A DNA stretch of 64,000 bases from an uncultured Candidatus Saccharibacteria bacterium (lineage in GTDB: Bacteria > Patescibacteriota > Minisyncoccia > UBA6257 > 2-01-FULL-56-20). Location of the stretch: contig OZ246418.1 in NCBI GenBank assembly GCA_965231155.1, forward strand, positions 110,850 through 174,849, given 5' to 3'. Shown one piece after another: positions 1-64,000 of this stretch. Position numbers and translations under genes: made by a program. Under the pieces are notes generated by a model that was not told the origin of the DNA, did not search any database, and was given only the letters and a program-made list of their open reading frames with translations. The number at the start of each line of letters is the position of its first letter. Position 1 is the stretch's first letter.

Positions 1-1566
1 CGTCATCTGCTTCACCCACTGTTTTATTTTTTCTTCAATGCGACAGAAGGGACAGCGTCGCGGTAATGGAAAGTTATGCTGACGCAAAAACTGCAACTCT
101 TGATTAGTGATTCGATAGCCTCGCGAACATGTTTTGCACTGAATGATTTCCTTCAAAATATCATCCCCCACATCTTTTATGTGATCGGGCAGTTCTTCAT
201 ACTTCTTGGTGATCTGATAATCACTGGCGGCGTTTTCAGCCCAGGAGAGACCTTGTTTCAGTGCCACTTCTTTCTCAAGCGGAAAGAACATGTGCGCAAA
301 CGTGTCGTTGTACTCATGGGGTGGAGTGGTCATCGGGAAAAACTCTCCATACTCTCCCCTGCGTTTCATATCCTCGATTATTTCTGCGGTTAATTTCTGA
401 TACTCTTCCTTCGAGTATTGCGTGTTCAAAACACAGTACTCTTTTCCCCGAAGCGCGCTACAGCCAAAAAGATTGGCGCCGGACATACAACTCTTGGAGT
501 ACTCCACATGATGACTGGCGTGGACGTCCTGACTGAACCGCACATTCGAGACGGCGTTACCGACAGTGATGCACTCATATATCAGCTCCGCTCCCTCTCC
601 CCAGTCGGTATAGTCATAGCTATCTTTGACGCTCGGATTTTTGATGAGCATCATAAACTTGCAGTTCTCGCAGTAGCCAGAGTCGTAACACTCTTTGCAG
701 TTCTTGGAATAAAACACGTAATTGCCGGTTGAGTTCTCAGAAAAATAATCATAGTAAGAACAAGGGATAGAGTTCCTCCAGACGGCCATGGCTTTCTCCT
801 TCATCTCTTCATACGTCTTATACGAACCGAGATCTATCTCTCCTCGTCTCTTTTCGTACTCTTCTTTGGTCAACTGTTCGTTGAAGAATACATATTTTTT
901 ATTGTAGAGATTGGAGGAGCCGAAAGAATCCTGCGCATTCCGAGAGTCTTTAATGAAATGGCAGTCGATGGAGTTGTGGACGTTACCACGAGAACCGTGG
1001 ACTCGGTTGTTGCGGAATCCGTTCATGCTGTCGTAGCAGTACTCACACTCCCAAAGGACACTACAGTCGAGCAATGATTTATCTCGGGCTAGGAAGAATC
1101 CGTACTGACAATCCTCGTCGTAGTCGGAATAGAAAATTAGATAGCAGTTCTTGGCGTGATCGCAGTGGTTGGTAAACGGCGAAGTCTCGGTGATCTCTTT
1201 GGTGACTGCTAGTCCTCGAATTGGCACGCGATGCATCTGCTCGTTGAACTGCTCGAAAAATGGCCGCGAGGAGTCGTATTTTATGCCATACTCCATCGGA
1301 TCCCACTTGTCCGACCACCAACACTCGGCACAGTAGACGGTGTACGGCGCTTCCGGCCGGTACATCGAAACCTTCTCCTCGTGACAGAGATCACACTTAC
1401 GCTTATATAGCCGCAACCCCTTAAACCAGGCCAGTCGTCGTTGCAAACGACACGACGGACAGTGGGTCGGCGGCGGCACTTGGATCTTCGTATAAAAATC
1501 AAAATCCTCCGGCTCAATCGGAAAATCAGCTTTACAACTCTGGCACTTTTTGACTTCTAGTTCCAT
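1..1566 (-). CDS. Partial (3'-truncated by the window edge) paralog P0 of the cysteine-rich multi-zinc-ribbon family that forms the 36687..48795 array; at least 522 aa lie in the window.
   Basis: Hand translation of the minus strand from the ATG at 1566..1564 gives MELEVKKCQSCKADFPIEPEDFDFYTKIQVPPPTHCPSCRLQRRLAW..., then ...KCDLCHEEKVSMYRPEAPYTVYCAECWWSDKWDPMEYGIKYDSSRPFFEQ..., and near the edge ...LQFLRQHNFPLPRRCPFCRIEEK. This is the same motif order as the array paralogs. The frame stays open down to position 1. It is missing from the ORF track, presumably because it is incomplete. Confidence 0.7.
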   Translation of the reverse strand, partial: MELEVKKCQSCKADFPIEPEDFDFYTKIQVPPPTHCPSCRLQRRLAWFKGLRLYKRKCDLCHEEKVSMYRPEAPYTVYCAECWWSDKWDPMEYGIKYDSSRPFFEQFNEQMHRVPIRGLAVTKEITETSPFTNHCDHAKNCYLIFYSDYDEDCQYGFFLARDKSLLDCSVLWECEYCYDSMNGFRNNRVHGSRGNVHNSIDCHFIKDSRNAQDSFGSSNLYNKKYVFFNEQLTKEEYEKRRGEIDLGSYKTYEEMKEKAMAVWRNSIPCSYYDYFSENSTGNYVFYSKNCKECYDSGYCENCKFMMLIKNPSVKDSYDYTDWGEGAELIYECITVGNAVSNVRFSQDVHASHHVEYSKSCMSGANLFGCSALRGKEYCVLNTQYSKEEYQKLTAEIIEDMKRRGEYGEFFPMTTPPHEYNDTFAHMFFPLEKEVALKQGLSWAENAASDYQITKKYEELPDHIKDVGDDILKEIIQCKTCSRGYRITNQELQFLRQHNFPLPRRCPFCRIEEKIKQWVKQMT

Positions 1567-1703
1567 TTGCTTAGTAGTATACCGCTTTCTTTTCTGAGGC
1601 TCCAAATATTCCGAACAAACCTCATTTTGCCTCGTTTATATACTTTTGACTTCCCTATCGGGAGGACTAGAATGAGGGCATAAATCGTTATCCTTGAAGC
1701 ACT

Positions 1704-2345
1704 ATGGAACCAGAGAAAAAAGAATTCACCGCTGGCACAGCGCCATCAAAAAATACATTCGAGAGTCTTATGGAGGCAGTTAAAAACCCTGCCTTTATTC
1801 TCGGTATATTCGATTTACTTTTACTAACATGTTCGGGTATTTTTCTCTTGTTTGTTTTTAGAAGCGGCCCGAATGAAGCATTTTTTTCTCCTGATGTACC
1901 TTGGGTAAAACTACTATTCCTAGCCCTTTCATTTACTACTCCCTTTGTTGTCATCAACCTTATTCCCTTATATTTTGCGCTGCCCGAATATAGACTGAAA
2001 CCTAATGCCAAACTTGAAGATGCCTCTCCCGGTTTCTTTATGCTAGCTACATTCTCTATATTCTGGACGAGCTTTTTGATTTATATAATTTCAGGGTACG
2101 CTTATGTTTATAACGAGTTTGGAAGAAATAGTCTAAGAAATTTTGTTCTTGGGGAAGTTTTTCTAATTATATCGATCCTTTCATATGGCCTGTTCAAACC
2201 CCAACTCTGGAAAAAACTTACTGATAGCAAAGATCTCCTTATGTATCTCTTAATTATTACCATCCTTTTTATATTCGGAGGGATTGTTTTTTATAAGTTC
2301 CCCATCGAACAAACAATAATTTCTCTCTGCCAGTACGAAAGCTAA
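1704..2345 (+). CDS. Hypothetical polytopic membrane protein.
   Basis: 213 aa with several hydrophobic helices (e.g. FILGIFDLLLLTCSGIFLLFVF, MLATFSIFWTSFLIYIISGYAYV). I recognise no domain. Confidence 0.5.
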   Translation: MEPEKKEFTAGTAPSKNTFESLMEAVKNPAFILGIFDLLLLTCSGIFLLFVFRSGPNEAFFSPDVPWVKLLFLALSFTTPFVVINLIPLYFALPEYRLKPNAKLEDASPGFFMLATFSIFWTSFLIYIISGYAYVYNEFGRNSLRNFVLGEVFLIISILSYGLFKPQLWKKLTDSKDLLMYLLIITILFIFGGIVFYKFPIEQTIISLCQYES

Positions 2346-2383
2346 CCTTCCAAAAAATAAAGTAATATAGTCCCAGTGATTTT

Positions 2384-2857
2384 ATGACCGCCCCTAGAAA
2401 ACCCACTAAGACTACAGACTCATACATTATTTCATATCCCAAAGAGATTGCGGATAAGTTGAAGCTCGTTCGGGCGACTATCAAAAAGGTGGCGACTCAA
2501 GCCACAGAAGCGATTAGTTATGGAATTCCGACTTTCAAGCTGAATGGCAATTTGATTCACTTTGCGGCTTTCAAAAATCATATTGGTCTTTATCCTGGCG
2601 CAGCCGGAGTAAAAGCTTTCAAGAAAGAGATTGCCTCTTATAGAACTTCTAAAGGAGCGATTCAGTTTCCGCTCGATAAACCCCTCCCCCTTCCTTTAAT
2701 AAAAAAGATTACACAGTATCGAGTGAAGGTAAGTCTGGCCAAGAAATCAAAAACCTGTAGTCGTGGACACCTATTCGAAAGAAGTAGTGAGTATCCCACT
2801 TGTCCCATCTGCTGGCCGGGTCGTTACAAGAAGAAAACTCCTGTGCCCAAGAAATAG
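2384..2857 (+). CDS. DUF1801 (YdhG-like) domain protein with a C-terminal CxxC...CPxC zinc-ribbon tail.
   Basis: ISYGIPTFKLNGNLIHFAAFKNHIGLYPG matches the DUF1801 core; the C-terminus has CSRGH...CPIC. Confidence 0.55.
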   Translation: MTAPRKPTKTTDSYIISYPKEIADKLKLVRATIKKVATQATEAISYGIPTFKLNGNLIHFAAFKNHIGLYPGAAGVKAFKKEIASYRTSKGAIQFPLDKPLPLPLIKKITQYRVKVSLAKKSKTCSRGHLFERSSEYPTCPICWPGRYKKKTPVPKK

Positions 2858-4221
2858 GTATAGGCATTCCTTCGATTCTTGAGATTGTATTGTTCTCAAA
2901 CGGACATTACAATCTCTTTGTGACAGTTCCAAAAAAACCTTACAAAATACTTATCGCTGAATTCATAATCTCCGACATTGTTACGGAGATTCCTTATCTG
3001 TTTAGTAAAGTTGGATGCACCGTCGAAGTTTTTTGTCCCAAAGAATCATTCCTGCTAAAAAACAAATACTGGAGTAACTGGCTTGAAAGTCCATATTCTT
3101 CGAAAGAGTTTTCCGAAAAACTCCAAAAGGTAGTCACTGAGAATTCATACGATTGGATCATCCTAGCCAATGATCAGACCATTCGTCTCATAAACGAAAG
3201 CATCTCAGATGATCTTCTGGCCAGAAAAATTCTCCCCCTCTCAAAGCTGGAGAATCGATATATGCTTGGTTCGAAAGCTGGTCTTTCAAGAATCTGCAAT
3301 GAAAATAATATCCTCACGCCCAAATACATTTCCTGTGAGAGTTCCGTTGACATAGAGAATGCGCCATTGGAGTTGTTCCCTGCCCTCCTAAAGATGGACC
3401 GGAGCGAGGGTGGAAATGGAGTTTTCTTATGCGAAGACAAGCCGATGGCACTCGATAAAATGAAAAATCTCTCTGTCGAAGAAAGAAAAGGACTTATTCT
3501 TCAGAAATATATTCCTGGTGATAATATTGCCGTCGAAGCACTCTATAAAAATGGCAAGTTATTAGCCTACTCCTATTCCAAGGTAATTCAGACAACTAAC
3601 GGGGAGTTTAGCCCCTCGATAACTCGAAGCTACTCCTCATGTCCGAAAATCGAAGACAGTTTAATCAAGATTGGAGAAGTCGTAGGTTTTAATGGCTTCA
3701 ATAATATGACATTTATGCGTACTGGAGAGAAGCATTTCCTCATTGAAGCTGATCCCCGTCCACAATCATGGTTTCGTCTAGGAGAATTTGGAGGTATGGA
3801 TTTCTCTCTGGCTATCGAAAACTATCTTATGGATCGATACGAACTAATGCGCCCAGATATACCACTGAAAACCTCCGACATAACGGTTCGACACTTCTTT
3901 AGAGAAATTAACTACTTTCTCCACAATGCTGACTTTCTTAATCTCTCCAAGTGGGTATTCAATAATGATGGCCGCTGGCGATTCATCCCTTGGTACGATT
4001 TCAAAGTGTTGGGAACAATGAGTAAAATACTAATACATAACTGCCTACAAGGACTGATTAAAAGAGTCCGCCTACAAAATCTATCACGACTTCTACTCAA
4101 GGGTCGGTCAAGAACCTTGGTTATTCACGAAAAAATTAATGGACGGAAAATGCCCAAAGTGTCATCACCCTATGCCCCCGAGACAGAAGATGAAAACAAC
4201 CTATTCTCCAAAACATTCTAG
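2800..4221 (+). CDS. ATP-grasp domain protein. The true start is probably internal: the ORF-track start overlaps the upstream gene by 58 nt.
   Basis: ATP-grasp-like motifs PALLKMDRSEGGNGVFLCED and QKYIPGDNIAVEALY. A possible in-frame GTG at about 2920 (VTVPKKPYKILIAEF) would remove the overlap. Confidence 0.5.
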   Translation: MSHLLAGSLQEENSCAQEIGIGIPSILEIVLFSNGHYNLFVTVPKKPYKILIAEFIISDIVTEIPYLFSKVGCTVEVFCPKESFLLKNKYWSNWLESPYSSKEFSEKLQKVVTENSYDWIILANDQTIRLINESISDDLLARKILPLSKLENRYMLGSKAGLSRICNENNILTPKYISCESSVDIENAPLELFPALLKMDRSEGGNGVFLCEDKPMALDKMKNLSVEERKGLILQKYIPGDNIAVEALYKNGKLLAYSYSKVIQTTNGEFSPSITRSYSSCPKIEDSLIKIGEVVGFNGFNNMTFMRTGEKHFLIEADPRPQSWFRLGEFGGMDFSLAIENYLMDRYELMRPDIPLKTSDITVRHFFREINYFLHNADFLNLSKWVFNNDGRWRFIPWYDFKVLGTMSKILIHNCLQGLIKRVRLQNLSRLLLKGRSRTLVIHEKINGRKMPKVSSPYAPETEDENNLFSKTF

Positions 4222-4279
4222 GGGTAATAAAAAAGCCTCGTTGCCATATGCGATAACGAGGACTTAGTTCGTTTATAGA

Positions 4280-4729
4280 CTAACGACGAGAGTGGCTTCT
4301 CCGTTTCACGACGAGATCATCAGAAACAGGAGGAAGTCGATACTCACGGGGTGGTTCTCCTGGCTGGCCAGAGAACATAGGCATTCCTGGGCGAGACTCC
4401 ACCCTACCTTCGGTGACCAGTTCTCGCAGGAGCCTGATGAAAGGCAGGCTGAGTGAAAATCGCTCTTCTGCGGATAATCCCTTCTGAGCAAGCAGAACTT
4501 TCAATGCCTCCTCAGAAGTCCGCCATAGCCTTTGACTCAAGGCTTGCAGAACGTCATCCTTAGTCAGTAAGACTGGTGGTTGGTACGCAATGAAACCACC
4601 AATCAGACCCATGAATACTGCGACAAAGCCACTACTTGGAAGATCCTCTCCGAGCAAGAAGCATGTCACTAGAAAACTTGCGCCGCCTAACAAGGAAGCG
4701 CCAAAAAGACCGAAAACCACTGCACACAC
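4280..4729 (-). CDS. Hypothetical protein with N-terminal transmembrane helices.
   Basis: 149 aa; N-terminal hydrophobic segments followed by a charged C-terminal region; no recognisable domain. Confidence 0.4.
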   Translation of the reverse strand: MCAVVFGLFGASLLGGASFLVTCFLLGEDLPSSGFVAVFMGLIGGFIAYQPPVLLTKDDVLQALSQRLWRTSEEALKVLLAQKGLSAEERFSLSLPFIRLLRELVTEGRVESRPGMPMFSGQPGEPPREYRLPPVSDDLVVKRRSHSRR

Positions 4730-4787
4730 CTCCGAAAAAGCTGAACCTATTAAAACTTGCCACCATCAAAACGTCAATATACATCCC

Positions 4788-7700
4788 TTAAGATACCCTT
4801 CCCTCTCGCGCATCCAAAAGATCCTCCTCGAAGGCAAGAACTCCCTTTAAATCTTTGGAGTATTTCTCGACTTCCGGAAACTCTAGGTTTTTTACCTTTT
4901 TAAAAACAATCTGAATCAAGGCAGTGAGGCGATCAACCTCTGATTGCTCAATGACTAATGGGAGTTCGATAATCCTCCCCTTCAACGGTTCCACGAAATC
5001 CAAAACTCCCTCGCTGACGGTATACTTTCCTCCAAAATCTCGGGAGTGTTCGACTAATAATTTATAGAAAACTAACTGACGACGATAGTTGTGAAGTTTT
5101 ACTTTTTCGTAGGCGTCTGACGACTCCCATTCTTCGACAGGGTGACCGGTTTTTAGATCTCGGACGATGAGCTCGTTTGGACCCTTCGTCACAATCCGAT
5201 CGATCTTTCCATTAATATGCGCTTCGCCCAGGACAACTCCCTGATGACGAAAGTCCATCTCAATTCGATCATCAACACGAAACTCGGTCTGCTTTTCTTT
5301 ATAAAAAGTTGTCAGCGCCTTCTCTCCTCTCGAAAGACACCCCTTCAGATCGCGTTCGGAAAGACGCTGTCGCTCTATGCGGTAGTTATACAACTCCAAG
5401 AGGCGCTCGACTGGAGGGAGAAGATTTTGATTCTTAAACTCGGCATAGAAATCCTCTACTGCGCCGTGGACTGCTGAACCGAAAGAACCAGAGACAGTCT
5501 TCGCCTGAGGAAATCGCAACAAGTTCTGCTCTAAAAACTTCATCGGCCCACCGTCTCTGACATTCAAAAAATTATTTAAGTGAGTAACGCTCATCTGATA
5601 ATCCTTCACCAACTCCGAGAGAAGTGCTGACTCGTCTGGCACATAAGGACCGCGATTATATGTCGACCAATCAACGGAAAGAATTTCGACTGGATCGGCA
5701 ATAGCTCCTTTCTCTTCAGACGAAACCAGGAGAGCTGACTGTAGACTTTCGGACAGGTGTTCATCTTCGGCTGAAGTGAGAAATCGAAGCGGCATTGATT
5801 CCTTACCACTCTCTGTCCGTTCGTACGCGGTAAGATAAAGCCACTTCTTGGCCCTGGTGAGTGCCACATAAAAAAGACGCAACTGATCATCAAGCGTATC
5901 CCCCGCAGGAACAATGGGCAGGTTTGAAGGAAATGGCAGGAGTGAGGCAAACGGAGCACGAGCCCAGATCTCGTCCTGACAGTTCACCACGAAGACCACC
6001 TCAAACTCCAAACCCTTGGCTTTATGTGCAGTCAGAAGATGGACAGCATCGGTGGAGGCAACAAATGGACTCTGATCGGTAATCGGTAAATTGTTTTTCT
6101 CATGGATATCAATAAACTCGACCAGATCACTCATCTTCAAAAACTGTCCTTGTTTATACTCGCGAAGCGACTGCACAAAAACTCGCAAACTGGAAAGGAA
6201 ACTTAAATACTCAGCCTTGCGCGTCTGTAGCTTCTCGGGACTAAAATAGTAGTTACGAAATGGGCTCGTAAACTTACCATCTTCGGTGACTGGCAAAACC
6301 TCATCCTCGTCCTCTGACTCAGTAAGCAAGGAAAGGTGTGAACCGACCAAACTATCAATAATCGATTCTACTGGCTCATACTTTGCTCGATTGCGAAGTG
6401 CTAAGAAAAATTCAGCAATCGCCTGTATCTTCGGATCACTATGACGCACCATCCCATCGAGCCACAGAGCATGTTCCTTGGCAGCGCCACTCGATAAATT
6501 CCACAGAGTTAGACGATCAATTCCCCAGAAGGGGTAGCTCATGATCTCTGATAAATACACATCAGCAGTACGTGGATCGCTACTCCCGAGAGCTTCAAGA
6601 AAACGACCCATCTGAATGATCTGACGCACATGTGGCTCTAATAAGACATTCCGCTGTCGCTCGTAGGCCACTGGAATCTTCGTCGCTGAAAAAAACGGAA
6701 GGAGCGCTTCGAGATCTTTATGTTGTCTGGCGATGATGGCGATTTGATCAGCGGGCACTCCCTTGTCGATTATTCGGCGAACTTCTTGGGCAATCCAGTG
6801 ATACTGATGAGGACTCGAAGAGAAACTCTTATTTGTAATAGCGCCCACCTCTAAGCCCTCACCAGCCGCCACCAGATCCTTCCGTAATCCTTCGATGCGA
6901 TTCTCTAAACGATCACCCCCCTTCTGAATAACATATCGCGCCAAGTCTAAAATATCCTGACGGGAACGGTAGTTGTGAGTAAGCGTGATAATTTTTGGTT
7001 CGCGATATTTTTTACCAAAGGCAAGAATATTTGAAATCTCCGCGCCCTGAAATTTAAAAATTGCCTGATCATCATCGCCCACGGCCATAATGTTGGGACG
7101 TCCCTCGTGCACCTCAAGGTCGGTCAGATAGTGAAGTAGTTGCATCTGTGCATCGTTCGTGTCCTGGAACTCATCAACAAGTAAGTACTGGAAACGTTCC
7201 TGAAGCTCATATCGCAAAGCATCATTTTTCTTAAGCGCCTGAAGTACATCAAGGAGCATGTCATCAAAATCAAAATACCCCCGTTCATGCATACGGTTGA
7301 GATACTGCTCATAAACCTCGGCCAACGCCTTCATCTTTTCCAGATACATAGCATCCTTCAGCACTCGACGTCCCTCATCATTCTTTTTCGTCCACGCCTC
7401 CTTCCAGGCAGAAAGTGATGCGGTCTTCCCCTCCTCTTCAGTTCTCAAGATAGCGTCATTAAGAGATCTCCCGACCGCCTGGGAAAGTGACTGATACACA
7501 CCGACCGGTAGTGAAGGCTTTTGCGCGACCACGCGTTCAGCAAATTCTTTAATCTTCGGAAGTAGTTTCATGCTCACCCGCTCATCAAAAACGGACATAC
7601 CCTTATCTATCTCTGCGAGTGCTTCTTCGTTATTTTTCAGAATCGCCTGAAAATCTTCGGGATTAAGACCAGCACGTTTCAGCTGTTTAATACCGTCCTT

Positions 7701-8156
7701 AATCGCCTTCAAATAAGTAAACCCTTGCTCCGGATGAACCTTCTTCAATGGATTGTCATGAGAAAGTTTGTGGATCACGCCCTCAAGAACTTCGGTCTGA
7801 GTCAGATCATCAGCGGGTAGAAAAGAAGCGCCGTCATAAAAATATTCGGGATACCGATTGATGACATCAACACTGAAACTATGGAACGTATAAATAGGAA
7901 CACGGTAAGCGTCTCGTCCGATCAACTCCGCCAACCGACGACGCATATTCAAAGCCGCAAAGTCGGTGAAGGTGAGACAGAGAATATTACTCGGATGGGT
8001 ATCGGTGTTTTTAAGAATGTGCGCCACCCGGAGACTCAAGACTTCCGTTTTTCCGCTCCCCGGACCAGCCACCACTAGAACGGGGCCTTCGATAGTATCA
8101 ACCACCTCCTTTTGGCGGTCGTTCAGTTTTTTGTATCGCTCGAGAAATAAAGACAT
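4788..8156 (-). CDS. UvrD/PcrA-family SF1 helicase fused to a C-terminal RecB-like PD-(D/E)xK nuclease (AddA-like helicase-nuclease).
   Basis: 1122 aa. N-terminal Walker A VLVVAGPGSGKTEVL. Canonical UvrD helicase motifs LLVDEFQDTN and TLTHNYRS. C-terminal nuclease-type region VDFRHQ...GKIDRI...DLKTG. Confidence 0.8.
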   Translation of the reverse strand: MSLFLERYKKLNDRQKEVVDTIEGPVLVVAGPGSGKTEVLSLRVAHILKNTDTHPSNILCLTFTDFAALNMRRRLAELIGRDAYRVPIYTFHSFSVDVINRYPEYFYDGASFLPADDLTQTEVLEGVIHKLSHDNPLKKVHPEQGFTYLKAIKDGIKQLKRAGLNPEDFQAILKNNEEALAEIDKGMSVFDERVSMKLLPKIKEFAERVVAQKPSLPVGVYQSLSQAVGRSLNDAILRTEEEGKTASLSAWKEAWTKKNDEGRRVLKDAMYLEKMKALAEVYEQYLNRMHERGYFDFDDMLLDVLQALKKNDALRYELQERFQYLLVDEFQDTNDAQMQLLHYLTDLEVHEGRPNIMAVGDDDQAIFKFQGAEISNILAFGKKYREPKIITLTHNYRSRQDILDLARYVIQKGGDRLENRIEGLRKDLVAAGEGLEVGAITNKSFSSSPHQYHWIAQEVRRIIDKGVPADQIAIIARQHKDLEALLPFFSATKIPVAYERQRNVLLEPHVRQIIQMGRFLEALGSSDPRTADVYLSEIMSYPFWGIDRLTLWNLSSGAAKEHALWLDGMVRHSDPKIQAIAEFFLALRNRAKYEPVESIIDSLVGSHLSLLTESEDEDEVLPVTEDGKFTSPFRNYYFSPEKLQTRKAEYLSFLSSLRVFVQSLREYKQGQFLKMSDLVEFIDIHEKNNLPITDQSPFVASTDAVHLLTAHKAKGLEFEVVFVVNCQDEIWARAPFASLLPFPSNLPIVPAGDTLDDQLRLFYVALTRAKKWLYLTAYERTESGKESMPLRFLTSAEDEHLSESLQSALLVSSEEKGAIADPVEILSVDWSTYNRGPYVPDESALLSELVKDYQMSVTHLNNFLNVRDGGPMKFLEQNLLRFPQAKTVSGSFGSAVHGAVEDFYAEFKNQNLLPPVERLLELYNYRIERQRLSERDLKGCLSRGEKALTTFYKEKQTEFRVDDRIEMDFRHQGVVLGEAHINGKIDRIVTKGPNELIVRDLKTGHPVEEWESSDAYEKVKLHNYRRQLVFYKLLVEHSRDFGGKYTVSEGVLDFVEPLKGRIIELPLVIEQSEVDRLTALIQIVFKKVKNLEFPEVEKYSKDLKGVLAFEEDLLDAREGRVS

Positions 8157-8250
8157 CTATCCCTCCATAATCGACGAAAATCGTGGGGGTGTCTAGTGAG
8201 GATTACTACTCGAAATCGAAGAAAAACACATCTTCGTTGATATATGTATA

Positions 8251-9408
8251 ATGGAAGATATGGAACCACTCGCCTCCCAGATACGCCCAGAGAAGCTCGA
8301 GGAGTTTATCGGCCAGGAACACCTGGTGGGACCAGGCAAACCTCTCTACCTGGCAATTAAAGAGAAGCACATTTTCTCATTCCTTTTGTGGGGACCACCA
8401 GGAGTTGGCAAGACAACACTGGCTAAGATCTACGCCAACTCTCTGAATGCTCATCTCTATGAACTCTCGGCGGTTTCAGCGGGTAAGGACGACATCAGAA
8501 AAATCGTAGAAGAGAAGGACACACTTTTCACGGGACCAAAAGTTCTTTTCTTAGATGAGATTCATCGCTTTAATAAAGCCCAGCAGGATTTTCTTCTTCC
8601 CTATGTGGAACGCGGTAGTCTAGTTTTGATTGGCGCCACCACCGAAAATCCAAGCTTCGAGGTAATCCCGGCGCTTCTCTCTCGTTGTCGCGTCTTTATC
8701 CTCAACGAACTGACCGACGAGGATATGCGAAAGATTATTGACCGCACAAAAATAAAAGTTGATAAGAAAGCTAGAGAATGGCTCATCGCGATGGCCAATG
8801 GTGACGCTCGACAGGCAATTGGCGTACTAGAAAACGCGGTACAACTGTATAAGAAAATCGACCTCGAAGCGCTCAAGAACACAATCCAAAATAAATTCCT
8901 TCGTTTCGATAAGAAGGGCGAGGAGCACTACAACGTCATCAGTGCGTACATTAAAAGTATGCGTGCGAGCCAACCTGATGCCGCGCTTTATTATTTAGCT
9001 CGCATGCTGGAATCGGGCGAGGATCCAAAATTCATCGCGCGACGAATGGTTATTTTCGCTTCGGAAGATATTGGCATGGCCCAACCCACCGCGCTTGTTG
9101 TCGCCAATGAAGTTTTTCAGGCTGTCGATACTATTGGAATGCCCGAAGCAGCGATCAATCTGGCACACGGTACGGTCTATCTATCAGTTGCCTTAAAAGA
9201 CAGAAGTACCTACAGCGCCTACTTCACTGTGCTTGAGGATGTAAAAAAATATGGCAATCTACCTATCCCAATGGAAATTCGGAATGCTCCTACTAAACTT
9301 ATGAAAAGTGTTGGCTATGGAAAGGGCTATGAAGCCTATACTGAGAAAAGTCTCCTCCCAGAGAAGTTGCGGGGTAAAAAATACTTCCCAAAAAAGAAGT
9401 CGGCCTAA
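8251..9408 (+). CDS. rarA: Replication-associated recombination protein A (RarA/MgsA AAA+ ATPase). The real start is probably the second ATG at 8260 (see findings).
   Basis: LLWGPPGVGKTTLAKI (Walker A), VLFLDEIHRFNKAQQD (Walker B region), and a C-terminal MgsA-type helical domain (ARRMVIFASEDIGMAQP). Confidence 0.85.
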   Translation: MEDMEPLASQIRPEKLEEFIGQEHLVGPGKPLYLAIKEKHIFSFLLWGPPGVGKTTLAKIYANSLNAHLYELSAVSAGKDDIRKIVEEKDTLFTGPKVLFLDEIHRFNKAQQDFLLPYVERGSLVLIGATTENPSFEVIPALLSRCRVFILNELTDEDMRKIIDRTKIKVDKKAREWLIAMANGDARQAIGVLENAVQLYKKIDLEALKNTIQNKFLRFDKKGEEHYNVISAYIKSMRASQPDAALYYLARMLESGEDPKFIARRMVIFASEDIGMAQPTALVVANEVFQAVDTIGMPEAAINLAHGTVYLSVALKDRSTYSAYFTVLEDVKKYGNLPIPMEIRNAPTKLMKSVGYGKGYEAYTEKSLLPEKLRGKKYFPKKKSA

Positions 9409-9432
9409 CTCCTGTGGTATAGTAAAGTTCAT

Positions 9433-9981
9433 ATGAAAAAAATACTTATATACGCTGCTGGGGCGCTCATCATGCTTGTGGGTGGATTCTTCGCCTTGAA
9501 TAGTTATATCTACAAAGAAAAACAGGGGGACCAAAAGCCAGCGCTTAGGCCCCAAGATACGACTTATATTGTAGAAGGAAAAGTAATTCAGTTAGCCGAT
9601 GGTGTTTCTGAAATCGAAGCAGCGCCTGGATCAGCTTCAAAAATAACCACCCGATATTTTGGCAATGAGGCAACCTATGACTTCGACCAGGATGGCCGAC
9701 TCGACACCGCGCATCTCATCACTCAAGAAACGGGAGGTAGTGGTATTTTCTACTATGCCGTCGTTGCGCTCAATAAAGAAACTGGCTATGTCGGATCGTC
9801 AGCCTTTTTCTTAGGAGACCGGATCGCCCCCCAGACAACCGAAGTAAGGCCTGATGGCATGGTGGTGGTCAACTATGCTGAACGAAAACCAGACGAACCA
9901 ATGTCTACTCGTCCATCAATCGGCGTTAGTCGATATCTTGTCTTCACCGATTCTTACCTTAAAGAAGTTTCTGTAAAGTAA
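9433..9981 (+). CDS. Hypothetical exported or membrane-anchored protein.
   Basis: 182 aa with an N-terminal hydrophobic anchor (ILIYAAGALIMLVGGFFAL); no recognised domain. Confidence 0.5.
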   Translation: MKKILIYAAGALIMLVGGFFALNSYIYKEKQGDQKPALRPQDTTYIVEGKVIQLADGVSEIEAAPGSASKITTRYFGNEATYDFDQDGRLDTAHLITQETGGSGIFYYAVVALNKETGYVGSSAFFLGDRIAPQTTEVRPDGMVVVNYAERKPDEPMSTRPSIGVSRYLVFTDSYLKEVSVK

Positions 9982-9982
9982 T

Positions 9983-10015
9983 AAAAAACCGCACACCTCA
10001 CAAATGAGGGGCGGT
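9983..10015 (-). terminator. Rho-independent terminator for the minus-strand gene 10035..10367.
   Basis: Nested hairpin ACCGC-a-CCTCA-caaa-TGAGG-g-GCGGT at 9988..10015, preceded on the plus strand by AAAAAA. That is a T-run after the hairpin when read on the minus strand. Confidence 0.55.
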
Positions 10016-10034
10016 TGATAGAAGTTCAGGGTTA

Positions 10035-10367
10035 CTAGCGACGGACCCAACGACGAGCGCGTTCAGTAGCTTCCCTGATGAGTTCCTTTTGCTGAAGTTC
10101 TCTATATGCCGCTCGAGCGGCAACCTCCTTATTGCGCTTGATCCGAAGATCGATCACCGAGATACCAAGACACTCGGCATCGACTCGGTCTTCCTCGCGT
10201 TGACGAGCTTGATTGGCTCGCTTCCGAATGGAAGCCTTCCTCTGGCCAGGATGACCATGAGTGGCCATGATTTTCCGAGGTTTCAGACTGCCGACTACTG
10301 ATTTTCCAAACATACAAGCACCTCCTCGTGCCACGCTGTTTTTACCATCCCATAAAGGTACCGTCAA
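10035..10367 (-). CDS. Small, very basic hypothetical protein; the start is uncertain.
   Basis: The 110-aa ORF is rich in Arg/Lys (RKRANQARQREEDR...RARRWVRR) and is followed by a terminator. I see no confident family match. Confidence 0.4.
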   Translation of the reverse strand: MTVPLWDGKNSVARGGACMFGKSVVGSLKPRKIMATHGHPGQRKASIRKRANQARQREEDRVDAECLGISVIDLRIKRNKEVAARAAYRELQQKELIREATERARRWVRR

Positions 10368-10406
10368 TTTGTCGACTTTAAAAACAGGTCTTATACTCTA
10401 AAACCA

Positions 10407-11243
10407 ATGTCTCCTAGCACCAAAAAAATCGTCATCTGGATCGTTGGCGCGTTCGCACTTATCGGCTTCATCTTCACGATGGTTTTTATTGCCATGCAGT
10501 TTGGTCTTTTGAATGTCCGAGGCTCGATTAGTGAACGAAACTCTTTCTTCGAGAACACAAAAGATACTCCCTCTTGCACAGACCAGGGAAGAACAATCTG
10601 CGACTGGAACACTACTGCCGAATGGGAAGCGATTAAGGGCGGACTCCTCAAAGATGAATCAATCATCTCTCGAGTAAGCACTGAAACGGGAGTTGCAGAA
10701 CGGATGATTGTGGCCGTAGTGGTGCCTGAGCAAACCCGCTTTTTTACTTCCGAACGAGAAGAGTTTAAAAGATATTTCGAACCACTAAAGATTCTCGGCT
10801 CCCTCTCTCAGTTCTCTCTAGGCGTTTCGGGTATTAAACAAGAAACTGCGAGACTGATAGAAGCCTACGCGGCCAGCACTACTTCTCCTTTTTATCCTGG
10901 GACAGGTATGGCCGAACTGATTCGATACTCCGCAACAACTACGAATCACGATACAGAACTCTACAACCGCCTGACCGACTCGAAAAATCACTACTACTCG
11001 TATCTCTATACCGCGCTTTATATCAAAGAAATCGAATCTCAGTGGGAAAAAGCGGGATATGACGTGAGTAAAAAACCAGAAGTGATCGTCACCCTCTTTA
11101 ATATTGGGTTTCAGGGATCAAATCCCAATCCCCAACCAAAAACTGGTGGGGCGATTATTACAGTTGGTGGGAAGCAGTATACTTATGGAGAACTGGGAAG
11201 TGCTTTTTACTTCTCCGACGAACTGCCCGAATTTACACGGTAA
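10407..11243 (+). CDS. Hypothetical membrane-anchored, likely extracytoplasmic protein.
   Basis: 278 aa; N-terminal transmembrane helix (IVIWIVGAFALIGFIFTMVFIAM) followed by a soluble domain; no recognised family. Confidence 0.5.
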   Translation: MSPSTKKIVIWIVGAFALIGFIFTMVFIAMQFGLLNVRGSISERNSFFENTKDTPSCTDQGRTICDWNTTAEWEAIKGGLLKDESIISRVSTETGVAERMIVAVVVPEQTRFFTSEREEFKRYFEPLKILGSLSQFSLGVSGIKQETARLIEAYAASTTSPFYPGTGMAELIRYSATTTNHDTELYNRLTDSKNHYYSYLYTALYIKEIESQWEKAGYDVSKKPEVIVTLFNIGFQGSNPNPQPKTGGAIITVGGKQYTYGELGSAFYFSDELPEFTR

Positions 11244-11263
11244 CAATTCGTCTTCCCCTTCTC

Positions 11264-11482
11264 ATGAAGCTATCTATTACCGTAAAACCAAATTCGAAAA
11301 GAGAAACGATTAATCAGATAGACGAGACACATCTGGAGATCTGGACCAACTCCCCTGCAACTGAAGGTAAGGCGAATGCAGCGGTCATCATCGCCTTGGC
11401 TAAACACTTAAAGATTCCGAAATCAAGAATTAGCATTGTGAATGGCTTGAAATCGAAAAAGAAAGTAGTAGAAATTACCTAG
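11264..11482 (+). CDS. DUF167 (YggU) family protein.
   Basis: 72 aa: MKLSITVKPNSKRETI...EGKANAAVIIALAKHLKIPKSRISIVNG resembles YggU (KPNAK...GKAN..L...LA......I..G). Confidence 0.65.
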   Translation: MKLSITVKPNSKRETINQIDETHLEIWTNSPATEGKANAAVIIALAKHLKIPKSRISIVNGLKSKKKVVEIT

Positions 11483-11483
11483 C

Positions 11484-11741
11484 GTGCCCTACTTTGTTTA
11501 TATTCTCCAGTGTGCTGATCAAAGTCTCTATACAGGAATCACCACTGACCTGAAGCGACGACTCCAGGAACATAAAGATGGAAAGGGTGGTGGCTATACC
11601 CGAGGACATTCTGCCGTTCGAATGATCTATAAAGAAGAACTTGCCACTCGAAGCCTAGCCCTCAAGCGTGAAGCCGAGATCAAAACCTGGAAACGAGAGA
11701 AGAAACTACAGTTGATTAAATCTGCCAAGAAGATAGGATAG
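11484..11741 (+). CDS. Stand-alone GIY-YIG nuclease-family protein.
   Basis: YFVYILQCADQSLYTGITTDLKRRLQEHKDGKG...TWKREKKLQLI is the GIY-YIG signature (YILQC...LYTG...R..EH). Confidence 0.75.
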   Translation: MPYFVYILQCADQSLYTGITTDLKRRLQEHKDGKGGGYTRGHSAVRMIYKEELATRSLALKREAEIKTWKREKKLQLIKSAKKIG

Positions 11742-11745
11742 AAAA

Positions 11746-12198
11746 ATGATTCCCCAAGATATTTTTGACTATTTAAGAACTCAACACATCTGCGTGCTCT
11801 CGGTGGAAATGCTTGATGGATCACCCCACGCAGCAACAGTTCACTTTGCGCACACCGAAGATCCATTTCTTTTCTTTTTCGAAACCTATCGCGACTACCG
11901 AAAAGCTGAACCACTTTTTGGCCGAGAAATCACCCGGGCCTCAATGGTTGTTGGTTGTGACGAAAACAACATGAAAACTCTACAGCTTGATGGTAATGTT
12001 CGCCTGATTCAACCGGAGGATAAACAAAAATTTGAAATAGTGTATCTGGAAAAATTCCCCAAGAAAAAAGAAAAGTCCATGGACCCGAAATTTGTGCCGT
12101 TTCTTTTCACTCCGACTTGGTGGCGCTTTACTGACTGGACCAGGCCAGAGGGGAAGATAATCCTTGTTTCCGACCAAAATGAGAAGACTAGGCAATAG
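11746..12198 (+). CDS. Pyridoxamine 5'-phosphate oxidase-like (FMN-binding split-barrel) protein.
   Basis: 150 aa: ICVLSVEMLDGSPHAATVHFAH..FLFFFETYRDYRKAEPLFGREITRASMVV... matches the PNPOx-like fold pattern. Confidence 0.55.
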   Translation: MIPQDIFDYLRTQHICVLSVEMLDGSPHAATVHFAHTEDPFLFFFETYRDYRKAEPLFGREITRASMVVGCDENNMKTLQLDGNVRLIQPEDKQKFEIVYLEKFPKKKEKSMDPKFVPFLFTPTWWRFTDWTRPEGKIILVSDQNEKTRQ

Positions 12199-12214
12199 CT
12201 GAAAATGGTATAGA

Positions 12215-12661
12215 ATGGAAGGTATGAAAAAAATCATTCAGGGAGTCATCCTCCTTTTAGTACTGCTTTTAATTGGTTTTGGTATCTATAGCTACCAGCA
12301 GGGTGCGAACTCACCGCTCCCGAACCCGATGGTCTCAAACACAGTCTACTCCTGGATGTTCACTGAGTTAGGAGAAGATAAAACCACAGGAATCCCAATG
12401 ACCAAGATGGGTCTCCAAACAGGAGGTAAGACCTATGAACTGGGAACATATCAGGGTAGTTGTACTGAAATTACTCAGTCGGCCTGGAAGCTCTTACCAA
12501 ATGAGAGAACGGGCGTCATCTGTTGGCATGCAGGCGCTGGTAAAGAAATTGGCGTCTTTGAAGAAAATGGAGTTCGATCGATTAGAGTTGGCGATTTAGA
12601 CGAAGGTACTGCAGAAAATGCAGGAACTCGTGGAAGCTTTGTCATCCGAGAAACTCTTTAA
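12215..12661 (+). CDS. Hypothetical secreted or membrane-anchored protein.
   Basis: 148 aa with an N-terminal hydrophobic segment (IIQGVILLLVLLLIGFGIY); no recognised domain. Confidence 0.45.
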   Translation: MEGMKKIIQGVILLLVLLLIGFGIYSYQQGANSPLPNPMVSNTVYSWMFTELGEDKTTGIPMTKMGLQTGGKTYELGTYQGSCTEITQSAWKLLPNERTGVICWHAGAGKEIGVFEENGVRSIRVGDLDEGTAENAGTRGSFVIRETL

Positions 12662-13207
12662 ATGGAAATAGAGAACGGGAAATACTACGAACTCGGTCCA
12701 CGAACCTACTGGTTGATGCTTTTGGAGTGGAGCGGTGGCACGGTTATTCTCCTGCTTCTCGCACTCTCATTCCAACTGGCAAGAATTTTTATTGTGCTAC
12801 CTTTTATAACGGTAGCGTTTCTCAACTTCTTCACCCAAATCGCCCTGGGATTAGCCATCCTCGCTCAACTTCTAGCATTCTTTATGACCTGGCTTCAGTA
12901 TGGAGTATGTCGAGTGATGCTTGATACCGTCTCTCTCCGTATCGTTCGAGGCTTAATTAGTAAGCATGAGATGGCTCTCCCCTTTCGGCGCATCCAGAGC
13001 GTAGAAATCCAACAAAATCCAGTTCAAAGAATTTTTGGAATCGGCCATCTGGTTATTTCCACCACTACCGACCTCGATCATCCTGGCGAACGGAAAGATC
13101 TTTCTGAGCAAGAAATTATCTCAATGATGGACTACAACCTGGCGCAGGCTGTGGCCAGTACGCTCACTCACCGAGCTGAAGTTGAGCGTATGAGAATGGA
13201 AAAATAA
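12662..13207 (+). CDS. Membrane protein with a bacterial PH (bPH_2/YdbS-like) domain.
   Basis: Two transmembrane helices, then ...FRRIQSVEIQQNPVQRIFGIGHLVISTTTD..., which is typical of bPH_2. Confidence 0.5.
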   Translation: MEIENGKYYELGPRTYWLMLLEWSGGTVILLLLALSFQLARIFIVLPFITVAFLNFFTQIALGLAILAQLLAFFMTWLQYGVCRVMLDTVSLRIVRGLISKHEMALPFRRIQSVEIQQNPVQRIFGIGHLVISTTTDLDHPGERKDLSEQEIISMMDYNLAQAVASTLTHRAEVERMRMEK

Positions 13208-13378
13208 CATTCCTATTCAACAATGCGTATTAAATGGAATGAAGTAACTTGGTACTCAAAAATTCTAGCTATTATTCTCTTTGTTGGTGTCTTCTGGCTT
13301 GGATTTTATCTTGGACAGAAATATGGCTTTACACAAGGAGTTCTCGAAGGAACGCCCGAAGTGAGACTCTAGGCAAAA

Positions 13379-13861
13379 ATGTGGCTCACTATTGCCCTCA
13401 CAAAAATATCGCCCACACATCATCGATTCGAATACCATGGAGAAAATGGTGCGGGCGAGTCTCTTGAGTTGGAAACTAAAACCTTCCTCTTTCACGACCT
13501 CCTCCACTTCGCAGTAGAAACAGAAGCGAAACTTCAAAACTCTTTTTACGGATTACTCGCAAAAAGCAAAAACTACGCCTCACTTTCTGAGACCCCAGAA
13601 ATCTTAGGTTTCCAAGCACATGAGATCGCCGTCACCGAACGTGTAGTTGGAGCTCTTACTAGCGTCATCAAAGGAAGCAATCAACCCGATCGTTTTATTC
13701 TGATGATGGAAAATATGTTAGAGGCTACCCAGGAACCTCTCCCCTCCTGGCTAACTCAAGAATTTGTCATTCGCGTTCAGGAGCGTATGCGAAAACTCCT
13801 CGGTCAGTGGCACGGTACACCCTTCGGAAAGACCATGGAACTCACCATAGAGATTCTCTAA
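13379..13861 (+). CDS. Hypothetical protein.
   Basis: 160-aa ORF with coding-like composition; no motif recognised. Confidence 0.4.
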   Translation: MWLTIALTKISPTHHRFEYHGENGAGESLELETKTFLFHDLLHFAVETEAKLQNSFYGLLAKSKNYASLSETPEILGFQAHEIAVTERVVGALTSVIKGSNQPDRFILMMENMLEATQEPLPSWLTQEFVIRVQERMRKLLGQWHGTPFGKTMELTIEIL

Positions 13862-13883
13862 TTGATTCGTTATAATACTCAGT

Positions 13884-14501
13884 ATGAATAAAAATATATT
13901 ATTTGCAGTAGTCGGCGTGGTGGTTGTAATCGCGGGAGCTGGCCTCTATCTCACGAATAAACCGTCAGGAATGAATCTAGGAACAGAAGGTTCACTGAAG
14001 AACCTCCTCGCCTTTCAAGGGTCACAGAAATGTACCCTCGACAGTCAGTCGGGCCTCGCAGATTCAACCGGTGAGGTATATATCTCCTATGGCAAGATGC
14101 GCGGAGACTTCATCTCCACTGCTCAGGGACAGACTATTAAAAGCCATATGGTTATTAACGGAAACACGAGCTACGTCTGGACCGATATGTTAAACCAAGG
14201 ATTCAAAATTCCTCTTGAAAAAATGACTGCTGCAGGAGCAGATCAGAAGCAAGGTGTTGATTTAAACCAATCACTCAGGTATTCCTGCGCTCCCTGGGTC
14301 GAAGATGCGACACTCCTCACTCCGCCAATCGATATACAATTCAACGATATGAGTTCGATGATGAACCAAGTGACTTCTCCAATAAATCAAAAAGCAAACA
14401 ATAGTACTGCAAGCTCTCTTCAGGCTCAGTGTGGCGCATGCGACCAAGCCCCAGATGCTACAGTCAAAGCTCAGTGTCGTGCGGTTCTCGGGTGTAAGTA
14501 A
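13884..14501 (+). CDS. Hypothetical secreted protein with a cysteine-containing C-terminus.
   Basis: 205 aa; signal-anchor-like N-terminus (ILFAVVGVVVVIAGAGLYL); C-terminal QAQCGACDQAPDATVKAQCRAVLGCK. Confidence 0.45.
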   Translation: MNKNILFAVVGVVVVIAGAGLYLTNKPSGMNLGTEGSLKNLLAFQGSQKCTLDSQSGLADSTGEVYISYGKMRGDFISTAQGQTIKSHMVINGNTSYVWTDMLNQGFKIPLEKMTAAGADQKQGVDLNQSLRYSCAPWVEDATLLTPPIDIQFNDMSSMMNQVTSPINQKANNSTASSLQAQCGACDQAPDATVKAQCRAVLGCK

Positions 14502-14526
14502 AAAATATCTATTGAGAAAATAAAAA

Positions 14527-14567
14527 AGCGCCGACCTTATAGGCTGGCGCTGATAAACTTTTTTTTC
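14527..14567. terminator. Bidirectional rho-independent terminator between the convergent genes 13884..14501 (+) and 14537..15628 (-).
   Basis: Imperfect hairpin AGCGCCGACC-ttat-AGGCTGGCGCT at 14527..14551, flanked by an A-run upstream and TTTTTTTT (14559..14567) downstream. Confidence 0.6.
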
Positions 14568-15628
14568 GTTGGACGGCTGACCCCAAAATCGATACCGGTC
14601 AACAAGCCCAAGCGTCGCAACGACTCCCGAGAAGTCATCACACTCTGCTGAACAGAGAAGATGACAACCAAGGGATCGCTGGCTTTTAAGCACATCGAAA
14701 CGAACCAGGCGTAATCACCAGCGGTAGCCGTGCCGTTCGCTACCCATGAACCAATGATGATCATCGCAGTCGCCTTCCAGGTCAGTGCAATAATTCCCCT
14801 AACTGGAAGCTGGTAGATGAGACGCCACGTTTCGGCCTCTCTGGTGGCTCGAACATACCTCTGCCACCACGATCGGCAATCTTCGATCGTTCGTTCCTTT
14901 TGAAAGTGGGCTGGATCGTAAACCAAGAACTCATGCTCTCGGATCTGGAACATGGCTTCGTTCTTTGAGGCGTATGGCCTTTTCAGTTCTTCGTCCATAA
15001 GAAGGATCACGAAGAGGTCTGCCACCATTCCACAGAAAACGACCAGTAAGAGGGTTGGGCTCATCCAACCAAGTATTCCTATAAGGACGAATCCTCTAAG
15101 AATAAATACTGGGTCGCGGAAAAGCATCTCCGTGAGATTCAAGGCTACCAACCTACCCTCTTGAGCAATTGGTGCCTCTCGCCCACTCACCTCTCCATCT
15201 GCCCGATCTGAGCCTGCCTGCAAACAAAGGAGGCTCAGATGTTTTTCGAAATAAGGCCGAAAGTTCCTGGCCAAGTAGAGATCTCGAAAAAACGGTACGA
15301 TGATGCTGTGTGGAGCATCGATCATAACGATGGAAATCATGACTAGTGCCAGAACCTGGAAAAACGACGCTCCCGGAAACTGATCCACGCCCCATTTAAA
15401 GATGAGGGGCTGAATGGCGTCCCAAAGAGCAGCCAAGGCATTCATCAAGAAGATAATGCCAGTCTGTCTTCGGAAGGGTTGTGCGAGAATCAGGAGCCCG
15501 GAAATGATTCCTGGAACCTCCGTCCTCCATTCGTGCGCCCGTCGGAAGACGAGCGAAAGAACGAGCATGAGCCTCTCCAGGAGTCGACGAGGCATCTGCC
15601 GAATTCTGCGAAGCAGTCTCTCTTTCAT
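14537..15628 (-). CDS. Polytopic integral membrane protein of unknown function.
   Basis: 363 aa with many hydrophobic helices; no confident family assignment. Confidence 0.45.
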   Translation of the reverse strand: MKERLLRRIRQMPRRLLERLMLVLSLVFRRAHEWRTEVPGIISGLLILAQPFRRQTGIIFLMNALAALWDAIQPLIFKWGVDQFPGASFFQVLALVMISIVMIDAPHSIIVPFFRDLYLARNFRPYFEKHLSLLCLQAGSDRADGEVSGREAPIAQEGRLVALNLTEMLFRDPVFILRGFVLIGILGWMSPTLLLVVFCGMVADLFVILLMDEELKRPYASKNEAMFQIREHEFLVYDPAHFQKERTIEDCRSWWQRYVRATREAETWRLIYQLPVRGIIALTWKATAMIIIGSWVANGTATAGDYAWFVSMCLKASDPLVVIFSVQQSVMTSRESLRRLGLLTGIDFGVSRPTKKKFISASL

Positions 15629-15734
15629 TTCCCACCTTCCTCATGGATTACTCAAGAAGCTTCCCTACTTATATGAAATTAGGCTGGGTCACGCAAGCCA
15701 TTCGTCATAAGGCAAGAAATTCGTTGTATAATAA

Positions 15735-17024
15735 GTGACAATGGATTTACCCAAAAAACGATGGCAATGGACTCCTCGATTTCTCAAGGCTCTTGGCCCA
15801 GGTGTGGTTACTGGCGCCGCTGACAACGACCCCTCTGGTATCGCCACCTACTCCCAAGCAGGTGCCCAGTTTGGTTATGGTCTGCTCTGGGCGATCCCCC
15901 TCCTCTATCCCTTAATGACCGCAGTGCAGGAAGCCTCAGCACGTATTGGTGCTGTGAAGAAAAAAGGTATCGCAGCGGTAACCAAAGATCATTATCCAAA
16001 AACGATACTTTACGCCATCATCAGCTTAATTTTTATCGCCAACACCATCAATATCGGTGCAGATATTGGCGCAATGGCAGCCTCTCTCGAGCTCGTGATA
16101 CCAGTTCCTTTTGCAGTGGGCATCTTCCTTTTCACTGCCATTATGTTAATCAGCGAAATCTTCATTCCCTACAGGAACTACATCAAACTACTCAAATGGT
16201 TAGTCGTGATTATGTTGGTCTACCCAATCACCATGCTTCTTGTAAATGAACCCTGGGGAGAAATTATTCAAGCCACTTTCATTCCTCACATAGAGATCAC
16301 TCCCGCCTTCCTCTTTGTGCTCACCGGCATCATCGGCACAACTATCTCTCCATACATGTTTTTCTGGCAAGCCTCCGAAGAAGTAGAGGATCAGATCTTG
16401 AGTGGTGAGATTTCGAAATCCTCAGTCAGTCCGCAGTTTATAAAAGATATGCGATTCGATAACGCCTTTGGCATGCTCTTCTCCCAACTTGTCACCTGGT
16501 CAATTATTGTGGTTACTGGGACCGTGCTTCACCAAAATGGGGTCACCAATATTACCAGTGCGGCCGATGCGGCAAGGGCGATAGAACCGCTGGTCAATAC
16601 CTTCCCCGGTTCGGGCTTCCTTGCCCAGCTAATCTTTGCCGTGGGTATTATTGGTCTTGGACTTCTCTCTGTACCAATTCTCGCCGGCTCAGCCGCCTAT
16701 GCGATCGCCGAAGCATTCAACTGGCATGAAGGACTCTACAAAAAACTTCGGGAGGCTCACGGATTTTATGGAGTAATTATTCTTTCTATGCTCCTGGGAC
16801 TATGCATGAACTTTATTGGCATTGATCCAATCCAAGCATTAATCATCACCGCGGTAATTAACGCCGTTGTCTCTATCCCGCTCATCTTCCTCATCATTTC
16901 AATTTCTTCGAACAAAGAAATTATGGGTCATCATGCAAGTGGGCTACTATCAAAGACTTTCTTATGGTTGACCTTCATTGTCATCGTCGGTTCGGCTGTG
17001 GCAACGATGGCCACGATACTTTAA
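15735..17024 (+). CDS. mntH: NRAMP-family divalent metal (Mn2+/Fe2+) transporter. The likely true start is the ATG at 15741.
   Basis: GPGVVTGAADNDPSGIATYSQAGAQFGYGLLW is the NRAMP signature, and the protein has about 11 transmembrane helices. Confidence 0.85.
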   Translation: MTMDLPKKRWQWTPRFLKALGPGVVTGAADNDPSGIATYSQAGAQFGYGLLWAIPLLYPLMTAVQEASARIGAVKKKGIAAVTKDHYPKTILYAIISLIFIANTINIGADIGAMAASLELVIPVPFAVGIFLFTAIMLISEIFIPYRNYIKLLKWLVVIMLVYPITMLLVNEPWGEIIQATFIPHIEITPAFLFVLTGIIGTTISPYMFFWQASEEVEDQILSGEISKSSVSPQFIKDMRFDNAFGMLFSQLVTWSIIVVTGTVLHQNGVTNITSAADAARAIEPLVNTFPGSGFLAQLIFAVGIIGLGLLSVPILAGSAAYAIAEAFNWHEGLYKKLREAHGFYGVIILSMLLGLCMNFIGIDPIQALIITAVINAVVSIPLIFLIISISSNKEIMGHHASGLLSKTFLWLTFIVIVGSAVATMATIL

Positions 17025-17052
17025 AAAACTAATTCGAAAACCCGGTTTTAAT

Positions 17053-17080
17053 TGACATGGTTATTCCTATGTGTTATAAA
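17053..17080 (+). promoter_or_regulatory. Near-consensus sigma70-type promoter for 17118..17411.
   Basis: TTGACA (17053..17058), a 16-nt spacer, then TGt-TATAAA (extended -10; TATAAA at 17075..17080). A GAGGTGAAG ribosome-binding-site-like sequence sits about 8 nt before the ATG at 17118. Confidence 0.5.
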
Positions 17081-17117
17081 AAATATAGTCCTACTTTATC
17101 TGTGAGGTGAAGAAGAT

Positions 17118-17411
17118 ATGTTGCATGAAGTGATTGCATCCCACCTAGAGGATGCCCATGTTTCTCCGGGAAGCCACTCCGGAAATTTCGAGATCCGAAC
17201 GAGAGAGAAGGTAACGCACGACTTTCTCTTGGAAATCGTCCGGCGATACTATTCGGGCCAGGGGAAGCAGCTGATCGGCAACGATCCGCTCCCCCTTGGA
17301 TTCCGGGTGTACGACGGAAAAACGCTCCTGGGGATGCTCGCGATTACCAACGCGACGACATGGGACGATCCCATGAGTCGCAAAATCATGGGGACTTTCA
17401 GCCCCCATTGA
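17118..17411 (+). CDS. Small hypothetical protein, noticeably more GC-rich than its neighbours.
   Basis: The 97-aa ORF is bracketed by a strong promoter and a terminator. No domain recognised. Confidence 0.4.
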   Translation: MLHEVIASHLEDAHVSPGSHSGNFEIRTREKVTHDFLLEIVRRYYSGQGKQLIGNDPLPLGFRVYDGKTLLGMLAITNATTWDDPMSRKIMGTFSPH

Positions 17412-17435
17412 ACCTCCGTGACATGGAGACACTTC

Positions 17436-17478
17436 GCCCGTCTTACCAACTCTGGTAGGCGGGCTTTTTATTTCTTTG
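17436..17478 (+). terminator. Rho-independent terminator after 17118..17411.
   Basis: Hairpin GCCCGtcttACC-aactct-GGTaggCGGGC at 17436..17465, followed by TTTTTATTTCTTTG. Confidence 0.55.
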
Positions 17479-18109
17479 ATTTATTTTTTAAACCTCCCCT
17501 CGTCCACTCGGTCATTTTACCGGCTTCAATCTCCACTGGATCGGCGCGTCGCAATTTTCTCTCTTGATTTTTCTGCAATATAGGAGAATGGAACGAGTCA
17601 TCAAGATCCTCGGGGATAGCCCAGAGATTATCCTCGGAGGTCAACCAACTATCTTCATAAGCCAGAAGACTGAACGGCCGAGAGTAGCTCCGCAAAGTCT
17701 TCCTCCCATCATCCAAGAAGTATTCATGGAAATAAGACAAAGCTAGTTCTCGTATGGTTTTGAAAATCGGTTCACGATACCGTAAAACTGCGTGATTCGT
17801 CTTACTCACCGCCCCCCACCGTCCTCGGTCTCTAAACAAAGCCACTACATGATCCATATCTGGTTCTGCGGTCTTTAGATCAAGGAGGAGCGGTCTTTCT
17901 CCGTGATACCAAAAAATAGCCGCCCCGAGCATCGCTCCCTCCATGCAGTGTGCCTTTCTTCTTTTCAAAATTGCGAGTGGCGAATGACACGTCTCTCCAT
18001 CATCTTCGAAATTCACGAAGAGATCATTGAGAAAGTCTTGAATTTTTGCTGGCGAGTTGAGACTTTGAAAGACTTCAAACTCTGGATTCTGAGCGGGAAA
18101 CTTTCTCAT
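17468..18109 (-). CDS. Hypothetical protein, possibly transglutaminase-like/papain-fold with a Cys-His pair (weak).
   Basis: ...KAHCMEGAMLGAAIFWYHGERPLLLDL...DHVVALF..RGRWGAVS... resembles transglutaminase-like cores (C.E.A.L....G.P.R......H). Pattern-level only. Confidence 0.35.
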   Translation of the reverse strand: MRKFPAQNPEFEVFQSLNSPAKIQDFLNDLFVNFEDDGETCHSPLAILKRRKAHCMEGAMLGAAIFWYHGERPLLLDLKTAEPDMDHVVALFRDRGRWGAVSKTNHAVLRYREPIFKTIRELALSYFHEYFLDDGRKTLRSYSRPFSLLAYEDSWLTSEDNLWAIPEDLDDSFHSPILQKNQERKLRRADPVEIEAGKMTEWTRGGLKNKSKK

Positions 18110-18197
18110 ATATGAACCTATTATACCTTAAAAGCTCTACGGAAAAGATGATTTTTATGATAAACTAGGCGGGTATTCCAGATTCTTTATAGGAATT

Positions 18198-19511
18198 ATG
18201 CAACTCAAGAAACCAAAAATTATCCTCCACCGCAAAGAATACCTGAACGCCCTCCGGGTTGGTTGGTTTCTCGCACTTCGTCATCTGAAGCGCTCAAGCA
18301 AGGGAACAACTGGTCTGATCGTCTTTATTATGATTCTGACCTTCCTGAACCTTGTGGTTGTTTCTGGTCTTCTTGTGGGACTCATCACGGGCTCCTTTGT
18401 CCAGTTTAGAGAAAGCTACTCGGGAGATGTCATCGTCACTGCTGCTGCCGGCCGAGACTATATCGAAAACTCACCAGCCCTCGTCTCTTTCCTTGAAAAC
18501 CACCCGGCAGTCAAAGCTGTCTCTCCTCGCTATGCGAGAAGCGTGCAAATCATTGGAACTCTAAACAGAAACCCCAACAAGAATGAACGTCCTAACCAGA
18601 TTGGCGCGCGACTGGTTGGTCTCGATCCCCTAAAGGAGGAATCTGTAACTCGCTTCTCCCGTTTCGTGCAGTATGGAGAACCTCTTCGAGAGGGTGAAGA
18701 AGGATATATTCTGATGGGCGCAAACCTCCTTAAGAAATATTCTTCTTTTGCTGATGCCAATATTCCAGGCATCGACTTTCTTGGCGAGGTAGATGTCGGT
18801 AGCCGAGTACGTGTCGTCATCTCGCGAGAAAATGGTGATCCCATTATTAAAGATTTTATCGCTAAAGGCATTGTGAAGAGTAAGGTTGATGATATCTCAA
18901 CCCGATTCTTTGTCGTAACCAACGACCTCAAACGTCTCCTCCCGAGCAATAAAGAATTAGTCCAGGAAATTGCCGTCACTACTACCGACCCAAACTACGC
19001 CCCAGAACTTGTTCGTCAGATAAAATCCTTCATGGGTTCGAATGCCGCCCGTATCCAGACCTCCGACGAAGCGATTCCTTCCTTCTTACGAGATATCGAA
19101 ACCACTATGGCCGTCCTCGGTAACGCCTTATCTTCTATCGCCTTGGTTGTGGCTTCAATTACCGTCTTTATCGTGGTCTTCATCAATGCAGTCACGAAGA
19201 GAAAATTCATTGGCATTATGAAAGGTATTGGCATTAGTCCATTAGCCATCGAACTCTCCTATATATTCCAAGCCTTCTTTTATGGCGTCACTGGTTCAGC
19301 TATCGGTCTTCTCCTTACCTTTGGTTTTCTCCGTCCCTACTTCATGGCTAACCCAATCGACTTCCCTTTCTCCGATGGTATTCTTGTCGCTACCCCCGAC
19401 GGCGCAGCCATCCGCGTAGCCATTCTTCTCACCATCACGCTTCTCGCTGGCTATATCCCCGCAAAGACGATCGTGAAGAAAAATACCCTAGACTCAATCC
19501 TCGGACGATAA
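18198..19511 (+). CDS. ABC transporter permease, FtsX/MacB-like.
   Basis: 437 aa with N- and C-terminal transmembrane regions around a large extracytoplasmic loop. C-terminal FtsX-like helices (IALVVASITVFIVVFINAVTKRKFIGIMKGIGIS). Adjacent to a MacB-type ATPase. Confidence 0.75.
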   Translation: MQLKKPKIILHRKEYLNALRVGWFLALRHLKRSSKGTTGLIVFIMILTFLNLVVVSGLLVGLITGSFVQFRESYSGDVIVTAAAGRDYIENSPALVSFLENHPAVKAVSPRYARSVQIIGTLNRNPNKNERPNQIGARLVGLDPLKEESVTRFSRFVQYGEPLREGEEGYILMGANLLKKYSSFADANIPGIDFLGEVDVGSRVRVVISRENGDPIIKDFIAKGIVKSKVDDISTRFFVVTNDLKRLLPSNKELVQEIAVTTTDPNYAPELVRQIKSFMGSNAARIQTSDEAIPSFLRDIETTMAVLGNALSSIALVVASITVFIVVFINAVTKRKFIGIMKGIGISPLAIELSYIFQAFFYGVTGSAIGLLLTFGFLRPYFMANPIDFPFSDGILVATPDGAAIRVAILLTITLLAGYIPAKTIVKKNTLDSILGR

Positions 19512-19514
19512 AAT

Positions 19515-20186
19515 ATGATCAAAGCACAAAACATAACCAGAAAATACGGAATCGGAGAACTCGAAGTAACAGCTCTCGATGATATTACTCTCGAGATTAA
19601 AGATGGGGAGTTCGTGGCGGTAGTTGGTTCTTCAGGCGCAGGTAAATCCACGCTCCTCTATCAAATTTCTTTATTAGACGAACCGACTTCCGGAGAGATT
19701 CATATCGGACACATCAATGCCTCCAAACTTAGTCAAGCCGAAAAAACAAAACTCCGCCTCCACGAGTTCGGATATGTCTTCCAGGACTATGCCCTTCTTC
19801 CGGAGCTAACCGCCATAGAAAATGTCGCTCTGCCAATGCTGATGCAAGGACTCTCTCACGCGGGAGCGATCGAGAAAGCCGAAGAAGCATTATCCCGCAT
19901 TGGTCTAGGCGAAAAACTTCAGAATCTCCCCAGTCAACTATCCGGAGGACAACAACAACGCGTCTCAATTGCTCGAGCAATTGCGCATAGTCCTCATATT
20001 CTTTTCGCTGACGAACCAACCGCGAACCTTGATTCAGCAAACGGCCGGATTGTTATGGACGCTTTTTCTGAACTTCACAAGCAAGGACAGACTATCGTCA
20101 TGGTGACTCACGAAGAGGAATACGCCAAACGAGCTCACCGTATCGTCACCCTCAAAGACGGCCGAATAGTTTCTGATAAGAACTAA
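19515..20186 (+). CDS. ABC transporter ATP-binding protein (MacB/LolD-type).
   Basis: GSSGAGKSTLL (Walker A), LSGGQQQRVSIARAI (ABC signature), ILFADEPTANLD (Walker B). Confidence 0.85.
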   Translation: MIKAQNITRKYGIGELEVTALDDITLEIKDGEFVAVVGSSGAGKSTLLYQISLLDEPTSGEIHIGHINASKLSQAEKTKLRLHEFGYVFQDYALLPELTAIENVALPMLMQGLSHAGAIEKAEEALSRIGLGEKLQNLPSQLSGGQQQRVSIARAIAHSPHILFADEPTANLDSANGRIVMDAFSELHKQGQTIVMVTHEEEYAKRAHRIVTLKDGRIVSDKN

Positions 20187-20193
20187 AAACTAG

Positions 20194-20679
20194 CTACTTC
20201 CCATCACCTCCGGCATCTGAGTTCTCAAAAAATACTGAATCGTCATCCTCATCATTCATTGATTCTATAGTCTTCACCCTGCCAGCTCGACGAAACGTTT
20301 TTAGACTAAAGTAAAGAGCAAGAAGAAAGATAACGGCAAGAAGTTGATTGGTCCAAAAAAAGCTTCCCACCGAGCCATAGCGACTATACCAGTCAACCGC
20401 ATAGTCTTCGAAAGTAAGAACGCCACCCACTGAAACAAACACATTGAGAGTTGCAGTCCAAGCGTGACGCGGACTAGTCAATCCGGCAGCCATACCCACC
20501 AATAGAATTGCTAATAAAGAAATAATGAGTGGTTGTCCGATCTCATTGGTAAAGAAAGGGAGCGAGACAATCATAACCAAGGCGGCCAGCACAAACAGCT
20601 TGCGTACTGTGTCTCCGTAATAATGAGATATCTTCTTAGTCATAGTTTCTTTCTTAATCAAACCAACCCTGCAACGCAC
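20194..20679 (-). CDS. Hypothetical membrane protein with an acidic C-terminal tail.
   Basis: 161 aa with four hydrophobic helices; the C-terminus is MNDEDDDSVFFENSDAGGDGK. Confidence 0.45.
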   Translation of the reverse strand: MRCRVGLIKKETMTKKISHYYGDTVRKLFVLAALVMIVSLPFFTNEIGQPLIISLLAILLVGMAAGLTSPRHAWTATLNVFVSVGGVLTFEDYAVDWYSRYGSVGSFFWTNQLLAVIFLLALYFSLKTFRRAGRVKTIESMNDEDDDSVFFENSDAGGDGK

Positions 20680-21109
20680 TCGATTTTGAAGACCAAGCTC
20701 CTAGCCCCCAGACCCGACCAGATCTTGTGGTATACAAAGAAAAGAGAATCGCAGCATAGATAATATGTTCATCAATGATGAACGCATGAGGATTCGGATA
20801 AGGAAAACCAAGCGGGATATAGTAGAGAAGCATAAGCGCAATTCCAAGCAACGAGGAAAGACGCACACCAAGCCCAAAAATTAAAGAAAGGCCAAGAAGG
20901 AATAAACCCCATTCATTCACCATGTTGACGATCGGGAGAACTGACGGGCTAGCTAACCAGGCATAAAAATCAGGGGCAATCTTCGCCCCTCTCAGATATC
21001 CTTCTGCTGACCACGCTGGATTAATTATTTTTGAGAAACCAGCATAGAGATACATTGCTCCTAGGGTAACCCGAAGAACGAAAAGCGATATTTTTTGCGA
21101 GTTTTTCAT
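20654..21109 (-). CDS. DoxX-family membrane protein.
   Basis: LFVLRVTLGAMYLYAGFSKIINPAW... is typical of DoxX. Confidence 0.6.
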   Translation of the reverse strand: MKNSQKISLFVLRVTLGAMYLYAGFSKIINPAWSAEGYLRGAKIAPDFYAWLASPSVLPIVNMVNEWGLFLLGLSLIFGLGVRLSSLLGIALMLLYYIPLGFPYPNPHAFIIDEHIIYAAILFSLYTTRSGRVWGLGAWSSKSSALQGWFD

Positions 21110-21198
21110 TTTGTTATCTTTGACCCAATTATAACAAATTCTATGATTCTTTTCACTTGGGATATAAAAAGGCGCTGTCCATAAGACAGTCGCCAGAT

Positions 21199-21882
21199 TT
21201 ACAAAACTGAACGAAGACGACGAGCTGTTTCCTCGTGAGGCCAGGAAAGCGGTAACGCCACTCCTTCAATGCCCTGCATCGAAGAACGCAGGGAACCCAA
21301 GGGATCTAGCTGAGGGGAATAGAGTGCATATCGGATCTGCCCCTCTGCGCCAATACGCACGGCAAAAGAGTAGCCCTCATGGAAACTGCCTAGTGTCTGA
21401 TTCGCTAGCCAAATCAGATGACTGAGGATACTCGCAAATTGGGCGACTCCATTTTCTGCGAAACCAAGATTACCTCGAGGCAGAATCAGACACTCCCCTA
21501 CACGAGAACCACCCGAAAACACCTCGAAGGTTTCCGTCCTCAACACCAATCTCTCGGTGGAATGGCCGGATGGCAACTGATCCCGAGCGACAACTGCTCC
21601 TCGATACTCCAGCCATGGACACCACTCGACTGACAGTTCGCTAGGAACATGCGAAAAGACGAGCTTTTCAGAAACATCCTCTGAGGTGGTGCTGAGGATC
21701 GCTCGCAGGGCAGCTTCCAGATCCTCGGCTTCTCCCCAGCCAGGAAACTGGCTCCGATCCCAGGATCGACTGCCAACCACCCGACCGGCCAGTACTCCCA
21801 AAGGATTCCACCACCACTCAAGTGGCGCACCAGAAAAAAGTGCCAACTGTTGTCTCATAAAAAACCTCCCATGCTGTCTCAT
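21199..21882 (-). CDS. Hypothetical protein, GC-rich relative to its neighbours.
   Basis: 227-aa ORF with Ala/Arg/Gly-rich composition; no recognised domain. Confidence 0.4.
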   Translation of the reverse strand: MRQHGRFFMRQQLALFSGAPLEWWWNPLGVLAGRVVGSRSWDRSQFPGWGEAEDLEAALRAILSTTSEDVSEKLVFSHVPSELSVEWCPWLEYRGAVVARDQLPSGHSTERLVLRTETFEVFSGGSRVGECLILPRGNLGFAENGVAQFASILSHLIWLANQTLGSFHEGYSFAVRIGAEGQIRYALYSPQLDPLGSLRSSMQGIEGVALPLSWPHEETARRLRSVL

Positions 21883-21923
21883 TTCTAATACTCCTCAGAA
21901 TGCCTGTCAAACCATTGTTTCTT

Positions 21924-21963
21924 AAAAAATAAATACCGCCCTAAGAATAGGACGGTATTTATT
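21924..21963 (-). terminator. Rho-independent terminator downstream of 22008..22214 (minus strand).
   Basis: Hairpin AATACCGCC-ctaagaatag-GACGGTATT at 21932..21959. On the minus strand it is followed by TTTATTTTTTAAG (the plus-strand A-run at 21924..21933). Confidence 0.55.
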
Positions 21964-22007
21964 CGGTTGACTATCACGAGGATAGCGAACCCTAACTAAT
22001 TACTTAG

Positions 22008-22214
22008 TTAGTTTGTTGCAGCTGGGGCAGTCATCGCATCGGTAGCACTGGTGGTGCCTTCGGTGGACGATGTCATAGTCCCATCGGTGGTAGTGGTGGC
22101 GGTAACTGTACCGTCAGTCGTGGTAGTCGCAGGCGTACCGTTCTGCATGTAGAACCAGATCGCCAAAATGACAACCAAAACGACCACAATTCCGATTATT
22201 ACTTTATTGCTCAT
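22008..22214 (-). CDS. Small membrane-anchored Thr-rich protein.
   Basis: 68 aa: N-terminal transmembrane segment (VIIGIVVVLVVILAIWFYM), then a Thr/Ala/Asp-rich tail (TTTTDGTVTATTTTDGTMTSSTEGTTSATD). Confidence 0.4.
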   Translation of the reverse strand: MSNKVIIGIVVVLVVILAIWFYMQNGTPATTTTDGTVTATTTTDGTMTSSTEGTTSATDAMTAPAATN

Positions 22215-22384
22215 CGGGCTATTAGTCTTATTTTTTCAACCTTTACAGTGAGTACATAGTATCATATCCAATATTTTTTGTCTATTTTATCCACACAAAA
22301 AACAATTTTTTATCTAAACTGTCAAAAACTCAATGACCCAATACTCTCCGCTGCTGACAAGCAACACACTATCAATCCCTTCCC

Positions 22385-24745
22385 TCACCCATGACTCAGA
22401 TCCTTAAGATTAATACCCCTATCGCTCAGCTCTTCGAGTTTTTCATCGTGGGAAATACATACAATAGTCAAACGAGAATTTTCGTGATGAAGTTTCTGTA
22501 GTAACTCCCTAACTTCCACCTGAGACTCTCTGTCTAGACCAGATGTTGGTTCGTCCAGGAACATAATTCTTGGTTTTTTGAGAACTGCTCGAACAAGACC
22601 AACTCGAACAAGCTCTCCTCCAGAAAGATAGTGAACGTTTTTCTTATCAAGATCGTGAGATAGATTAGCGAGATTAAACTTTCTAAGAGTTTGAACGATT
22701 TCCTCATCACTGACTTCTCGTCGCGTCCACAGAAGTAAATTCTCTCGTAGTGTCATATCGGGGAAAATTTGTGGCTTTTGATTACTATATGCGAGATGGG
22801 CATAGATTGATTCTGGACCGAAACGTTTAATCTTATCAACCTCGACACCACCGAAAGAAACTGATCCTGCGCTTGGTTCATAAAGCCCAACCATATTCCT
22901 CATAAGTGTTGTTTTTCCAGTACCACTTCGACCATGAATAACCACAAGCTGTCCTTCTGGAATCTCAAGATTAATGTTATGTAAAATGTCTTTATAAGAA
23001 AGATTTTCTATTCGCAATGTGAAATTTGGTAAACGAGACGTAGAAATCCTCTCCTTGTCCATTTCGCCGTCTGGCACATCCAATGCCTCATACTCTCCGA
23101 AAAGCTTTTCCATCCTCCTAACGTTCTGAATATCTGTAGGAAATTCCTGGAGATAAAGACGCATGAGGTCCTCGATTGGTCTCTGTAAGCGTTCCGAGTA
23201 TTGGATATTGGACAAAACAGCGCCAGGGGGAATAACTCCTTCTTGGACCAAGTAAGCACCAACTACCCCTGCTATCACACCGGCGATATCTTTTGGCAAA
23301 ACATCAATAGTGCGAGCCCACGCTTGCAGTTTTTGTCGTTCAGTAATAATTTCATCCACTGCATCAAGATCGTCTTTAAATGTTCGGGCAACCTCTGGAA
23401 GCTCTGGAGAAATTCGTACCTGTTCGTATCCTTCCTGAGTAGCACTTATACGAGTAAGATATTTTGACCTTAATTTCCTCGATCGGCTATGAATTTTCCA
23501 AAACTGACCTCCCCTCTTTTTGGCAATATGCACCATCGCCGGTACTCCCGCTAAACCGATTCCTCCAAGAATTGGATTAACTGAAGTTAAGAATGCAAGA
23601 GATCCAGCAGTGGCAAAAAGCGCTGGCGCCAAACGAGTCACCGTATTCCTCATAATTGCTATAGTTGCCTCTCTTCCCTCTTCAAGCACAGAAAGAATCT
23701 CTCCTTGAGTTTGCTCCTGCATGAATTCAAAATTCTGAAAGAAAAAAGTGTTTGCAATTCGCTCATTAATCTCTTTCCGAATTTTTAATTCCATATCAGC
23801 AACAAGTCGCGATAGCCAGGCCTCTATCCATTCTGGACCACGAGAAAGAGCTGAATATTCTAAAAAAACCTTTATATCAAAATCATTGCCCCCCGGAATC
23901 ATCTTCCCCCATAAAGCAGGAGCATACGATTCCATAAGAGCAACTGTCAGGTGTCCAGTCGCAAGCATACCAGCATCTTTTCGAGAAATATTTCTTCCAT
24001 GCTCCCTCCAAAGATGCGAAATAATATCCAACAAAATCTTTGGACTATAGTCTTCGAAAGAATGACCCCTAAGATCTAAAAACGCTCGAATTTCTGCGAC
24101 AGACAAGGGATATCGTTCAGCAAGACGTTCACTTATTGCCTTATCTTCGTCATCAAGATTCCACCCTTCTTCATCGAATCTTTTCTTTTCTGCCACAATG
24201 TCAGCTTCAACTGTTTTTGCGTTCAACACGTTAGCAACAGCTTGAAAGAACATCCACGATGAAGCTCTTAAATCTTCATCGTCTGTCTCCGAAAAATTTT
24301 TCGATCGTGGACCAACTTCATGAATAAGTTCCGAAATCCAAGATTCAATGGTGCGCACATTGTCTTCACTCTCTATATCAATCCATTCTCTTACTGGATG
24401 GCCCTCACTAATCCGAGATGCATCTCTTAATCTATGCAAGATGCTTTTATAACCTTCAATCAAGCGCGGAGAAACCATCTCCTGAAGGAGGCTTGCTCGT
24501 GTTTGTTCTTCCTGTATCTCAGAATTTCGATTTAGTTTTTCTTCAACAACCTCTCGAAGAAATAAGCCGGTACTTGCAATATCATCTACTACATCAATCG
24601 AATTAACTTCGTGATCTCCTTCGTTTTGAAGCCGACGAGAAAGCATCTCCAAATGACCTCGCACGGAGCGCGAAGGTCGGTCTTCTTTTTCTTTCTGATT
24701 TTCTAAACCTCTCCTTAGCTCTTCAAAAGAATAATTCTCTCTCAT
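22385..24745 (-). CDS. ABC-type protein with a C-terminal ABC ATPase and a long atypical N-terminal extension plus a reduced membrane domain.
   Basis: C-terminus: IHGRSGTGKTTLMRN (Walker A), LSGGELVRVGLVRAV (signature), IMFLDEPTSGLD (Walker B). The first ~300 aa are acidic/soluble. Only a few hydrophobic helices are present (ILGGIGLAGVPAMVHIA, IAGVIAGVVGAYLV). Confidence 0.7.
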   Translation of the reverse strand: MRENYSFEELRRGLENQKEKEDRPSRSVRGHLEMLSRRLQNEGDHEVNSIDVVDDIASTGLFLREVVEEKLNRNSEIQEEQTRASLLQEMVSPRLIEGYKSILHRLRDASRISEGHPVREWIDIESEDNVRTIESWISELIHEVGPRSKNFSETDDEDLRASSWMFFQAVANVLNAKTVEADIVAEKKRFDEEGWNLDDEDKAISERLAERYPLSVAEIRAFLDLRGHSFEDYSPKILLDIISHLWREHGRNISRKDAGMLATGHLTVALMESYAPALWGKMIPGGNDFDIKVFLEYSALSRGPEWIEAWLSRLVADMELKIRKEINERIANTFFFQNFEFMQEQTQGEILSVLEEGREATIAIMRNTVTRLAPALFATAGSLAFLTSVNPILGGIGLAGVPAMVHIAKKRGGQFWKIHSRSRKLRSKYLTRISATQEGYEQVRISPELPEVARTFKDDLDAVDEIITERQKLQAWARTIDVLPKDIAGVIAGVVGAYLVQEGVIPPGAVLSNIQYSERLQRPIEDLMRLYLQEFPTDIQNVRRMEKLFGEYEALDVPDGEMDKERISTSRLPNFTLRIENLSYKDILHNINLEIPEGQLVVIHGRSGTGKTTLMRNMVGLYEPSAGSVSFGGVEVDKIKRFGPESIYAHLAYSNQKPQIFPDMTLRENLLLWTRREVSDEEIVQTLRKFNLANLSHDLDKKNVHYLSGGELVRVGLVRAVLKKPRIMFLDEPTSGLDRESQVEVRELLQKLHHENSRLTIVCISHDEKLEELSDRGINLKDLSHG

Positions 24746-24789
24746 AGACTTGTCCTTAGTATACCTCGTCCAGATAAAGAATTCGAAAA

Positions 24790-24819
24790 TTGTTTAAACC
24801 CAAAACTCAATGATATAAT
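24790..24819 (+). promoter_or_regulatory. Candidate promoter for pepN, probably producing a leaderless transcript.
   Basis: TTGTTT (24790..24795), an 18-nt spacer, then TGa-TATAAT (24814..24819). The ATG is at 24827, about 7 nt after the -10. Confidence 0.35.
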
Positions 24820-24826
24820 CCCGAAT

Positions 24827-27385
24827 ATGACCAAATTGAAATCCTCAGTCCGCCTGCCAGTCCATATCAAACCAGAGCGCTACCGCCTTCTCCTGCGACC
24901 AAATTTTCAGTCCTTTGTTTTTGAAGGTGAAGAAACAATTTATTTCGATCTTCAGAAATCGAGCCGGACAATTGAACTCCATGCCAAAAACTTAGAGGTA
25001 TCTGAAGTGATCTATCGCCACGCCAAAGATCATCATCAAGCGAAAATTAGTTACAACGAAAAAAAAGAGACGGTTATTTTTAGCTTCTCCAAACCGCTCC
25101 CTAAAGGCCAGGGTGAGTTAGACCTCAAATTCAGAGGAATTCTTAAAGATGAGATGCGAGGATTTTATCGAAGTCGCTACCACATAAACGGCGAGGAGCA
25201 CTATTTAGCCACCACCCAGTTCGAAGCCACTGATGCACGTCGTGCCTTCCCTTGTGTTGATGAACCAGCCAGCAAAGCTATTTTTGATGTGACACTTATC
25301 GTACCGACCCACATGCAGGCTATCTCAAACACGATCCCCTCAAGCATTGAGGAGCACGACTCTGGATTCCGACTCGTCCAGTTTGCGCCAACACCGAAGA
25401 TGTCGACCTACCTCCTGGCCTTCATCGTTGGTGAATTCGATTTTATTGAAAAGAAAACTAAAGAAGGGGTTTTGATTCGTGTCTTCGTTACTCCTGGGAA
25501 AAAAGAACAGGCTCATTTCGCTCTGGAGGTTGCCGATAAGACTCTCTCTTTTTATAACCGCTATTTCCAGATTCCCTATCCCTTGCCCGTCCTCGACCTC
25601 ATCGCCATTCCCGACTTTGAGTCTGGAGCTATGGAAAACTGGGGAGCAGTCACCTATAGAGAGTCAGCCCTTTTAGTCGATCCTGAACACTCGTCTAATC
25701 AAAATAAGCAGTGGGTCGCTTTGGTGATTGCTCATGAGCTTGCCCATCAATGGTTCGGCAACCTAGTGACCATGGAGTGGTGGACGCATCTCTGGCTCAA
25801 CGAGGGCTTTGCTTCTTATATAGAATATCTAGCTGTCGATCATCTCTTCCCTGAATGGGATATCTGGACCCAGTTCGTCTACCTTGATCATGGACGCGCC
25901 CTTGAACTTGATGGATTAAAAACAACTCATGCTATCGAAATCGAAGTGAACCACCCCTCGGAGATCGATGAGATTTTCGACGCGGTGAGTTACTCCAAAG
26001 GTGCGAGCGTGATTCGTATGCTTGCCACCTATCTCGGTGAAACTGACTTCCGCAATGGTCTTCGTCACTATCTAAAGACTCATCAGTACGATAATGCCCG
26101 CACCGAAGATCTATGGTTAGCCCTAGAACACATCTCTAAAAAACCGGTTCGTAAACTAATGCGCAGTTGGACGCGTGAGCCTGGCTACCCCCTCCTTACC
26201 GCATACGAGGAAAAGAAAAAACTTGTAGTTCGACAGTCGCGCTTCTATGCTCATCCAAAAATAAATACTACTGATTCTCCGGTCTGGCCAACACCGCTTC
26301 TTATGCGACACAACTCAAAGAAGCAGAACTATGGACTACTCGAAAAGAAGCAGATCCAACTTCCACTCTCCACATCTTGGACGAAACTGAACCCAGGAGA
26401 GACTGCCTTCTATCGGGTGCAGTATGAATCATCTCTCCTCCATCGCCTCAAATCTCCAATTGCCTCAAAAAAACTAAAAGCGGTTGATCGTCTTGGTTTA
26501 GTTCGCGATGCATTTGCTTTGGTGCAGTCAGGCAAAATGCCAACAACCGAAGCCCTTGATCTGGCCTTAGCCTACGAAAACGAGCATGACTACACTGTCT
26601 GGGTCGACCTGACGTCTCATCTGATGACACTTGAAAGCCTACTCTTTGGAGAAAAAGCTTATGAGAACTTCCGAAATTACGGCCGAAACCTGTATACAAA
26701 AATCAGTCGTCACGTCGGTTGGATCGAACGTAAAGGCGAACGACATACCGAAACTTTTTTACGCCCACTCGTCTTAGGCGCAGCTGGTTCTTTTGGAGAT
26801 GAGTCGGTAATTCTGCACGCGAAAAAATTATTCAAGGAGCATCTCCAAGGGAAACCTATTTCACCGAATCTCCGTGGCATCGTCTACCGACTGACCGCAG
26901 AGAACGGCGGAGAAAAAGAATATGAATCCTTCCTCAAGCTCTATCGTAAAGAACCACTTCACGAAGAAAAAAATCGTTTGATGCGAGCCCTGGCAAGTTT
27001 TCCCAGTACAAAACTCATCAACCGCTCTCTTGAGTTCGCGCTTACATTTGAAGTGCGTTATCAGGACGCCCCTAGTCTCTTGGCTGCACTCTGGGCAAAC
27101 CCGCATGGCCGAGAACTGACTTGGAGGTTTGTACAAAAAAACTGGAAAATTATTCAGAAACGCTATGGACACGGACACTCCCTCTCCCGTCTCTTGGGCC
27201 AGTTAGCAGTCTTTACTGATAAAAAATATATTCCCGAGATCAAAGCCTTTTTCAAAAAACACCCCGCACCCAACGCCGCTCGAGCAATTGATCAAGCTAT
27301 TGAACAAATTGAAATTAATCACGCCTGGCGGACCCGAGATGCGAAAAATACGTACGACTGGCTAAAGGAACTGAAACAAAAATAG
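24827..27385 (+). CDS. pepN: Aminopeptidase N (M1 family zinc metallopeptidase).
   Basis: GAMENWG, then HELAHQWFGNLVTMEWWTHLWLNEGFA (HEXXH-18-E zinc site) and the ERAP1-like C-terminal domain. 852 aa. Confidence 0.85.
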   Translation: MTKLKSSVRLPVHIKPERYRLLLRPNFQSFVFEGEETIYFDLQKSSRTIELHAKNLEVSEVIYRHAKDHHQAKISYNEKKETVIFSFSKPLPKGQGELDLKFRGILKDEMRGFYRSRYHINGEEHYLATTQFEATDARRAFPCVDEPASKAIFDVTLIVPTHMQAISNTIPSSIEEHDSGFRLVQFAPTPKMSTYLLAFIVGEFDFIEKKTKEGVLIRVFVTPGKKEQAHFALEVADKTLSFYNRYFQIPYPLPVLDLIAIPDFESGAMENWGAVTYRESALLVDPEHSSNQNKQWVALVIAHELAHQWFGNLVTMEWWTHLWLNEGFASYIEYLAVDHLFPEWDIWTQFVYLDHGRALELDGLKTTHAIEIEVNHPSEIDEIFDAVSYSKGASVIRMLATYLGETDFRNGLRHYLKTHQYDNARTEDLWLALEHISKKPVRKLMRSWTREPGYPLLTAYEEKKKLVVRQSRFYAHPKINTTDSPVWPTPLLMRHNSKKQNYGLLEKKQIQLPLSTSWTKLNPGETAFYRVQYESSLLHRLKSPIASKKLKAVDRLGLVRDAFALVQSGKMPTTEALDLALAYENEHDYTVWVDLTSHLMTLESLLFGEKAYENFRNYGRNLYTKISRHVGWIERKGERHTETFLRPLVLGAAGSFGDESVILHAKKLFKEHLQGKPISPNLRGIVYRLTAENGGEKEYESFLKLYRKEPLHEEKNRLMRALASFPSTKLINRSLEFALTFEVRYQDAPSLLAALWANPHGRELTWRFVQKNWKIIQKRYGHGHSLSRLLGQLAVFTDKKYIPEIKAFFKKHPAPNAARAIDQAIEQIEINHAWRTRDAKNTYDWLKELKQK

Positions 27386-27387
27386 GA

Positions 27388-28428
27388 ATGGTCGAAGGAT
27401 TCTGGAAAAAACTGAAAAAGCCGATTTTTGTGTTGGCTCCAATGGCCAACGTGACTGATGCCGCTTTTCGGCGGATCATCGCGAAATACGGAAAGCCTGA
27501 TGTCACCTGGACGGAGTTTGTTTCCGCCGATGGCTTATTCTCTCCAGGCCGTGAAAAACTTATGATGGATCTTTGGTTTGCTAAACAAGAACGACCAATT
27601 GTGGCTCAGCTTTTTAGCGCTAAACCAGAACTGATGTATCAAGCGGCTCAACTAGCTCAGGAACTTGGTTTTGATGGTATCGATATTAATATGGGCTGTC
27701 CCGACAAGGGTGTCGAAAAACAAGGGGCCGGAGCGGCCTTAATGAAAAATCCGAAGTTAGCGCAAAAGATTATTCAGGAGACACAACGTGGCGCCGGAAA
27801 ACTTCCGGTTTCTATAAAAACCCGCATTGGCTACAACAAGATCGAGCTAGACACCTGGCTCCCCGCTCTCCTTGAAACCGAACCAGCGGCTATCACTTTT
27901 CACCTCCGTACCAGAAAAGAAATGTCCAAGGTTCCGGCTCGTTGGGAACTGATGACTGAAGTAATGGAACTCGTTCAGAAATACGACTCGAGTAGAAATC
28001 GAACACTGATTCTTGGCAACGGTGATGTTGAAAATATTCTTGATGCTAAAGAAAAAGTAAAAATGTATGGCATTGATGGCGTGATGATTGGTCGCGGTAT
28101 CTTTGGTAACCCTTGGTGCTTTGCGAATTCGGTTCGTGCCAAGAACGACGACCGAATTCAGCATCCCGATGAGTCTAGCGAATCGGGATTACCTTCAGTG
28201 TCTCCCCGTGAAAAATTGTCGGTTATGCTTGAACACACAAAACTTTTTTGCGAACTTTACAAGATTAATCCCAAAACCGGCAAAGGACTCAAAGATTTTA
28301 ATGTTATGAAAAAACACTACAAGGCATATGTCAGTGGTTTCGATGGGGCTAAAGAGTTGCGCGTACAACTCATGGAGGCGAAAAATATCGAGGAGATCGA
28401 AGACTTGGTAACTGGTTGGAAATTATAG
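27388..28428 (+). CDS. tRNA-dihydrouridine synthase (Dus family).
   Basis: VLAPMANVTDAAFRRI..., DGIDINMGCP, and a TIM-barrel Dus pattern; 346 aa. Confidence 0.8.
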   Translation: MVEGFWKKLKKPIFVLAPMANVTDAAFRRIIAKYGKPDVTWTEFVSADGLFSPGREKLMMDLWFAKQERPIVAQLFSAKPELMYQAAQLAQELGFDGIDINMGCPDKGVEKQGAGAALMKNPKLAQKIIQETQRGAGKLPVSIKTRIGYNKIELDTWLPALLETEPAAITFHLRTRKEMSKVPARWELMTEVMELVQKYDSSRNRTLILGNGDVENILDAKEKVKMYGIDGVMIGRGIFGNPWCFANSVRAKNDDRIQHPDESSESGLPSVSPREKLSVMLEHTKLFCELYKINPKTGKGLKDFNVMKKHYKAYVSGFDGAKELRVQLMEAKNIEEIEDLVTGWKL

Positions 28429-28437
28429 AAATAAAAA

Positions 28438-28487
28438 GGCTCAGAGCAGCGTAGTGCTGTCTGAGCCTGAGAGAGAAGTTTTTTATT
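28438..28487. terminator. Bidirectional rho-independent terminator between convergent genes 27388..28428 (+) and 28520..29440 (-).
   Basis: Hairpin GGCTCAGAGCAGC-gtag-TGCTGTCTGAGCC at 28438..28467, with A-rich sequence upstream and TTTTTTATT at 28479..28487. Confidence 0.6.
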
Positions 28488-28519
28488 AAGAGGAGTCTCT
28501 CATCTCCTCGTGAAGTGAA

Positions 28520-29440
28520 TCAGTTGTTCTCGCCGGGATTGCCACACGCGTTCATCTGGATGTGTGACGCACCGGCTCGCGCGACGGCGACGGCCTTGCC
28601 GAGCTCGGCCAGACCCTTGGAATCGTAGACCTTCATCGCCGTCATCATGTCGATGGCGAGTCGGGTCTGCTCTTCGGGGGTCGGGACGAAGGACAAGAAG
28701 TTCAAGCGAACGCCCTTGTCCTTGAGACGCTCGTTCACGGCCCCGAGGAGTTTGTCCTCGAATTCCCCTTGCGAGAAGTCGACGATGTCTTCGCCGATCA
28801 GCATCTCAGTCGTGACGTCGCGGATGCGCTTGTCGATGACGGCGTTCTCCGCGGACTCGTACTGCCCCGAAGAGTTTGCCCTGTCATCGACGTCGGTGTT
28901 GGCCTTGCCGAGATACTTCGCCTCGCCGATAAAGACCTTGCCGTCGAAGATCGAGTACTCGTAAGCAATCTCGACGCTGGCGAGGACCCTATCCTTGAAC
29001 GAAGTCTTGAACTTGGTCTCGCCTTGCATCGGGTAATCCGGAATCGCCACCTTGTAGGCACAGGGGCCGATGCGTGACGGAATGGTCTGCCCCGGAGGAA
29101 TGAGGGTCCAGCTCACGCCGCAATCGTCGCTGACCAAGGTCTGGACGTTTGCGCCACCGCGAGCACACGCATTCAGGGTGCAGGCGGCGAGCAAAGCTCC
29201 CAGCACGAGAAGGTGGTGTGCATGGTGATGCGGCACCTCCCCCTTATACTGAACGATGAGCTTGAGCAAATAGCCCACTCCTCCAATCACCGCAAGAGGC
29301 GCGAGCGCCCCCATGATGGCGAGAAAGATGCCGGCGTTTGCGTAGTACTGGCCGATCAGGTAGGTCGAGTACCACAACTCGAGAAGTCCTGCCGCAACTG
29401 CCAGCAGAACTACCACTCCGACGAACTTCGTCGTCTTCAT
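28520..29440 (-). CDS. GC-rich membrane-anchored protein with a probable SPFH/band-7-like domain and a His-rich segment.
   Basis: 306 aa. Two N-terminal transmembrane helices, then PHHHAHH, a Cys-containing linker, and an SPFH-like pattern (RVLASVEIAYEYSI...AVIDKRIRDVTTEMLIGEDIVDF...). The nucleotide composition is visibly more GC-rich than flanking genes. Confidence 0.45.
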   Translation of the reverse strand: MKTTKFVGVVVLLAVAAGLLELWYSTYLIGQYYANAGIFLAIMGALAPLAVIGGVGYLLKLIVQYKGEVPHHHAHHLLVLGALLAACTLNACARGGANVQTLVSDDCGVSWTLIPPGQTIPSRIGPCAYKVAIPDYPMQGETKFKTSFKDRVLASVEIAYEYSIFDGKVFIGEAKYLGKANTDVDDRANSSGQYESAENAVIDKRIRDVTTEMLIGEDIVDFSQGEFEDKLLGAVNERLKDKGVRLNFLSFVPTPEEQTRLAIDMMTAMKVYDSKGLAELGKAVAVARAGASHIQMNACGNPGENN

Positions 29441-29612
29441 CTTTGTTTCTCCTTCAAATTTCGGCTCTTTATCGGTTACCCTTCCTTACGGATTAGGGTG
29501 TCTCAGAGCGTGCTAGTTGCACATTATAGGATACTTATATTGATTTGTCAAGTAAGACTTTCTGCCCTAAAAAATTGCCAATTCCCCTACTTCCCAGTAT
29601 TCTAAGTAATCT

Positions 29613-31064
29613 ATGGCTGACGAGACCATCCTCCGATTTAACGAAGTATCCTTTGGCTACGGCCACAACAAGCCCATTCTCCATGAGGCCAGTTTTTCTG
29701 TCCGCCGGGGCGCAAAGATTACGCTCATGGGACAGAATGGCGCAGGTAAAAGCACTCTCTTCCAACTCATCCTTGGCAACGCAAAACCCGAGACTGGCTC
29801 TATTGCCCTAGCCCCAAAACTATCTATCGCTATCTCCCGACAGATCATCCCTCACTCAGAGTTAACGCTTACTGTCCAAGAGTTCTTTGCCAAGGTCTTT
29901 CCTCAGAAAGTCTACGACCTCGATCCTCGTATCGAAAAAATTCTTGAAGTCGTCCACCTTAAAGCACCACTCGAAAGGACAGTCGGTTCCTTCTCTGGCG
30001 GACAGCAAGCGCGCTTACTTCTGGCCTCCGCCTTGATTCAGGACCCCGACCTCCTCCTGCTTGATGAGCCAACGAATAATCTGGACAAAGACGGTATCGC
30101 CCACCTCAAACAATTTTTAATCGATTACAAAAAAACCTGTATCGTCATCTCTCATGACGCCCCGTTTTTGAATGCCTTCACGCAGGGCGTCCTGTATCTC
30201 GATCTCTACACCCGCCAGATTGAACAGTACACTGGAAACTATTTTTCAGTGGTGGCCGAAATCTCCAAGCGTATCGAACGCGAACGGATGCAGAACGTCC
30301 GTCTCGAGAAAGATATCTCTCACCGCAAAGAACAAGCTAACTTCTTTGCTCAGAAAGGAGGTCATCTTCGCGACGTAGCCAAGAAGATGCGCGATAAAAT
30401 CGAAGACCTTGAAGAGGAGAAGGTGGATACACGAAAAGAAGACAAAACAATCCGACAGTTCTCTATCCCCTGCCAACCAGAAATCGGTGGAAAGATTGCG
30501 GTGTTCGATTCGATTACAGTGCTCAAAAGTCATAAGCCGGTAAAAAAGAAAGTTGCTCTTGAACTACGTAAGAAAGAGCATCTCCTTCTTACCGGTCCGA
30601 ATGGTATCGGAAAAACCACACTCCTTGAATCAATCGTCAAAGGCACAGCCAACGGGATGACCCTGACTGATGGGGTGATTATTGGCTACTATCGCCAAGA
30701 TTTCAGAACTTTAAATTTCGAGCAGACCGCCTATGAGTCTCTTTCTGATGTTGCTAAAAACTTGAGCGAGGAAGAAATGCGTTCGGTAGCAGCTGGCTTT
30801 CTCCTCAACTCTCAAATTCTCAAAACGAAAATCGGAGATCTTTCCGAAGGACAGAAAGGACTCTTATCATTTGCTCGTTTAGTACTTCAAAAGCCAGGAT
30901 TTCTTATCCTTGACGAGCCAACAAATCATATCAATTTCCGCCATATCCCCGTCATTGCCAAAGCCCTTGATCAGTACGAAGGCGCTATGATCCTGGTCAG
31001 TCACGTACCAGAATTTGTAAAACAGATTCGTATTGATCACACCCTTGATCTCGAATCGATCTAG
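29613..31064 (+). CDS. ABC-F family ATPase (tandem ABC domains, no membrane domain; Uup/EttA-like).
   Basis: Two Walker A sites (GQNGAGKSTLF and GPNGIGKTTLL), two signature motifs (FSGGQQARL and LSEGQKGLL) and the inter-domain linker. 483 aa. Confidence 0.8.
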   Translation: MADETILRFNEVSFGYGHNKPILHEASFSVRRGAKITLMGQNGAGKSTLFQLILGNAKPETGSIALAPKLSIAISRQIIPHSELTLTVQEFFAKVFPQKVYDLDPRIEKILEVVHLKAPLERTVGSFSGGQQARLLLASALIQDPDLLLLDEPTNNLDKDGIAHLKQFLIDYKKTCIVISHDAPFLNAFTQGVLYLDLYTRQIEQYTGNYFSVVAEISKRIERERMQNVRLEKDISHRKEQANFFAQKGGHLRDVAKKMRDKIEDLEEEKVDTRKEDKTIRQFSIPCQPEIGGKIAVFDSITVLKSHKPVKKKVALELRKKEHLLLTGPNGIGKTTLLESIVKGTANGMTLTDGVIIGYYRQDFRTLNFEQTAYESLSDVAKNLSEEEMRSVAAGFLLNSQILKTKIGDLSEGQKGLLSFARLVLQKPGFLILDEPTNHINFRHIPVIAKALDQYEGAMILVSHVPEFVKQIRIDHTLDLESI

Positions 31065-31555
31065 TACTCCTCCCGTTTATAAAACGGCCTTAGATGTGAA
31101 GCTAGGCTAAAAGCCAAGGCGATGATAGTGATGTTTTTTAGAATATACTGACCCTCGAGCGTCGGCACGAGAAAGCTCTGCCAAGTCACCGATGGGAGAA
31201 GCACAAGCGGGGCAACGGTGGTCGCTAAATGCGGGATGAGAAAAGCAACTGCCAAACGCTCATATCCAGGCAACAGAAAAAGAAGGCCAATAAGCATTTC
31301 AAATAAACCCAACGCAACAATAAATTGATTAAAGGTGATAAATGGAAGGGTCTGTTGAAGTAGATCACTCACCAAAGGATTTGCTGGACTGGTGCCGAGG
31401 ACTTTCAGAAAACCAAACCAAAAATAGACTACAAATAACGCTATCCGGGCCAGAGGAACGCTGATCCGTCTTAAAAAATGTATGGAAAATCTATCAAACC
31501 AGGCTATGAAACTGGACATCGATATAAGTATAAAGAGTCTCTCAGTGTCCCGCAA
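31061..31555 (-). CDS. Hypothetical polytopic membrane protein.
   Basis: 164 aa, almost entirely hydrophobic helices. It overlaps the ABC-F stop by 4 nt. Confidence 0.45.
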   Translation of the reverse strand: MRDTERLFILISMSSFIAWFDRFSIHFLRRISVPLARIALFVVYFWFGFLKVLGTSPANPLVSDLLQQTLPFITFNQFIVALGLFEMLIGLLFLLPGYERLAVAFLIPHLATTVAPLVLLPSVTWQSFLVPTLEGQYILKNITIIALAFSLASHLRPFYKREEY

Positions 31556-31566
31556 ATATCAGATTC

Positions 31567-32466
31567 TCAGCTTTCCCTTCGCTTCTCGGTGAATACTTTT
31601 AATCGACCACTCTCGATTACAATGGTAATTGTGCCATCTTTATCAGTCCGAAAGATAGTATTTCCCACAAAATTTTCGAGACGCTGAAGTGTCTCTTTGG
31701 TTGGATGACCATAGCGATTTTCCCCCACTCCAATAACAGCTATCTTGGGACGCACAGCACTGAGAAACTCATTACTGGATGAATACTTGGAACCATGATG
31801 AGAAACCTTCAGAATGTCTGCCTGTAGCGTGTCTCTCTTCCTTAAATACTCTTCGAGATTAGTTCCAATATCAGCCGTAAGGAGGATGGAGGTACTGGCC
31901 ATACGTACATGCGCCACCACTCCAGTGTCATTCAGTTCACCACTCTCCCGAAATGTCACCTCAGGAGAAAGAATCTCAATAATAGCATCCTCCTGAATAA
32001 TCCGATCGCCACGACCAATAAAAATGATAGGAATATTCTTCTCTTTTATCTTATCGACAAGTGTCTGCCACGACAAAGAATCATCATCAGGAGTCCGGCC
32101 AGTCATCAAAAACGCACCAAAATCATAACGATCTAAAAGATCGATAAATCCGCCATAATGATCAAGCTGGGGATGCGTGATAATAGCTAGGTCGACGTAT
32201 TTAGAAGAAGGAAGGGGAACTTTATCCAAGGCACGCGTAGCCGCACGAGAGGGACCGGCATCGGTCATCACCACCACCCCACTGGGAAACTGTACCAACG
32301 AACTATCCCCTTGTCCTACATCAAGCATCACAAACTGTGCCTGAGTCGAAGATGCGATGAGAATCTGACCCCAGAAGATGACATCCAGAAGAACAAGTAG
32401 GCCGATGAGTATAATGCTACGTTGATGATTTTTCATAAGGGAAATAGACATATACAAACCACCCAA
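31567..32466 (-). CDS. comEC: Metallo-beta-lactamase-fold domain corresponding to the C-terminal part of ComEC/Rec2.
   Basis: LDVGQGDSSLVQFP...IITHPQLDHYGGF is the MBL (HxHxDH) motif typical of the ComEC C-terminal domain. The N-terminal transmembrane anchor overlaps the upstream ORF. Confidence 0.65.
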   Translation of the reverse strand: MGGLYMSISLMKNHQRSIILIGLLVLLDVIFWGQILIASSTQAQFVMLDVGQGDSSLVQFPSGVVVMTDAGPSRAATRALDKVPLPSSKYVDLAIITHPQLDHYGGFIDLLDRYDFGAFLMTGRTPDDDSLSWQTLVDKIKEKNIPIIFIGRGDRIIQEDAIIEILSPEVTFRESGELNDTGVVAHVRMASTSILLTADIGTNLEEYLRKRDTLQADILKVSHHGSKYSSSNEFLSAVRPKIAVIGVGENRYGHPTKETLQRLENFVGNTIFRTDKDGTITIVIESGRLKVFTEKRRES

Positions 32467-33817
32467 GCACTCCGTAATATATGAGAGTCTGCCAGATACC
32501 CCATTGAATTTCCAGTGTGGGGAAAAGGGCTGACATATTAATAATCATCAATATATACGAAAGAAGAATGTGAAGAAAAGGCTGGAAAATTAACCCTAGA
32601 GAAACTTGGAATAGTCCCAAAAAAGCAACAAGAAATCCCAGGGCCATAACGGAAGGTATGAGCCAGAGTATGAGCACATTAGAAACAACCCCCACCAGAG
32701 AAAAAGTAGCAAAACTCATAAGGAGTATCGGAAGTACTCCCAGCTGAGCAGCTATCGTCGTTGCTAAATTATCTTTCCAGTGGAAGAGGGATATATCTTT
32801 CTTCTGCACTCCCAACCAGTGGGCCAGAATTGGTTGCAGTAAGACAATGCCAAGTAAACTGAGAAACGACAGCTGAAAACCTAAATCACTTCCCGGTAGT
32901 GATGGATTCCAAAGGGACATTCCAAGAGCGGCATAGACTAAGGCATACCAAAAACTATGGAGTCGCCCGATCGTCGTCGCAAGGAGGACAAGCCAGCCCA
33001 TAATGGCAGCACGTACAATTGAAGCCTCAGCGCCCACCATCAAGACGAATAATCCAATGCAACACGTGGTAAGTATAAAAAAGAAACGCTTCGAAAATCG
33101 AGATCGTAGCAACCTTTCTATGGCAAGAATAAGAATGCTGATGTTATAACCCGAGAGTGCCACGAGATGAATGGTGCCACTCCGCTCCATCGCCTCTTTG
33201 AACTCGGCGCTAAAATCAGCACGGACACCGAACGTTAAACCACTAATGAGGGCGGCTTCATCGGCCGAGAGAATTTTTTTAAAACTACTTATAAATCTCT
33301 GTTTTATATCGAGAGCTGAAGACTTCGGTGACCAGATAATCCGACCAGTTGGTTCTATAGACGGAAAGACAATCGCATTCCGCACAGGCCAGACATTGTT
33401 TTTAACTACTCCTTTTATTCTGAGTTCTTCTCCATGTTGAAATTCAACTAGTGGCTGAGTAATCATATCGAGACTCCCTCGATAGGGCGAAAGGAGTTCA
33501 ATGGTAATCACCTGAGACTTCTCTGATAATCTTGGCTCTCCAGAAACTATGGCCATAAACTCCTGTTGGCCTTTTGGTACAATCTCATACCGCTCTCTAA
33601 AAACAGCGAACCCATGATAATAAAAAACTCCTAACGTCCCCGCGAGGAGAAAAACAAAAAGTATCTTCTTTGAAACACCCAAAGAGAAAAATTGCACTAC
33701 TCCAACACCGACCAGCCATGAAAACAGGACCCACCAGAAAGATAGTCCGAAGCTGGCGAGCACAAGGCCCAAAAGAAAAGAACTGCTCAGTGAGAAAACT
33801 ACTTCGCTTTTGGCCAT
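32417..33817 (-). CDS. comEC: ComEC/Rec2 N-terminal part (DUF4131 plus the competence membrane-channel domain); separated from its MBL domain by a frame change.
   Basis: 466-aa polytopic membrane protein with a competence-domain pattern (GTIHLVALSGYNISILI). It overlaps the downstream MBL ORF by 50 nt in a different frame. Confidence 0.65.
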   Translation of the reverse strand: MAKSEVVFSLSSSFLLGLVLASFGLSFWWVLFSWLVGVGVVQFFSLGVSKKILFVFLLAGTLGVFYYHGFAVFRERYEIVPKGQQEFMAIVSGEPRLSEKSQVITIELLSPYRGSLDMITQPLVEFQHGEELRIKGVVKNNVWPVRNAIVFPSIEPTGRIIWSPKSSALDIKQRFISSFKKILSADEAALISGLTFGVRADFSAEFKEAMERSGTIHLVALSGYNISILILAIERLLRSRFSKRFFFILTTCCIGLFVLMVGAEASIVRAAIMGWLVLLATTIGRLHSFWYALVYAALGMSLWNPSLPGSDLGFQLSFLSLLGIVLLQPILAHWLGVQKKDISLFHWKDNLATTIAAQLGVLPILLMSFATFSLVGVVSNVLILWLIPSVMALGFLVAFLGLFQVSLGLIFQPFLHILLSYILMIINMSALFPTLEIQWGIWQTLIYYGVLGWFVYVYFPYEKSST

Positions 33818-34443
33818 TGCTTCCGCCAGGCATTAATTGCGGCGTGATTACCAGAAACGAGAACCGAAGGAACCTTCTGTACCTTGCCATTCATCTTTAC
33901 CTCTGGTGGACGCGTATAGGCGGGATAATACCCTTTCACGTCCTCTAATGACTCGTATGAACCTAAAAATCCTGGGAGAAAACGAGAGACACTTTCCATC
34001 AGCACCAACGCAGGAAGCTCTCCTCCGGAAAGGACATACTCACCAATCGAGATCTCTTCGTCAGCCAGATACTCAGCCACCCGCTCATCAACTCCCTCGT
34101 ACCGACCACAGATCATAATCAGCTGATCATATTTCGAAAGTCTTTTGGCCACTTTCTGATCTAGTTTCTCACCTCGTGTAGAAAAAAGAATAACTCGTGA
34201 CTTTTTTATCTTTTTTGATTGGATCTTTTTTAGAGCTTTCGCAATCGGCTCTGGCTTCAAAACCATACCAGGGCCACCACCAAAAGGTTTATCATCTACC
34301 TTCTGATGTTTGTCTGTAGTGAAATCCCTGAGATTATGCACCTTTACGTCAACTATTTTTTTGGCCCGAGCGCGTTTAAAAAGAGACTCGCCAAGGTACG
34401 AATCAAAAATATTAGGGAAGATCGTGATAATATCAAACCGCAT
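33799..34443 (-). CDS. trmD: tRNA (guanine37-N1)-methyltransferase TrmD.
   Basis: MRFDIITIFPNIFDSYLGESLFKRA...DDKPFGGGPGMVLKPEP...GRYEGVDERV are TrmD signatures. Confidence 0.85.
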   Translation of the reverse strand: MRFDIITIFPNIFDSYLGESLFKRARAKKIVDVKVHNLRDFTTDKHQKVDDKPFGGGPGMVLKPEPIAKALKKIQSKKIKKSRVILFSTRGEKLDQKVAKRLSKYDQLIMICGRYEGVDERVAEYLADEEISIGEYVLSGGELPALVLMESVSRFLPGFLGSYESLEDVKGYYPAYTRPPEVKMNGKVQKVPSVLVSGNHAAINAWRKQWPKAK

Positions 34444-34446
34444 CTT

Positions 34447-36177
34447 CTAGTCCTTATTCTTTAAAGACTCCCCAAGGGAAGCATTGATAGCTTTTCGAAA
34501 ATCATCGATACTCAAATCTTCAGTTGGGACTTTCTTACTCACCTTCGAACTAGTCGGTACTGAAGATGACTCTTTTTTCAGATGATCAAGTGAGAGTGGT
34601 TGAGGAGCCTGAGGAGTGAAACTACGATTTACTTCATGCATTTTTGGACGTTCTTTTGGAGGAAAAGAACGAGGAGCGTCTTTCTGAATAGGTGCAACTG
34701 GCTTCTCTTCGTGAGTGAATTCGATACCCAAAGCACTCAGCGCAGCATGATCCTCTTTGTAGGCCGGCTGACGAGCCTTGAAGGGTTCCGGGCGTTGCCA
34801 CTGCTGGCGCGCTCCCCCGCCTCCTATCGGTGGTTTACCACGAGCCTGAGACTGTCCATCAAAATTACCCATCACGTTACTCCACTTTAAGATCTCTTCC
34901 TCTACCTGCTCCCGAGGTCGTCCGTAACGAACACGAGAAGCTTGGATGATATCCTGTGGCAATGAAGACTTTACCCTAAACGGAGGGAGGGTTGTGGCAG
35001 AAAATGGACGGCTGGTTACCCCATCAACCATCAGTTTTAGGTAAATCTGACGATTGGGAAGTGCTACGAGATCCTGAGGAGTAAACTCTGGATCAAATTC
35101 GTTTTCTAAAAATTCGGCGTCTGCAGCACCAACTCGAAAAACGATCATCGTCCCCACGTTGCCGAATACCGCATCACGCACTTTCGTTGATGTGTCAGTG
35201 ACTAACTGAGCAGTATACTGATGGGCAATGATAAGGTTTAAACGATATTTACGAGCCTCAGAAAGAATTCCCGCAAAAGAATCGGTGGCGAAGTTTTGGA
35301 ACTCGTCGACATACAGATAGAAATCAAGACGCTCCTCTTCTGGAATACGAATACGCTCCATAGCTGAAAGCTGAAGCTGAGTAATCATCATCGCTCCTAA
35401 AAGTGCGGAGTTGTCCTCGCCGATTCTTCCCTTGGAAACATTGACCAAAAAAATCTTCGAGGTGTTCATAATATCGAAAATACTGATTGTACTCTTGGCC
35501 TGTCCAACCACGTTACGGATCATGGCTGTAGACAAAAACTGTCCCACCTTATTCTGAATTGGCGCAATAGCTTCGTTGCGGAACTTATCCTGCCACTGCT
35601 CATACTCGTTTATCCAAAAAGCCTTCACCACCGGATCTTTCACATTGGCCACCACCTGTTGTCGAAAATCTTTGTCGACAAGAATACGGGTGATACCAAG
35701 CAGTGTTGAGTTTGGAGTCTCTAAGAGTGCCAGAATGGCATTATTCAAAATGTACTCCATACGAGCCGACCAGGTGTTGGCCCAGATCTTCGTGAAAATT
35801 CCCATCAGCCCCGAAGCCACTAAATGTTTATATTTTGGATCGGGTAGTTCTAAGGGATTGAAGCCAACAAAGAAATCAGGGTCAGCTGGATTGAAATAAA
35901 TGACATCATCTTTGCGCTCAACTGGAATCTTTTCCAAAAGTTCTTCAACGAACTCACCGTGAGGATCAATAACACAAACCCCGCTGCCATTCACGATATC
36001 CTGGATAACCATATTCTTAATCAGGGTGGTTTTACCAGTACCGGTCTTTCCCACAATATAAGTATGCTGACGTCGATCTCGACGCTTAAAACCAAACAAC
36101 CTATCTTGGTTGCGAAAATTAGTTCGGGCAAAATATACAACTTCTTTCTCTGGATTAGTTTCCATGACGCTCTTCAA
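34447..36177 (-). CDS. Soluble TraD/TrwB/VirD4-like (type IV coupling protein family, FtsK-HerA superfamily) P-loop ATPase with a ~170-aa low-complexity C-terminal tail. Paralog of 48856..50298.
   Basis: FGFKRRDRRQHTYIVGKTGTGKTTL (Walker A), VIDPHGEF, YLYVDEFQNFATDSF (Walker B), LSEARKYRLNLIIAHQYTAQL (typical TrwB/TraD C-terminal motif). No N-terminal transmembrane segment. The Pro/Gln/Lys-rich tail begins around GKPPIGGGGARQQWQRPEP. Confidence 0.65.
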   Translation of the reverse strand: MKSVMETNPEKEVVYFARTNFRNQDRLFGFKRRDRRQHTYIVGKTGTGKTTLIKNMVIQDIVNGSGVCVIDPHGEFVEELLEKIPVERKDDVIYFNPADPDFFVGFNPLELPDPKYKHLVASGLMGIFTKIWANTWSARMEYILNNAILALLETPNSTLLGITRILVDKDFRQQVVANVKDPVVKAFWINEYEQWQDKFRNEAIAPIQNKVGQFLSTAMIRNVVGQAKSTISIFDIMNTSKIFLVNVSKGRIGEDNSALLGAMMITQLQLSAMERIRIPEEERLDFYLYVDEFQNFATDSFAGILSEARKYRLNLIIAHQYTAQLVTDTSTKVRDAVFGNVGTMIVFRVGAADAEFLENEFDPEFTPQDLVALPNRQIYLKLMVDGVTSRPFSATTLPPFRVKSSLPQDIIQASRVRYGRPREQVEEEILKWSNVMGNFDGQSQARGKPPIGGGGARQQWQRPEPFKARQPAYKEDHAALSALGIEFTHEEKPVAPIQKDAPRSFPPKERPKMHEVNRSFTPQAPQPLSLDHLKKESSSVPTSSKVSKKVPTEDLSIDDFRKAINASLGESLKNKD

Positions 36178-36211
36178 TTATACCTCAAAAATCCTGATAA
36201 AAAACTGGACG

Positions 36212-36640
36212 CTATAGGCCACCCTCCCCCTCCCAAATCGACGAGCGAAACTTATCAGGGTAATATGCCTCAATCTTAATCATAGGGATAGTGGGTATCA
36301 TCCCCTCGGTCATCTTTTCTCTTAAGTTTCTCTCAAGCCCCACCTGATCATATCCCAGGCAAATGAGTTGAGGGGTAACGCTTTTAAAGACTTCATAAGT
36401 CCCAAGAGTTTCATCACCAAGCAGCACCTCAGAAACATCAGGGAATGCTCGTACTTTTTGGAGACGTTCCTCCTCGGATTCTCGGGGTTCCTTATTCTTC
36501 AGAAGTCGCACGGAACTGTTCCGAGCGACCACGACTATTAGTTCGTTCCCATGACTCCTCGCTTGTTTCAAAAGATAATGATGTCCGGGATGCAAACGAT
36601 CAAAAACTCCAAAAACCATCACTTTTTTTGTAGTAGACAT
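36212..36640 (-). CDS. Small cytidylyltransferase-like nucleotidyltransferase (TagD/RibL/CoaD-like HxGH fold).
   Basis: VMVFGVFDRLHPGHHYLLKQARSHGNELIVVVARNS has the (T/H)xGH nucleotidyltransferase motif; 142 aa. Confidence 0.6.
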   Translation of the reverse strand: MSTTKKVMVFGVFDRLHPGHHYLLKQARSHGNELIVVVARNSSVRLLKNKEPRESEEERLQKVRAFPDVSEVLLGDETLGTYEVFKSVTPQLICLGYDQVGLERNLREKMTEGMIPTIPMIKIEAYYPDKFRSSIWEGEGGL

Positions 36641-36686
36641 TAGTTACGCTTCTCACGGTATAGGAGTCTTTTCTCGTAGTCAAATA

Positions 36687-38357
36687 CTAGACAACCTCCG
36701 CCTGATAGCACGCTTCGCAATAGACAATCTCTGGACGATCGGGGGCGTAGTTGGTCTTTATTTCTTTACTGCATTTTCCACAGGCACGACTATGCAGGGT
36801 AAAGTTCCCTCGACGTTTGATGCGATTCATATGTCGGCAGCTAAAGCACCGCCGAGGAATTGGAAGTAGAGCTTTTTTATATATATCAAACTCGGCCTGA
36901 GTGAGACGGTAGTTTCTCTCGCAATCAATACAGGCAAAGATTTCTTTCAAAATATCCTCATCGACGTCCTGAATACGATCAGGAATCTTTTCTGACTTCA
37001 TCGTTTCCTGTCCTTTGGTCATTGGTAATTCGTCTTCCCATCGAAACCCTTGACCAATAGCCTCTTCTTTCGTCAGCGACATATTGTCCTGACTGATTGA
37101 TTCATTATAGGCAAAGAAACTCAGCGCTGGTGGCAGGAAAGATCCATATATCCCCTTCTCTTTCAACTCTCTCACAATCTGTTCGCGAATCTTTTTGTAC
37201 TCTTCCTCGGAATACTTTTTATTGAGAACCGCATAGCTGGCATTCTTCAAACCATCGCACCCGAAACAATTATTATTCCCTCCATTCATCGCAAGAGAGT
37301 ACTCAATGTCATGAGAAGTTTCCACCCACCACGAACCGATAACCCGCTGACTAGAACCCGCACCGACACATTCGATCATTAACTCGGCCTTGCGCCCGTG
37401 CCCTAAGATATCGTAAGAGTCCTTCGCATATTTCGCGGAGAAGGCGTTCTTTAAATTCTCCGAAAACGCTACCTCAAAACAATCGTGACAGTTCTTCGAT
37501 TCAGCAACATAATCCCCTGAGACATCGACAGATTTGAAGTTGTTGTTCTCTCGACGAGGGAATTTCAAAGTAAATACCTTGAACTCCTCCTCGAACTTTT
37601 TTGTCTTTTCGTAACTCCCCACAATTTCCGATACTCGTCTTTTCCACTCATCTTTATCAAGTTGTTCATTTAAAAAACAAAATGATTTATTGCGAAGATT
37701 CACACAGCCGAAACAGTTTGTGCAGTTGGCACAGTTCAAGAGAAACCAGGAGTTAAGACAGTCGCTCACGTTTTGACCCCAGGCTACCCCTGCGCACCGA
37801 TCTAGATTCACTCCTTCGTATGATCGTTCGGACGCATCGGCGTAGTAGGTGTCAACGGTATCCCGACTACTCGACAATCCCCGAGAATACATGCAGTTCT
37901 CATTTTTTGGACTGGAGTTGAAAATTAAATAACAATCTTTGTTATTACCTGCAAAGTTGGTGTACTCGCTATTCACATTCATCCCCATCGCTGCACTACT
38001 ATATAAAGCAGCCTTAGGAACCTTGAGTGCTAATTCTTTCAGCTGATCAAAGAATGGGCGACTTGAATCATACTCTATTCCGTGGCTCATCGGATCCCAC
38101 TTATCTGAAGCCCAACAATCATTACAGTACACAATATAAGGCGACTTCGGATTATACATCGTGATAATGGACCGATTACATAATGCACATATTCGTTTAT
38201 AGAGGGTTGATTCGTTGCGGTACACTGCTCGTCGTTTAAACCGACAGTCTGGGCAAAAAGGAGGCTCCTGGACACCTAGTTTGGCGTAGAATCCTCTATC
38301 TTCGTCGGTTATCTCAAACTCGTTTTTGCAAACCCGGCAGATTTTCATACCCTGCAT
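36687..38357 (-). CDS. Cysteine-rich multi-zinc-ribbon family protein, array paralog P1.
   Basis: N-terminal CRVCKNEF.I.DED..FY.K...PPFCPDCR..RR.VYRNE..LYKRICALC...YCNDCWASDKWDP, then YDSSRPFFDQ. Core repeats NCTNCFGCVNLRNKSFCFLNEQ and NNCFGCDGLKNASYAVLNKKYSEEEY. The C-terminal CIDCERNYRL...PRRCFSCR...CGKCSKEIKTNYAPDRPEIVYCEACY mirrors the N-terminus. No signal peptide or transmembrane segment. Confidence 0.8.
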   Translation of the reverse strand: MQGMKICRVCKNEFEITDEDRGFYAKLGVQEPPFCPDCRFKRRAVYRNESTLYKRICALCNRSIITMYNPKSPYIVYCNDCWASDKWDPMSHGIEYDSSRPFFDQLKELALKVPKAALYSSAAMGMNVNSEYTNFAGNNKDCYLIFNSSPKNENCMYSRGLSSSRDTVDTYYADASERSYEGVNLDRCAGVAWGQNVSDCLNSWFLLNCANCTNCFGCVNLRNKSFCFLNEQLDKDEWKRRVSEIVGSYEKTKKFEEEFKVFTLKFPRRENNNFKSVDVSGDYVAESKNCHDCFEVAFSENLKNAFSAKYAKDSYDILGHGRKAELMIECVGAGSSQRVIGSWWVETSHDIEYSLAMNGGNNNCFGCDGLKNASYAVLNKKYSEEEYKKIREQIVRELKEKGIYGSFLPPALSFFAYNESISQDNMSLTKEEAIGQGFRWEDELPMTKGQETMKSEKIPDRIQDVDEDILKEIFACIDCERNYRLTQAEFDIYKKALLPIPRRCFSCRHMNRIKRRGNFTLHSRACGKCSKEIKTNYAPDRPEIVYCEACYQAEVV

Positions 38358-38386
38358 TATACCCCTTGAAAGATGGGAACATCAAA

Positions 38387-40135
38387 TTAGATGATTTCGC
38401 TTTGGTAGCACTGCTCGCAGTACACCACCTCTGAGCCATCGGGGGTGTAGGTGGTTTCGAACTCATTTGGACATACTCCTTCTGGATGGTGTGAATGGGA
38501 GGCGGTGTTTTGGTGTACTTTGTAATCGCAGTTACACTTTTGATGATAAAGGAAAGGCAGGTTCACCGCTCGAAAACGCCGGAGATGACGACACTCAGGG
38601 CATTCCCGAGGGAGAGCAAGGCCAAATCGCTTCAAGAATTCCAGCTCTTTCTGAATAATGCGGAACGGGCGAGAACAGGTCATACAACCAATGATTTCGT
38701 TGATAATATCGTCTTTTGTTTCAACAACATCGTCTGGAAGATCGTGAGCTTGGAGGGTCGGCTCTCGTTTTGGTTTTTCTAATGGACGCCAGGCAAAACC
38801 ACTAGCCTCAGCAGTTTCTGGAGTTAATGGAAAGTAGTTGTTAGCGATTGTCTCGTTATAAGCGAAAGGAGATATCTCGATAGGGAAAAATTCGCCATAG
38901 CGATACTCCCTTCCCTTTTTGTCGACATAGGGCATTTCGTTCATGTGGGCGATGATCTTTGGAATCATTGCGTCGTACTCTTCTTCAGTGTATTGCTTGT
39001 TTAAGATGCAGTTCGCTTTGCTCCGTAAACCAATACAACCAAAGATATTATTGTTATTGTGACAGTTAACCCCATACTGCACATTGTTCCCTGTCCAAAG
39101 AACGACACCGAAGAGGAGTCGGGAAGCCTGAAGCCCGCTATCGACAAGTTCATACATGAGTTCGGCATGCTCACCAACGCCATATCCGTCATAGGTATCG
39201 GTCATGCCCCAACCCCCGTTCATTACAAACTTACAGTCCTTGTTGTTATTCCACAAATCAAACGCATAGAAACAGTTCGCGGTATGCTCGAGATTATTTC
39301 CTGTAACGTTTTGACAGTTCACCAGATTAGCAAACCGACGAAGCGCTTTCTTTTTTACTTCATTTTTGAATCTATCTTTAAACTTCTCTAGGGCAACATA
39401 ACTTCCAAGATTAAACTCCTTGATTTTATTGAAATACTCCTCCTTCGAATATGGCTCGTTGAAAATATAATACTGCTTGTTCCGTAAGCCAGAACAGCCG
39501 AAACAATTTGTGCAACCTCGGCAGTCATACAAAAAATAGCTATCGGTACAGGAGTCACAATTTTCTGAGAAGAAAGTGGAGTAGAGCTTACTTGAAGCAA
39601 CATCCTCGTAGCAAATTTCCGATTCGCCAATCGCAAAAACATCCATACAATCTTTGGAACCATTGCATCTTGAGGAGTAGGTCACATTTTCACTCCGCCA
39701 ACAAGCCGAAGAAAGATAGACGTCCTTGGTCTGACCGACATGATTCGAATAAGTCGTGTTGACCGCTTCACCATAGAATAAAGCGGGCATAGGAACGGTT
39801 TTCATGAGTTCTTGAAACTGAGTGAAGAATGGCTTAGAAAAGTCATAATCGCGACCGTAGTCTATGGCATCCCAGTTATCCGCCCACCAGGCATCACGGT
39901 CATAGACACGAACGCCGGACTCTTGAGAGAAACAGGACAAGACCTCCTTCCCCGTGGCTTCACAAGTGCGACGATGGAGACTTCTCTCGTTGCGATAGGC
40001 AAATCGCCGCTGCATCCGACAGTTGGGACAAAAGGTTGGCGGTGGAACTTCTATTTTTTTATAGAAATCAAAATCCTCCGAGGCAATCGTGAAGTCTTTT
40101 TTACAGTTCTGGCAGATTCTCTCTCCCTGGTTCAT
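38387..40135 (-). CDS. Cysteine-rich multi-zinc-ribbon family protein, array paralog P2 (His-insert subtype).
   Basis: CQNCKKDFTIASEDFDFYKKIEVPPPTFCPNCRMQRRFAYRNERSL...WWADNWD...DYDFSKPFF; GCTNCFGCSGLRNKQYYIFNEPYSKEEY; IFGCIGLRSKANCILNKQYTEEEY. The C-terminus is CMTCSRPFRIIQKELEFL...PRECPECR...SHSHHPEGVCPNEFETTYTPDGSEVVYCEQCY. Confidence 0.8.
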   Translation of the reverse strand: MNQGERICQNCKKDFTIASEDFDFYKKIEVPPPTFCPNCRMQRRFAYRNERSLHRRTCEATGKEVLSCFSQESGVRVYDRDAWWADNWDAIDYGRDYDFSKPFFTQFQELMKTVPMPALFYGEAVNTTYSNHVGQTKDVYLSSACWRSENVTYSSRCNGSKDCMDVFAIGESEICYEDVASSKLYSTFFSENCDSCTDSYFLYDCRGCTNCFGCSGLRNKQYYIFNEPYSKEEYFNKIKEFNLGSYVALEKFKDRFKNEVKKKALRRFANLVNCQNVTGNNLEHTANCFYAFDLWNNNKDCKFVMNGGWGMTDTYDGYGVGEHAELMYELVDSGLQASRLLFGVVLWTGNNVQYGVNCHNNNNIFGCIGLRSKANCILNKQYTEEEYDAMIPKIIAHMNEMPYVDKKGREYRYGEFFPIEISPFAYNETIANNYFPLTPETAEASGFAWRPLEKPKREPTLQAHDLPDDVVETKDDIINEIIGCMTCSRPFRIIQKELEFLKRFGLALPRECPECRHLRRFRAVNLPFLYHQKCNCDYKVHQNTASHSHHPEGVCPNEFETTYTPDGSEVVYCEQCYQSEII

Positions 40136-41868
40136 GCGAATTCTTTAATATAACATCCCCGACAGAGAAGCGGGTTAACTTCTTTATTTTTTATCGATGT
40201 TTCAAATCCCGTCTGGCACTGCGAACATTTCACAGTGATGGTGGTCAGATTCATGGCCCACTCAACCATCTTCTCTCTCACCCGACAAAAAGGACAATTC
40301 CGTGGCAAGGGGAATTTTAGATTTTTAAGCAAATCAAATTCTTGCTTGATGATTCTAAACGCGCGCCCACAACTCAGACAACCGATCTTCTCCTCAATAA
40401 TCTTTTCATCTACATCACGAATATGATCAGGTAGGTCTTCTGCTTTTACGGTAACTTCGTAAGCAGCCTCCGCATCTTCACGCCACCTTAATCCTTTATT
40501 AAGGACCTCTTCTTTAGACATAGGGAAGAACACACTGGCCAAAGAATCGTTATATGGCAACGGACTCATCTCCATCGGGAAAAACTCACCATATTTATAT
40601 ACTCTCCCCTGGGCATCAGTATATGGCATCTCGTCCATATGTTTTTTTATTTTCCGCACAAGATCCTTAAACTCCTCCTCAGAATACTCTTTGTTCAAAA
40701 CACAGTTCCTGACTCGTCGAGCTCCCACACACCCAAAATGATTCTTCGCCGTCCACGATCCGTTTGTATACTCTGCGTTAATAGTCTCGAGCCCCGTATC
40801 TTTTATGAATTGGGAGTCCGAACAACCCTGGCCAGTAATATTTCCCTCATATAAAAGATCGAGCGGTCCCGCCGAACCAGATATGTCATAGCTATTCGTC
40901 TGTGGACTAGAAAGATTCATAAACATAAATTTACAGTCCTCTGCGCCAATTACTTCGTAACACTGATTGCAGTTCTTTGACCCAAAAATATAGTTCCCCG
41001 TACAATTCTGAGTTGTATCTTCATAATGAGCTTTTACAATCTGTGTCGCCCAGTGTTTTTCTGCGTCCTCTTTGGCTTGTAGATATCCCTGATAGGAACC
41101 AAGATCATACTTTTTTATAGCGTCTAAATATTCATCCTTGGTCAGTTGTTGGTTGAAAAACACGTACTGCTTATTTTTCAAGTTCGCCGAACCAAAACAA
41201 TTCTGGCAGTTTTTTGAATCACGCAAAAAATAACAATCCATAGACTCCTCTACCTGCCCACGACATCCAGCACTCTTACTTACTTTATACGCATTCATCA
41301 TATCGTACGATTGATTAGTCGCGTACGATAAAGAACAATTCAAAAGATCAGCCGAATAGAGCACAAAAAAACCGTAAGCGCAATTTTCGTTTTGCATCGA
41401 TTCAAAAAGAAGATAGCAGTTCTTTAGATTGAGAGCATGGTTATTATACGGAGATGTATCCAAAGATTCAGTGCCAAGAGAGAGTGCCTGGAGAGGAGCT
41501 TGATGAAGCAACTCGTCGTACTGCTCAAAAAATGGGCGCGAGAAATCATAGTCGCGACCATAGTCTCGTGGATCCCACTCATCAGAAAACCAACACTTGG
41601 AACAATAAATTGTGTACTCAGAGTTAGAAGCATACATCGAGATAATGTCTTTATGACATAAATCACAGGTTCTCTTATAGAGTTTTACGATATTAAAAAG
41701 CGCTAAACGACGCTGAAAACGACACCGCGGACAGAACGTCGGTGGAGGTACGCTAATCTTTTTATAAAATTCAAAATCCTCCGACTCAATCGCGAACTGC
41801 GTTTTGCAATTTTGACACTGTTTAATTTCTGAGTTCATACTATATTCTGCTGATAACAACTCTCGCAC
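40132..41868 (-). CDS. Cysteine-rich multi-zinc-ribbon family protein, array paralog P3. The likely true start is the internal ATG at 41838 (MNSEIKQCQNCK), which abuts the P4 stop codon.
   Basis: CQNCKTQFAIESEDFEFYKKISVPPPTFCPRCRFQRRLA...LYKRTCDLCHKDIISMY...YCSKCWFSDEWDP..DYDFSRPFFEQ; C-terminal CLSCGRAFRIIKQEFDLL...PRNCPFCR...CSQCQ...CRGCY. Confidence 0.8.
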   Translation of the reverse strand: MRELLSAEYSMNSEIKQCQNCKTQFAIESEDFEFYKKISVPPPTFCPRCRFQRRLALFNIVKLYKRTCDLCHKDIISMYASNSEYTIYCSKCWFSDEWDPRDYGRDYDFSRPFFEQYDELLHQAPLQALSLGTESLDTSPYNNHALNLKNCYLLFESMQNENCAYGFFVLYSADLLNCSLSYATNQSYDMMNAYKVSKSAGCRGQVEESMDCYFLRDSKNCQNCFGSANLKNKQYVFFNQQLTKDEYLDAIKKYDLGSYQGYLQAKEDAEKHWATQIVKAHYEDTTQNCTGNYIFGSKNCNQCYEVIGAEDCKFMFMNLSSPQTNSYDISGSAGPLDLLYEGNITGQGCSDSQFIKDTGLETINAEYTNGSWTAKNHFGCVGARRVRNCVLNKEYSEEEFKDLVRKIKKHMDEMPYTDAQGRVYKYGEFFPMEMSPLPYNDSLASVFFPMSKEEVLNKGLRWREDAEAAYEVTVKAEDLPDHIRDVDEKIIEEKIGCLSCGRAFRIIKQEFDLLKNLKFPLPRNCPFCRVREKMVEWAMNLTTITVKCSQCQTGFETSIKNKEVNPLLCRGCYIKEFA

Positions 41869-43649
41869 GCAATTTTTTTATACTCCCATTCTAGTGGGTA
41901 GTAGGCCTGAATATCTTTTCCGCAATATGTACAGGCATATGGATATGCCGTAATAACTGAAACCCGATTCACCCGATTTAATGTTCGACGATCTGGATGT
42001 AGGCGTGGCAATGGGATAGAGTGCTGACGATAGAAAGCCAACTCGTGAGGTGCAATATTATATCGATAGCCCGCCTCAGGACAGACAAGCGCTTCTGAAG
42101 TTATCCCGTCATCAACTTCAGAAATAGTGTCGGGCAAACTGCTTGTAGCTTTTCCCTCGAGATTCATATCGCTATTCTCCTCCCAGTAAGCACCCAGCGA
42201 TACAATCTTCTCCCGAGTCAAGGGGAAGAAAATGTTGGCCTGAGTGACATTATATCCACTGTAAGCCATATCATATGGCAGAAACTTTCCATATGATCCA
42301 TCTTTTTTCATGTTCTCGATGATTTCCGCTCGCAATTTTTCGAACTCCTCTTTTGTATACTGTTTGTTTAAAATGGCGTACTTTTTCTTCTTCAAACCAA
42401 CACACCCAAAACAGTATTCACAATCGATACAAAGATCAAGATACTCCGAATAACGGCAATACTGACACCAAACAGAGTATTTCATTTCATAACCTCCAAC
42501 AGTATCAGCGGTATTACCCGATCGCTCCATCTCCCATGAACCCGTAATATCAATAACATCTTTCATTTTCAATCCGCGCATAACGTTATAGCAGTTTTCT
42601 GAATCTTCCCAATAAAACGCATTTACACACCGATTACAATTCGTTAAGTAATTACCGACTGATTGCTCTGTTTTTACATTGAAGTTTTCTCGATGCACAG
42701 CTTTGTCTTGGACATATCTTTCCCATTCCTTCTTTAAATTTTGAACTGCTTTCCAAGAACCAAATCGGTATTCGTCCAGTTTCTTCTGGTACTCTTCCTT
42801 GGAATACTGCTGGTTTAAAATGCAGTACTGTTTGTTCCGTAGATTCCAAGACATAAAACAGTTCTGGACATTTCGACAGTCGAAAAGAAACATACTATCA
42901 ATCGCGTTTCGACAGTTAAAGGAGTAGCGCAAATTAAAGCAGTTAAAACAGTAGGTGCAGTCATATGATCGCTCCGTATCGTAGCAGTAAGTAATGTCAA
43001 AGGAATCTTTAACCCGAACCATTCGATACCCATAACTCACCTCTTCACAATGTGTCATGGAACGCGACAAGTAGCAATTTTTACATTCCCAGACATCGTC
43101 ACACCAGTCACAACTAACGTTATTTTCTCCTGTTTGATGAGGGCGAGGAACTTTCTCCTGCAGTTCTTTAAGTTGATCCAAAAAGGGACGACTGGAATCG
43201 TAGTCCATAGATGCTGGCTCCCAATCATCGGAAAACCATTCTTTCGAAGTGTAAATGGGATAACGAGTCTTCGACGGCAAAACCGTAATCAGATTTTTTC
43301 CGCTTAAATCAGATACTCCTTTGCGAAATTTCCCAAAAATCCAAAACGCTAACTGCTGTCTCGAGCGGCAAGCAAAACACTGATGAGCTAGTTCGACACC
43401 AATCATCTCATACATTCCCAGCTCATCCTTAGTTATCGTGAAAGACCCTCCGCAATCGGTACAACTTTTCGTGAGAGGTTCCATATTACACTGTTTCCGC
43501 CTGATAACACTGTTCGCAATACAAAATCTCCGGCCTCCCTGGTTCGTAGCTTGTCCTAAATTCATTCGAACATACTCCTTCGCCATGAGCGTGGGTAACG
43601 GCATTTTGGTAGTCGATCCCAGATCCTGGATTTCGTCCCTGCTTGCCAC
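41835..43649 (-). CDS. Cysteine-rich family protein, array paralog P4. It is the most divergent or degenerate member, and its likely true start is the internal ATG at 43484 (MEPLTKSCTDCGG).
   Basis: The first 55 codons of the ORF-track model overlap the P5 C-terminus in another frame and lack family motifs. From M56 the protein follows the family pattern (SCTDCGGSFTITKDELGMYE...HQCFACRSRQQLAFW...WFSDDWEP...DYDSSRPFLDQ; NCFMSWNLRNKQYCILNQQYSKEEY; CEYCFGCVGLKKKKYAILNKQYTKEEF). The C-terminal CPxCR is replaced by LHPDRR. Confidence 0.7.
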   Translation of the reverse strand: MASRDEIQDLGSTTKMPLPTLMAKEYVRMNLGQATNQGGRRFCIANSVIRRKQCNMEPLTKSCTDCGGSFTITKDELGMYEMIGVELAHQCFACRSRQQLAFWIFGKFRKGVSDLSGKNLITVLPSKTRYPIYTSKEWFSDDWEPASMDYDSSRPFLDQLKELQEKVPRPHQTGENNVSCDWCDDVWECKNCYLSRSMTHCEEVSYGYRMVRVKDSFDITYCYDTERSYDCTYCFNCFNLRYSFNCRNAIDSMFLFDCRNVQNCFMSWNLRNKQYCILNQQYSKEEYQKKLDEYRFGSWKAVQNLKKEWERYVQDKAVHRENFNVKTEQSVGNYLTNCNRCVNAFYWEDSENCYNVMRGLKMKDVIDITGSWEMERSGNTADTVGGYEMKYSVWCQYCRYSEYLDLCIDCEYCFGCVGLKKKKYAILNKQYTKEEFEKLRAEIIENMKKDGSYGKFLPYDMAYSGYNVTQANIFFPLTREKIVSLGAYWEENSDMNLEGKATSSLPDTISEVDDGITSEALVCPEAGYRYNIAPHELAFYRQHSIPLPRLHPDRRTLNRVNRVSVITAYPYACTYCGKDIQAYYPLEWEYKKIACESCYQQNIV

Positions 43650-45252
43650 TACACATACACTTTCCTGGCCAGAGCTTCGGAGGATTCACGAATTTGAAGC
43701 GTTCCATATAACGACAGTTGGGACACATTCGTGGCAAAGGTAAATCAATTCTTCGGAGGAAATCCAGCTCTGCCTGAATGATCCGATAAGCCTTCTTGCA
43801 GGAACCGCACTGAACGAGTTCTTGGAGAATTGAATCGGGAACTTCTTTGATATCATCAGGAAGGTCAGCAATTGTTTTGGTGGTCTGATACTCTTTTTCT
43901 TCGACGTCTCTCCAGGCATATCCCCGAGCGAGAGCTTCATCCTTAGTCAGCGGGAAAAAATCCTGAGCCATCGTGTCGTTGTACGCAAAGGGAGAAAAAT
44001 CTGTGGGGAAAAACTCACCGTAACGATAGGTCCTCCCCTGCTTATCGGTGAAAGGCAGTTCGTTCATCTGAGCGATAATTTTTTCTCGCAAAGCGAAGTA
44101 CTCCTCCTTGGAATACTGTTTGTTCAAAATACAGTACTGTTTTTTATTTAAACTGACACAACCAAAAAGATTTTCTGAACCACGACAAAATATTGAGTAC
44201 TCCTGATTCTGACCTGAATTCCAACACTCCCAACAGAACTTCAGACGACTCACCCCAAAACCACAAGTCAACGACTCATACATTTCTGAAGCTCCCATGC
44301 CAAAGTTACTAAAGTCATATGAATCACTAATCGGTGGCTCCAGAAATTGCGAGTAAGCCAGGTTCTGACCTTCGTGAATAGAGTAACAATCTTTTAAATT
44401 TTTTGAACGTTCGATATGTTCACCAGTCGAATTCTGAACCTGAATGGCTAGCGTGTATCGCATCGGATGCTTGGCCCAAAAAGCGTGGGCCTTTTCTCTA
44501 TATTCAACGACCGTCTTCCACGAACCTAGGTTCAGATCGTCCATATACTTTTTATATTCTTCTTTAGAATATTGCTGATTGAAAATATGGTACGACTTAT
44601 TGCGAAGATTGACACAACCAAAACAGTTCGTACAACCCATTAAGTTTCGAGAAAACCAAATGTCAGTAGACTCTTCAATATTCACTGAATAAAAGATACG
44701 GTATCCTTCGTCGGCCATATAGTTGTCGTATGAAAGTTCGGTATGTCGAGCCTCGTAGAGATCGAAAGAATCTTTAAGGTTGTATCCGCTCACAATGTAC
44801 GCGGAGTTTTCACTGTCGTTACCATTAAAATAAAGATAGCAGTTCTTCAAACCTCCAGCTTGCTCGCAATACTCTGAGTTAACCATATTTAAAGTGCTCT
44901 TCGCAGGCCAAGGCACTGTATAGAGCAGCTCTTTATACTGGTCAAAAAATGGCCGAGAAAAATCATAATCTCGACCATAGCTCATCGCATCCCACTTATC
45001 TGACCACCAATCGTCAAGGTGGTATATGGTAGCTGGTACAGTATTAGGATAACCGGAAAAAATATCCTTATTGTTTAAACCCTCTTTTCGCTTAAAAAGG
45101 AACCGTTCGTTCCGCCAAGTGAGACGGCGAATAAGGCGACACTCCGGACACCACGTAGGTGGTGGCACACTAATTTTTTTATAAAAATCGAAATCTGCCT
45201 CTTCAATTAAGAAATTCTGCTTGCAGGACTGGCACGATCTCATTTCGGTCAT
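43486..45252 (-). CDS. Cysteine-rich multi-zinc-ribbon family protein, array paralog P5 (His-insert subtype).
   Basis: SCQSCKQNFLIEEADFDFYKKISVPPPTWCPECRLIRRLTWRNERFL...WWSDKWDAMSYGRDYDFSRPFFDQ; GCTNCFGCVNLRNKSYHIFNQQYSKEEY; LFGCVSLNKKQYCILNKQYSKEEY; C-terminal CGSCKKAYRIIQAELDFL...PRMCPNCR...THAHGEGVCSNEFRTSYEPGRPEILYCEQCY. Confidence 0.8.
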   Translation of the reverse strand: MTEMRSCQSCKQNFLIEEADFDFYKKISVPPPTWCPECRLIRRLTWRNERFLFKRKEGLNNKDIFSGYPNTVPATIYHLDDWWSDKWDAMSYGRDYDFSRPFFDQYKELLYTVPWPAKSTLNMVNSEYCEQAGGLKNCYLYFNGNDSENSAYIVSGYNLKDSFDLYEARHTELSYDNYMADEGYRIFYSVNIEESTDIWFSRNLMGCTNCFGCVNLRNKSYHIFNQQYSKEEYKKYMDDLNLGSWKTVVEYREKAHAFWAKHPMRYTLAIQVQNSTGEHIERSKNLKDCYSIHEGQNLAYSQFLEPPISDSYDFSNFGMGASEMYESLTCGFGVSRLKFCWECWNSGQNQEYSIFCRGSENLFGCVSLNKKQYCILNKQYSKEEYFALREKIIAQMNELPFTDKQGRTYRYGEFFPTDFSPFAYNDTMAQDFFPLTKDEALARGYAWRDVEEKEYQTTKTIADLPDDIKEVPDSILQELVQCGSCKKAYRIIQAELDFLRRIDLPLPRMCPNCRYMERFKFVNPPKLWPGKCMCSGKQGRNPGSGIDYQNAVTHAHGEGVCSNEFRTSYEPGRPEILYCEQCYQAETV

Positions 45253-45328
45253 ATGTGCCTATTTTCTCCCTTTTTAGAGGTTTAGGCAACTTCTTCTTAA
45301 TAACCCCAACTTTAGTAGAACAACTAGC

Positions 45329-47107
45329 CTATACAACCTCAACCTGATAGCACTCTTCACAGTAAATAATTTCCGATCGATCGAGAGCATATCCCGTCTC
45401 AAAATAATGAGGACAGGGAACTAAACCATGCGAGTGAGTAGCACTATTTCTGTACACTCCTCCATCCGAAGAAACTCCTGCACACTGACACTGCCTTTCA
45501 TAAACTTTTATTGAGTTACGCTGAGCAATTCGAGTATAGTGTCGACAGTTCACGCAGAGTCGAGGGAGGGCCAGATTAAACTTCTTATAAAACTGAAGCT
45601 CTTGCGGAATCACTCGAAAAGCCCCCGTGCAACCATGGCTGCAACTTCCCTCGTGTACGCATCCAATAACTTGTTGCAAAACAGTCTCCTCTACATCTTT
45701 TATCTGATCAGGGATCTGAGTGTAAGGAAGGGTTACTGTATGTTGCTTTTTCTCTGAATTTTTCCACTGGAAACAAGCTTTCTTTGATTGTTCTTCAGTC
45801 AAAGGGAAATGTTCATAAGCCAAACTCTCGTTATAAGCATATGTGGAGAGCTCTACTGGGAAAAACTCTCCATATCGATAGACTCGGCCAGCTTGGTCAG
45901 TGAAAGGCACCTCATCCATCTGTTTCTTGATCTTTGAAATGAGTGCTTCATATTCCTCTTTAGCGTACTGCTTATTCAAGATGCAATACTGTTTATTCCG
46001 AAGACCAATACAGCCAAACAGATTAGAGGAAGTCATGCAGTACTCCGAATATTCCAGATCGTTTACGTTAGTGTAACACTGCAAACAAAACTTAAGATTA
46101 TTTGCGCCTGCACCAGTCATTGCAATCTCGTAGCTAAAAGTGGCATTCTCGCCCCACACACTGTAGTCATAACACTCCTTACTCGAAGGCACCTGCATAT
46201 ACTGACAGTACTTCAAATTTTCACAGTCGTTTACAAGATAAGACTTCTTTACGTTTCTCGAGTTGGAAATATAAGAACCACCGACATCAGCATTTTTTGT
46301 TCCTTCGAGATATTTGGTAGGAAATTTTAGCCAAAAATCTTGAGCTTTTCTTCGAATTTGTTCTAACTCTGTATGTGACCCCAAGTTGAATGATTTTAAC
46401 TTCTCTTCGTACTCCTCCTTCGAGTACTGTTCATTAAAAATACAGTAACTCTTCCCTCTGAGATTGACACACCCAAAACAGTTCGTACAACCTCTGAGAT
46501 TCTTCGAAAAATAGACATCGATACAATCGACACACTGACTGGAAAAAAGAGTTCTATTGCAATTTGTGAGCCAGAAGTTCTCGTAACACTGTTCTGACTT
46601 CTGAATATGCGAGTTGTCTATACAATCTCGAGAGTAGTCAACTCCATTTCCATAAGCACAATCTTCGGTATAACTGGCGTTGAAGAGAAGATAACAATTT
46701 TTGAGAAAAGAAGCGTTATTAGAATACTCGCTATTCGTTACAGTAATAATAGACTTGGCTGGACGAGGAACTTTTTTAGATAATTCCAGGTATTGTTCAA
46801 AAAATGGACGGGAAAAATCATAATCCTCACCATAAGTCATTGGATCCCATTCATCAGACCACCACTCCTCCTGAGTGTAGACTGGAAAATGGGCATCGGC
46901 GGGATAGGTTGAAAAAAGATCGGTGCCGGAAAATGAGCTGGTCCTCTTATAGAGAGCCCGCTCATTACGAAAAGCGAGGCGACGTTGAGCCCGACAGAGC
47001 CAACAAAAAGTCGGAGGTGGCACTTCCATCCGCTTATAGAAATCGAAATCCTCCGGTTCAATAATGAATGATTGCTTGCAGTTCTGACAGATCTTATTTT
47101 CGATCAT
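45329..47107 (-). CDS. Cysteine-rich multi-zinc-ribbon family protein, array paralog P6 (His-insert subtype).
   Basis: ICQNCKQSFIIEPEDFDFYKRMEVPPPTFCWLCRAQRRLAFRNERALYKR...WWSDEWDPMTYGEDYDFSRPFFEQ; GCTNCFGCVNLRGKSYCIFNEQYSKEEY; LFGCIGLRNKQYCILNKQYAKEEY; C-terminal ...PRLCVNCR...ATHSHGLVPCPHYFETGYALDRSEIIYCEECY. Confidence 0.8.
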   Translation of the reverse strand: MIENKICQNCKQSFIIEPEDFDFYKRMEVPPPTFCWLCRAQRRLAFRNERALYKRTSSFSGTDLFSTYPADAHFPVYTQEEWWSDEWDPMTYGEDYDFSRPFFEQYLELSKKVPRPAKSIITVTNSEYSNNASFLKNCYLLFNASYTEDCAYGNGVDYSRDCIDNSHIQKSEQCYENFWLTNCNRTLFSSQCVDCIDVYFSKNLRGCTNCFGCVNLRGKSYCIFNEQYSKEEYEEKLKSFNLGSHTELEQIRRKAQDFWLKFPTKYLEGTKNADVGGSYISNSRNVKKSYLVNDCENLKYCQYMQVPSSKECYDYSVWGENATFSYEIAMTGAGANNLKFCLQCYTNVNDLEYSEYCMTSSNLFGCIGLRNKQYCILNKQYAKEEYEALISKIKKQMDEVPFTDQAGRVYRYGEFFPVELSTYAYNESLAYEHFPLTEEQSKKACFQWKNSEKKQHTVTLPYTQIPDQIKDVEETVLQQVIGCVHEGSCSHGCTGAFRVIPQELQFYKKFNLALPRLCVNCRHYTRIAQRNSIKVYERQCQCAGVSSDGGVYRNSATHSHGLVPCPHYFETGYALDRSEIIYCEECYQVEVV

Positions 47108-48795
47108 ACAACTTCTTTGTTATAACATTCCTCGCAGTAGACAATTTCGGGCCGATCTGGAGCATAGGAGGTCTTAATATCTTTACTACACTTTGCACAT
47201 GTTCGATCGAATATTTTAATTGGATTCAGTTTGGCCACTCGACCACGATCGCGACACAATGGACACTGTCGCGGAACAGGAATGCTGAATCGACGATAGA
47301 AATCCAACTCCATCTGAATAATTTGGTAGTTCTTCCCACAAGACTCGCACTTCAAGATCCCCTGAAGAATCTCGTCTTTCACATCTTTAATATGATCAGG
47401 AACTACGACGGTAGCCTCCTTATACTCTCGTACGTCGGGATCGCGCCAGCTAAAACCTCTGCGTAGAGCCTCCTCCTTAGTCAGCGGGAAAAACTCATAC
47501 GCAAGTGACTCGTTATACTTCCAGGGACAGATATCAGTCGGGAAATACTCACCATAGCGATACTCCCTTCCGAGACTGTCTTTGTAGGGAACTTCAGCCA
47601 TCTGCTTTCTGATCTTCGGTACCAACTCCTCATACTCTTCTTTGGTGTACTGCTTATTTAAAATGCAGTAACTCCCCTTTCTGATTCCGAAACAACCAAA
47701 AAGGTTCTCTGAACCATGACAGCCGTACGAGTACTCCAAGTGATGACAGTTGTAATCCCAGAAGCCAAACCTAATATTATTAGCATTCAGACCGACCCAA
47801 GCAGAGTTATAAATCCACTCAGCATTCACGCCAAACTGAGTATAGTCATAAGCTTTTCTTGTCGGTCCAGACTTCAGAAGTTGACCAAAACGAACGTCTT
47901 CGGCATAACCAGCCATATACGAATCACGAACATTCTTGGCGTTGTAAATGTAATCCCCTGAAACGTTTTCGTTCTTTCTCCCATGAAATGCCTTTCGGGG
48001 ATATTTCAAGAAAAATTCATTCACTTTCTTCCTAAAGGTCTCTCGAGCTTGAAATGAACCAAGATTTAGTTCAGCCAACTGCCTCTCAAATTCTTCCTTA
48101 GAAACAGGCTGATTAAAGATCTGATAGCTCTGACCTCGAAGATTGATACATCCAATACAATTCGTACAGCCAACTAAGTTTTTAGAAAAATAGACATTAT
48201 GACACTCGTCGCAGTCTTCCGAGTAGAAAGCTTGATAGCATTTATTGCATGTTAAGAAATCATATGAAAGCTCATCGAAGTTTACATAGTTACCATCTAT
48301 ACAATCCTTCATGTCCGTCGCCGTATTTACATACGCGCAGTTCTCCGTGCCATCAATTCGGAAACATAGGTAGCAGTCTTTAAGTGTTGAGGCGGCGTTA
48401 CAGTACTCGCTCCGAATCATGCTGGAGTACTCAGTATAAAGAACGGGATGCGGTGTGGCTTTTAAAAGCTCGTCAAACTGCTCAAAAAAAGATCGTGAGA
48501 AATCGTAATCTCGTCCATAGGTCTTTGCGTCCCACTTATCAGACCACCAGATGTCTTGTCTATAGGTTTTATAAGGAGCATCGGGATGATAACTTGAAAT
48601 GACACTATCCCCCGTAAAATCACACTTTCGTTTATGGAGAAGGCGATAGCCACACCAAGAGAATCTCTGAAGCATACGACACTCTGGACACCAGGTTGGT
48701 GGAGGTACCTGCATCTGCTCATAGAACGAAAAATCGTCGGGTTCTATGGCGAATGATTTTTGACAACTCTGACAATGCCTTGTTTCCGTGTTCAT
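47104..48795 (-). CDS. Cysteine-rich multi-zinc-ribbon family protein, array paralog P7, first gene of the array.
   Basis: HCQSCQKSFAIEPDDFSFYEQMQVPPPTWCPECRMLQRF...WWSDKWDAKTYGRDYDFSRSFFEQ; GCTNCIGCINLRGQSYQIFNQPVSKEEF; LFGCFGIRKGSYCILNKQYTKEEY; C-terminal CESCGKNYQIIQMELDFYRRFSIPVPRQCPLCR...CAKCSKDIKTSYAPDRPEIVYCEECY. Its stop overlaps the P6 start in an ATGA. Confidence 0.8.
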   Translation of the reverse strand: MNTETRHCQSCQKSFAIEPDDFSFYEQMQVPPPTWCPECRMLQRFSWCGYRLLHKRKCDFTGDSVISSYHPDAPYKTYRQDIWWSDKWDAKTYGRDYDFSRSFFEQFDELLKATPHPVLYTEYSSMIRSEYCNAASTLKDCYLCFRIDGTENCAYVNTATDMKDCIDGNYVNFDELSYDFLTCNKCYQAFYSEDCDECHNVYFSKNLVGCTNCIGCINLRGQSYQIFNQPVSKEEFERQLAELNLGSFQARETFRKKVNEFFLKYPRKAFHGRKNENVSGDYIYNAKNVRDSYMAGYAEDVRFGQLLKSGPTRKAYDYTQFGVNAEWIYNSAWVGLNANNIRFGFWDYNCHHLEYSYGCHGSENLFGCFGIRKGSYCILNKQYTKEEYEELVPKIRKQMAEVPYKDSLGREYRYGEYFPTDICPWKYNESLAYEFFPLTKEEALRRGFSWRDPDVREYKEATVVVPDHIKDVKDEILQGILKCESCGKNYQIIQMELDFYRRFSIPVPRQCPLCRDRGRVAKLNPIKIFDRTCAKCSKDIKTSYAPDRPEIVYCEECYNKEVV

Positions 48796-48855
48796 TAAAA
48801 ACCATTATACCCCGAACTCCAAGAAACAAAAAAAGCCCTTCTTTAGAGCTTTTTC

Positions 48856-50298
48856 TTAAACGATTGGTTCAGGAGGTGGGGCGATATCAGCCGGTTTTCG
48901 GCCTTCAATAATAGCCTTCTCCTGGGCACTGCGAATGATTGTGGACTCCTCTTCCATAATAAGCTTTTTCGCATCATCCACTGGAATCGAGTACTTCTCA
49001 CGAGAACGTTTTACAATTTCTTCTTTAAAAGAACGATGAGGTGGAGGCATGATCTTTAAAGTTTCTGCAGAAAACGGATCATAGGTTTCTCCATCAATCG
49101 TCATCTTGATATAAAACTCTTTCATCCCAAGATTAATCATATCTTTGGTATCAAAGATTGGCGCCATTTCAGGCTTCAACTTCACTGCATCCTCACCACC
49201 AACTCGGAAGATGATGATACTGCCAACGTTTCCAAGCACGGCCGCCTGCACACGCGGAATCAGCTGGCTGACGTACTGGTGGGCAACCGTTAAACATAAT
49301 CCGTATTTTCGTGCTTCAGAAAGGATATTCTCGAATGTTTCTGTTACGAGGTTTTGAAACTCGTCGACATAGAGATAAAAATCGTGACGATCTTTTTCTG
49401 GCAAACCAGCGCGCGACATTCCGGCCTGTTTAATCTTCGTGATAAACATGGCACCAAAGAAACTAGAGTTCTCTTCGCCCAATTTTCCCTTGGCCACATT
49501 GATGAGAATAATTTTCTTCTCCTGCATTAGCTTCTCGAGATCAATCCTATTCCCCTTCTGTCCGAAGATATTCCGAAGCATTGGGTTAGAAAGGAACTGA
49601 CCAAGCTTGTTCACTAATGGAATAATAGCATCGGTATCAAACTTCTCGGACCAATCAGCAAACTCAATTGCCCAGAAACGCTTCACCATATCATCGTCGA
49701 TGTGCTCCACCACTTTCTGACGATAGTTGCGATCGGTGAGCATAGAAATCATACCCCGCATGGTGGCATGAGGATAATCAAGAAGTGCCAAACAGGTGAA
49801 CCGGAAAACGTGTTCAAGACGTGGCGTCCAGTTGGCACCGAACTGTTTTTGCATCACCTCAATTAATCCTTGTGTTAGCTGATGCTTAAAATCAGGATCA
49901 ACGTTCGCTAAAGGGTTGAAGGATACTGGATAGTTGAAATCAGAAGGATCAATCAAAACGACATCCTCAATTCTGTTCTCGGGAATAAAATTGAGCATCT
50001 CTTCGACGACGTCACCGTGAGGATCCATTAAGCAAAGCCCATGACCGTAGGCGATATCCTGACGAAGCATCAACTCAAGAAGTTTAGACTTACCCACACC
50101 GCTCTTCCCAATAATGTAGAGATGGCGACGGCGATCAACCCGCTTAAAACCAAAAATGAATCGCTTCTCCTCGAGGGCGGCCACATAGTTCGTGCGACCA
50201 ATAAACACAATATCCTCTGGCTTCCCCCGACCATAGATCGGGAGTTCTGAAGGAGGTGGAGCGTATTTAATTATCTGAATCTTCCCTTCGCGTGGCAT
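48856..50298 (-). CDS. Soluble TraD/TrwB/VirD4-like P-loop ATPase, paralog of 34447..36177, without the low-complexity tail.
   Basis: FIFGFKRVDRRRHLYIIGKSGVGKSKLL (Walker A), LMDPHGDV, FYLYVDEFQNLVTETF (Walker B), LSEARKYGLCLTVAHQYVSQL. It is collinear with the other ATPase over about 430 aa and has no transmembrane segment. Confidence 0.65.
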   Translation of the reverse strand: MPREGKIQIIKYAPPPSELPIYGRGKPEDIVFIGRTNYVAALEEKRFIFGFKRVDRRRHLYIIGKSGVGKSKLLELMLRQDIAYGHGLCLMDPHGDVVEEMLNFIPENRIEDVVLIDPSDFNYPVSFNPLANVDPDFKHQLTQGLIEVMQKQFGANWTPRLEHVFRFTCLALLDYPHATMRGMISMLTDRNYRQKVVEHIDDDMVKRFWAIEFADWSEKFDTDAIIPLVNKLGQFLSNPMLRNIFGQKGNRIDLEKLMQEKKIILINVAKGKLGEENSSFFGAMFITKIKQAGMSRAGLPEKDRHDFYLYVDEFQNLVTETFENILSEARKYGLCLTVAHQYVSQLIPRVQAAVLGNVGSIIIFRVGGEDAVKLKPEMAPIFDTKDMINLGMKEFYIKMTIDGETYDPFSAETLKIMPPPHRSFKEEIVKRSREKYSIPVDDAKKLIMEEESTIIRSAQEKAIIEGRKPADIAPPPEPIV

Positions 50299-50305
50299 AT
50301 CCCAA

Positions 50306-50803
50306 TTATAAGGCTTTTAGCTCTTTTAGGAATGCTTCAAATGCATCAAGTGCTTTCTCTGCCTCGTCAGGACCCACTTTGAAATCCGGCGAATGTACTA
50401 AGTTATTACGAAGACGGTGAGCACGCCACACCCCTTCTAAACTCTTCACCTCGTCCGAAGATAGTTGTCCGAGACGATCCGACATGTGTTCTCCTTCAAA
50501 ACCCATCTGCTTCAGGGTGTCATCAACAACCTTATCAGCCTCGATAACCGATAGAGTAATAGCTTCGTGAGTTCCCAACATAAATTTCTTGACCACTTTT
50601 TCCCAACGCTCCTGCATTATCTTTTCTGAAAGATTAATAGTTCTCTTTTTTGGCTCATTATCGGGATGAAGATTTGGACGATAGTGCCAGAACTTATGAA
50701 TGGCATAGGCGATCACGGCAATCAAAATAATGTCAAAAATAATAAAGAACCACTTCAAAAAATTGAAGTATCGTATCCAGAAATCAGGTTGCGAGAAAAA
50801 CAT
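50306..50803 (-). CDS. Hypothetical single-pass membrane protein with a cytoplasmic helical domain.
   Basis: 165 aa; N-terminal transmembrane helix (WFFIIFDIILIAVIAYAI), then a charged alpha-helical region. It lies 8 nt upstream of the ATPase gene. Confidence 0.45.
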   Translation of the reverse strand: MFFSQPDFWIRYFNFLKWFFIIFDIILIAVIAYAIHKFWHYRPNLHPDNEPKKRTINLSEKIMQERWEKVVKKFMLGTHEAITLSVIEADKVVDDTLKQMGFEGEHMSDRLGQLSSDEVKSLEGVWRAHRLRNNLVHSPDFKVGPDEAEKALDAFEAFLKELKAL

Positions 50804-50819
50804 AGTAGTAGACGTGAAA

Positions 50820-52166
50820 TTATTGGAATTTCTCTAAATCTTCTTCATTTCCGAAAATTGCTAGACCAGACGGTGGACCGGCCTTGCGGTTCTCAGAACG
50901 CTTCACATGAGGTGCAGTCAGCACCACGGCTGTTGGTGGATGGAAAAGAGTAGCCAGACACTGAGTGGTCATCAAAAACTTCTTTGATTTAAAGTTCCAG
51001 TCAAAAAAGTATGAAGTGAGAAGTTTCCCCATGAACGTTTCTGGAGACATCTCGCGTTCACGATAGTTATAGAGCATGCGTTGTTTCTTATACTCGTTAC
51101 GCCAGTGTGGAAAAATATACGGCGGATTCCAAATTTGAGTACGCGTACCGGCAGCGTGATTCTGCTTGAAATAATTAAGGTCACTCACTGCATACTGGTT
51201 AAACGCACCAGCCAGACCACGACGTGGGAAACTATCGTAGTAAAGAGCTTTTGGTGAAAGATAGACGAATCGGATCATCGTCTCGAAGGCTCGCTTCGAA
51301 AGATTGCCCTCAACTGCTTTCAATACATCCGTCTCCCCAGGAGTCCTCACCACGAAGGTACTCTTAAACTCTTCCTTCTGGCCAGTCACCTTACTCGTAA
51401 ATTTTGGCAACGGACCACCAGGGAAACTGACTGTGGTAACCACTTTATCTTTTTTCTTGTGTTCAGTCTTCCCATCTTTAATTTTCTTAATAAGCCCTTC
51501 AAACTCCTCGTGCCATTCGTCCTCAGCGGGAGCAATCAGAATCTGAATCCCCACCAGCTCCTCCTTCTTCACCTTACTCAAGACTTCTATGAAGGTTGAG
51601 ATGGGATCGAACTGTTTGTCCTCGTCAGGTGACTCAAACTCTTTATATGTCTTAATCGGATAGGCTGCTGGTCGTGCAGTGAGCATCTCTGTCCCCCACA
51701 AGTCGTATCCTTGGCGATAACACTCCTGCATATTCGTTGGAAAACGAGTGATGTAATCAGGAACCTCAACCAACTCTATATCGGAATAGTAAGAAAAGAA
51801 GGCAGCCTCCACTAATGGACGTTGCTTGCTATAAAACCGAATATAAAAATGGATCTCCCCACCAAAACTGACCATCTCTAATGCAAACCAACGAGTCACC
51901 TCGCCGTCCTTATACCATTCACCAAAATTTCCGGCAGAGTTCCTCAGGGCATGCAAGGCCATTAAAACCTGCTCCATGGCCTGAGGGCTCGTATTCACTT
52001 CTCGAGGAATGAATATCTCGAGCATCGCCCACTGCGTGTGATGCTCAAAATCCTTCTGTCGCCAGGCAAGCCAGGAGGACTCGAGGAGAGGTAGCAACGC
52101 AAGAAAAAGCCAAAACCACCAGACTGAAAAAACAAAATGGATAATATTCCAGGAAAGTTCGAGCAT
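50820..52166 (-). CDS. Hypothetical membrane-anchored protein (448 aa); first gene of the co-directional block containing the ATPases and the Cys-rich array.
   Basis: N-terminal hydrophobic hairpin (IIHFVFSVWWFWLFLALLPLL), then a large soluble domain with no recognised motifs. Confidence 0.45.
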   Translation of the reverse strand: MLELSWNIIHFVFSVWWFWLFLALLPLLESSWLAWRQKDFEHHTQWAMLEIFIPREVNTSPQAMEQVLMALHALRNSAGNFGEWYKDGEVTRWFALEMVSFGGEIHFYIRFYSKQRPLVEAAFFSYYSDIELVEVPDYITRFPTNMQECYRQGYDLWGTEMLTARPAAYPIKTYKEFESPDEDKQFDPISTFIEVLSKVKKEELVGIQILIAPAEDEWHEEFEGLIKKIKDGKTEHKKKDKVVTTVSFPGGPLPKFTSKVTGQKEEFKSTFVVRTPGETDVLKAVEGNLSKRAFETMIRFVYLSPKALYYDSFPRRGLAGAFNQYAVSDLNYFKQNHAAGTRTQIWNPPYIFPHWRNEYKKQRMLYNYREREMSPETFMGKLLTSYFFDWNFKSKKFLMTTQCLATLFHPPTAVVLTAPHVKRSENRKAGPPSGLAIFGNEEDLEKFQ

Positions 52167-52239
52167 ACTCTATAAGTGTAGCCTACTTTTACGGATTATC
52201 GAAGATAATCCAAATTTTCAAAGTGATCGGAGAAGACCC

Positions 52240-53268
52240 CTAGGCCTCGCGAACCTGATACAAACCATCTGGCCGACGAGAAAAGTTCTTCTTGTTCTGC
52301 AAGTTGGCCACAACAGTGTTCGGCTTAAAGAATCGTTCTTTCTGCACGGCCAGAACAATATCCTCACTCGAAAGAGGTCCCTTTTTCTTTAAGATTCTCG
52401 TAATAACATCGCGGGCAGTGCCTGGCTGATAGCCATGTTCTTCCAAAGCATACATTCCTCGACCAACCAAAATAAACCGCTGATCTTTGATTAGTTCATT
52501 GTGAACCGTTGGTACTAAGGCCATCTTTTTGCCCAAACCAACGTCATTAATAGAAGTCGCGATAATCCGAAAATGCATCGGCTTCTGCTCTTTCTTGAGG
52601 ATAAGATAGATACGATCGCGAATCGTCTGAGGACGAATCTCTGGCCACTCGGCCAAGCCAAAATCACCGAACGCATTCACATGAAAGAGTTTAGAGGTTG
52701 CCACACAGTGATCGGCAAATTCTTTAGTAATCTTCTCGGTGCGAATAAATGATTCGAACACCTCACGACTCTGGCCAGCAGAAACCCGATCCTGCTTACT
52801 CTTCATATATTTTACTAATCGAAGAATTGTCTGATCGGCTTTCTTCATAGCTTTTTCATCCGCATAAAAGAAAGCATAGTGCTCTTCATTCTCTGGGAAA
52901 AAGTTAAACCGCCCAGAAACTCTGGCCAGAAAAATAAGATGCGGAGCAGTAATTCCTGCATAGCTTGCAGTACAAGACTGCACGAACTCTGCCTCCCGTA
53001 CCACGCCACCCATTTGCTTTAGTTTTTCAGCGGTAGCCGAAACAAAGCTTCCCAGGGTTTTATCTTTCAAAAAATCAGTCCGAAGGGCTGCAATACTCCC
53101 CGCTTCAATCTGGCGGACACGCTCTCGGGTGATACTAAAAGCCTCACCAATCATGGCTAGGGTCTGGGGCTCCTTCCCCTCTAGTCCGAATCGATTCACA
53201 ATAACCGCTCGTTGGCGGTCAGTCAGATGGCTTAATAAGCTAGAAATGGCGGATGGAATTCCGTTCAT
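52240..53268 (-). CDS. Putative DNA-binding regulator: sigma-70 region-4-like HTH plus two HARE-HTH (winged-helix) domains.
   Basis: LTDRQRAVIVNRFGLEGKEPQTLAMIGEAFSITRERVRQIEAGSIAALR resembles sigma70 region 4. RIYLILKKEQKPMHFRIIATSIN...ILVGRGMYAL and DVITRILKKKGPLSSEDIVLAV...RRPDGLYQV fit the HARE-HTH pattern ending in G.Y.L. Confidence 0.5.
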   Translation of the reverse strand: MNGIPSAISSLLSHLTDRQRAVIVNRFGLEGKEPQTLAMIGEAFSITRERVRQIEAGSIAALRTDFLKDKTLGSFVSATAEKLKQMGGVVREAEFVQSCTASYAGITAPHLIFLARVSGRFNFFPENEEHYAFFYADEKAMKKADQTILRLVKYMKSKQDRVSAGQSREVFESFIRTEKITKEFADHCVATSKLFHVNAFGDFGLAEWPEIRPQTIRDRIYLILKKEQKPMHFRIIATSINDVGLGKKMALVPTVHNELIKDQRFILVGRGMYALEEHGYQPGTARDVITRILKKKGPLSSEDIVLAVQKERFFKPNTVVANLQNKKNFSRRPDGLYQVREA

Positions 53269-53339
53269 TGGTTTATTTTCTATTTATAACCTATGTTGCT
53301 ATTTAAGTCAACAGATGGTCGAAAATTGCCGAGGAGCGA

Positions 53340-54278
53340 TTATCGCTGGCTAAACCGTTGCCAGATCAAAAGAAGTGGGCTGGCTACGAAAATAGAGGAG
53401 TAGGTACCCAAGGTAGTACCCAGGAGTAAGGTGGCAATAAAGTAGTGCAAAGTGCTTGGTCCCAAGAAAAGCAGGGCGATCAATACGAGAATCAAAGTAA
53501 ACGAAGTACCCACCGAACGGACCATCGTCTGATTGATACTATCATTAATAACCTCAGCAAAATTATCCTTGCCACGATGCAAAATCAGGTTCTCTCGAAT
53601 ACGATCAAAAACAACGATGGTGTCGTGGACGGAGAAACCAGCAATCACAAGAAGTGCCACAACGAAATTTGAGTCGATTTCAATCCCCTGAGTCTTTCCT
53701 AAGATACTCAGAAAACCAGCCGGCACAATAACATCATGGAAGAGCGTCACAAGTGTCACAATACCGTATTTCCAGGAACTAATTGGTCGAGAAACTTTTC
53801 GGAAGGCAAAGGCAATGTAAATAGAAATCCCTAAAAGAACGAAGATAACAGCCATGATAGCGTTCTTTCTCAGCTCAGCACCAACCGAAGGACCAATCGA
53901 CTGAAAACTCAGTTCGGTAAAACCAGGCAAGCTAGATTTCAGAATTGAAGCTCCACGATCGTGAATGGTCTGATCAACAACCGGAAGCTTAGCGAGAATA
54001 CTTCTGTCCGAACCAACATAAGTAAGATGGACATCACTTATCTTCAGGCTGTCTCGAAAAACTGTCTCAATCTTTGCGAGATCGGCGGAGTTATCTACTC
54101 TAAAACGCCACAAGGAACCACCGGTAAAATCAATTCCCTCTTTAAACTGGAACACACCAATAGCAATCAACGCGGTAAGCGTAAGAACACCGGAAATACC
54201 CAAAAAGATCCAGCGGTTTTTTATAATTTGTAGATTAAGAGTTTTCTCTAACATGGATTTATTTTTTATTGCGACCAA
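53340..54278 (-). CDS. secF: Protein-export membrane protein SecF.
   Basis: LGISGVLTLTALIAIGVFQFKEGIDFTGGSLWRF and the SecD/F C-terminal six-helix bundle pattern; adjacent to SecD. Confidence 0.85.
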   Translation of the reverse strand: MVAIKNKSMLEKTLNLQIIKNRWIFLGISGVLTLTALIAIGVFQFKEGIDFTGGSLWRFRVDNSADLAKIETVFRDSLKISDVHLTYVGSDRSILAKLPVVDQTIHDRGASILKSSLPGFTELSFQSIGPSVGAELRKNAIMAVIFVLLGISIYIAFAFRKVSRPISSWKYGIVTLVTLFHDVIVPAGFLSILGKTQGIEIDSNFVVALLVIAGFSVHDTIVVFDRIRENLILHRGKDNFAEVINDSINQTMVRSVGTSFTLILVLIALLFLGPSTLHYFIATLLLGTTLGTYSSIFVASPLLLIWQRFSQR

Positions 54279-55509
54279 GTACTTTAAGGAAAGCCCAGGT
54301 GACCAAAAGTGCGCTGAACATGCTAATCAGGACTCCTAATAGAAGGGTGAGGGCAAAACCACGGATAAATCCGGTAGTGAAAATATATAGGATAACAGCA
54401 GTGAGACTGGTACTAATATTGGAATCTCGGATAGAAGGCCAGGCCCGACGAAAACCTTCATCAATAGCCGCCTGCTTAGAAAGTCCTTTTCTCAACTCCT
54501 CTTTCATTCGCTCAAAGATAAGGATGTTTGCATCAACTGCCATACCAATCGTGAGAATGAAACCAGCGAGTCCCGCGAGAGTGAGAGTTACTGGGATAAG
54601 CTTAAAGACGGCTAAGGTGACTGGCACGTATACAAGCAGTGCGAGAGAGGCAATCATACCAACCCAACCATAGAAGATGATCATAAAGGCCATTACGACA
54701 AGCGTTCCGGTGGCACCAGCAACAATAGCTCGGCGAAGAAGGTCGGCACCCAAAGTGGCACTCACCGTATCTTGATTGATAAGACTGATTGGTGCTGGTA
54801 AGGCTCCGGCATTGAAACGACCAACGATCTCCTTTGCTCGTTGCGTGGTGAAGTGACCGGTAATCCGAGCCTGCCCCCCGCTAATCTCATCCTGCACTCG
54901 TGGACAACTATCCTGAGCGCTATCCGGAATAATTAACTGATTGTCGATGAACACACAAATTGGCTTTCCAATGTTCTTCTTGGTGAGCTCCTGAAATATC
55001 TGCGCCCCCTGCTCATTCAAAGTGAAGTTAATTTCTGGGGACTGTGTCGTTGAATCGAAGCTCAACTGGGCGCTAGTAATGTACTGTCCAGTAAGAGAAG
55101 TTTGAATGAACTGAGTACTCGAACCAGCCTCCTGAACTTCTCGGAAGTCGAGACTTGGTGTTGCACCAATGAGCTGAATCGCTTGACCAACATCCTTAAT
55201 GCCTGCCAACTCAACCACCAACTCAGACCGATCGCCTGTCTGAGCAACATACACCTGAGGCTCACTCACGCCAAAAAGATTAACTCGCTTTTCAATAACA
55301 TCGCGTAAGCCGTTTAAAACCGTGGTTTTGTCAGCATCTCCCACTTTGGACAGGTCGACGTTATAAACTAAGTGACTACCACCAACTAAATCAAGACCAA
55401 GATGCCAAGGGCGATAGGTATTGGCAATACTTCCTGGATAAACGAACACTATCGACAAGGCCGTTACTACAATAACCAAACCGAGAATGAATTTTGGATC
55501 GCGTCGCAT
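54259..55509 (-). CDS. secD: Protein-export membrane protein SecD.
   Basis: LGLDLVGGSHLVYNV, a large periplasmic domain, and the C-terminal SecDF transmembrane bundle (FDANILIFERMKEELRKG). Confidence 0.85.
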   Translation of the reverse strand: MRRDPKFILGLVIVVTALSIVFVYPGSIANTYRPWHLGLDLVGGSHLVYNVDLSKVGDADKTTVLNGLRDVIEKRVNLFGVSEPQVYVAQTGDRSELVVELAGIKDVGQAIQLIGATPSLDFREVQEAGSSTQFIQTSLTGQYITSAQLSFDSTTQSPEINFTLNEQGAQIFQELTKKNIGKPICVFIDNQLIIPDSAQDSCPRVQDEISGGQARITGHFTTQRAKEIVGRFNAGALPAPISLINQDTVSATLGADLLRRAIVAGATGTLVVMAFMIIFYGWVGMIASLALLVYVPVTLAVFKLIPVTLTLAGLAGFILTIGMAVDANILIFERMKEELRKGLSKQAAIDEGFRRAWPSIRDSNISTSLTAVILYIFTTGFIRGFALTLLLGVLISMFSALLVTWAFLKVLGRNKK

Positions 55510-55748
55510 GTTAGTAAGAATGAAGACTAGTCTACCAGGAAGAGACTATATTGGCAAGAAATAGTGGCTTGGATTTCCCTTGCTAGACCACGGATAGAAT
55601 TCTGACTGAGTTCTTCCTATACTCCTGCCGCCGCAGTCCGCAGTGATCTAGGAGAGGGAAATCCTCGACTGGAGTTACTAAAGGAATATCCAAAAGCTTG
55701 CCTATCAGCAGGTAGGCCTCGCAATAATATACAAACTCCGAGTGTAAT

Positions 55749-55783
55749 AAAAAAGACTTCATTTCTTTGAAGTCTTTTTATAT
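55749..55783. terminator. Bidirectional rho-independent terminator downstream of the 55804..58869 gene.
   Basis: Hairpin AAGACTTCA-tttcttt-TGAAGTCTT at 55752..55778, flanked by AAAAA upstream and TTTTTAT downstream. Confidence 0.6.
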
Positions 55784-55803
55784 CAGTCAACTGCTTTTAG
55801 AAA

Positions 55804-58800
55804 CTACCGACCAAGCGTTGCTTGGATCTGGAGGATCCAACTCTGAAGACCATCTAGAATACTGGCCATCTGCTGAGGGCTGGCGTTACTGGCCTGAGTA
55901 CTGGAGCTGGTGGTGGAAGTTGTTGGTCCGGCTACACACTGTGATCCGCCCACACGGTTCTGGGTGGCGATCGTGATATCGGCAGTCGTGATACGGCCAT
56001 CACCAGTACCATCGCCAATTTTTAGTTCATCGGCGGTTGGCGTGGAACCGGCATTGATGTTAGCCATTCTACTCAGTTCAGTGAGTGAGATGCTGCCGTC
56101 GCGATCAAAGTCGCCGACTTTCACTGCACCTGGCATGGTACAGGAGATAAGAATGGTTGAGGTAGGAGTGCTTTCTCCGGCCACCGTAATTACGGTAGTT
56201 TTACGATCAGATGCATCCAGTCGATAGGTATTGGCATAGAATTCAACGTTATTACTCGAACCTGCCTGACTGGCAGTGGGAGTCCAGAGAAATACGTATG
56301 TATTAGGCAGGACATTCAAAGGAGGAGTAAGCAAGGCATGCAGAATAATATCAGAATCTGCCTTCTCAATCGCGCCATTACCATCGACATCAGCCAAAAT
56401 TCTTTGCTCACTATCTGCCTGATATGTTCCTAGCGAGGTTCGCAAAATGATTACCGAATCTGTCTGAGTAATTGCGCCATCACGATTCACATCACCCTTC
56501 CTCAAGAAACGTGATCCCAATGGGAGATTACTTGCTTGAACGATAATCGGTACTGAAGTAAGTGTCGCCACTGGAGTCACATTTACTACGAAAGAAACCA
56601 ATTTCCCTGGAGCGGCTCCCGCGACTTCCGGCGCGTTGATGATAATCGGTGAAGAAACGAAAGGAGAGAAAACAACGGTTACTGGATTAGAAGTCGTGCT
56701 TCCGCCTGGACCAGTACAAGAGATCGTATAGATACTTGTTTGAGTAAGAGAAACCGGCATGCTTCCCGAAGTAGCAAGATTTGTTTTTTCGTACGCACAC
56801 GAGTTGGCATTTGTAGAGTTCCAAGAGAGCACAACAGTTCCTGGTTTGCCGTCTGAGACAATTGAAGTCGGATTCGCAGAAAGGGTAACTGTTGGCGGAG
56901 TCGTCTGGCTCAGCCCTACTACACTCACGCTTTTAATGATTGGTCGACCGGCGTACGAATAGAAGCCGATCTTCCCACTTGAAAACTGCGTATCGGAAAC
57001 CTTCATCTGCCAGTCTGGTTCTGTTCCTCCAGCCGGGTAAGCTTTTCCATAGATCATGTTCCCTTGGAAACGAAGTTTCAAAATGTAGTCGGTATTGGGA
57101 CTGATCGGCACCTGTGGCCATCCATCTACATCCATGTAGTTCACATCCTGATCGGCATTTTTGAAGATCGAGAGTGTGGCCGTATTACTACCACCCCAGG
57201 CAGTAGTGAGACAGTAACCTCTTCCATTGTCGTCCATGCGTCCACAAAGCCCGATCTCACTGCCGCTTCGGAAACGCACTACTGCTTGTACGTCATAATC
57301 AGACATTGCCGCCATACTCCGAGCCACTATCTTGTAATGTAGACTGCTAGCCGTTTCCTGTTTCATTCCCTCCTGATCGACGATCCAGTTGCCATAGCCA
57401 TTGGCGTAGTTACTTCCGAAGGTGACATAGAGCGGCGTCCAGTTATATCCTCCAAAACTCAGAGTCGTGGGAGTTGAGGTTGAGTTATTGTCACCACTAA
57501 AAATCTTAAAAAATGAATCACTTTGATCACAGTATATGCGCTCTCTTCCTGTAGCTACCGTACAAATACTCACCTGATATACTCCATCAGGAATTGCACC
57601 GCCAGATATGGTACTTCTACCTACTTCCCAGTTATAAACCTGTTTATCCTGAGCCTGTGGCAAAACATTGGCAGCAATCTGGTATGGGGCGAGCATAACC
57701 GTCGGCAGTGCGCAGGGTGGGTTAGTGTAAGAACACTGCGGTGGTGTGCTGTATGGCTGGAGATAGATATTTACTGGTTTACTCAGATTCTGAGTCCACG
57801 TAATAACATCTGAAGCGCCACGCTGGAGTGACTCTCCGCCGTTTGGATAACGAACAGTAAGGGAAAGTTGGGGGGTGGTACTACACTGGAATGTTGCATA
57901 TTCGTTCGTACCATCCATCGTAGTATAAGCGTACTCGCCACAGGAACTCTTCCAGGTGATGGCATCGCCCCTATTGCCCGTCACGTTAACCACACAAGCA
58001 TCCTGCCCCGGCTGACTACTACACCCCAGTTCATGATATGGGCTTGTCTGATCGGTAGCGGTATAACACCTTTGCTCAGTGTTCGATCCGTTAAACACAC
58101 ACTTAACCTGCTCAGAAACTTTCACTGGTTCGGGATCTGAAACCGTCGAAACAACCATAGTTGCCTGCTGACCACCGACGCTCGTCATAGAGATCTCCAT
58201 ACCAAATATCTGCCTTTTGTCTCCTGCCTTCATGCTAAATGATTCTGCCTTATTAAGTTGTTGGTCGCTAACTGAGAGAACCGCATACGCTGGAGGCTGT
58301 GGGCAAGGAGCCTGAATACAATAGATAGCCGCCTGAGTAATGCTATCTAAAGAAATCTCCACATTCTTATAATCGGTGACTACCGCTTCCTGTCTAATTT
58401 TCAAAGTAAATGGAACGTTCAGACGAGCTTTGATGGAATTATCAGACGGAGGGAGAATCTCACAACCGTACAGACTATTTAGCTTACCTCGGGTCAAAGG
58501 GCCAACGTAACCAGTCTGACGAATCCCATACTTGGCTTGGAACTGAACTACTGCTGCAGCAGTATTTTCGCTAAAAATCGAACTAAAGTTACTGCTGTGC
58601 TCGACATTATACCCCTCTCTCGCGAGTGCATTCTCGAGAGCGGATACCTCCTCACCAACGGCACCCACGGTTAGATCTGCGTTAAAGGTATGACACCATC
58701 TCCCTTCTCCTCCGCCTTGTTGCTGCGCCAGCTGAGCCTGAAGCTGCTGGATCTGGGCCATCAGCGACGCAATCTGCGCCTGCAAGTCAGACGTACTCTG

Positions 58801-58869
58801 CGCGCCAGCCATCGACGGGACTAAAGTAGCTAACACTAACACTGCTCCTACCAGTTTTTTTACAAACAT
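55804..58869 (-). CDS. Giant secreted or cell-surface protein with a signal peptide, coiled-coil Gln/Ala repeats, a peptidoglycan-binding (PG_binding_1-like) domain and two C-terminal dockerin-like modules.
   Basis: MFVKKLVGAVLVLATLVPSMAGAQS (signal), LQAQIASLMAQIQQLQAQLAQQQ, ...AKYGIRQTGYVGPLTRGKLN (PG-binding-like), and four Dx[ND]xDG..I...D repeats (GDVNRDGAITQTD, DVDGNGAIEKAD, GDFDRDGSISLTE, GDGTGDGRITTAD). 1021 aa. Confidence 0.65.
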   Translation of the reverse strand: MFVKKLVGAVLVLATLVPSMAGAQSTSDLQAQIASLMAQIQQLQAQLAQQQGGGEGRWCHTFNADLTVGAVGEEVSALENALAREGYNVEHSSNFSSIFSENTAAAVVQFQAKYGIRQTGYVGPLTRGKLNSLYGCEILPPSDNSIKARLNVPFTLKIRQEAVVTDYKNVEISLDSITQAAIYCIQAPCPQPPAYAVLSVSDQQLNKAESFSMKAGDKRQIFGMEISMTSVGGQQATMVVSTVSDPEPVKVSEQVKCVFNGSNTEQRCYTATDQTSPYHELGCSSQPGQDACVVNVTGNRGDAITWKSSCGEYAYTTMDGTNEYATFQCSTTPQLSLTVRYPNGGESLQRGASDVITWTQNLSKPVNIYLQPYSTPPQCSYTNPPCALPTVMLAPYQIAANVLPQAQDKQVYNWEVGRSTISGGAIPDGVYQVSICTVATGRERIYCDQSDSFFKIFSGDNNSTSTPTTLSFGGYNWTPLYVTFGSNYANGYGNWIVDQEGMKQETASSLHYKIVARSMAAMSDYDVQAVVRFRSGSEIGLCGRMDDNGRGYCLTTAWGGSNTATLSIFKNADQDVNYMDVDGWPQVPISPNTDYILKLRFQGNMIYGKAYPAGGTEPDWQMKVSDTQFSSGKIGFYSYAGRPIIKSVSVVGLSQTTPPTVTLSANPTSIVSDGKPGTVVLSWNSTNANSCAYEKTNLATSGSMPVSLTQTSIYTISCTGPGGSTTSNPVTVVFSPFVSSPIIINAPEVAGAAPGKLVSFVVNVTPVATLTSVPIIVQASNLPLGSRFLRKGDVNRDGAITQTDSVIILRTSLGTYQADSEQRILADVDGNGAIEKADSDIILHALLTPPLNVLPNTYVFLWTPTASQAGSSNNVEFYANTYRLDASDRKTTVITVAGESTPTSTILISCTMPGAVKVGDFDRDGSISLTELSRMANINAGSTPTADELKIGDGTGDGRITTADITIATQNRVGGSQCVAGPTTSTTSSSTQASNASPQQMASILDGLQSWILQIQATLGR

Positions 58870-58979
58870 GTAATTAGAAATTTTAAGGGAGACTTTTGAC
58901 GCATTTTTGCGTTTGAGGAAAGTATATCACACTCGGGGGGGCGTATAACCCAACTAGAAATTCTAGCTTTCCATATGAG

Positions 58980-59051
58980 TGCCCTCGGAGGGAATTGAAC
59001 CCCCATTTTCTCCTTAGGACGGAGCTGTTCTATCCGTTGAACTACGAAGGC
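58980..59051 (-). tRNA. tRNA-Arg (anticodon CCU), 72 nt.
   Basis: The reverse complement folds as a cloverleaf: acceptor GCCTTCG/CGAGGGC (one G-U pair), D-arm GTTC-AACGGATA-GAAC, anticodon arm GCTCC-gtCCTaa-GGAGA (one mismatch at 27-43), T-arm GGGGG-TTCAATT-CCCTC, discriminator A. No CCA is encoded. Confidence 0.6.
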
Positions 59052-59144
59052 AATGACCCTCTGATAGTATCTGTCTAGCTCTTCTAAGGCAAATATAATC
59101 GAACCCTAAAGTTCTTCTCTGTTTCATGATATCTGAGTACGATT

Positions 59145-59858
59145 ATGTGTATGAGGCAGCAGTTTAAGAATTTTAAAAAGGAGGCCATCATCCTAAGAGG
59201 AAAGGGCAAGACGTATGCGGAGATCCGATCCATCCTGGGAGCAAACGTACCAAAAAGTACTTTTTCTCTTTGGTTCCGCAGTGTTCAATTTTCAGAAAAA
59301 CAAGCGCAAAAGATTAGAGAAGCTCAGAAAATAAATATCTTCAAAGGACGCCAGAATGCCCTCATGGTTCTTGGCAATAAAAAACAAATATATATTCAGT
59401 CAATAAACTCTCGAGTGAAGCACCTCCCCGCCCTCCTTCAGAATAAAGATGTGGGAAAGATCTCATTGGGGATGCTTTATTTGGGAGAAGGAGGAAAAAC
59501 TAGAAAGAGCTCACTCATGTTTGGTAATTCTAATCCTGATATTATTCGCCTATTTCTTGGCTTGTTAAGAAACTGCTACCCTATCGAAGAACGGAGGATT
59601 CGATGTACTGTTCAGTGCCGAGCAGATCAAGATTCCGAAAAGCTTGAAGAATTCTGGGCTATGATTACACACGTCCCTCGATCTCATTTTTATAAGACAC
59701 GAATTGACCCACGTACAATTGGGAAGCCCTCAAGAAAACTTGATTATAAGGGGGTATGTCGGATAGAATACCTTTCAGCGGATATCTATACTGAATTAAA
59801 GATGATTGGCTCTTTGCTCAGTCGAAACCCTTCAGATTGGAAAGTTCCCGTAGTATAA
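59145..59858 (+). CDS. Hypothetical protein with an N-terminal HTH-like segment and a weak LAGLIDADG-like motif; located between two tRNA genes.
   Basis: 237 aa. KGKTYAEIRSILGANVPKSTFSLW looks HTH-like. ISLGMLYLGEGGK loosely resembles a LAGLIDADG core (hydrophobic-x-G-hydrophobic-hydrophobic-x-G-[DE]-G). The assignment is weak. Confidence 0.4.
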   Translation: MCMRQQFKNFKKEAIILRGKGKTYAEIRSILGANVPKSTFSLWFRSVQFSEKQAQKIREAQKINIFKGRQNALMVLGNKKQIYIQSINSRVKHLPALLQNKDVGKISLGMLYLGEGGKTRKSSLMFGNSNPDIIRLFLGLLRNCYPIEERRIRCTVQCRADQDSEKLEEFWAMITHVPRSHFYKTRIDPRTIGKPSRKLDYKGVCRIEYLSADIYTELKMIGSLLSRNPSDWKVPVV

Positions 59859-59861
59859 AAT

Positions 59862-59934
59862 GGGCCGTTAGCTCACTTGGTAGAGCGCTTCCATGGCATG
59901 GAAGAGGCAACCGGTTCGAATCCGGTACGGTCCA
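59862..59934 (+). tRNA. tRNA-Ala (anticodon GGC), 73 nt.
   Basis: Acceptor GGGCCGT/ACGGTCC with the G3:U70 alanine identity pair; D-arm GCTC-ACTTGGTA-GAGC; anticodon arm CTTCC-atGGCat-GGAAG; T-arm ACCGG-TTCGAAT-CCGGT; discriminator A. Confidence 0.75.
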
Positions 59935-59954
59935 CTGATAAGCTCTCTTTTCTT

Positions 59955-61256
59955 TTAGCAGTTACTCCCCGCGATATAGCCGGTGGTCCAACACAACTGC
60001 AAACTATATCCCCCGGACGGACGGTCGATATTCAGAACGTCGCCGACGAGATACAGTTGCGGAATAAGTCGCGACTGCATGGTTTTGAAGTTCACTTCTT
60101 TCAAAACCACACCGCCTGAGGAAACTACGGCCTTATCCTTGCCGAGTAAACCAGACACATGAAGAGGAATACTTTTCAGCAAAGAAACGAGTGCTTTGCG
60201 GTCTTCGGATCTCACGCTGTGATTTGGCGTATCACCGTCGATGCGCGCGAGTTGCAGAAGTGGATCAACAAGTGCTGGAAGAATAAACGACGAAAGAGAA
60301 TTTCTTAATTTTTTATTACTCTGGCCGACAAGCAACGCCTGGAGTTTTTCTCGCAAGGCGCCATTATCAAGCGTCGGAAAAATATCGAGCATAATCACCA
60401 CTCCCCCACGAACGGCGGTTTTCTTTTTGGTCTCATCTTCATACTCCGAACCTTCAGCTCCATACAACAGCTCCCCGACTTCACGACTCATATTCAACAC
60501 CGTTGGACCACTGATCCCGACGTGAGTGAAAAGAATCTTTCCTTTATAAATTTTTTGTTTTACACCGCCTTTGAAGGTGGTGAGTTTAATATCCTGCAGT
60601 GATACTCCCGCCAGTTTTTTCGTCCAGGAATCCTGAAGCGCGATCGGCACTAGGGCAACATTATTTTCGGCGATAGTATGTCCGAGTTTTTTAAGCCAAC
60701 GAAAACCTTCGCCCGTTGAACCTGTCTCTGGTCGTGAGATTCCCCCGGTCGCGACCACACACGACTTGGCCTGAATTTCTGAACCATCTACCAAGGTCAC
60801 CACCATTCGCTCCGCTGATTTATTAAAAGAGATCTTCGCCACCTCGGCCTTGGTCTTGATTTTCACGCCACCGGTTTTCATGTAACGAACTAAAACATCC
60901 AAAACTGATTCGGCCTTATTGGAAGTGGGAAAAATTCGGCCTTCAACTTCTTCTTTGGTGGCCATACCGTGACTGTTGAAAAACTGTAACGTCTCCACGA
61001 CGCCGAACTGGGCAAACGCAGAAAAAAGAAACTTGTCGTTTCCTTTGTATTTCGCGAGCATCGTGCGCACCTCTGGCTTGTTGTTCGTGACGTTACACCT
61101 CCCGCCACCAGTGATTAAAAGCTTCTTGCCGAGTGAAGGATTCTTTTCCAATAGCAACACTTGCTGACCCCGTTCCGCCGCGCGCCCAGCCGCCATCATT
61201 CCCGCTGGTCCCCCGCCGACAACCACCACATCCCAGATCTGCGATTTTGAGATCAT
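59955..61256 (-). CDS. HI0933-family flavoprotein (BaiN/aminoacetone oxidase-like NAD(P)/FAD-dependent oxidoreductase).
   Basis: WDVVVVGGGPAGMMAAGRAAERGQQVLLLEKNPSLGKKLLITGGGRCNVTN is diagnostic of the HI0933 family; 433 aa. Confidence 0.8.
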   Translation of the reverse strand: MISKSQIWDVVVVGGGPAGMMAAGRAAERGQQVLLLEKNPSLGKKLLITGGGRCNVTNNKPEVRTMLAKYKGNDKFLFSAFAQFGVVETLQFFNSHGMATKEEVEGRIFPTSNKAESVLDVLVRYMKTGGVKIKTKAEVAKISFNKSAERMVVTLVDGSEIQAKSCVVATGGISRPETGSTGEGFRWLKKLGHTIAENNVALVPIALQDSWTKKLAGVSLQDIKLTTFKGGVKQKIYKGKILFTHVGISGPTVLNMSREVGELLYGAEGSEYEDETKKKTAVRGGVVIMLDIFPTLDNGALREKLQALLVGQSNKKLRNSLSSFILPALVDPLLQLARIDGDTPNHSVRSEDRKALVSLLKSIPLHVSGLLGKDKAVVSSGGVVLKEVNFKTMQSRLIPQLYLVGDVLNIDRPSGGYSLQLCWTTGYIAGSNC

Positions 61257-61263
61257 ACAAAGA

Positions 61264-62010
61264 TTACTCCACCTCGCTCACCGCTTTGCGATAGTTACAG
61301 TAGTCACAGACTGGATTTGGTTTTGGCATCTTTCCATCTAAACATTTTTTGATATCGGTAAGCGTCCCTTCGATCCAGGAATCGTCCCCCGTGTAGGGCA
61401 GAAGATCAATATCAAACTCTAGCTTGGCATCAAAGGCCTCACGATCGGTCTTGCCATTACAGTAGACAAAGAATCCCGTATGAGAAACTTTGAGTCCGTT
61501 ATTCCGCAGTAACCACTGATAGATCTCCATCTGGCGCTTATAGCCATCCTGCCACTCGGCATCGAGATTCACGGCCGTCGTTTTACTGGTTGATTTATAG
61601 TCCACCACAATCACCTCGCCATTCTCGTCCTGCCAGAGATCGTCTACCGCGCCAGTGATCATGAGGTTCGTCGGCTTGTGGTGATACTGCACGCCTTTGA
61701 AGTTCTCGCGCCACTCGTTCATTTTCGGATGGTCGAACGGCACCGCCTTGAGGCCATAGGCCTTCATCAAAGGATGCGCCACCTGCTTCGCTCGATGGAT
61801 ATCGAACTCTTTCTTTAAAAGTGTATCAACAGCCGAGTTCAGATTGAACGGAAAACCTGGTGGCTGGCCGATACCGAGCCGACGGTCCAAGTAGAAACAC
61901 TTTGGACAGTGCATAAAGTTTTCTATCTTCGAGCGGGACAGCCGAAATACCTCCGAGCTTTTCGGGTCATAGACGTTTCTGGTGCGGTTGGGATTGTAGA
62001 ATTCAGACAT
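61264..62010 (-). CDS. PD-(D/E)xK nuclease-superfamily protein (Cas4/RecB-like fold) with a probable four-Cys metal or Fe-S site.
   Basis: N-terminal HCPKCFY (CxxC), catalytic-region ITGAVDDLW...VIVVDYKSTSK (D...D.K), C-terminal PVCDYCNY (CxxC). 248 aa. Confidence 0.65.
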   Translation of the reverse strand: MSEFYNPNRTRNVYDPKSSEVFRLSRSKIENFMHCPKCFYLDRRLGIGQPPGFPFNLNSAVDTLLKKEFDIHRAKQVAHPLMKAYGLKAVPFDHPKMNEWRENFKGVQYHHKPTNLMITGAVDDLWQDENGEVIVVDYKSTSKTTAVNLDAEWQDGYKRQMEIYQWLLRNNGLKVSHTGFFVYCNGKTDREAFDAKLEFDIDLLPYTGDDSWIEGTLTDIKKCLDGKMPKPNPVCDYCNYRKAVSEVE

Positions 62011-62030
62011 GGTTAGTTTTCCTCATTATA

Positions 62031-62615
62031 CTACTTCGCTCTCCTTAAACGATGTTCCACCTCGTGCATCCCAAGATCGGCTACAGTTTTCATGGCCATG
62101 AAAAACGGCAGGGAGAGCTGGTTTACTCCAAAGAAGATAAAGGTTAAGTGCATCGGAATAATTCGCAAGTATGGATAGAACATAAGAGTCCCTAGATTCG
62201 GCTTCTTCATCAGCTCTTCACGGTTATACATAAAAGAAAAAAGATGATTCAGAAAGAATACGGCCGAGGCCGAGGCCAAGGCCACTCCAGGAAAATCCAC
62301 CGAAACACCGGACCCGTGTTGCCAGAGAACCAGTAGATAGGCTAGATGAAAGGCTCCATAATGAATAAGAAAGAATCCAGCTACACCGTTTCTACCCTCT
62401 CGTGTTTCCGGAACTGGCTGGCCGTTACTTGTCAGTCCGTCAGTCGTAAATTCTTTAAGGGTGATAATACGTACAAAGTTAAAGAAACCAATCGTCACAC
62501 TTTGCGCCCAGTAAATCCAAAGTAGTGTGCCGATGGCCCACCCCTCGCTAATCGCCAAAAAAATTGTAAAAAGATTGGCAGCGAGAAGCGACCAAGAGGA
62601 ACGATCTTTGATCAT
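62031..62615 (-). CDS. Hypothetical polytopic membrane protein.
   Basis: 194 aa with about five hydrophobic helices; no recognised domain. Confidence 0.45.
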   Translation of the reverse strand: MIKDRSSWSLLAANLFTIFLAISEGWAIGTLLWIYWAQSVTIGFFNFVRIITLKEFTTDGLTSNGQPVPETREGRNGVAGFFLIHYGAFHLAYLLVLWQHGSGVSVDFPGVALASASAVFFLNHLFSFMYNREELMKKPNLGTLMFYPYLRIIPMHLTFIFFGVNQLSLPFFMAMKTVADLGMHEVEHRLRRAK

Positions 62616-62801
62616 AAGAATTGTAAAATTAATCTAACCATCCGTTCTTTACCTTTTCAATCACTCTTGGCTTGGTAAATAATTACACCCTTATTTTTTT
62701 GTATCTTTTTCGATGCCATGTGAAAAATCTGAGCCTACAGCTGTTTTCCCTATCATAAACCAAAAAGAGAGTGGGATACAGTTGTATCCATCACACCCTC
62801 C

Positions 62802-63206
62802 TTATCTATTAAGGTAGGTAATGGTGAGTTGCAAACAGGTGGCGAAGGTGCCCCAGAGGAGATATGGAATATTCACATAGACGATCCAACGAAGCTCCGG
62901 CGAGGCATGCCAGATGGCATAGAACGCCCAGATGAGCGTGCCGACCACAAGCAGGATATCGATGGCGGCCAGGAGATTGTTTCTGAGACCAAACTGAATG
63001 GGAGTGAAAATGAAGTTGAAAAACAAATTGAGCGCAAACGGCAGGGCCACCATCCAGGAAATCTGCCTGGTCAACGCTTTATAAAATACCGTACCGAAAG
63101 AGACGGCGATAATCGCATACAGCACCGTCCAGACCGGCCCAAAGAGCCAGCTCGGTGGCGCCCATGTTGGTTTGATCAGTTGCGAGTACCAGTTGTAAGT
63201 GGACAT
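62802..63206 (-). CDS. tspO: TspO/MBR-family tryptophan-rich sensory protein.
   Basis: NWYSQLIKPTWAPPSWLFGPVWTVLYAIIAVSFG... matches the TspO N-terminal signature (W...L.KP.W.PP...F..VW..LY); five transmembrane helices; 134 aa. Confidence 0.75.
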   Translation of the reverse strand: MSTYNWYSQLIKPTWAPPSWLFGPVWTVLYAIIAVSFGTVFYKALTRQISWMVALPFALNLFFNFIFTPIQFGLRNNLLAAIDILLVVGTLIWAFYAIWHASPELRWIVYVNIPYLLWGTFATCLQLTITYLNR

Positions 63207-63263
63207 GGGGTTACTCCCCCATCATAAACTAAAAAGGGAGCAACTTATAGTCGCTCCCTTTGG

Positions 63264-63731
63264 TTAGATATTTATAGCTCGTTTGATTGCGGCTTCCAGT
63301 TCGAGGGGAGCATCTGTTCCTATGCGGTACACTTTTCCGTTTTTCATAGTTATCTGAACCGCGTCAAAGCCAGAAATATTATAAATCCACATCTTGGGCC
63401 ACAGCCACAACCTTATCCCCCAGCCATAGTACCAATGATTTTTTACTCGCTCGACTGAAACAATCTCACTCACTACAAAACGTGTGTGAAAGATGCCGTA
63501 GCCAAATTTGATCTGGAGATAGTTTCCATCAATGGACACCGTGAGCGTGGCGAACGATGCAAGAATAAACAGAACTAATACCATTACAGCAGTAACGGCA
63601 AGATTTGTACCTGAGTCAATGGAAGGAGGCTCGGCCCGGGCTGTAATTTGAGCCCATGCGAAGAGCACCAGCACGACAAGCGTAACAACTAGCATCAGAT
63701 ATCCAATTTGGGTGTGTTTATATGTGGGCAT
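63264..63731 (-). CDS. Hypothetical membrane protein with two N-terminal transmembrane helices and a small beta-rich C-terminal domain.
   Basis: 155 aa; helices LMLVVTLVVLVLFAWAQI and AVTAVMVLVLFILASFATL; no family recognised. Confidence 0.45.
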   Translation of the reverse strand: MPTYKHTQIGYLMLVVTLVVLVLFAWAQITARAEPPSIDSGTNLAVTAVMVLVLFILASFATLTVSIDGNYLQIKFGYGIFHTRFVVSEIVSVERVKNHWYYGWGIRLWLWPKMWIYNISGFDAVQITMKNGKVYRIGTDAPLELEAAIKRAINI

Positions 63732-64000
63732 AAGTTCATTTCACTAACTTTTTGGTGCCAATGGTTATTTTTTAGAGTACTAAAATTCTCATCTTCTGTC
63801 GTCTTCAAAAGTCTGTGCAAATCTTGCACAGACTGCGCCTCCTAAGACGTCATTAATACAACTTGATCATTAAAAAAGGCTAGTGGAAAGCTTTCTTTGA
63901 CGAGAAGGCTTATAATCTTCTACCAAGGTTATGGGGATATCTAACCCAGACTCTTTTTTTAAACGCAACTTGGCCTGCTCACAGTACTCTTGATTATTGT

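Follow-up and report, generated by a model that had tools for sequence, protein, structure and literature searches.

A conserved cluster of two orphan VirD4-like ATPases, two membrane proteins and a cysteine-rich zinc-finger array in Parcubacteria-type genomes

Gene organization of the cluster

The stretch of DNA analysed here (64,000 nt; the window), from an ultra-small CPR/Patescibacteria bacterium, carries a co-directional run of genes on its minus strand. In order of transcription, this run comprises genes for a 448-aa DUF8128 protein (50820..52166), a 165-aa single-pass membrane protein (50306..50803), a soluble T4CP-like ATPase of 480 aa (ATPase2; 48856..50298), seven intact Cys-rich paralogs of about 550-590 aa (P1 to P7), a 142-aa cytidylyltransferase-like protein (36212..36640; PF01467, 4.5e-14; TIGR00125, 57 bits) and a second soluble T4CP-like ATPase of 576 aa (ATPase1; 34447..36177). 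The ORF call for the latter begins at 36177, while its true start is probably the ATG at 36165. The genes sit where the first-pass annotation had placed them, all on the minus strand, and the gaps it described as small or negative measure -4 to +76 nt. The upstream limit that it set was too narrow, however: the conserved cluster starts one gene earlier, with a 342-aa protein combining Sigma-70 region 4 and HARE-HTH domains (52240..53268, minus strand; Pfam Sigma70_r4, 2.5e-13; HARE-HTH, 1.2e-5). Past ATPase1, trmD is followed by ComEC (31567-33817, minus strand).

The two ATPases and their membrane partners

ATPase1 and ATPase2 are clear paralogs, as previously proposed (44% identity over 429 residues, E 8e-135). 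They share all of the motifs quoted for them, and both retain intact Walker motifs (GKSGVGKS and YLYVDEFQN in ATPase2). A transmembrane or hydrophobic segment was looked for in both and found in neither, in line with the claim that they lack an anchor. ATPase1 matches Pfam TrwB_AAD_bind (2.1e-15), and ATPase2 exceeds the gathering cut-offs for TrwB_AAD_bind, T4SS-DNA_transf, DUF87 and TraG-D_C. A PDB profile search with ATPase2 returned TrwB (3e-5) and DotL (0.03), and VirB4, HerA and FtsK were not among its matches. On the HMM classification that had been suggested as a check, the ATPases thus group by sequence with the T4CPs (TrwB, DotL) and not with VirB4, HerA or FtsK. T4CPs such as TrwB and VirD4 are DNA translocases.

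The two ATPases differ in their C-termini. A CxxC-x17-CxxC finger is intact in 19 of 24 complete ATPase1 orthologs and was found in none of 42 ATPase2 orthologs. The ATPase1 tail in the window is long and of low complexity; it holds a degenerate remnant of this finger, RPEPFKARQPAYKED (34750-34794), and an LGIEF motif (34717-34731) that is present in 15 of the 24 ortholog tails. When the 122 ORF translations of the window were searched with an HMM built from the ortholog fingers, the Cys-rich paralogs alone matched (5.8e-6), with P7 recognized at residues 53-82 (5.5e-5) and 525-550 (1e-3). Judging from these sequences, ATPase1 orthologs usually end in a finger type that is common to the Cys-rich proteins. 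Because CxxC-x17-CxxC fingers occur widely (TIGR04272/PF23477), this sharing is suggestive rather than specific.

The membrane character assigned earlier to the 448-aa and 165-aa proteins was confirmed, each having one N-terminal TM-like segment (residues 12-39 in the 165-aa protein). The soluble part of DUF8128 is predicted to adopt a fold like the VirB4 N-terminal domain, without a P-loop, although TM-scores in the Foldseek comparison with TrwK are low (0.30-0.36). The C-terminal helical domain of the 165-aa protein carries the motif IEAD ... WxAH(R/K)xRNxLxH (50393-50428), whose RNxxxH (Rx4H) element is kept in 25 of 26 orthologs. Pfam HEPN_Swt1 matches in five of nine orthologs fall below the 27.5-bit cut-off (best 8e-5, 23 bits), and the domain is best described as HEPN-like.

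The Cys-rich array

The array lies between the two ATPases and consists of P1 (563 aa; 47104..48795), P2 (592 aa; 45329..47107), P3 (588 aa; 43486..45252), P4 (549 aa; 41835..43484), P5 (568 aa; 40132..41838), P6 (582 aa; 38387..40135) and P7 (556 aa; 36687..38357), all on the minus strand, with the start of P2 overlapping the P1 stop by 4 nt. The ORF starts called for P4 (43649) and P5 (41868) are overlong, the homology-backed ATGs being at 43484 and 41838, respectively. Each protein contains 25-34 cysteines and is 30-47% identical to P1. The common plan is a pair of zf_Tbcl and CxxC-x17-CxxC fingers at each end, flanking two central beta-solenoid modules. Our searches found neither a PDB relative of these proteins nor a secretion signal in them; they are compact, cytoplasmic proteins with several zinc fingers.

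Individual members vary on this plan. P2 (47% identical to P1) has an extra Cys/His-rich insert ahead of its last finger, and P5 an additional intact CxxC-x17-CxxC finger (residues 58-82). P7 has four intact fingers (residues 7-38, 57-81, 476-507 and 526-550) and weak Pfam zf_Tbcl and zf_Tbcl_2 matches. P3 (46% identical to P1) and P6, which is also homologous to P1, have orthologs in the closest relative, L012, at 78% and 82% identity, respectively. P1 belongs to a well-conserved orthogroup. P4, at 30% identity to P1, is by sequence an ancient and distinct one: the cysteines of its second zf_Tbcl finger are gone, and this loss is kept in 11 orthologs from other loci. These orthogroups evolve slowly, with 56-64% identity across lineages. 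The solenoid modules are the regions that diverge most between paralogs (25-30% identity versus 37-47% elsewhere) and yet are conserved among P1 orthologs (54%). This behaviour, together with the P4 orthogroup, suggests an adaptor-like pattern.

Pattern scanning, reading of the sequence and folding revealed, in the gap between ATPase2 and P1 (48804..48856, minus strand), a hairpin, a U-run and, 8 nt upstream of the P1 ATG, a perfect TATAAT box. Folding of the hairpin yields -16.8 kcal/mol at a z-score of just -1.25, and the assignment is uncertain; these elements may act as a terminator or attenuator, followed by a promoter dedicated to the array. Since they divide ATPase2 from P1, the array may be transcribed separately.

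Conservation of the neighbourhood

Two sets of loci were compared: 28 seeded with ATPase2 from diverse Parcubacteria (three look-ups and 25 loci from a genome scan), and 80 metagenome loci seeded with the Cys-rich family, the 39 of at least 10 kb being used to count linkage. The sampled loci come from related lineages and are not independent draws. The consensus order of the ATPase2-seeded loci is sigma-r4/HARE-HTH, DUF8128, the 165-aa protein, ATPase2, zero to seven Cys-rich genes and ATPase1, and the same module occurs in 3/3 look-ups and 25/25 genome-scan loci. In nearly all 28 loci, DUF8128 and the 165-aa gene lie upstream of ATPase2, with Cys-rich genes and/or ATPase1 downstream. In 24 of the 28, DUF8128 and ATPase2 flank a 165-aa ortholog, and in 22 a sigma-r4/HARE-HTH ortholog directly precedes DUF8128. 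Where sequence downstream of ATPase2 was available (26 loci), Cys-rich genes follow it in 21; ATPase1 is reached after zero to three of them in 13 loci. The neighbourhood comparison, named as decisive by the first-pass annotation, hence shows the ATPases, the two membrane proteins and the Cys-rich array recurring as a unit, which supports a real multi-gene cluster at the level of sequence.

Seen from the Cys-rich side, an ATPase is present in 21 of the 39 long loci where about 5% would be expected under the null (p about 7e-17, ignoring phylogenetic non-independence). At the Cys-rich-seeded loci, 34 of 37 ATPases are co-directional, and the median gap is 581 bp. The linkage also appears in altered arrangements. 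In L023, Cys-rich genes separate DUF8128 from the 165-aa gene, and in L027 they separate the 165-aa gene from ATPase2. L062, L067, L072 and L106 show a swapped order (DUF8128-like, ATPase1, [Cys-rich]n, ATPase2), and the sigma-r4/HARE-HTH gene still heads the cluster despite swapped ATPases in L062, L106 and L073. The proposed tie between the Cys-rich proteins and the ATPases is therefore borne out as strong, but it is not obligate, because in about half of the cases (18/39) no ATPase lies within 10 kb of the array. Around the P1 orthologs of four genomes lie different genes, e.g. MraY-FtsW-MurG, MreBCD-PBP2 or PGK, and a single assembly holds both a linked and an unlinked array (L006 and L016). 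Cell-wall genes occur in only 3/39 loci, the ATPase being by far the commonest neighbour.

The chromosomal context is ordinary, with SecDF and trmD as housekeeping neighbours across lineages and an unremarkable GC content. Gene order is broadly conserved in these small genomes (SecDF itself is syntenic in 16 of 28 loci), so that adjacency alone is weak evidence. The cytidylyltransferase had been counted as a member of the system; a homolog accompanies one of the 28 ATPase2-seeded loci (L024) and none of the 80 Cys-rich-seeded ones, and the gene is probably a passenger inside the run.

ATPase2 orthologs are 68-95% identical across Jorgensen-, Lipton-, Nomura-, Ryan-, Niyogi-, Azam- and Wolfebacteria, and ATPase1 orthologs 58-76%. 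At shared loci, median identities are 75% for ATPase2 and 67% for ATPase1 versus 57% for SecD, 52% for SecF and 60% for TrmD, a level of conservation that would count toward a core role of the ATPases. A recent local duplication of an ATPase-plus-paralog cassette, as once suggested for the origin of the unit, is not supported, because ATPase1, ATPase2 and paralogs such as P1 and P4 are ancient orthogroups found in different lineages.

A proposed membrane-anchored ATPase machine and its alternatives

The cluster is built around two orphan VirD4-like T4CP homologues, encoded away from the T4SS locus of these bacteria. We propose, with a probability of about 0.5, that the genes seen here are one copy of a chromosomal cluster conserved in Parcubacteria/Paceibacteria-type Patescibacteria and encode a T4SS-independent, membrane-anchored ATPase machine with zinc-finger adaptors or clients. 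Gene order, domains and predicted folds suggest the following mechanism. DUF8128 and the 165-aa protein would provide the membrane anchor in trans and keep an ATPase2 hexamer at the membrane, with the finger-bearing ATPase1 acting as a second motor or receptor. The Cys-rich paralogs would dock via their conserved finger-bearing ends, and their paralog-specific solenoid surfaces would make them interchangeable adaptors or clients that select the targets of the machine. For the cargo, the foremost guess is nucleic acid, because of the DNA-translocase-type motor, the many zinc fingers and the HEPN-like domain. Such a machine would probably be independent of the VirB4-type T4SS and serve a core, housekeeping-like role.

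The unlinked arrays, some of them beside cell-wall genes or PGK, the synteny of SecDF as an unrelated neighbour and the possible terminator and promoter before P1 would also suit a rather unlikely account in which the real module consists of DUF8128, the 165-aa protein, ATPase2 and optionally ATPase1, and the Cys-rich proteins are an independent cytoplasmic family, e.g. nucleic-acid-binding or regulatory, that merely tends to this position in streamlined genomes of stable order. Against it, the linkage outlasts the embedded and swapped rearrangements, no other neighbour approaches the ATPase in frequency, and ATPase1 has the family's terminal finger type. It is improbable that the ATPases are true T4CPs of the VirB4-type T4SS encoded elsewhere near oriC, with the Cys-rich proteins as substrates or effectors secreted into host cells. 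Their classification, the multi-paralog family (as in some effector repertoires) and the short conserved motifs of the ATPase1 tail (as in T4CP tails) would fit, and T4CP genes in other systems are often far from virB4 (PMC12102498). However, only 148 of 5,713 VirD4-like T4CPs in Patescibacteria lie near virB4, the authors raise exaptation as a possibility, and in S. epibionticum t4cp is dispensable while T4SS genes are essential (PMC12102498). Moreover, the Cys-rich proteins are compact, with several zinc fingers and no secretion signal; their ancient orthogroups evolve slowly, unlike typical effectors; and the ATPases have no TM domain but a VirB4-N-terminal-domain-like anchor candidate of their own.

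A shade less probable is a DNA-uptake motor, in which the ATPases, especially ATPase1, would draw DNA through ComEC in place of ComFA, and the zinc-finger proteins would bind or process imported nucleic acid for nucleotide salvage. T4CPs are translocases of DNA, ComEC does lie nearby downstream as first noted, and the ATPase1-trmD-ComEC order recurs in L018, L034 and L035. CPR bacteria are unable to synthesize nucleotides, and scavenging of DNA has been suggested for them (PMC6744442). Yet trmD may intervene, as in the window, and ComEC is inside the locus in 7 of 23 ATPase1 loci, absent from the other 16 and from every swapped-order locus; the partners that stay constant are not ComEC but DUF8128 and the 165-aa protein. 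The specific link to ComEC is not supported and amounts to lineage-limited synteny. An anti-phage defence island or mobile-element remnant, with a HerA/FtsK-type ATPase, a HEPN nuclease and variable sensor paralogs, is very improbable: weak PADLOC matches linking the ATPases with mad8 and HerA models, the HEPN-like motif, the varying paralog number and the IS481 and PemK insertions within the L010 cluster are set against a PADLOC analysis with no architecture match and no hit for the Cys-rich, DUF8128 or 165-aa proteins, a search of IMG/VR viral contigs that found no relatives, and ATPases whose conservation exceeds that of SecD, SecF and TrmD within a constant housekeeping context of unremarkable GC content. 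Such T4CPs furthermore number about two per genome over 2,918 Patescibacteria genomes (PMC12102498).

Comparison with known systems

The cluster supplies a genomic context for ATPases that the literature had already noted as unexplained. Canonical T4CPs carry their membrane anchor in cis, as two TM helices per protomer, whereas the ATPases of this cluster are soluble and their proposed anchor is supplied in trans. The arrangement suggested for DUF8128, the 165-aa protein and ATPase2 would, in this respect, be similar to that of the VirB4 motor, which is held by VirB3 and the VirB4 N-terminal domain.

Gene organization of the ATPase cluster

The two paralogous ATPases, the Cys-rich array between them, and their membrane-protein neighbours belong to a co-directional minus-strand run that extends without a break from 34447 to 53268, with intergenic gaps of -4 to +76 nt. 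The run is headed by a protein carrying sigma70-region-4 and HARE-HTH domains (52240-53268), followed by the 448-aa membrane protein, here termed DUF8128 (50820-52166), the 165-aa membrane protein (50306-50803), ATPase2 (48856-50298), the seven Cys-rich paralogs P1 (47104-48795), P2 (45329-47107), P3 (43486-45252), P4 (41835-43484), P5 (40132-41838), P6 (38387-40135), and P7 (36687-38357), a cytidylyltransferase-like gene (36212-36640), and finally ATPase1 (34447-36177). The layout described in the first-pass annotation was recovered in full, with its genes, order, strand, small gaps, and seven intact paralogs all located. The same annotation regarded the ATPases as motif-sharing paralogs that both lack a membrane anchor; indeed, the two proteins are 44% identical (E 8e-135), every listed motif was found, and neither contains a hydrophobic segment.

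An 11-bp hairpin with a U-run lies directly 3' of the ATPase2 stop codon (48804-48856, minus strand), and is followed by a perfect TATAAT that ends 8 nt before the P1 ATG, a position that would make transcripts of the Cys-rich array near-leaderless. The fold of this hairpin is indistinguishable from that of shuffled sequence (z -1.25). No tRNA or Rfam features were found in the cluster region.

SecD and SecF lie upstream of the cluster, while trmD and then ComEC follow ATPase1. ComEC is present as two overlapping minus-strand ORFs, encoding the Competence domain (32417-33817) and the metallo-beta-lactamase domain (31567-32466), and its halves were also matched separately in four homologous loci (L021, L022, L025, and L035); the gene may be naturally split or carry a frameshift. 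The remainder of the window is ordinary chromosome, encoding an AddA-like helicase-nuclease, MgsA, Nramp, ABC transporters, an M1 peptidase, and Dus. The minus strand also encodes a 1,021-aa protein with PG_binding_1 and dockerin type I domains (55804-58869), flanked by SecD and a tRNA-Arg gene. The source organism belongs to the Parcubacteria-type Patescibacteria, as do the MAGs from which all close homologs derive.

Conservation of the cluster in other Patescibacteria

The first-pass annotation proposed that these genes form a multi-gene system and called for a neighbourhood analysis, which proved positive, with the gene order recurring across loci seeded with ATPase2 and an ATPase present in about half of the longer loci seeded with Cys-rich proteins. 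The ATPase2-seeded set comprised three look-ups and a one-genome-per-species scan (25 loci, 68-95% identity) covering Jorgensen-, Nomura-, Ryan-, Niyogi-, Azam-, and Wolfebacteria and other Paceibacterota, and was searched by tblastn with every window protein. The common order is the sigma-r4/HARE-HTH gene, DUF8128, the 165-aa ortholog, ATPase2, zero to seven Cys-rich genes, and ATPase1. Cys-rich genes occur downstream of ATPase2 in 21 of the 26 loci with at least 1 kb of downstream sequence; in L025, L028, and L034, ATPase1 directly follows ATPase2 with no Cys-rich gene between them, and L032 is an exception, with no Cys-rich gene and no ATPase1 in the 10 kb that follow ATPase2.

The reciprocal metagenome scan with Cys-rich proteins yielded 80 loci, 39 of them of at least 10 kb. 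An ATPase was found in 26 of the 80, and in 21 of the 39 longer loci, against a chance expectation of ~5% (two ATPase genes per ~0.8 Mb genome, 22-kb window; p ~7e-17 if the loci were independent, which related loci are not). In 34 of 37 cases the ATPase and the nearest Cys-rich gene point in the same direction, and the gap between them has a median of 581 bp. Furthermore, the linkage survives rearrangements: in L023 the Cys-rich genes separate DUF8128 from the 165-aa gene, in L027 they separate the 165-aa gene from ATPase2, and L062, L067, L072, and L106 display the swapped order of a DUF8128-like gene, ATPase1, Cys-rich genes, and ATPase2. The association is not absolute. Four genomes have P1 orthologs in arrays of one to five copies with no ATPase within 10 kb, and in assembly CAZGHF01 an array linked to an ATPase (L016) coexists with a five-gene array elsewhere (L006).

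The sigma-70 region 4/HARE-HTH gene heads the cluster in 22 of the 28 ATPase2-seeded loci and also in rearranged variants (seen across L009-L036, L062, L073, L079, L088, and L106), with SecD-SecF syntenic upstream of it in 16 of 28. Its product may be a dedicated regulator, or its position may be plain synteny.

A number of more local features were also recorded. In L010, a PemK-family toxin gene and an IS481-type transposase interrupt the cluster between ATPase2, the single Cys-rich gene, and ATPase1 (9767-13053), and a second rve transposase precedes DUF8128. An ORF of 58-59 aa occurs immediately 3' of ATPase2 in L010 (9499-9678) and L011 (9478-9654); the 60-nt ATPase2-P1 gap of the window is too short to hold it. 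A PGK and DHH-phosphoesterase pair, in some cases with MurJ, adjoins Cys-rich arrays in ~8 of the 39 long loci (L003/L004, L045, L067, L072, L080, L092, L093, L108, and L115) and is the second commonest neighbour after the ATPases, which is probably lineage synteny.

Two further proposals of the first-pass annotation fared less well. The cytidylyltransferase was rejected as a system member, its homolog being adjacent in only one of the 28 ATPase2-seeded loci and in none of the 80 Cys-rich-seeded loci. The sole other locus with such a homolog (L024, 10583-12302) again places it directly upstream of a Cys-rich gene, a single case that could be chance. Duplication of an ATPase-plus-paralog cassette, if recent and local, was likewise discarded, because each ATPase is closer to its orthologs in distant lineages than to the other ATPase and because the P4 orthogroup also holds a conserved derived feature (see below). 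A general tie of the Cys-rich family to cell-wall and division genes was considered since the first four Cys-rich look-ups had such neighbours (MraY-FtsW-MurG, MreBCD-PBP2, VanY, and M23), and was dropped as such genes occur in only 3 of the 39 long loci.

The two ATPases are T4CP-like

Pfam analysis returned TrwB_AAD_bind for the two ATPases at 57 and 35.7 bits (cut-off 20.5), with T4SS-DNA_transf, TraG-D_C, and DUF87 also above their gathering cut-offs, and the Walker A and Walker B motifs are intact. A profile of 27 family members searched against the PDB matched TrwB (3e-5) and DotL (0.03), and gave no match to VirB4, HerA, or FtsK. On the strength of these Pfam and PDB-profile matches the ATPases are considered T4CP-like, which answers the question of HMM classification raised in the first-pass annotation in favour of TrwB/DotL. 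The TrwB_AAD_bind alignment covers residues 31-351, with ~240 residues separating the two Walker motifs, a spacing that would be compatible with an inserted all-alpha domain.

The closest NCBIfam models are far below threshold (SXT_TraD, 61.8 bits against a cut-off of 366; conju_CD1115, 50 against 250). No transmembrane segment was detected in either ATPase (Kyte-Doolittle, window 19, threshold 1.6), and no relaxase/Dtr module or VirB4-type T4SS was found in the 64-kb window or among the annotated neighbours of L009-L011. The ATPases thus match the T4CP profiles but lack the membrane domain and the T4SS/relaxase association and stay below the curated cut-offs, and the sequence evidence suggests a T4CP-like type of motor that should not be filed as a conjugative coupling protein.

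The ATPases are under strong purifying selection. Median identity to the window proteins is 75% for ATPase2 and 67% for ATPase1, whereas SecD, SecF, and TrmD of the same loci reach 57%, 52%, and 60%, respectively; this higher conservation points to a core function.

DUF8128 and the 165-aa protein as candidate membrane partners

The 448-aa and 165-aa proteins each possess one N-terminal TM-like helix. Homologs of the former (53-96% identity) are annotated as PF26449 (DUF8128), while hmmscan of the window protein against a Pfam copy that possibly lacks PF26449 returned no match at E up to 1. Its AlphaFold2 model (pLDDT 78.5, pTM 0.76) was submitted to Foldseek, which ranked 14 TrwK chains first, albeit with low TM-scores of 0.30-0.36, and TrwK is the best match to the predicted fold by two methods. 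The window protein contains no Walker A motif and gave no Pfam or NCBIfam hit, VirB4 families included. As the Walker A is absent, we infer that the match is to the VirB4 N-terminal domain, and DUF8128 is predicted to adopt a fold resembling this VirB4-specific domain. NCBI attributes one DUF8128 homolog, P0250 (59% identity; contig of 378 kb), to an 'Anaplasmataceae bacterium'; its host is most likely a misclassified Patescibacteria MAG.

Orthologs of the 165-aa protein carry IEAD ... WxAH(R/K)xRNxLxH, an Rx4H motif of HEPN type that is conserved in 25 of 26 and reads in detail WxAH(R/K)xRNx(L/I)(V/A)H. HEPN_Swt1 was matched in five of nine orthologs at 17-23 bits, below the cut-off of 27.5.

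Architecture of the Cys-rich family and its finger link to ATPase1

P1-P7 are intact, with 25-34 cysteines each, the other paralogs being 30-47% identical to P1. The family is large, with more than 7,600 matches in a 90%-clustered database and at least 2,295 clusters at 50% identity (E <=1e-30); the 150 best-scoring representatives are 513-612 aa in length, and named homologs are all annotated as hypothetical. The proteins are cytoplasmic. Read from sequence, the N-terminus holds a putative zf_Tbcl finger (CxxC-x24-CxxC) followed by a CxxC-x17-CxxC finger, the middle consists of two solenoid modules that both end in a CFGCxNLRNKxYCIxNxQYxKEEY motif plus a helix, and the C-terminal part comprises an alpha/beta region, a second zf_Tbcl finger, and a terminal CxxC-x17-CxxC finger. 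The second N-terminal finger, immediately behind the first, is intact in P5 (residues 58-82; 41593-41667) and P7 (residues 57-81; 38115-38189); the matching segment is present in the other paralogs in decayed form, its cysteines lost. This segment gives the architecture a finger pair at both protein ends. Although both ligand spacings are present, the Pfam/NCBIfam scores of the fingers are 18-23 bits against cut-offs of 24-36, with some Cys-rich homologs and ATPase1 orthologs scoring above these cut-offs. No Pfam model or PDB relative was found for the whole 550-590-aa architecture. A CxxCxxC motif (residues 210-216) was considered as an Fe-S cluster site and rejected as a family-wide one, because P4 and P5 lack the ligands and C213 alone is invariant.

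The solenoid modules are only 25-30% identical between paralogs, compared to 37-47% elsewhere in the proteins and 54% among P1 orthologs. In the P4 orthogroup the second zf_Tbcl finger has lost three of its four cysteines (CPExxx ... H[PF]DxR) in every ortholog examined (noted in L005, L011, L012, L015, L043, L059, L060, L072, L076, and L080), and the terminal finger is a variant of its own (YYPPEWGYKKIAC). This pattern of solenoid divergence and the ancient P4 orthogroup indicate that the paralogs are old, sub-functionalised lineages rather than recent copies.

A C-terminal CxxC-x17-CxxC finger is also present in 19 of 24 complete ATPase1 orthologs and in none of 42 ATPase2 orthologs, with the consensus C-S-N-C-G-K-x-T-x-V-P-F-x-P-x-x-G-R-P-V-Y-C-x-x-C; the L010 ATPase1 ortholog is annotated with a CxxC-x17-CxxC/zf_Tbcl-type zinc finger. 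Among the 122 ORF translations of the window, an HMM of these ATPase1 fingers matches the Cys-rich paralogs alone (P1 terminal finger, 5.8e-6; P7, 5.5e-5 and 1e-3). In the tail of the window ATPase1 itself (34717-34794), the finger has decayed to RPEPFKARQPAYKED, with no cysteines, while the LGIEF motif that follows the finger, present in 15 of 24 ATPase1 tails, is kept. Many ATPase1 orthologs additionally terminate with a motif of amphipathic character, L(R/K)xA(I/L)xx(S/A)L. Because the TIGR04272/PF23477 finger type is widespread, the shared finger is supportive of a link between ATPase1 and the array, and not specific.

A proposed machine and its alternatives

It seems likely overall that the cluster is real and functionally linked. 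A bolder reading, to which we assign a probability of about 0.3, is that of an undescribed, T4SS-independent Patescibacteria machine built from a split-anchor T4CP ATPase, a finger-tailed second ATPase, and Cys-rich specificity adaptors. DUF8128 and the 165-aa protein, with one TM helix each, would substitute in trans for the two-helix membrane domain of a T4CP protomer and would fix an ATPase2 hexamer to the membrane, comparable to the anchoring of the VirB4 motor by VirB3 and the VirB4 N-terminal domain. ATPase1 would act as a second motor or as a receptor whose tail bears the finger and motif. The Cys-rich paralogs could dock through their conserved finger-bearing ends and expose paralog-specific solenoid surfaces as adaptors or clients, with nucleic acid as the leading guess for the cargo. 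The adaptor mechanism specifically is a tentative proposal.

The main reading, that of a functionally linked cluster, is rendered less certain by the fact that half of the Cys-rich arrays lie away from the ATPases, that gene order is generally stable in these genomes (as the SecDF synteny illustrates), and that the terminator-like hairpin and TATAAT separate ATPase2 from P1. These points would suit pure synteny without shared function, which we nonetheless hold to be unlikely, given a linkage that outlasts reordering of the genes. That the ATPases are genuine T4SS coupling proteins, with the Cys-rich proteins as their secreted effectors, would agree with the T4CP profile matches and is improbable, with only 148 of the 5,713 Patescibacteria T4CPs of a published survey lying near virB4 (PMC12102498). 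A ComEC-linked DNA-uptake motor is rather improbable: ComEC shares the locus with ATPase1 in 7 of 23 cases, in some of which trmD stands between the two, as it does in the window. A defence or mobile element is the most far-fetched of these readings. PADLOC gave the ATPases generic P-loop matches alone (mad8 and HerA) together with a region-4 hit to MzaA, and there was no match for the Cys-rich, DUF8128, or 165-aa proteins and no system-like arrangement, so a defence system was rejected; a phage or mobile-element origin was likewise rejected, there being no Cys-rich relative in IMG/VR and the context being ordinary chromosome.

Patescibacteria account for a large share of bacterial diversity and have tiny genomes. 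The existence of their orphan T4CPs is already known: a survey reported 5,713 VirD4-like T4CPs in 2,918 genomes, approximately two per genome, of which only 148 lie near virB4 (PMC12102498). Most Patescibacteria carry two VirD4-like ATPases outside their T4SS locus, for which that survey could suggest no more than possible exaptation (PMC12102498). The window and more than 100 related loci place these orphan ATPases in a conserved cluster with defined partners, namely DUF8128, a membrane HEPN-like protein, a sigma-r4/HARE-HTH protein, and a very large zinc-finger/beta-solenoid family whose array occupies ~12 kb in the window, in a genome with a main contig of ~0.8 Mb. When the searchable literature was queried for DUF8128, for the CxxC-x17-CxxC domain, and for Cys-rich paralogs of CPR bacteria, no paper mentioned DUF8128 or this cluster. 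Several features appear to be new: the conserved partners of the ATPases, the HEPN-like membrane protein, the VirB4-like fold of DUF8128, the zinc finger shared by ATPase1 and the array, and the Cys-rich architecture. Two families without assigned function are thereby given an initial structural and genomic setting, and the orphan-ATPase question becomes experimentally approachable. If the proposed machine is correct, the anchor role has been taken by a bitopic protein resembling the VirB4 N-terminal domain together with a membrane-bound HEPN-like protein, and the machine may choose which nucleic acids or proteins are translocated or processed in a host-dependent lifestyle.

Comparison with known systems

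The ATPases share with VirD4, TrwB, TraD, and DotL a P-loop NBD with a like Walker A/B context. They differ in lacking the N-terminal transmembrane domain, in having no relaxase or VirB4-type T4SS genes in the window or neighbouring loci, and in occurring as two ancient paralogs per genome, one of which has a C-terminal zinc finger. The archaeal Ced DNA import system and the FtsK/HerA translocases likewise combine an FtsK/HerA-superfamily ATPase with small membrane partners; however, the NCBIfam CedD match is weak and confined to the P-loop region (27 bits against a cut-off of 600), and homology to the Ced membrane components was not detected, leaving an analogy only.

The N-terminal TM helix of DUF8128 is reminiscent of VirB3-VirB4 fusions. 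Compared to VirB4 (TrwK), DUF8128 has neither the ATPase domain nor a Pfam VirB4 match, and is paired with a T4CP-like rather than a VirB4-like ATPase. TrsD offers a precedent as a stand-alone protein remotely homologous to the N-terminal portion of VirB4 (PMC12102498), although most Patescibacteria TrsD homologues adjoin virB4, whereas DUF8128 does not. The 165-aa protein resembles Swt1-like HEPN domains in its RNxxxH (Rx4H) motif preceded by the acidic helix motif IEAD, and differs in that its matches are all sub-threshold and the candidate domain is TM-anchored. Finally, the terminal predicted fingers of the Cys-rich proteins fit zf_Tbcl (PF13451) and zf_Tbcl_2 (PF23477, TIGR04272) in cysteine spacing and flanking residues; those families are small generic modules, whereas here they form part of a far longer architecture of 550-590 aa.

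What the first reader, a model, noticed from the sequence alone, without database searches (positions are those of the whole stretch)
36687..48795. Tandem array of seven diverged paralogs of an uncharacterised cysteine-rich multi-zinc-ribbon protein family
Seven consecutive minus-strand genes (P7 to P1, 556-604 aa each, about 12.1 kb, roughly 19% of the window) are homologous over their whole length but strongly diverged. Every copy has an N-terminal CxxCK..F.I...DF.FYKK..VPPPT.CP.CR..RR.A.RNE..LYKR zinc ribbon, a W(W)SD.WD....YG.DYDFSRPFF.Q block, a Cys-rich core with two copies of the motif C.NCFGC..LRNK.Y.I.N.QYSKEEY, and a C-terminal ribbon ending in (I/V)VYCE.CY. Each protein carries roughly 30-40 cysteines arranged as CxxC pairs. 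None has a signal peptide or transmembrane helix, so these look like intracellular zinc-binding proteins. The hallmarks of the radical SAM CxxxCxxC motif, ferredoxins, transposases, or surface variable antigens are absent. I cannot place the family in any characterised group. A locally expanded, rapidly diverging, conserved-ends/variable-core family inside a housekeeping neighbourhood is the pattern seen for specificity-determining families (defence sensors, polymorphic effectors), but function is unknown.
Basis: seen in the sequence. Interest (0 to 1): 0.88.

Follow-up and report, generated by a model that had tools for sequence, protein, structure and literature searches.

The report
Zinc-finger-capped beta-solenoid paralog array
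Seven intact neighbouring genes (plus an eighth elsewhere in the window) encode an old, very large but unnamed protein family of ultra-small Patescibacteria; each protein is a double beta-solenoid capped by zinc fingers, and the genes are usually kept beside a pair of orphan secretion-type motor ATPases, which suggests a partner for those motors.

Summary
Seven co-directional, tightly packed, intact paralogs (549-592 aa, 29-47% identical) occupy 36687-48795(-). An eighth copy is cut by the window start.

Two AlphaFold models (pLDDT 89-90, pTM 0.90) and profile comparisons give the architecture:
- a treble-clef finger;
- a WSD block;
- two duplicated modules of 12-residue-coil beta-solenoid plus cap motif plus helix;
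- an aromatic middle domain;
- two more fingers.

The "locally expanded, rapidly diverging" reading is not supported. The family has about 5,300 clusters at 50% identity. Every named record but one (a probable mislabel) is patescibacterial, mostly Parcubacteria/Paceibacteria. Arrays of up to 11 copies are common. No within-locus pair exceeds 60% identity. Window copies have closer orthologs in other lineages than paralogs at home.

Two paralogous TrwB/VirD4-like ATPases bracket the array, and such ATPases lie beside or inside family arrays in 34 of 81 loci. Some carry the family's C-terminal finger.

My best inference (about 0.4) is that these proteins are clients or adaptors of that ATPase machine. 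Function is untested.

The parts
36687..38357 (-). Copy 1 (556 aa; a gene caller elsewhere starts it at M4, giving 553 aa). It has the optional second N-terminal CxxC...CxxC finger and an exact C-terminal CxxC-x17-CxxC.
   Evidence: ORF. Family HMM score 610 over profile positions 3-585. CxxC positions. PF23477 and PF13451 hits are below threshold.
38387..40135 (-). Copy 2 (582 aa). Long-insert variant of the last finger (CxC...H.H...C...CxxC).
   Evidence: (HMM score 785).
40132..41838 (-). Copy 3 (568 aa from the ATG at 41838; the ORF list extends it to a GTG at 41868). It overlaps copy 2 by 4 nt.
   Evidence: A gene caller on the identical contig also gives 568 aa.
41835..43484 (-). Copy 4 (549 aa from the ATG at 43484, one base after the copy 5 stop). 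It is a divergent but conserved subtype: the first C-terminal finger has lost 3 of its 4 Cys.
   Evidence: Orthologs with the same loss occur in 7 other genomes at 46-54% identity.
43486..45252 (-). Copy 5 (588 aa). Used as the reference for residue numbering and for the first structure model.
   Evidence: exact match P0001, on an 808-kb contig. AF2 model with pLDDT 88.8 and pTM 0.90.
45329..47107 (-). Copy 6 (592 aa). It has the full Cys ladder in solenoid 1 and was used for the second structure model.
   Evidence: AF2 model with pLDDT 90.3 and pTM 0.90; solenoid 1 pLDDT is 88-99 with period-3 bridges. The 12-residue wrap is shown.
47104..48795 (-). Copy 7 (563 aa). It overlaps copy 6 by 4 nt and has an exact CxxC-x17-CxxC C-terminus.
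   Evidence: (PF23477, 22.7 bits).
1..1566 (-). Copy 8. Its N-terminal ~522 residues are visible; the C-terminus runs off the window start. It is closest to copy 3 (47% identity).
   Evidence: Family HMM score 573 over profile positions 1-522. Sequence and identities.
45103..45252 (-). Copy 5 residues 1-50: N-terminal treble-clef zinc finger (C7, C10, C35, C38). Basic, pI 9.4.
   Evidence: The four Cys are 98-99% conserved in 183 members. PF13451 is hit in 21 of 70 members, best E 8.5e-8. Homologous to the first C-terminal finger: hhalign 99.2%, E 2e-19. pI.
44893..45084 (-). Copy 5 residues 57-120: conserved WWSDxWD...YGRDYDFSRPFFxQ block with helices. In copies 1 and 3 an extra CxxC...CxxC finger lies in residues 57-81.
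   Evidence: optional Cys in 46-66% of members. Secondary structure.
44467..44892 (-). Copy 5 residues 121-262: solenoid module 1. About 8 coils of exactly 12 residues, then the cap motif CTNCFGCVNLRNKSYHIFNQQYSKEEY, then helices.
   Evidence: 12-residue wrap, and Cys spacings that are multiples of 3. Period-3 bridges in the copy 6 model. Variability profile.
44053..44466 (-). Copy 5 residues 263-400: solenoid module 2, an internal duplicate of module 1, ending in NLFGCVSLNKKQYCILNKQYSKEEY plus a helix.
   Evidence: hhalign of module 1 against module 2: 99.9%, E 6.4e-37, 113 columns. pLDDT 84-98 in the copy 5 model.
43825..44052 (-). Copy 5 residues 401-476: conserved aromatic, acidic middle domain (YxYGEFFPxxxSPFAYNETxAQDFFPLTKEEA...GxxW).
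   Evidence: Low column entropy at 401-440. Consensus. pI 4.45.
43687..43824 (-). Copy 5 residues 477-522: second treble-clef finger (C482, C485, C510, C513). Basic, pI 9.2.
   Evidence: Cys 91-98% conserved. Homologous to the N-terminal finger.
43489..43686 (-). Copy 5 residues 523-588: terminal finger of the CxxC-x17-CxxC (zf_Tbcl_2) type (C532, C561, C579, C582). It carries an inserted CxC/His-rich loop in copies 2, 5 and 6.
   Evidence: Cys 99-100% conserved. PF23477 is hit in 21 of 70 members, best E 1.1e-6. TIGR04272 hits are below threshold.
48856..50298 (-). ATPase-A: soluble TrwB/VirD4/HerA-like P-loop ATPase (480 aa) 60 nt upstream of copy 7. Candidate partner.
   Evidence: PF10412, PF02534, PF01935 and PF12696 hits. 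Walker A and B present, no TM segment. Same-family ATPases neighbour family genes in 34 of 81 loci.
34447..36177 (-). ATPase-B: paralogous TrwB/VirD4/HerA-like ATPase (576 aa; 44% identical to A) downstream of the array, with a Cys-free low-complexity tail. Candidate partner.
   Evidence: Orthologs in other genomes carry a PF23477 finger in the tail.
50820..52166 (-). DUF8128 membrane protein (448 aa, one N-terminal TM segment). Probable membrane anchor of the ATPase.
   Evidence: PF26449 on the identical contig. TM segment. Fused to the ATPase in L082 and L087 and in phrog_5156.
50306..50803 (-). 165-aa single-pass membrane protein between DUF8128 and ATPase-A.
   Evidence: TM segment. Homologs sit next to family loci in 5 loci. 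Same position in L086.

Best explanation
SHOWN.

The seven genes, plus an eighth at the window start, are intact members of one old and very large protein family that no source names. Every named record but one (a probable mislabel) is patescibacterial, mostly Parcubacteria/Paceibacteria.

Each protein is soluble and acidic. Its order of parts is:
- a basic treble-clef zinc finger;
- a conserved WSD block;
- two tandemly duplicated modules, each a tight beta-solenoid of 12-residue coils lined with Cys/Ser and closed by a conserved (C.NC)FGC..LR.K.Y.I.N.QYSKEEY cap and a helix;
- an aromatic middle domain;
- a second copy of the basic finger;
- a terminal CxxC-x17-CxxC-type finger.

Sequence variation between paralogs lies mainly in the solenoid coils. 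The paralogs are ancient, separately conserved subtypes.

The genes sit in a tightly packed co-directional cluster with two paralogous soluble TrwB/VirD4-like ATPases and their DUF8128 membrane partner. That linkage recurs across lineages even though gene order is shuffled.

INFERRED.

The proteins work with this orphan 'coupling-protein-like' ATPase machine as its clients. They would be either cargo it translocates or, somewhat more likely given their slow and orderly evolution, adaptors that bring different ligands to it. In this model the conserved zinc-finger ends dock on the common machinery or on a common ligand such as nucleic acid. The variable solenoid faces give each paralog its own specificity.

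Some ATPase-B proteins carry the same terminal finger. This suggests that finger contacts a shared partner.
For: Family and integrity:
- establish the seven paralogs. Searches show three independent assemblies 100% identical to the window.
The exhaustive search found 5,275 50%-identity clusters at E <= 1e-3 and 2,235 at E <= 1e-30. The GTDB species genome scan confirmed 577 or more stretches, almost all labelled Patescibacteria.

Architecture:
- AF2 models reach pLDDT 88.8 and 90.3 with pTM 0.90.
- Solenoid 1 has a 12-residue period and Cys spacing in multiples of 3.
- hhalign shows the internal duplication (99.9%, E 6e-37) and the finger duplication (99.2%, E 2e-19).
- Pfam finger calls appear in 21 of 70 members each.
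- The CxxC-x17-CxxC domain binds zinc experimentally (PMC12704099).

Ancient subtypes.

ATPase link:
- The ATPase is the top neighbour family, present in 34 of 81 loci. The next best neighbour family is in 11.
- ATPase genes are co-directional with family genes in 55 of 56 cases, usually 4-800 nt away or interleaved within the array. They occur in 25 of 40 loci with three or more copies, against 5 of 26 single-copy loci.
- The same DUF8128/ATPase-A, array, ATPase-B layout is seen in L086 and L087.
- A PF23477 finger resembling the family C-terminus sits in the tail of 8 of 30 type-B ATPases.
- Operon-like spacing of -4 to 76 nt.

Literature: Patescibacteria encode about two VirD4-like ATPases per genome (5,713 in 2,918 genomes). 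Only 148 are near virB4, and the authors say exaptation to another role cannot be ruled out (PMC12102498). On my rough estimate, chance adjacency would therefore be only a few percent.
Against: - No experiment or interaction prediction links the proteins to the ATPases.
- The 81 loci are the best-scoring relatives of copy 5 and are phylogenetically non-independent. Unrelated genes (trmD, comEC, secDF, dnaK/dnaJ) are also syntenic in subsets, so some of the linkage may be inherited gene order.
- More than half of the loci show no ATPase within reach. Many of these are short contigs, but L085 and L004 have 10-kb flanks and none.
- The eighth window copy has no ATPase neighbour.
- The ATPases occur far more widely in Patescibacteria than this family appears to, so they do not need it.
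- The window's own ATPase-B lacks the shared finger.
- No canonical T4SS channel genes (VirB4 and others) were found among the window proteins scanned against Pfam.
- Basic zinc fingers would equally suit a free-standing nucleic-acid-binding role.
Confidence: 0.4

Rival explanations
1. Free-standing intracellular nucleic-acid- or protein-binding scaffolds with no functional tie to the ATPases. The basic treble-clef fingers would bind DNA or RNA, or another protein, and the acidic solenoids would act as spacers, mimics or binding surfaces. Adjacency to the ATPases would be inherited synteny only.
For: - Two basic finger modules (pI 9.2-9.4) sit on an otherwise acidic protein, with no TM or signal segment.
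- Treble-clef and CxxC-x17-CxxC fingers occur in many small nucleic-acid-associated or uncharacterised proteins, and phage 'zinc-ribbon domain' proteins match the fingers structurally.
- Long-flank loci lack an ATPase (L004, L085), and the isolated eighth copy has none.
- Other housekeeping genes are co-syntenic.
Against: - ATPase adjacency survives extensive shuffling of array order and position: the ATPase is found upstream, downstream or inside arrays.
- The ATPase is three times more frequent than any other neighbour.
- Arrays are enriched for ATPases relative to single copies.
- A domain is shared with ATPase-B tails.
- No known nucleic-acid-binding family matches the protein as a whole.
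Confidence: 0.27
2. Exported cargo. The proteins would be signal-peptide-less substrates pushed out by the membrane-anchored FtsK/VirD4-like ATPase. This would be analogous to T4SS effectors recognised by a coupling protein, or to T7SS substrates encoded beside EssC/EccC. Outside the cell they would act as solenoid adhesins or effectors on host cells of these episymbionts.
For: - The ATPase/DUF8128 membrane module lies directly upstream.
- The termini are conserved and the middle is variable.
- The best structural analogues of the core are extracellular solenoids: curli CsgA, trimeric autotransporter heads, phage appendages and insect antifreeze proteins whose 12-residue coils are held by Cys.
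- One single-copy gene sits inside a type IV pilus cluster.
- In the two T4SS papers consulted, no substrate of the Patescibacteria T4SS/T4CP is named in the passages read.
Against: - The subtypes evolve slowly and in an orthologous pattern, with no recent duplications. This is unlike typical host-interaction effectors.
- Four cytoplasmic-type Zn(Cys)4 fingers per protein would need to be exported folded or be refolded.
- Ladder Cys are freely replaced by Ser in some paralogs, so disulfide dependence is unlikely.
- No channel components are encoded nearby.
Confidence: 0.18
3. One reading: a fast-evolving specificity family for conflict, meaning defence sensors or polymorphic effectors or toxins.
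For: - The family is multi-copy with variable solenoid surfaces.
- HerA/FtsK-like ATPases do occur in some defence systems, and the flanking ATPases give weak hits to PADLOC mad8 and HerA models.
Against: - The family itself has no PADLOC hit.
- It is essentially absent from 2.9 million viral contigs.
- There are no recent paralogs anywhere (maximum 60% identity in 217 pairs), and deep orthologous subtypes exist.
- The locus is vertically conserved among core genes and is not in a variable island.
- There is no variable C-terminal toxin domain, and no room for immunity genes.
Confidence: 0.05
4. Metal or redox proteins. The conserved core cysteines (CxxCxxC plus distant Cys) would hold an Fe-S cluster or extra zinc inside the solenoid, and the family would serve in metal storage, redox sensing or electron transfer.
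For: - Core Cys at positions 207, 210, 213, 365 and 374 are 86-96% conserved.
- A CxxCxxC is present in most copies.
- Inward-facing positions recur every third residue in the copy 6 model.
- Each protein has 25-34 Cys.
Against: - There is no canonical ferredoxin (CxxCxxCxxxC) or radical-SAM motif.
- Copies 3 and 4 and the copy-4-type orthologs have lost part of the CxxCxxC.
- Ladder Cys exchange with Ser, which points to a steric rather than a ligand role.
- This idea does not explain eight differentiated paralogs or the ATPase linkage.
Confidence: 0.1

Closest known systems
Pfam PF13451 (zf_Tbcl, 'probable treble clef domain') and PF23477 (zf_Tbcl_2) / TIGR04272 (CxxC-x17-CxxC domain)
   Same: The N-terminal and first C-terminal fingers match PF13451. 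The last finger matches PF23477 and TIGR04272. The ligand cysteines are 91-100% conserved. Copies 1, 3 and 7 have exactly CxxC-x17-CxxC. Two Methanosarcina mazei small proteins with this domain bind zinc (PMC12704099).
   Different: Those families are small stand-alone or accessory fingers of unknown function, and they cover only about 25% of these proteins. The window copies score below the Pfam gathering thresholds. Copies 2, 5 and 6 carry an inserted CxC/His-rich loop in the last finger. The copy-4 subtype has a finger without zinc ligands.
Tight Cys-stabilised beta-helix antifreeze proteins (Tenebrio molitor TmAFP, PDB 1ezg; spruce budworm CfAFP, 1m8n)
   Different: There is no significant sequence similarity. 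No TCT ice-binding ladder was looked for or seen in the solenoid wraps. There is no signal peptide. Ladder Cys are interchangeable with Ser, so disulfides are not required. The solenoid here is embedded between zinc fingers and duplicated. This is a structural analogue, not a homolog.
Other beta-solenoids: curli CsgA, LpxA/GlmU left-handed hexapeptide helices, pentapeptide-repeat proteins, trimeric autotransporter heads
   Different: The coil length here is 12 residues (4 x 3), not 18 (hexapeptide), 20 (pentapeptide) or about 19-23 (curli). The scores are low and the rmsd values high. There are no acyltransferase or carbonic anhydrase residues and no secretion signal.
Type IV coupling proteins (TrwB/VirD4/TraD) with their substrates and adaptors (for example TraD-TraM, or DotL with IcmS/IcmW/LvgA), and T7SS EssC/EccC with adjacent substrate arrays
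   Same: This is a working analogy only. A membrane-tethered FtsK/HerA-superfamily ATPase is encoded next to multiple signal-less proteins that share conserved terminal modules. The ATPase tail sometimes carries the same module as the clients.
   Different: No VirB4 or channel genes, relaxase or WXG100-type proteins are nearby. The ATPase lacks its own TM segments and uses a separate or fused DUF8128 domain instead. Client status is untested. The family is unrelated in sequence to any known T4SS or T7SS substrate or adaptor.

Membership tests
PF13451 zf_Tbcl (treble-clef zinc finger) | Match to the Pfam model at or above the gathering score (24 bits) | tested here: inconclusive
   Window copies 1, 2 and 5 score 14-21 bits, below the cut-off, and copies 3, 4, 6 and 7 give no hit. 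Across 70 diverse family members, 21 match at E <= 0.01, with best E 8.5e-8. The domain type is right, but the window copies are divergent.
PF13451 zf_Tbcl (treble-clef zinc finger) | Two CxxC pairs about 25 residues apart acting as four zinc ligands | tested here: met
   C7, C10, C35 and C38 are 98-99% conserved and C482, C485, C510 and C513 are 91-98% conserved in 183 members. The two fingers are homologous (hhalign 99.2%). Zinc binding itself was not measured.
PF23477 zf_Tbcl_2 / TIGR04272 CxxC-x17-CxxC | CxxC-x17-CxxC spacing, and a match to the model | tested here: inconclusive
   The spacing is exact in copies 1, 3 and 7 and is x18 in copy 4. Copies 2, 5 and 6 have an inserted loop. PF23477 scores 22.1-22.7 bits against a cut-off of 27, and TIGR04272 scores 18-20 against 36. 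Of 70 members, 21 match PF23477, best E 1.1e-6.
Radical SAM enzymes | CxxxCxxC cluster-binding motif | tested here: not met
   The motif is absent from all eight copies. There is no Pfam hit.
4Fe-4S ferredoxins | CxxCxxCxxxC(P) motif | tested here: not met
   The motif is absent from all copies. Only a single CxxCxxC occurs in most.
Hexapeptide (LbH) and pentapeptide repeat solenoids | 6- or 5-residue sequence periodicity with 18- or 20-residue coils | tested here: not met
   The coil length is 12 residues with period-3 inward positions. There is no Pfam Hexapep or Pentapeptide hit. Structural matches are weak.
Insect beta-helix antifreeze proteins (TmAFP type) | Secreted 12-residue-coil beta-helix with a conserved intra-coil disulfide Cys pair and a TCT ice-binding face | tested here: not met
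Known anti-phage defence system components (PADLOC-DB) | Match to any PADLOC model | tested here: not met
   No hit for four representative copies at E <= 0.01.
Polymorphic toxins / effectors | Conserved N-terminal trafficking region, variable C-terminal toxin domain and an adjacent immunity gene | tested here: not met
   The C-terminus is the most conserved part. Intergenic gaps of -4 to 76 nt leave no room for immunity genes. There are no recent diversifying duplicates.
T4SS coupling-protein substrates or adaptors | Physical recognition by, or translocation dependent on, a VirD4/TrwB-type ATPase | not testable with these tools
   Only gene-neighbourhood and domain-sharing evidence is available.
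Pseudogene / decaying repeat array | Frameshifts, premature stops or assembly-dependent disruption | tested here: not met
   All seven are full-length against the family HMM. They are identical in three independent assemblies. The most divergent copy has conserved orthologs.

The most novel reading that the evidence does not exclude
The orphan VirD4/TrwB-like ATPases that most Patescibacteria encode away from any T4SS, together with DUF8128, form a previously unrecognised membrane translocation machine. This zinc-finger-tagged double-solenoid family would be its dedicated set of cargo or cargo-adaptor proteins. That would amount to a new ATPase-driven trafficking system specific to Parcubacteria/Paceibacteria, with the terminal CxxC-x17-CxxC finger acting as the recognition tag.
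Probability: 0.2. Interest if true: 0.85.

Novelty: new variant of a known kind. Interest (0 to 1): 0.62.

Why it matters
Patescibacteria have genomes of about 1 Mb and discard most biosynthesis genes. This organism nevertheless keeps at least eight 1.7-kb paralogs of one unnamed family, about 14 kb in total. Relatives keep up to 11 in a row, and the subtypes have been maintained separately across lineages whose orthologs are now only 50-60% identical. That is strong indirect evidence of an important function specific to this lineage.

The work adds three things:
- A concrete architecture: zinc-finger caps on a duplicated 12-residue-coil beta-solenoid.
- A family size of about 5,000 clusters at 50% identity.
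- A specific, testable partner: the VirD4-like ATPases that a 2025 survey found in thousands of Patescibacteria genomes, nearly all away from virB4, for which the authors said exaptation to another function cannot be ruled out.

If the link is real, it names the first candidate clients for those ATPases. If it is not, the family is still one of the larger uncharacterised protein families of the candidate phyla radiation, and its core deserves a domain model.

Tried and rejected
- **Family libraries on whole proteins** (Pfam, NCBIfam, PADLOC, PHROGs). Only the fingers match, and the core has no model.
- **Profile searches of PDB sequences** with two alignments. Nothing was significant. LIM-domain CRP at E 0.7 and TmAFP at E 1.8 are noise-level.
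- **The afdb50 library** was unavailable, so annotated AlphaFold-DB neighbours could not be examined.
- **Literature searches** on Parcubacteria or CPR cysteine-rich and zinc-ribbon families, on DUF8128 and on the Pfam/TIGRFAM identifiers. They found no description of this family. They did find a zinc-binding result for the CxxC-x17-CxxC domain and two T4SS papers.
- **Strain-level pN/pS.** This was impossible because the three other assemblies are 100% identical to the window. Ortholog dN/dS was not attempted because identities of 50-60% imply saturated synonymous sites.
- **Promoter and terminator scan**. Counts were no higher than in shuffled sequence. Only one hairpin, between ATPase-A and copy 7, is worth noting.
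- **Searching non-family ORFs of all loci with HMMs of the family's sub-domains**. There were no hits at E <= 0.01. The ATPase-B tail finger was detectable only in a targeted test.
- **Rejected readings:** radical SAM or ferredoxin (motifs absent), transposase or surface antigen (no matching domains, no signal peptide), pseudogene array (intact and reproducible), phage origin (one fragment in IMG/VR), and ComEC- or TrmD-linked function (this adjacency is seen only in close relatives and does not rank among the top neighbour families).

Full report
**1. The observation**

The ORF list shows seven consecutive minus-strand ORFs at exactly the stated coordinates, 36687-48795. They align end to end with 69 invariant columns and are 29-47% identical pairwise.

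Two ORFs are lengthened by upstream GTG codons. The conserved N-terminal finger, and ATGs that abut the preceding stop codons, place the real starts at 41838 (copy 3, 568 aa) and 43484 (copy 4, 549 aa). A gene caller on an identical contig agrees for copy 3.

Gaps between successive genes run from -4 to 76 nt. There is no hydrophobic segment (maximum Kyte-Doolittle 19-residue score below 1.2). The proteins are acidic, with pI 5.5-6.6. The CxxxCxxC and CxxCxxCxxxC motifs are absent.

A family HMM finds an eighth copy at the window start, at <1-1566(-), with its C-terminus cut off. Three assemblies from different sequencing runs are 100% identical to the window over 9-22 kb of the array. The copies are therefore intact and reproducible.

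**2. What the proteins are**

Pfam and NCBIfam recognise only the ends, and below threshold in this window: PF13451 (zf_Tbcl) at the N-terminus, and PF23477 (zf_Tbcl_2) or TIGR04272 (CxxC-x17-CxxC) at the C-terminus. Among 70 diverse relatives, 21 match each finger model (best E 8.5e-8 and 1.1e-6). Apart from the finger models, only four unrelated models give isolated weak hits, in one or two members each.

Two profiles searched against all PDB sequences give nothing significant.

AlphaFold2 with family alignments gives confident models for copy 5 (pLDDT 88.8, pTM 0.90) and copy 6 (pLDDT 90.3, pTM 0.90). The first solenoid is the weak part in copy 5 (pLDDT about 60) but very confident in copy 6 (88-99). 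The second solenoid shows the reverse. Each half is thus well modelled in at least one paralog.

**3. Anatomy** (copy 5 numbering)

- *Residues 1-50:* a basic (pI 9.4) treble-clef finger. C7, C10, C35 and C38 are 98-99% conserved in 183 members.
- *Residues 57-120:* the WSD...DYDFSRPFF block. Copies 1 and 3, and about half the family, have an extra CxxC...CxxC finger here.
- *Residues 121-262 and 263-400:* two modules that are internal duplicates of each other (hhalign 99.9%, E 6e-37). Each is a solenoid closed by the cap motif (C.NC)FGC..LR.K.Y.I.N.QYSKEEY and a helix.
- *Residues 401-476:* a conserved aromatic, acidic middle domain.
- *Residues 477-522:* a second basic finger, homologous to the first (hhalign 99.2%, E 2e-19).
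- *Residues 523-588:* the terminal finger. C532, C561, C579 and C582 are 99-100% conserved. The spacing is exactly CxxC-x17-CxxC in copies 1, 3 and 7. Copies 2, 5 and 6 carry a CxC/His-rich insertion.

Solenoid 1 wraps perfectly at 12 residues per coil, for about 8 coils. Across the family, its Cys-Cys spacings are almost exclusively multiples of three. The copy 6 model shows beta-bridges every third residue. I read this as four sides of three residues with small inward-facing residues. The ladder position is Cys in copies 6 and 7 but Ser in copy 5, which argues for a steric rather than a ligand or disulfide role.

Column entropy is lowest in the fingers, the two caps and residues 401-420. It is highest in the solenoid coils and residues 441-460.

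Two M. mazei proteins with the CxxC-x17-CxxC domain bind zinc by ICP-MS (PMC12704099). Zinc binding here is inferred from that result and from ligand conservation.

**4. Size, spread and age of the family**

Every name a source gives is 'hypothetical' or 'uncharacterized', and all named sources are Patescibacteria/Parcubacteria MAGs.
- The exhaustive HMM search of 1.84 billion cluster representatives finds 5,275 at E <= 1e-3, 3,799 at E <= 1e-10 and 2,235 at E <= 1e-30.
- The scan of one genome per GTDB species confirms 577 or more stretches. The labelled records include Nomura-, Staskawicz-, Giovannoni-, Jorgensen-, Lipton-, Sung- and Niyogibacteria, Paceibacteria and Minisyncoccia.
- Only one fragment turns up in 2.9 million viral contigs.

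Arrays are normal for this family. In the fetched loci, copy numbers range from 1 to 11 (L019 has 11; L007, L036 and L039 have 8).

The duplications are old:
- Each of the six window copies tested has closer relatives elsewhere (50-60%) than at home (38-47%).
- The 217 within-locus paralog pairs have a median identity of 41% and a maximum of 60%.
- Three to five window subtypes have reciprocal best hits in large arrays of other lineages, while gene order is shuffled.
- Copy 4's loss of three finger cysteines is shared by orthologs in seven other genomes. It is a maintained subtype, not decay.

This contradicts 'locally expanded, rapidly diverging'.

**5. Context**

The cluster reads, all on the minus strand with gaps of -20 to 76 nt: SecD, SecF, a sigma-r4/HARE-HTH protein, DUF8128, a 165-aa membrane protein, ATPase-A, copies 7 to 1, a cytidylyltransferase-like protein, ATPase-B, TrmD, ComEC.

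ATPase-A and ATPase-B are 44% identical. Both are soluble, have intact Walker A and B motifs, and match TrwB_AAD_bind, T4SS-DNA_transf, DUF87 and TraG-D_C. DUF8128 has one TM segment. It is fused to the ATPase in L082, L087 and phrog_5156.

An unbiased clustering of all ORFs within 6 kb of family genes in 81 loci ranks this ATPase first. It accounts for 54 ORFs in 34 loci. The next families are an ABC ATPase in 11 loci, DnaJ and DnaK in 10 each, and DUF8128 in 9.

The ATPase genes are co-directional with the family in 55 of 56 cases. They are typically 4-800 nt away or interleaved within the array. They are found with 25 of 40 arrays of three or more copies, against 5 of 26 single-copy loci.

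Two more distant genomes repeat the layout of DUF8128/ATPase-A, array, ATPase-B, TrmD, ComEC. In both, ATPase-B carries a PF23477 finger. A motif search finds the tail CxxCGKxxxVPFKPxxxRPVYCxxC in six more type-B ATPases, and it scores weakly against the family's own terminal-finger HMM. Compare the family C-terminus CxKCSKDIKTSYAPDRPEIVYCEECY.

[quoted passage not shown] With about two such genes per roughly 1-Mb genome, I estimate chance adjacency at a few percent (my inference).

Caveats:
- The loci are the best-scoring relatives and are not phylogenetically independent.
- Some long-flank loci have no ATPase. L004 sits between pilMNO and pilB/T/C, and L085 also has none.
- The eighth window copy has none either.

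**6. Mechanism**

The following are shown: the architecture, the ancient subtype structure and the recurrent linkage.

The rest is inferred. The conserved finger ends would be the common handle, for the ATPase machine or for a shared ligand. The variable solenoid faces would give each paralog its specificity. On this reading the family provides clients of the orphan coupling-protein-like ATPase. Adaptors seem somewhat more likely than exported cargo, because the subtypes evolve slowly and orthologously.

I put about 0.4 on the client model as a whole, and within it about 0.18 on export. The rivals are:
- free-standing nucleic-acid or protein-binding scaffolds (0.27);
- metal or redox proteins (0.10);
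- conflict or defence proteins (0.05), which have no PADLOC hit, no viral presence, no recent duplicates and no variable toxin end.

**7. Comparison and novelty**

The fingers belong to known but functionally blank finger families. The solenoid is a structural analogue of 12-residue-coil antifreeze helices, not a homolog. The ATPase pairing resembles coupling-protein/adaptor or T7SS ATPase/substrate arrangements only by analogy.

No Pfam model consistently matches the core, and none of the papers found in five full-text searches describes the family (the passages returned by keyword look-ups do not mention it).

I classify it as a new variant built from known kinds of parts. A system-level novelty, a new ATPase-client trafficking system, is not excluded; I put it at about 0.2.

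Noticed in passing
window 1-1566 (-): An eighth family copy, with its C-terminus cut by the window start. It lies 35 kb from the array among unrelated genes (DUF1801, ATP-grasp, an AddA-like helicase-nuclease). It is closest to copy 3 (47% identity).
   Followed up: partly
window 34447-36177 (-) and 48856-50298 (-): Two paralogous soluble TrwB/VirD4/HerA-like ATPases (44% identical, Walker A and B intact) bracket the array. Both strongly match phrog_5156, a PHROG family of unknown function whose 824-position profile spans a DUF8128-like N-terminal part and the ATPase part.
   Followed up: yes
L014, L023, L035, L048, L051, L064, L086 (16068-17960), L087 (15253-17421): Type-B ATPases in other genomes carry a CxxC-x17-CxxC finger in their tail that resembles the family's C-terminus. 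The L087 protein additionally has a NUDIX domain. The window's ATPase-B has a Cys-free low-complexity tail instead.
   Followed up: partly
window 50306-50803 (-) and 50820-52166 (-): A 165-aa single-pass membrane protein and a DUF8128 protein (one TM segment) precede ATPase-A. DUF8128 is fused to the ATPase in L082 and L087.
   Followed up: partly
window 31567-33817 (-): ComEC appears to be split into a Competence-domain gene (32417-33817) and a separate metallo-beta-lactamase gene (31567-32466). trmD overlaps the ComEC gene by 19 nt. The same order is seen in L086 and L087.
   Followed up: no
window 48828-48856 (-): A terminator-like hairpin with a 12-pair stem and a T-run lies in the 60-nt gap between ATPase-A and copy 7. 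It could separate or attenuate transcription of the array. The overall terminator count in the region is within about 1.6 sd of the shuffled mean.
   Followed up: no
L004 10001-11755: A single family gene sits between pilM/N/O and pilB/pilT/pilC of a type IV pilus cluster, with a small Fic-domain ORF just upstream.
   Followed up: no
window 41835-43484 (-); L065, L010, L079, L020, L027, L017, L086: The copy-4 subtype has a first C-terminal finger that has lost three of four cysteines (CPxTGW...LPRxHFDxRT) and a cap reading NCFMCW or NCFMSW. This is conserved in seven other genomes.
   Followed up: yes
window 55804-58869 (-): A 1021-aa protein with a peptidoglycan-binding domain and a dockerin type I domain. 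It is possibly a surface or host-interaction protein.
   Followed up: no
window 61264-62010 (-) and 4788-8156 (-): A Cas4-like PD-(D/E)XK nuclease and a 1122-aa UvrD-helicase/PD-(D/E)XK (AddA-like) protein. No CRISPR-associated RNA family was reported by the Rfam scan, which found only two tRNAs (Arg-CCT and Ala-GGC at 58979-59935).
   Followed up: no
L086 633-923: A 96-aa GIY-YIG ORF is inserted between the small membrane protein and ATPase-A. It may be a homing-endonuclease-like insertion.
   Followed up: no
L005-L084 record titles: Many TPA assemblies carrying this family are labelled 'uncultured Candidatus Saccharibacteria', and one (L068) is labelled 'Gammaproteobacteria'. These are probably pipeline labels or mis-binning and not true hosts. 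This was not verified.
   Followed up: no
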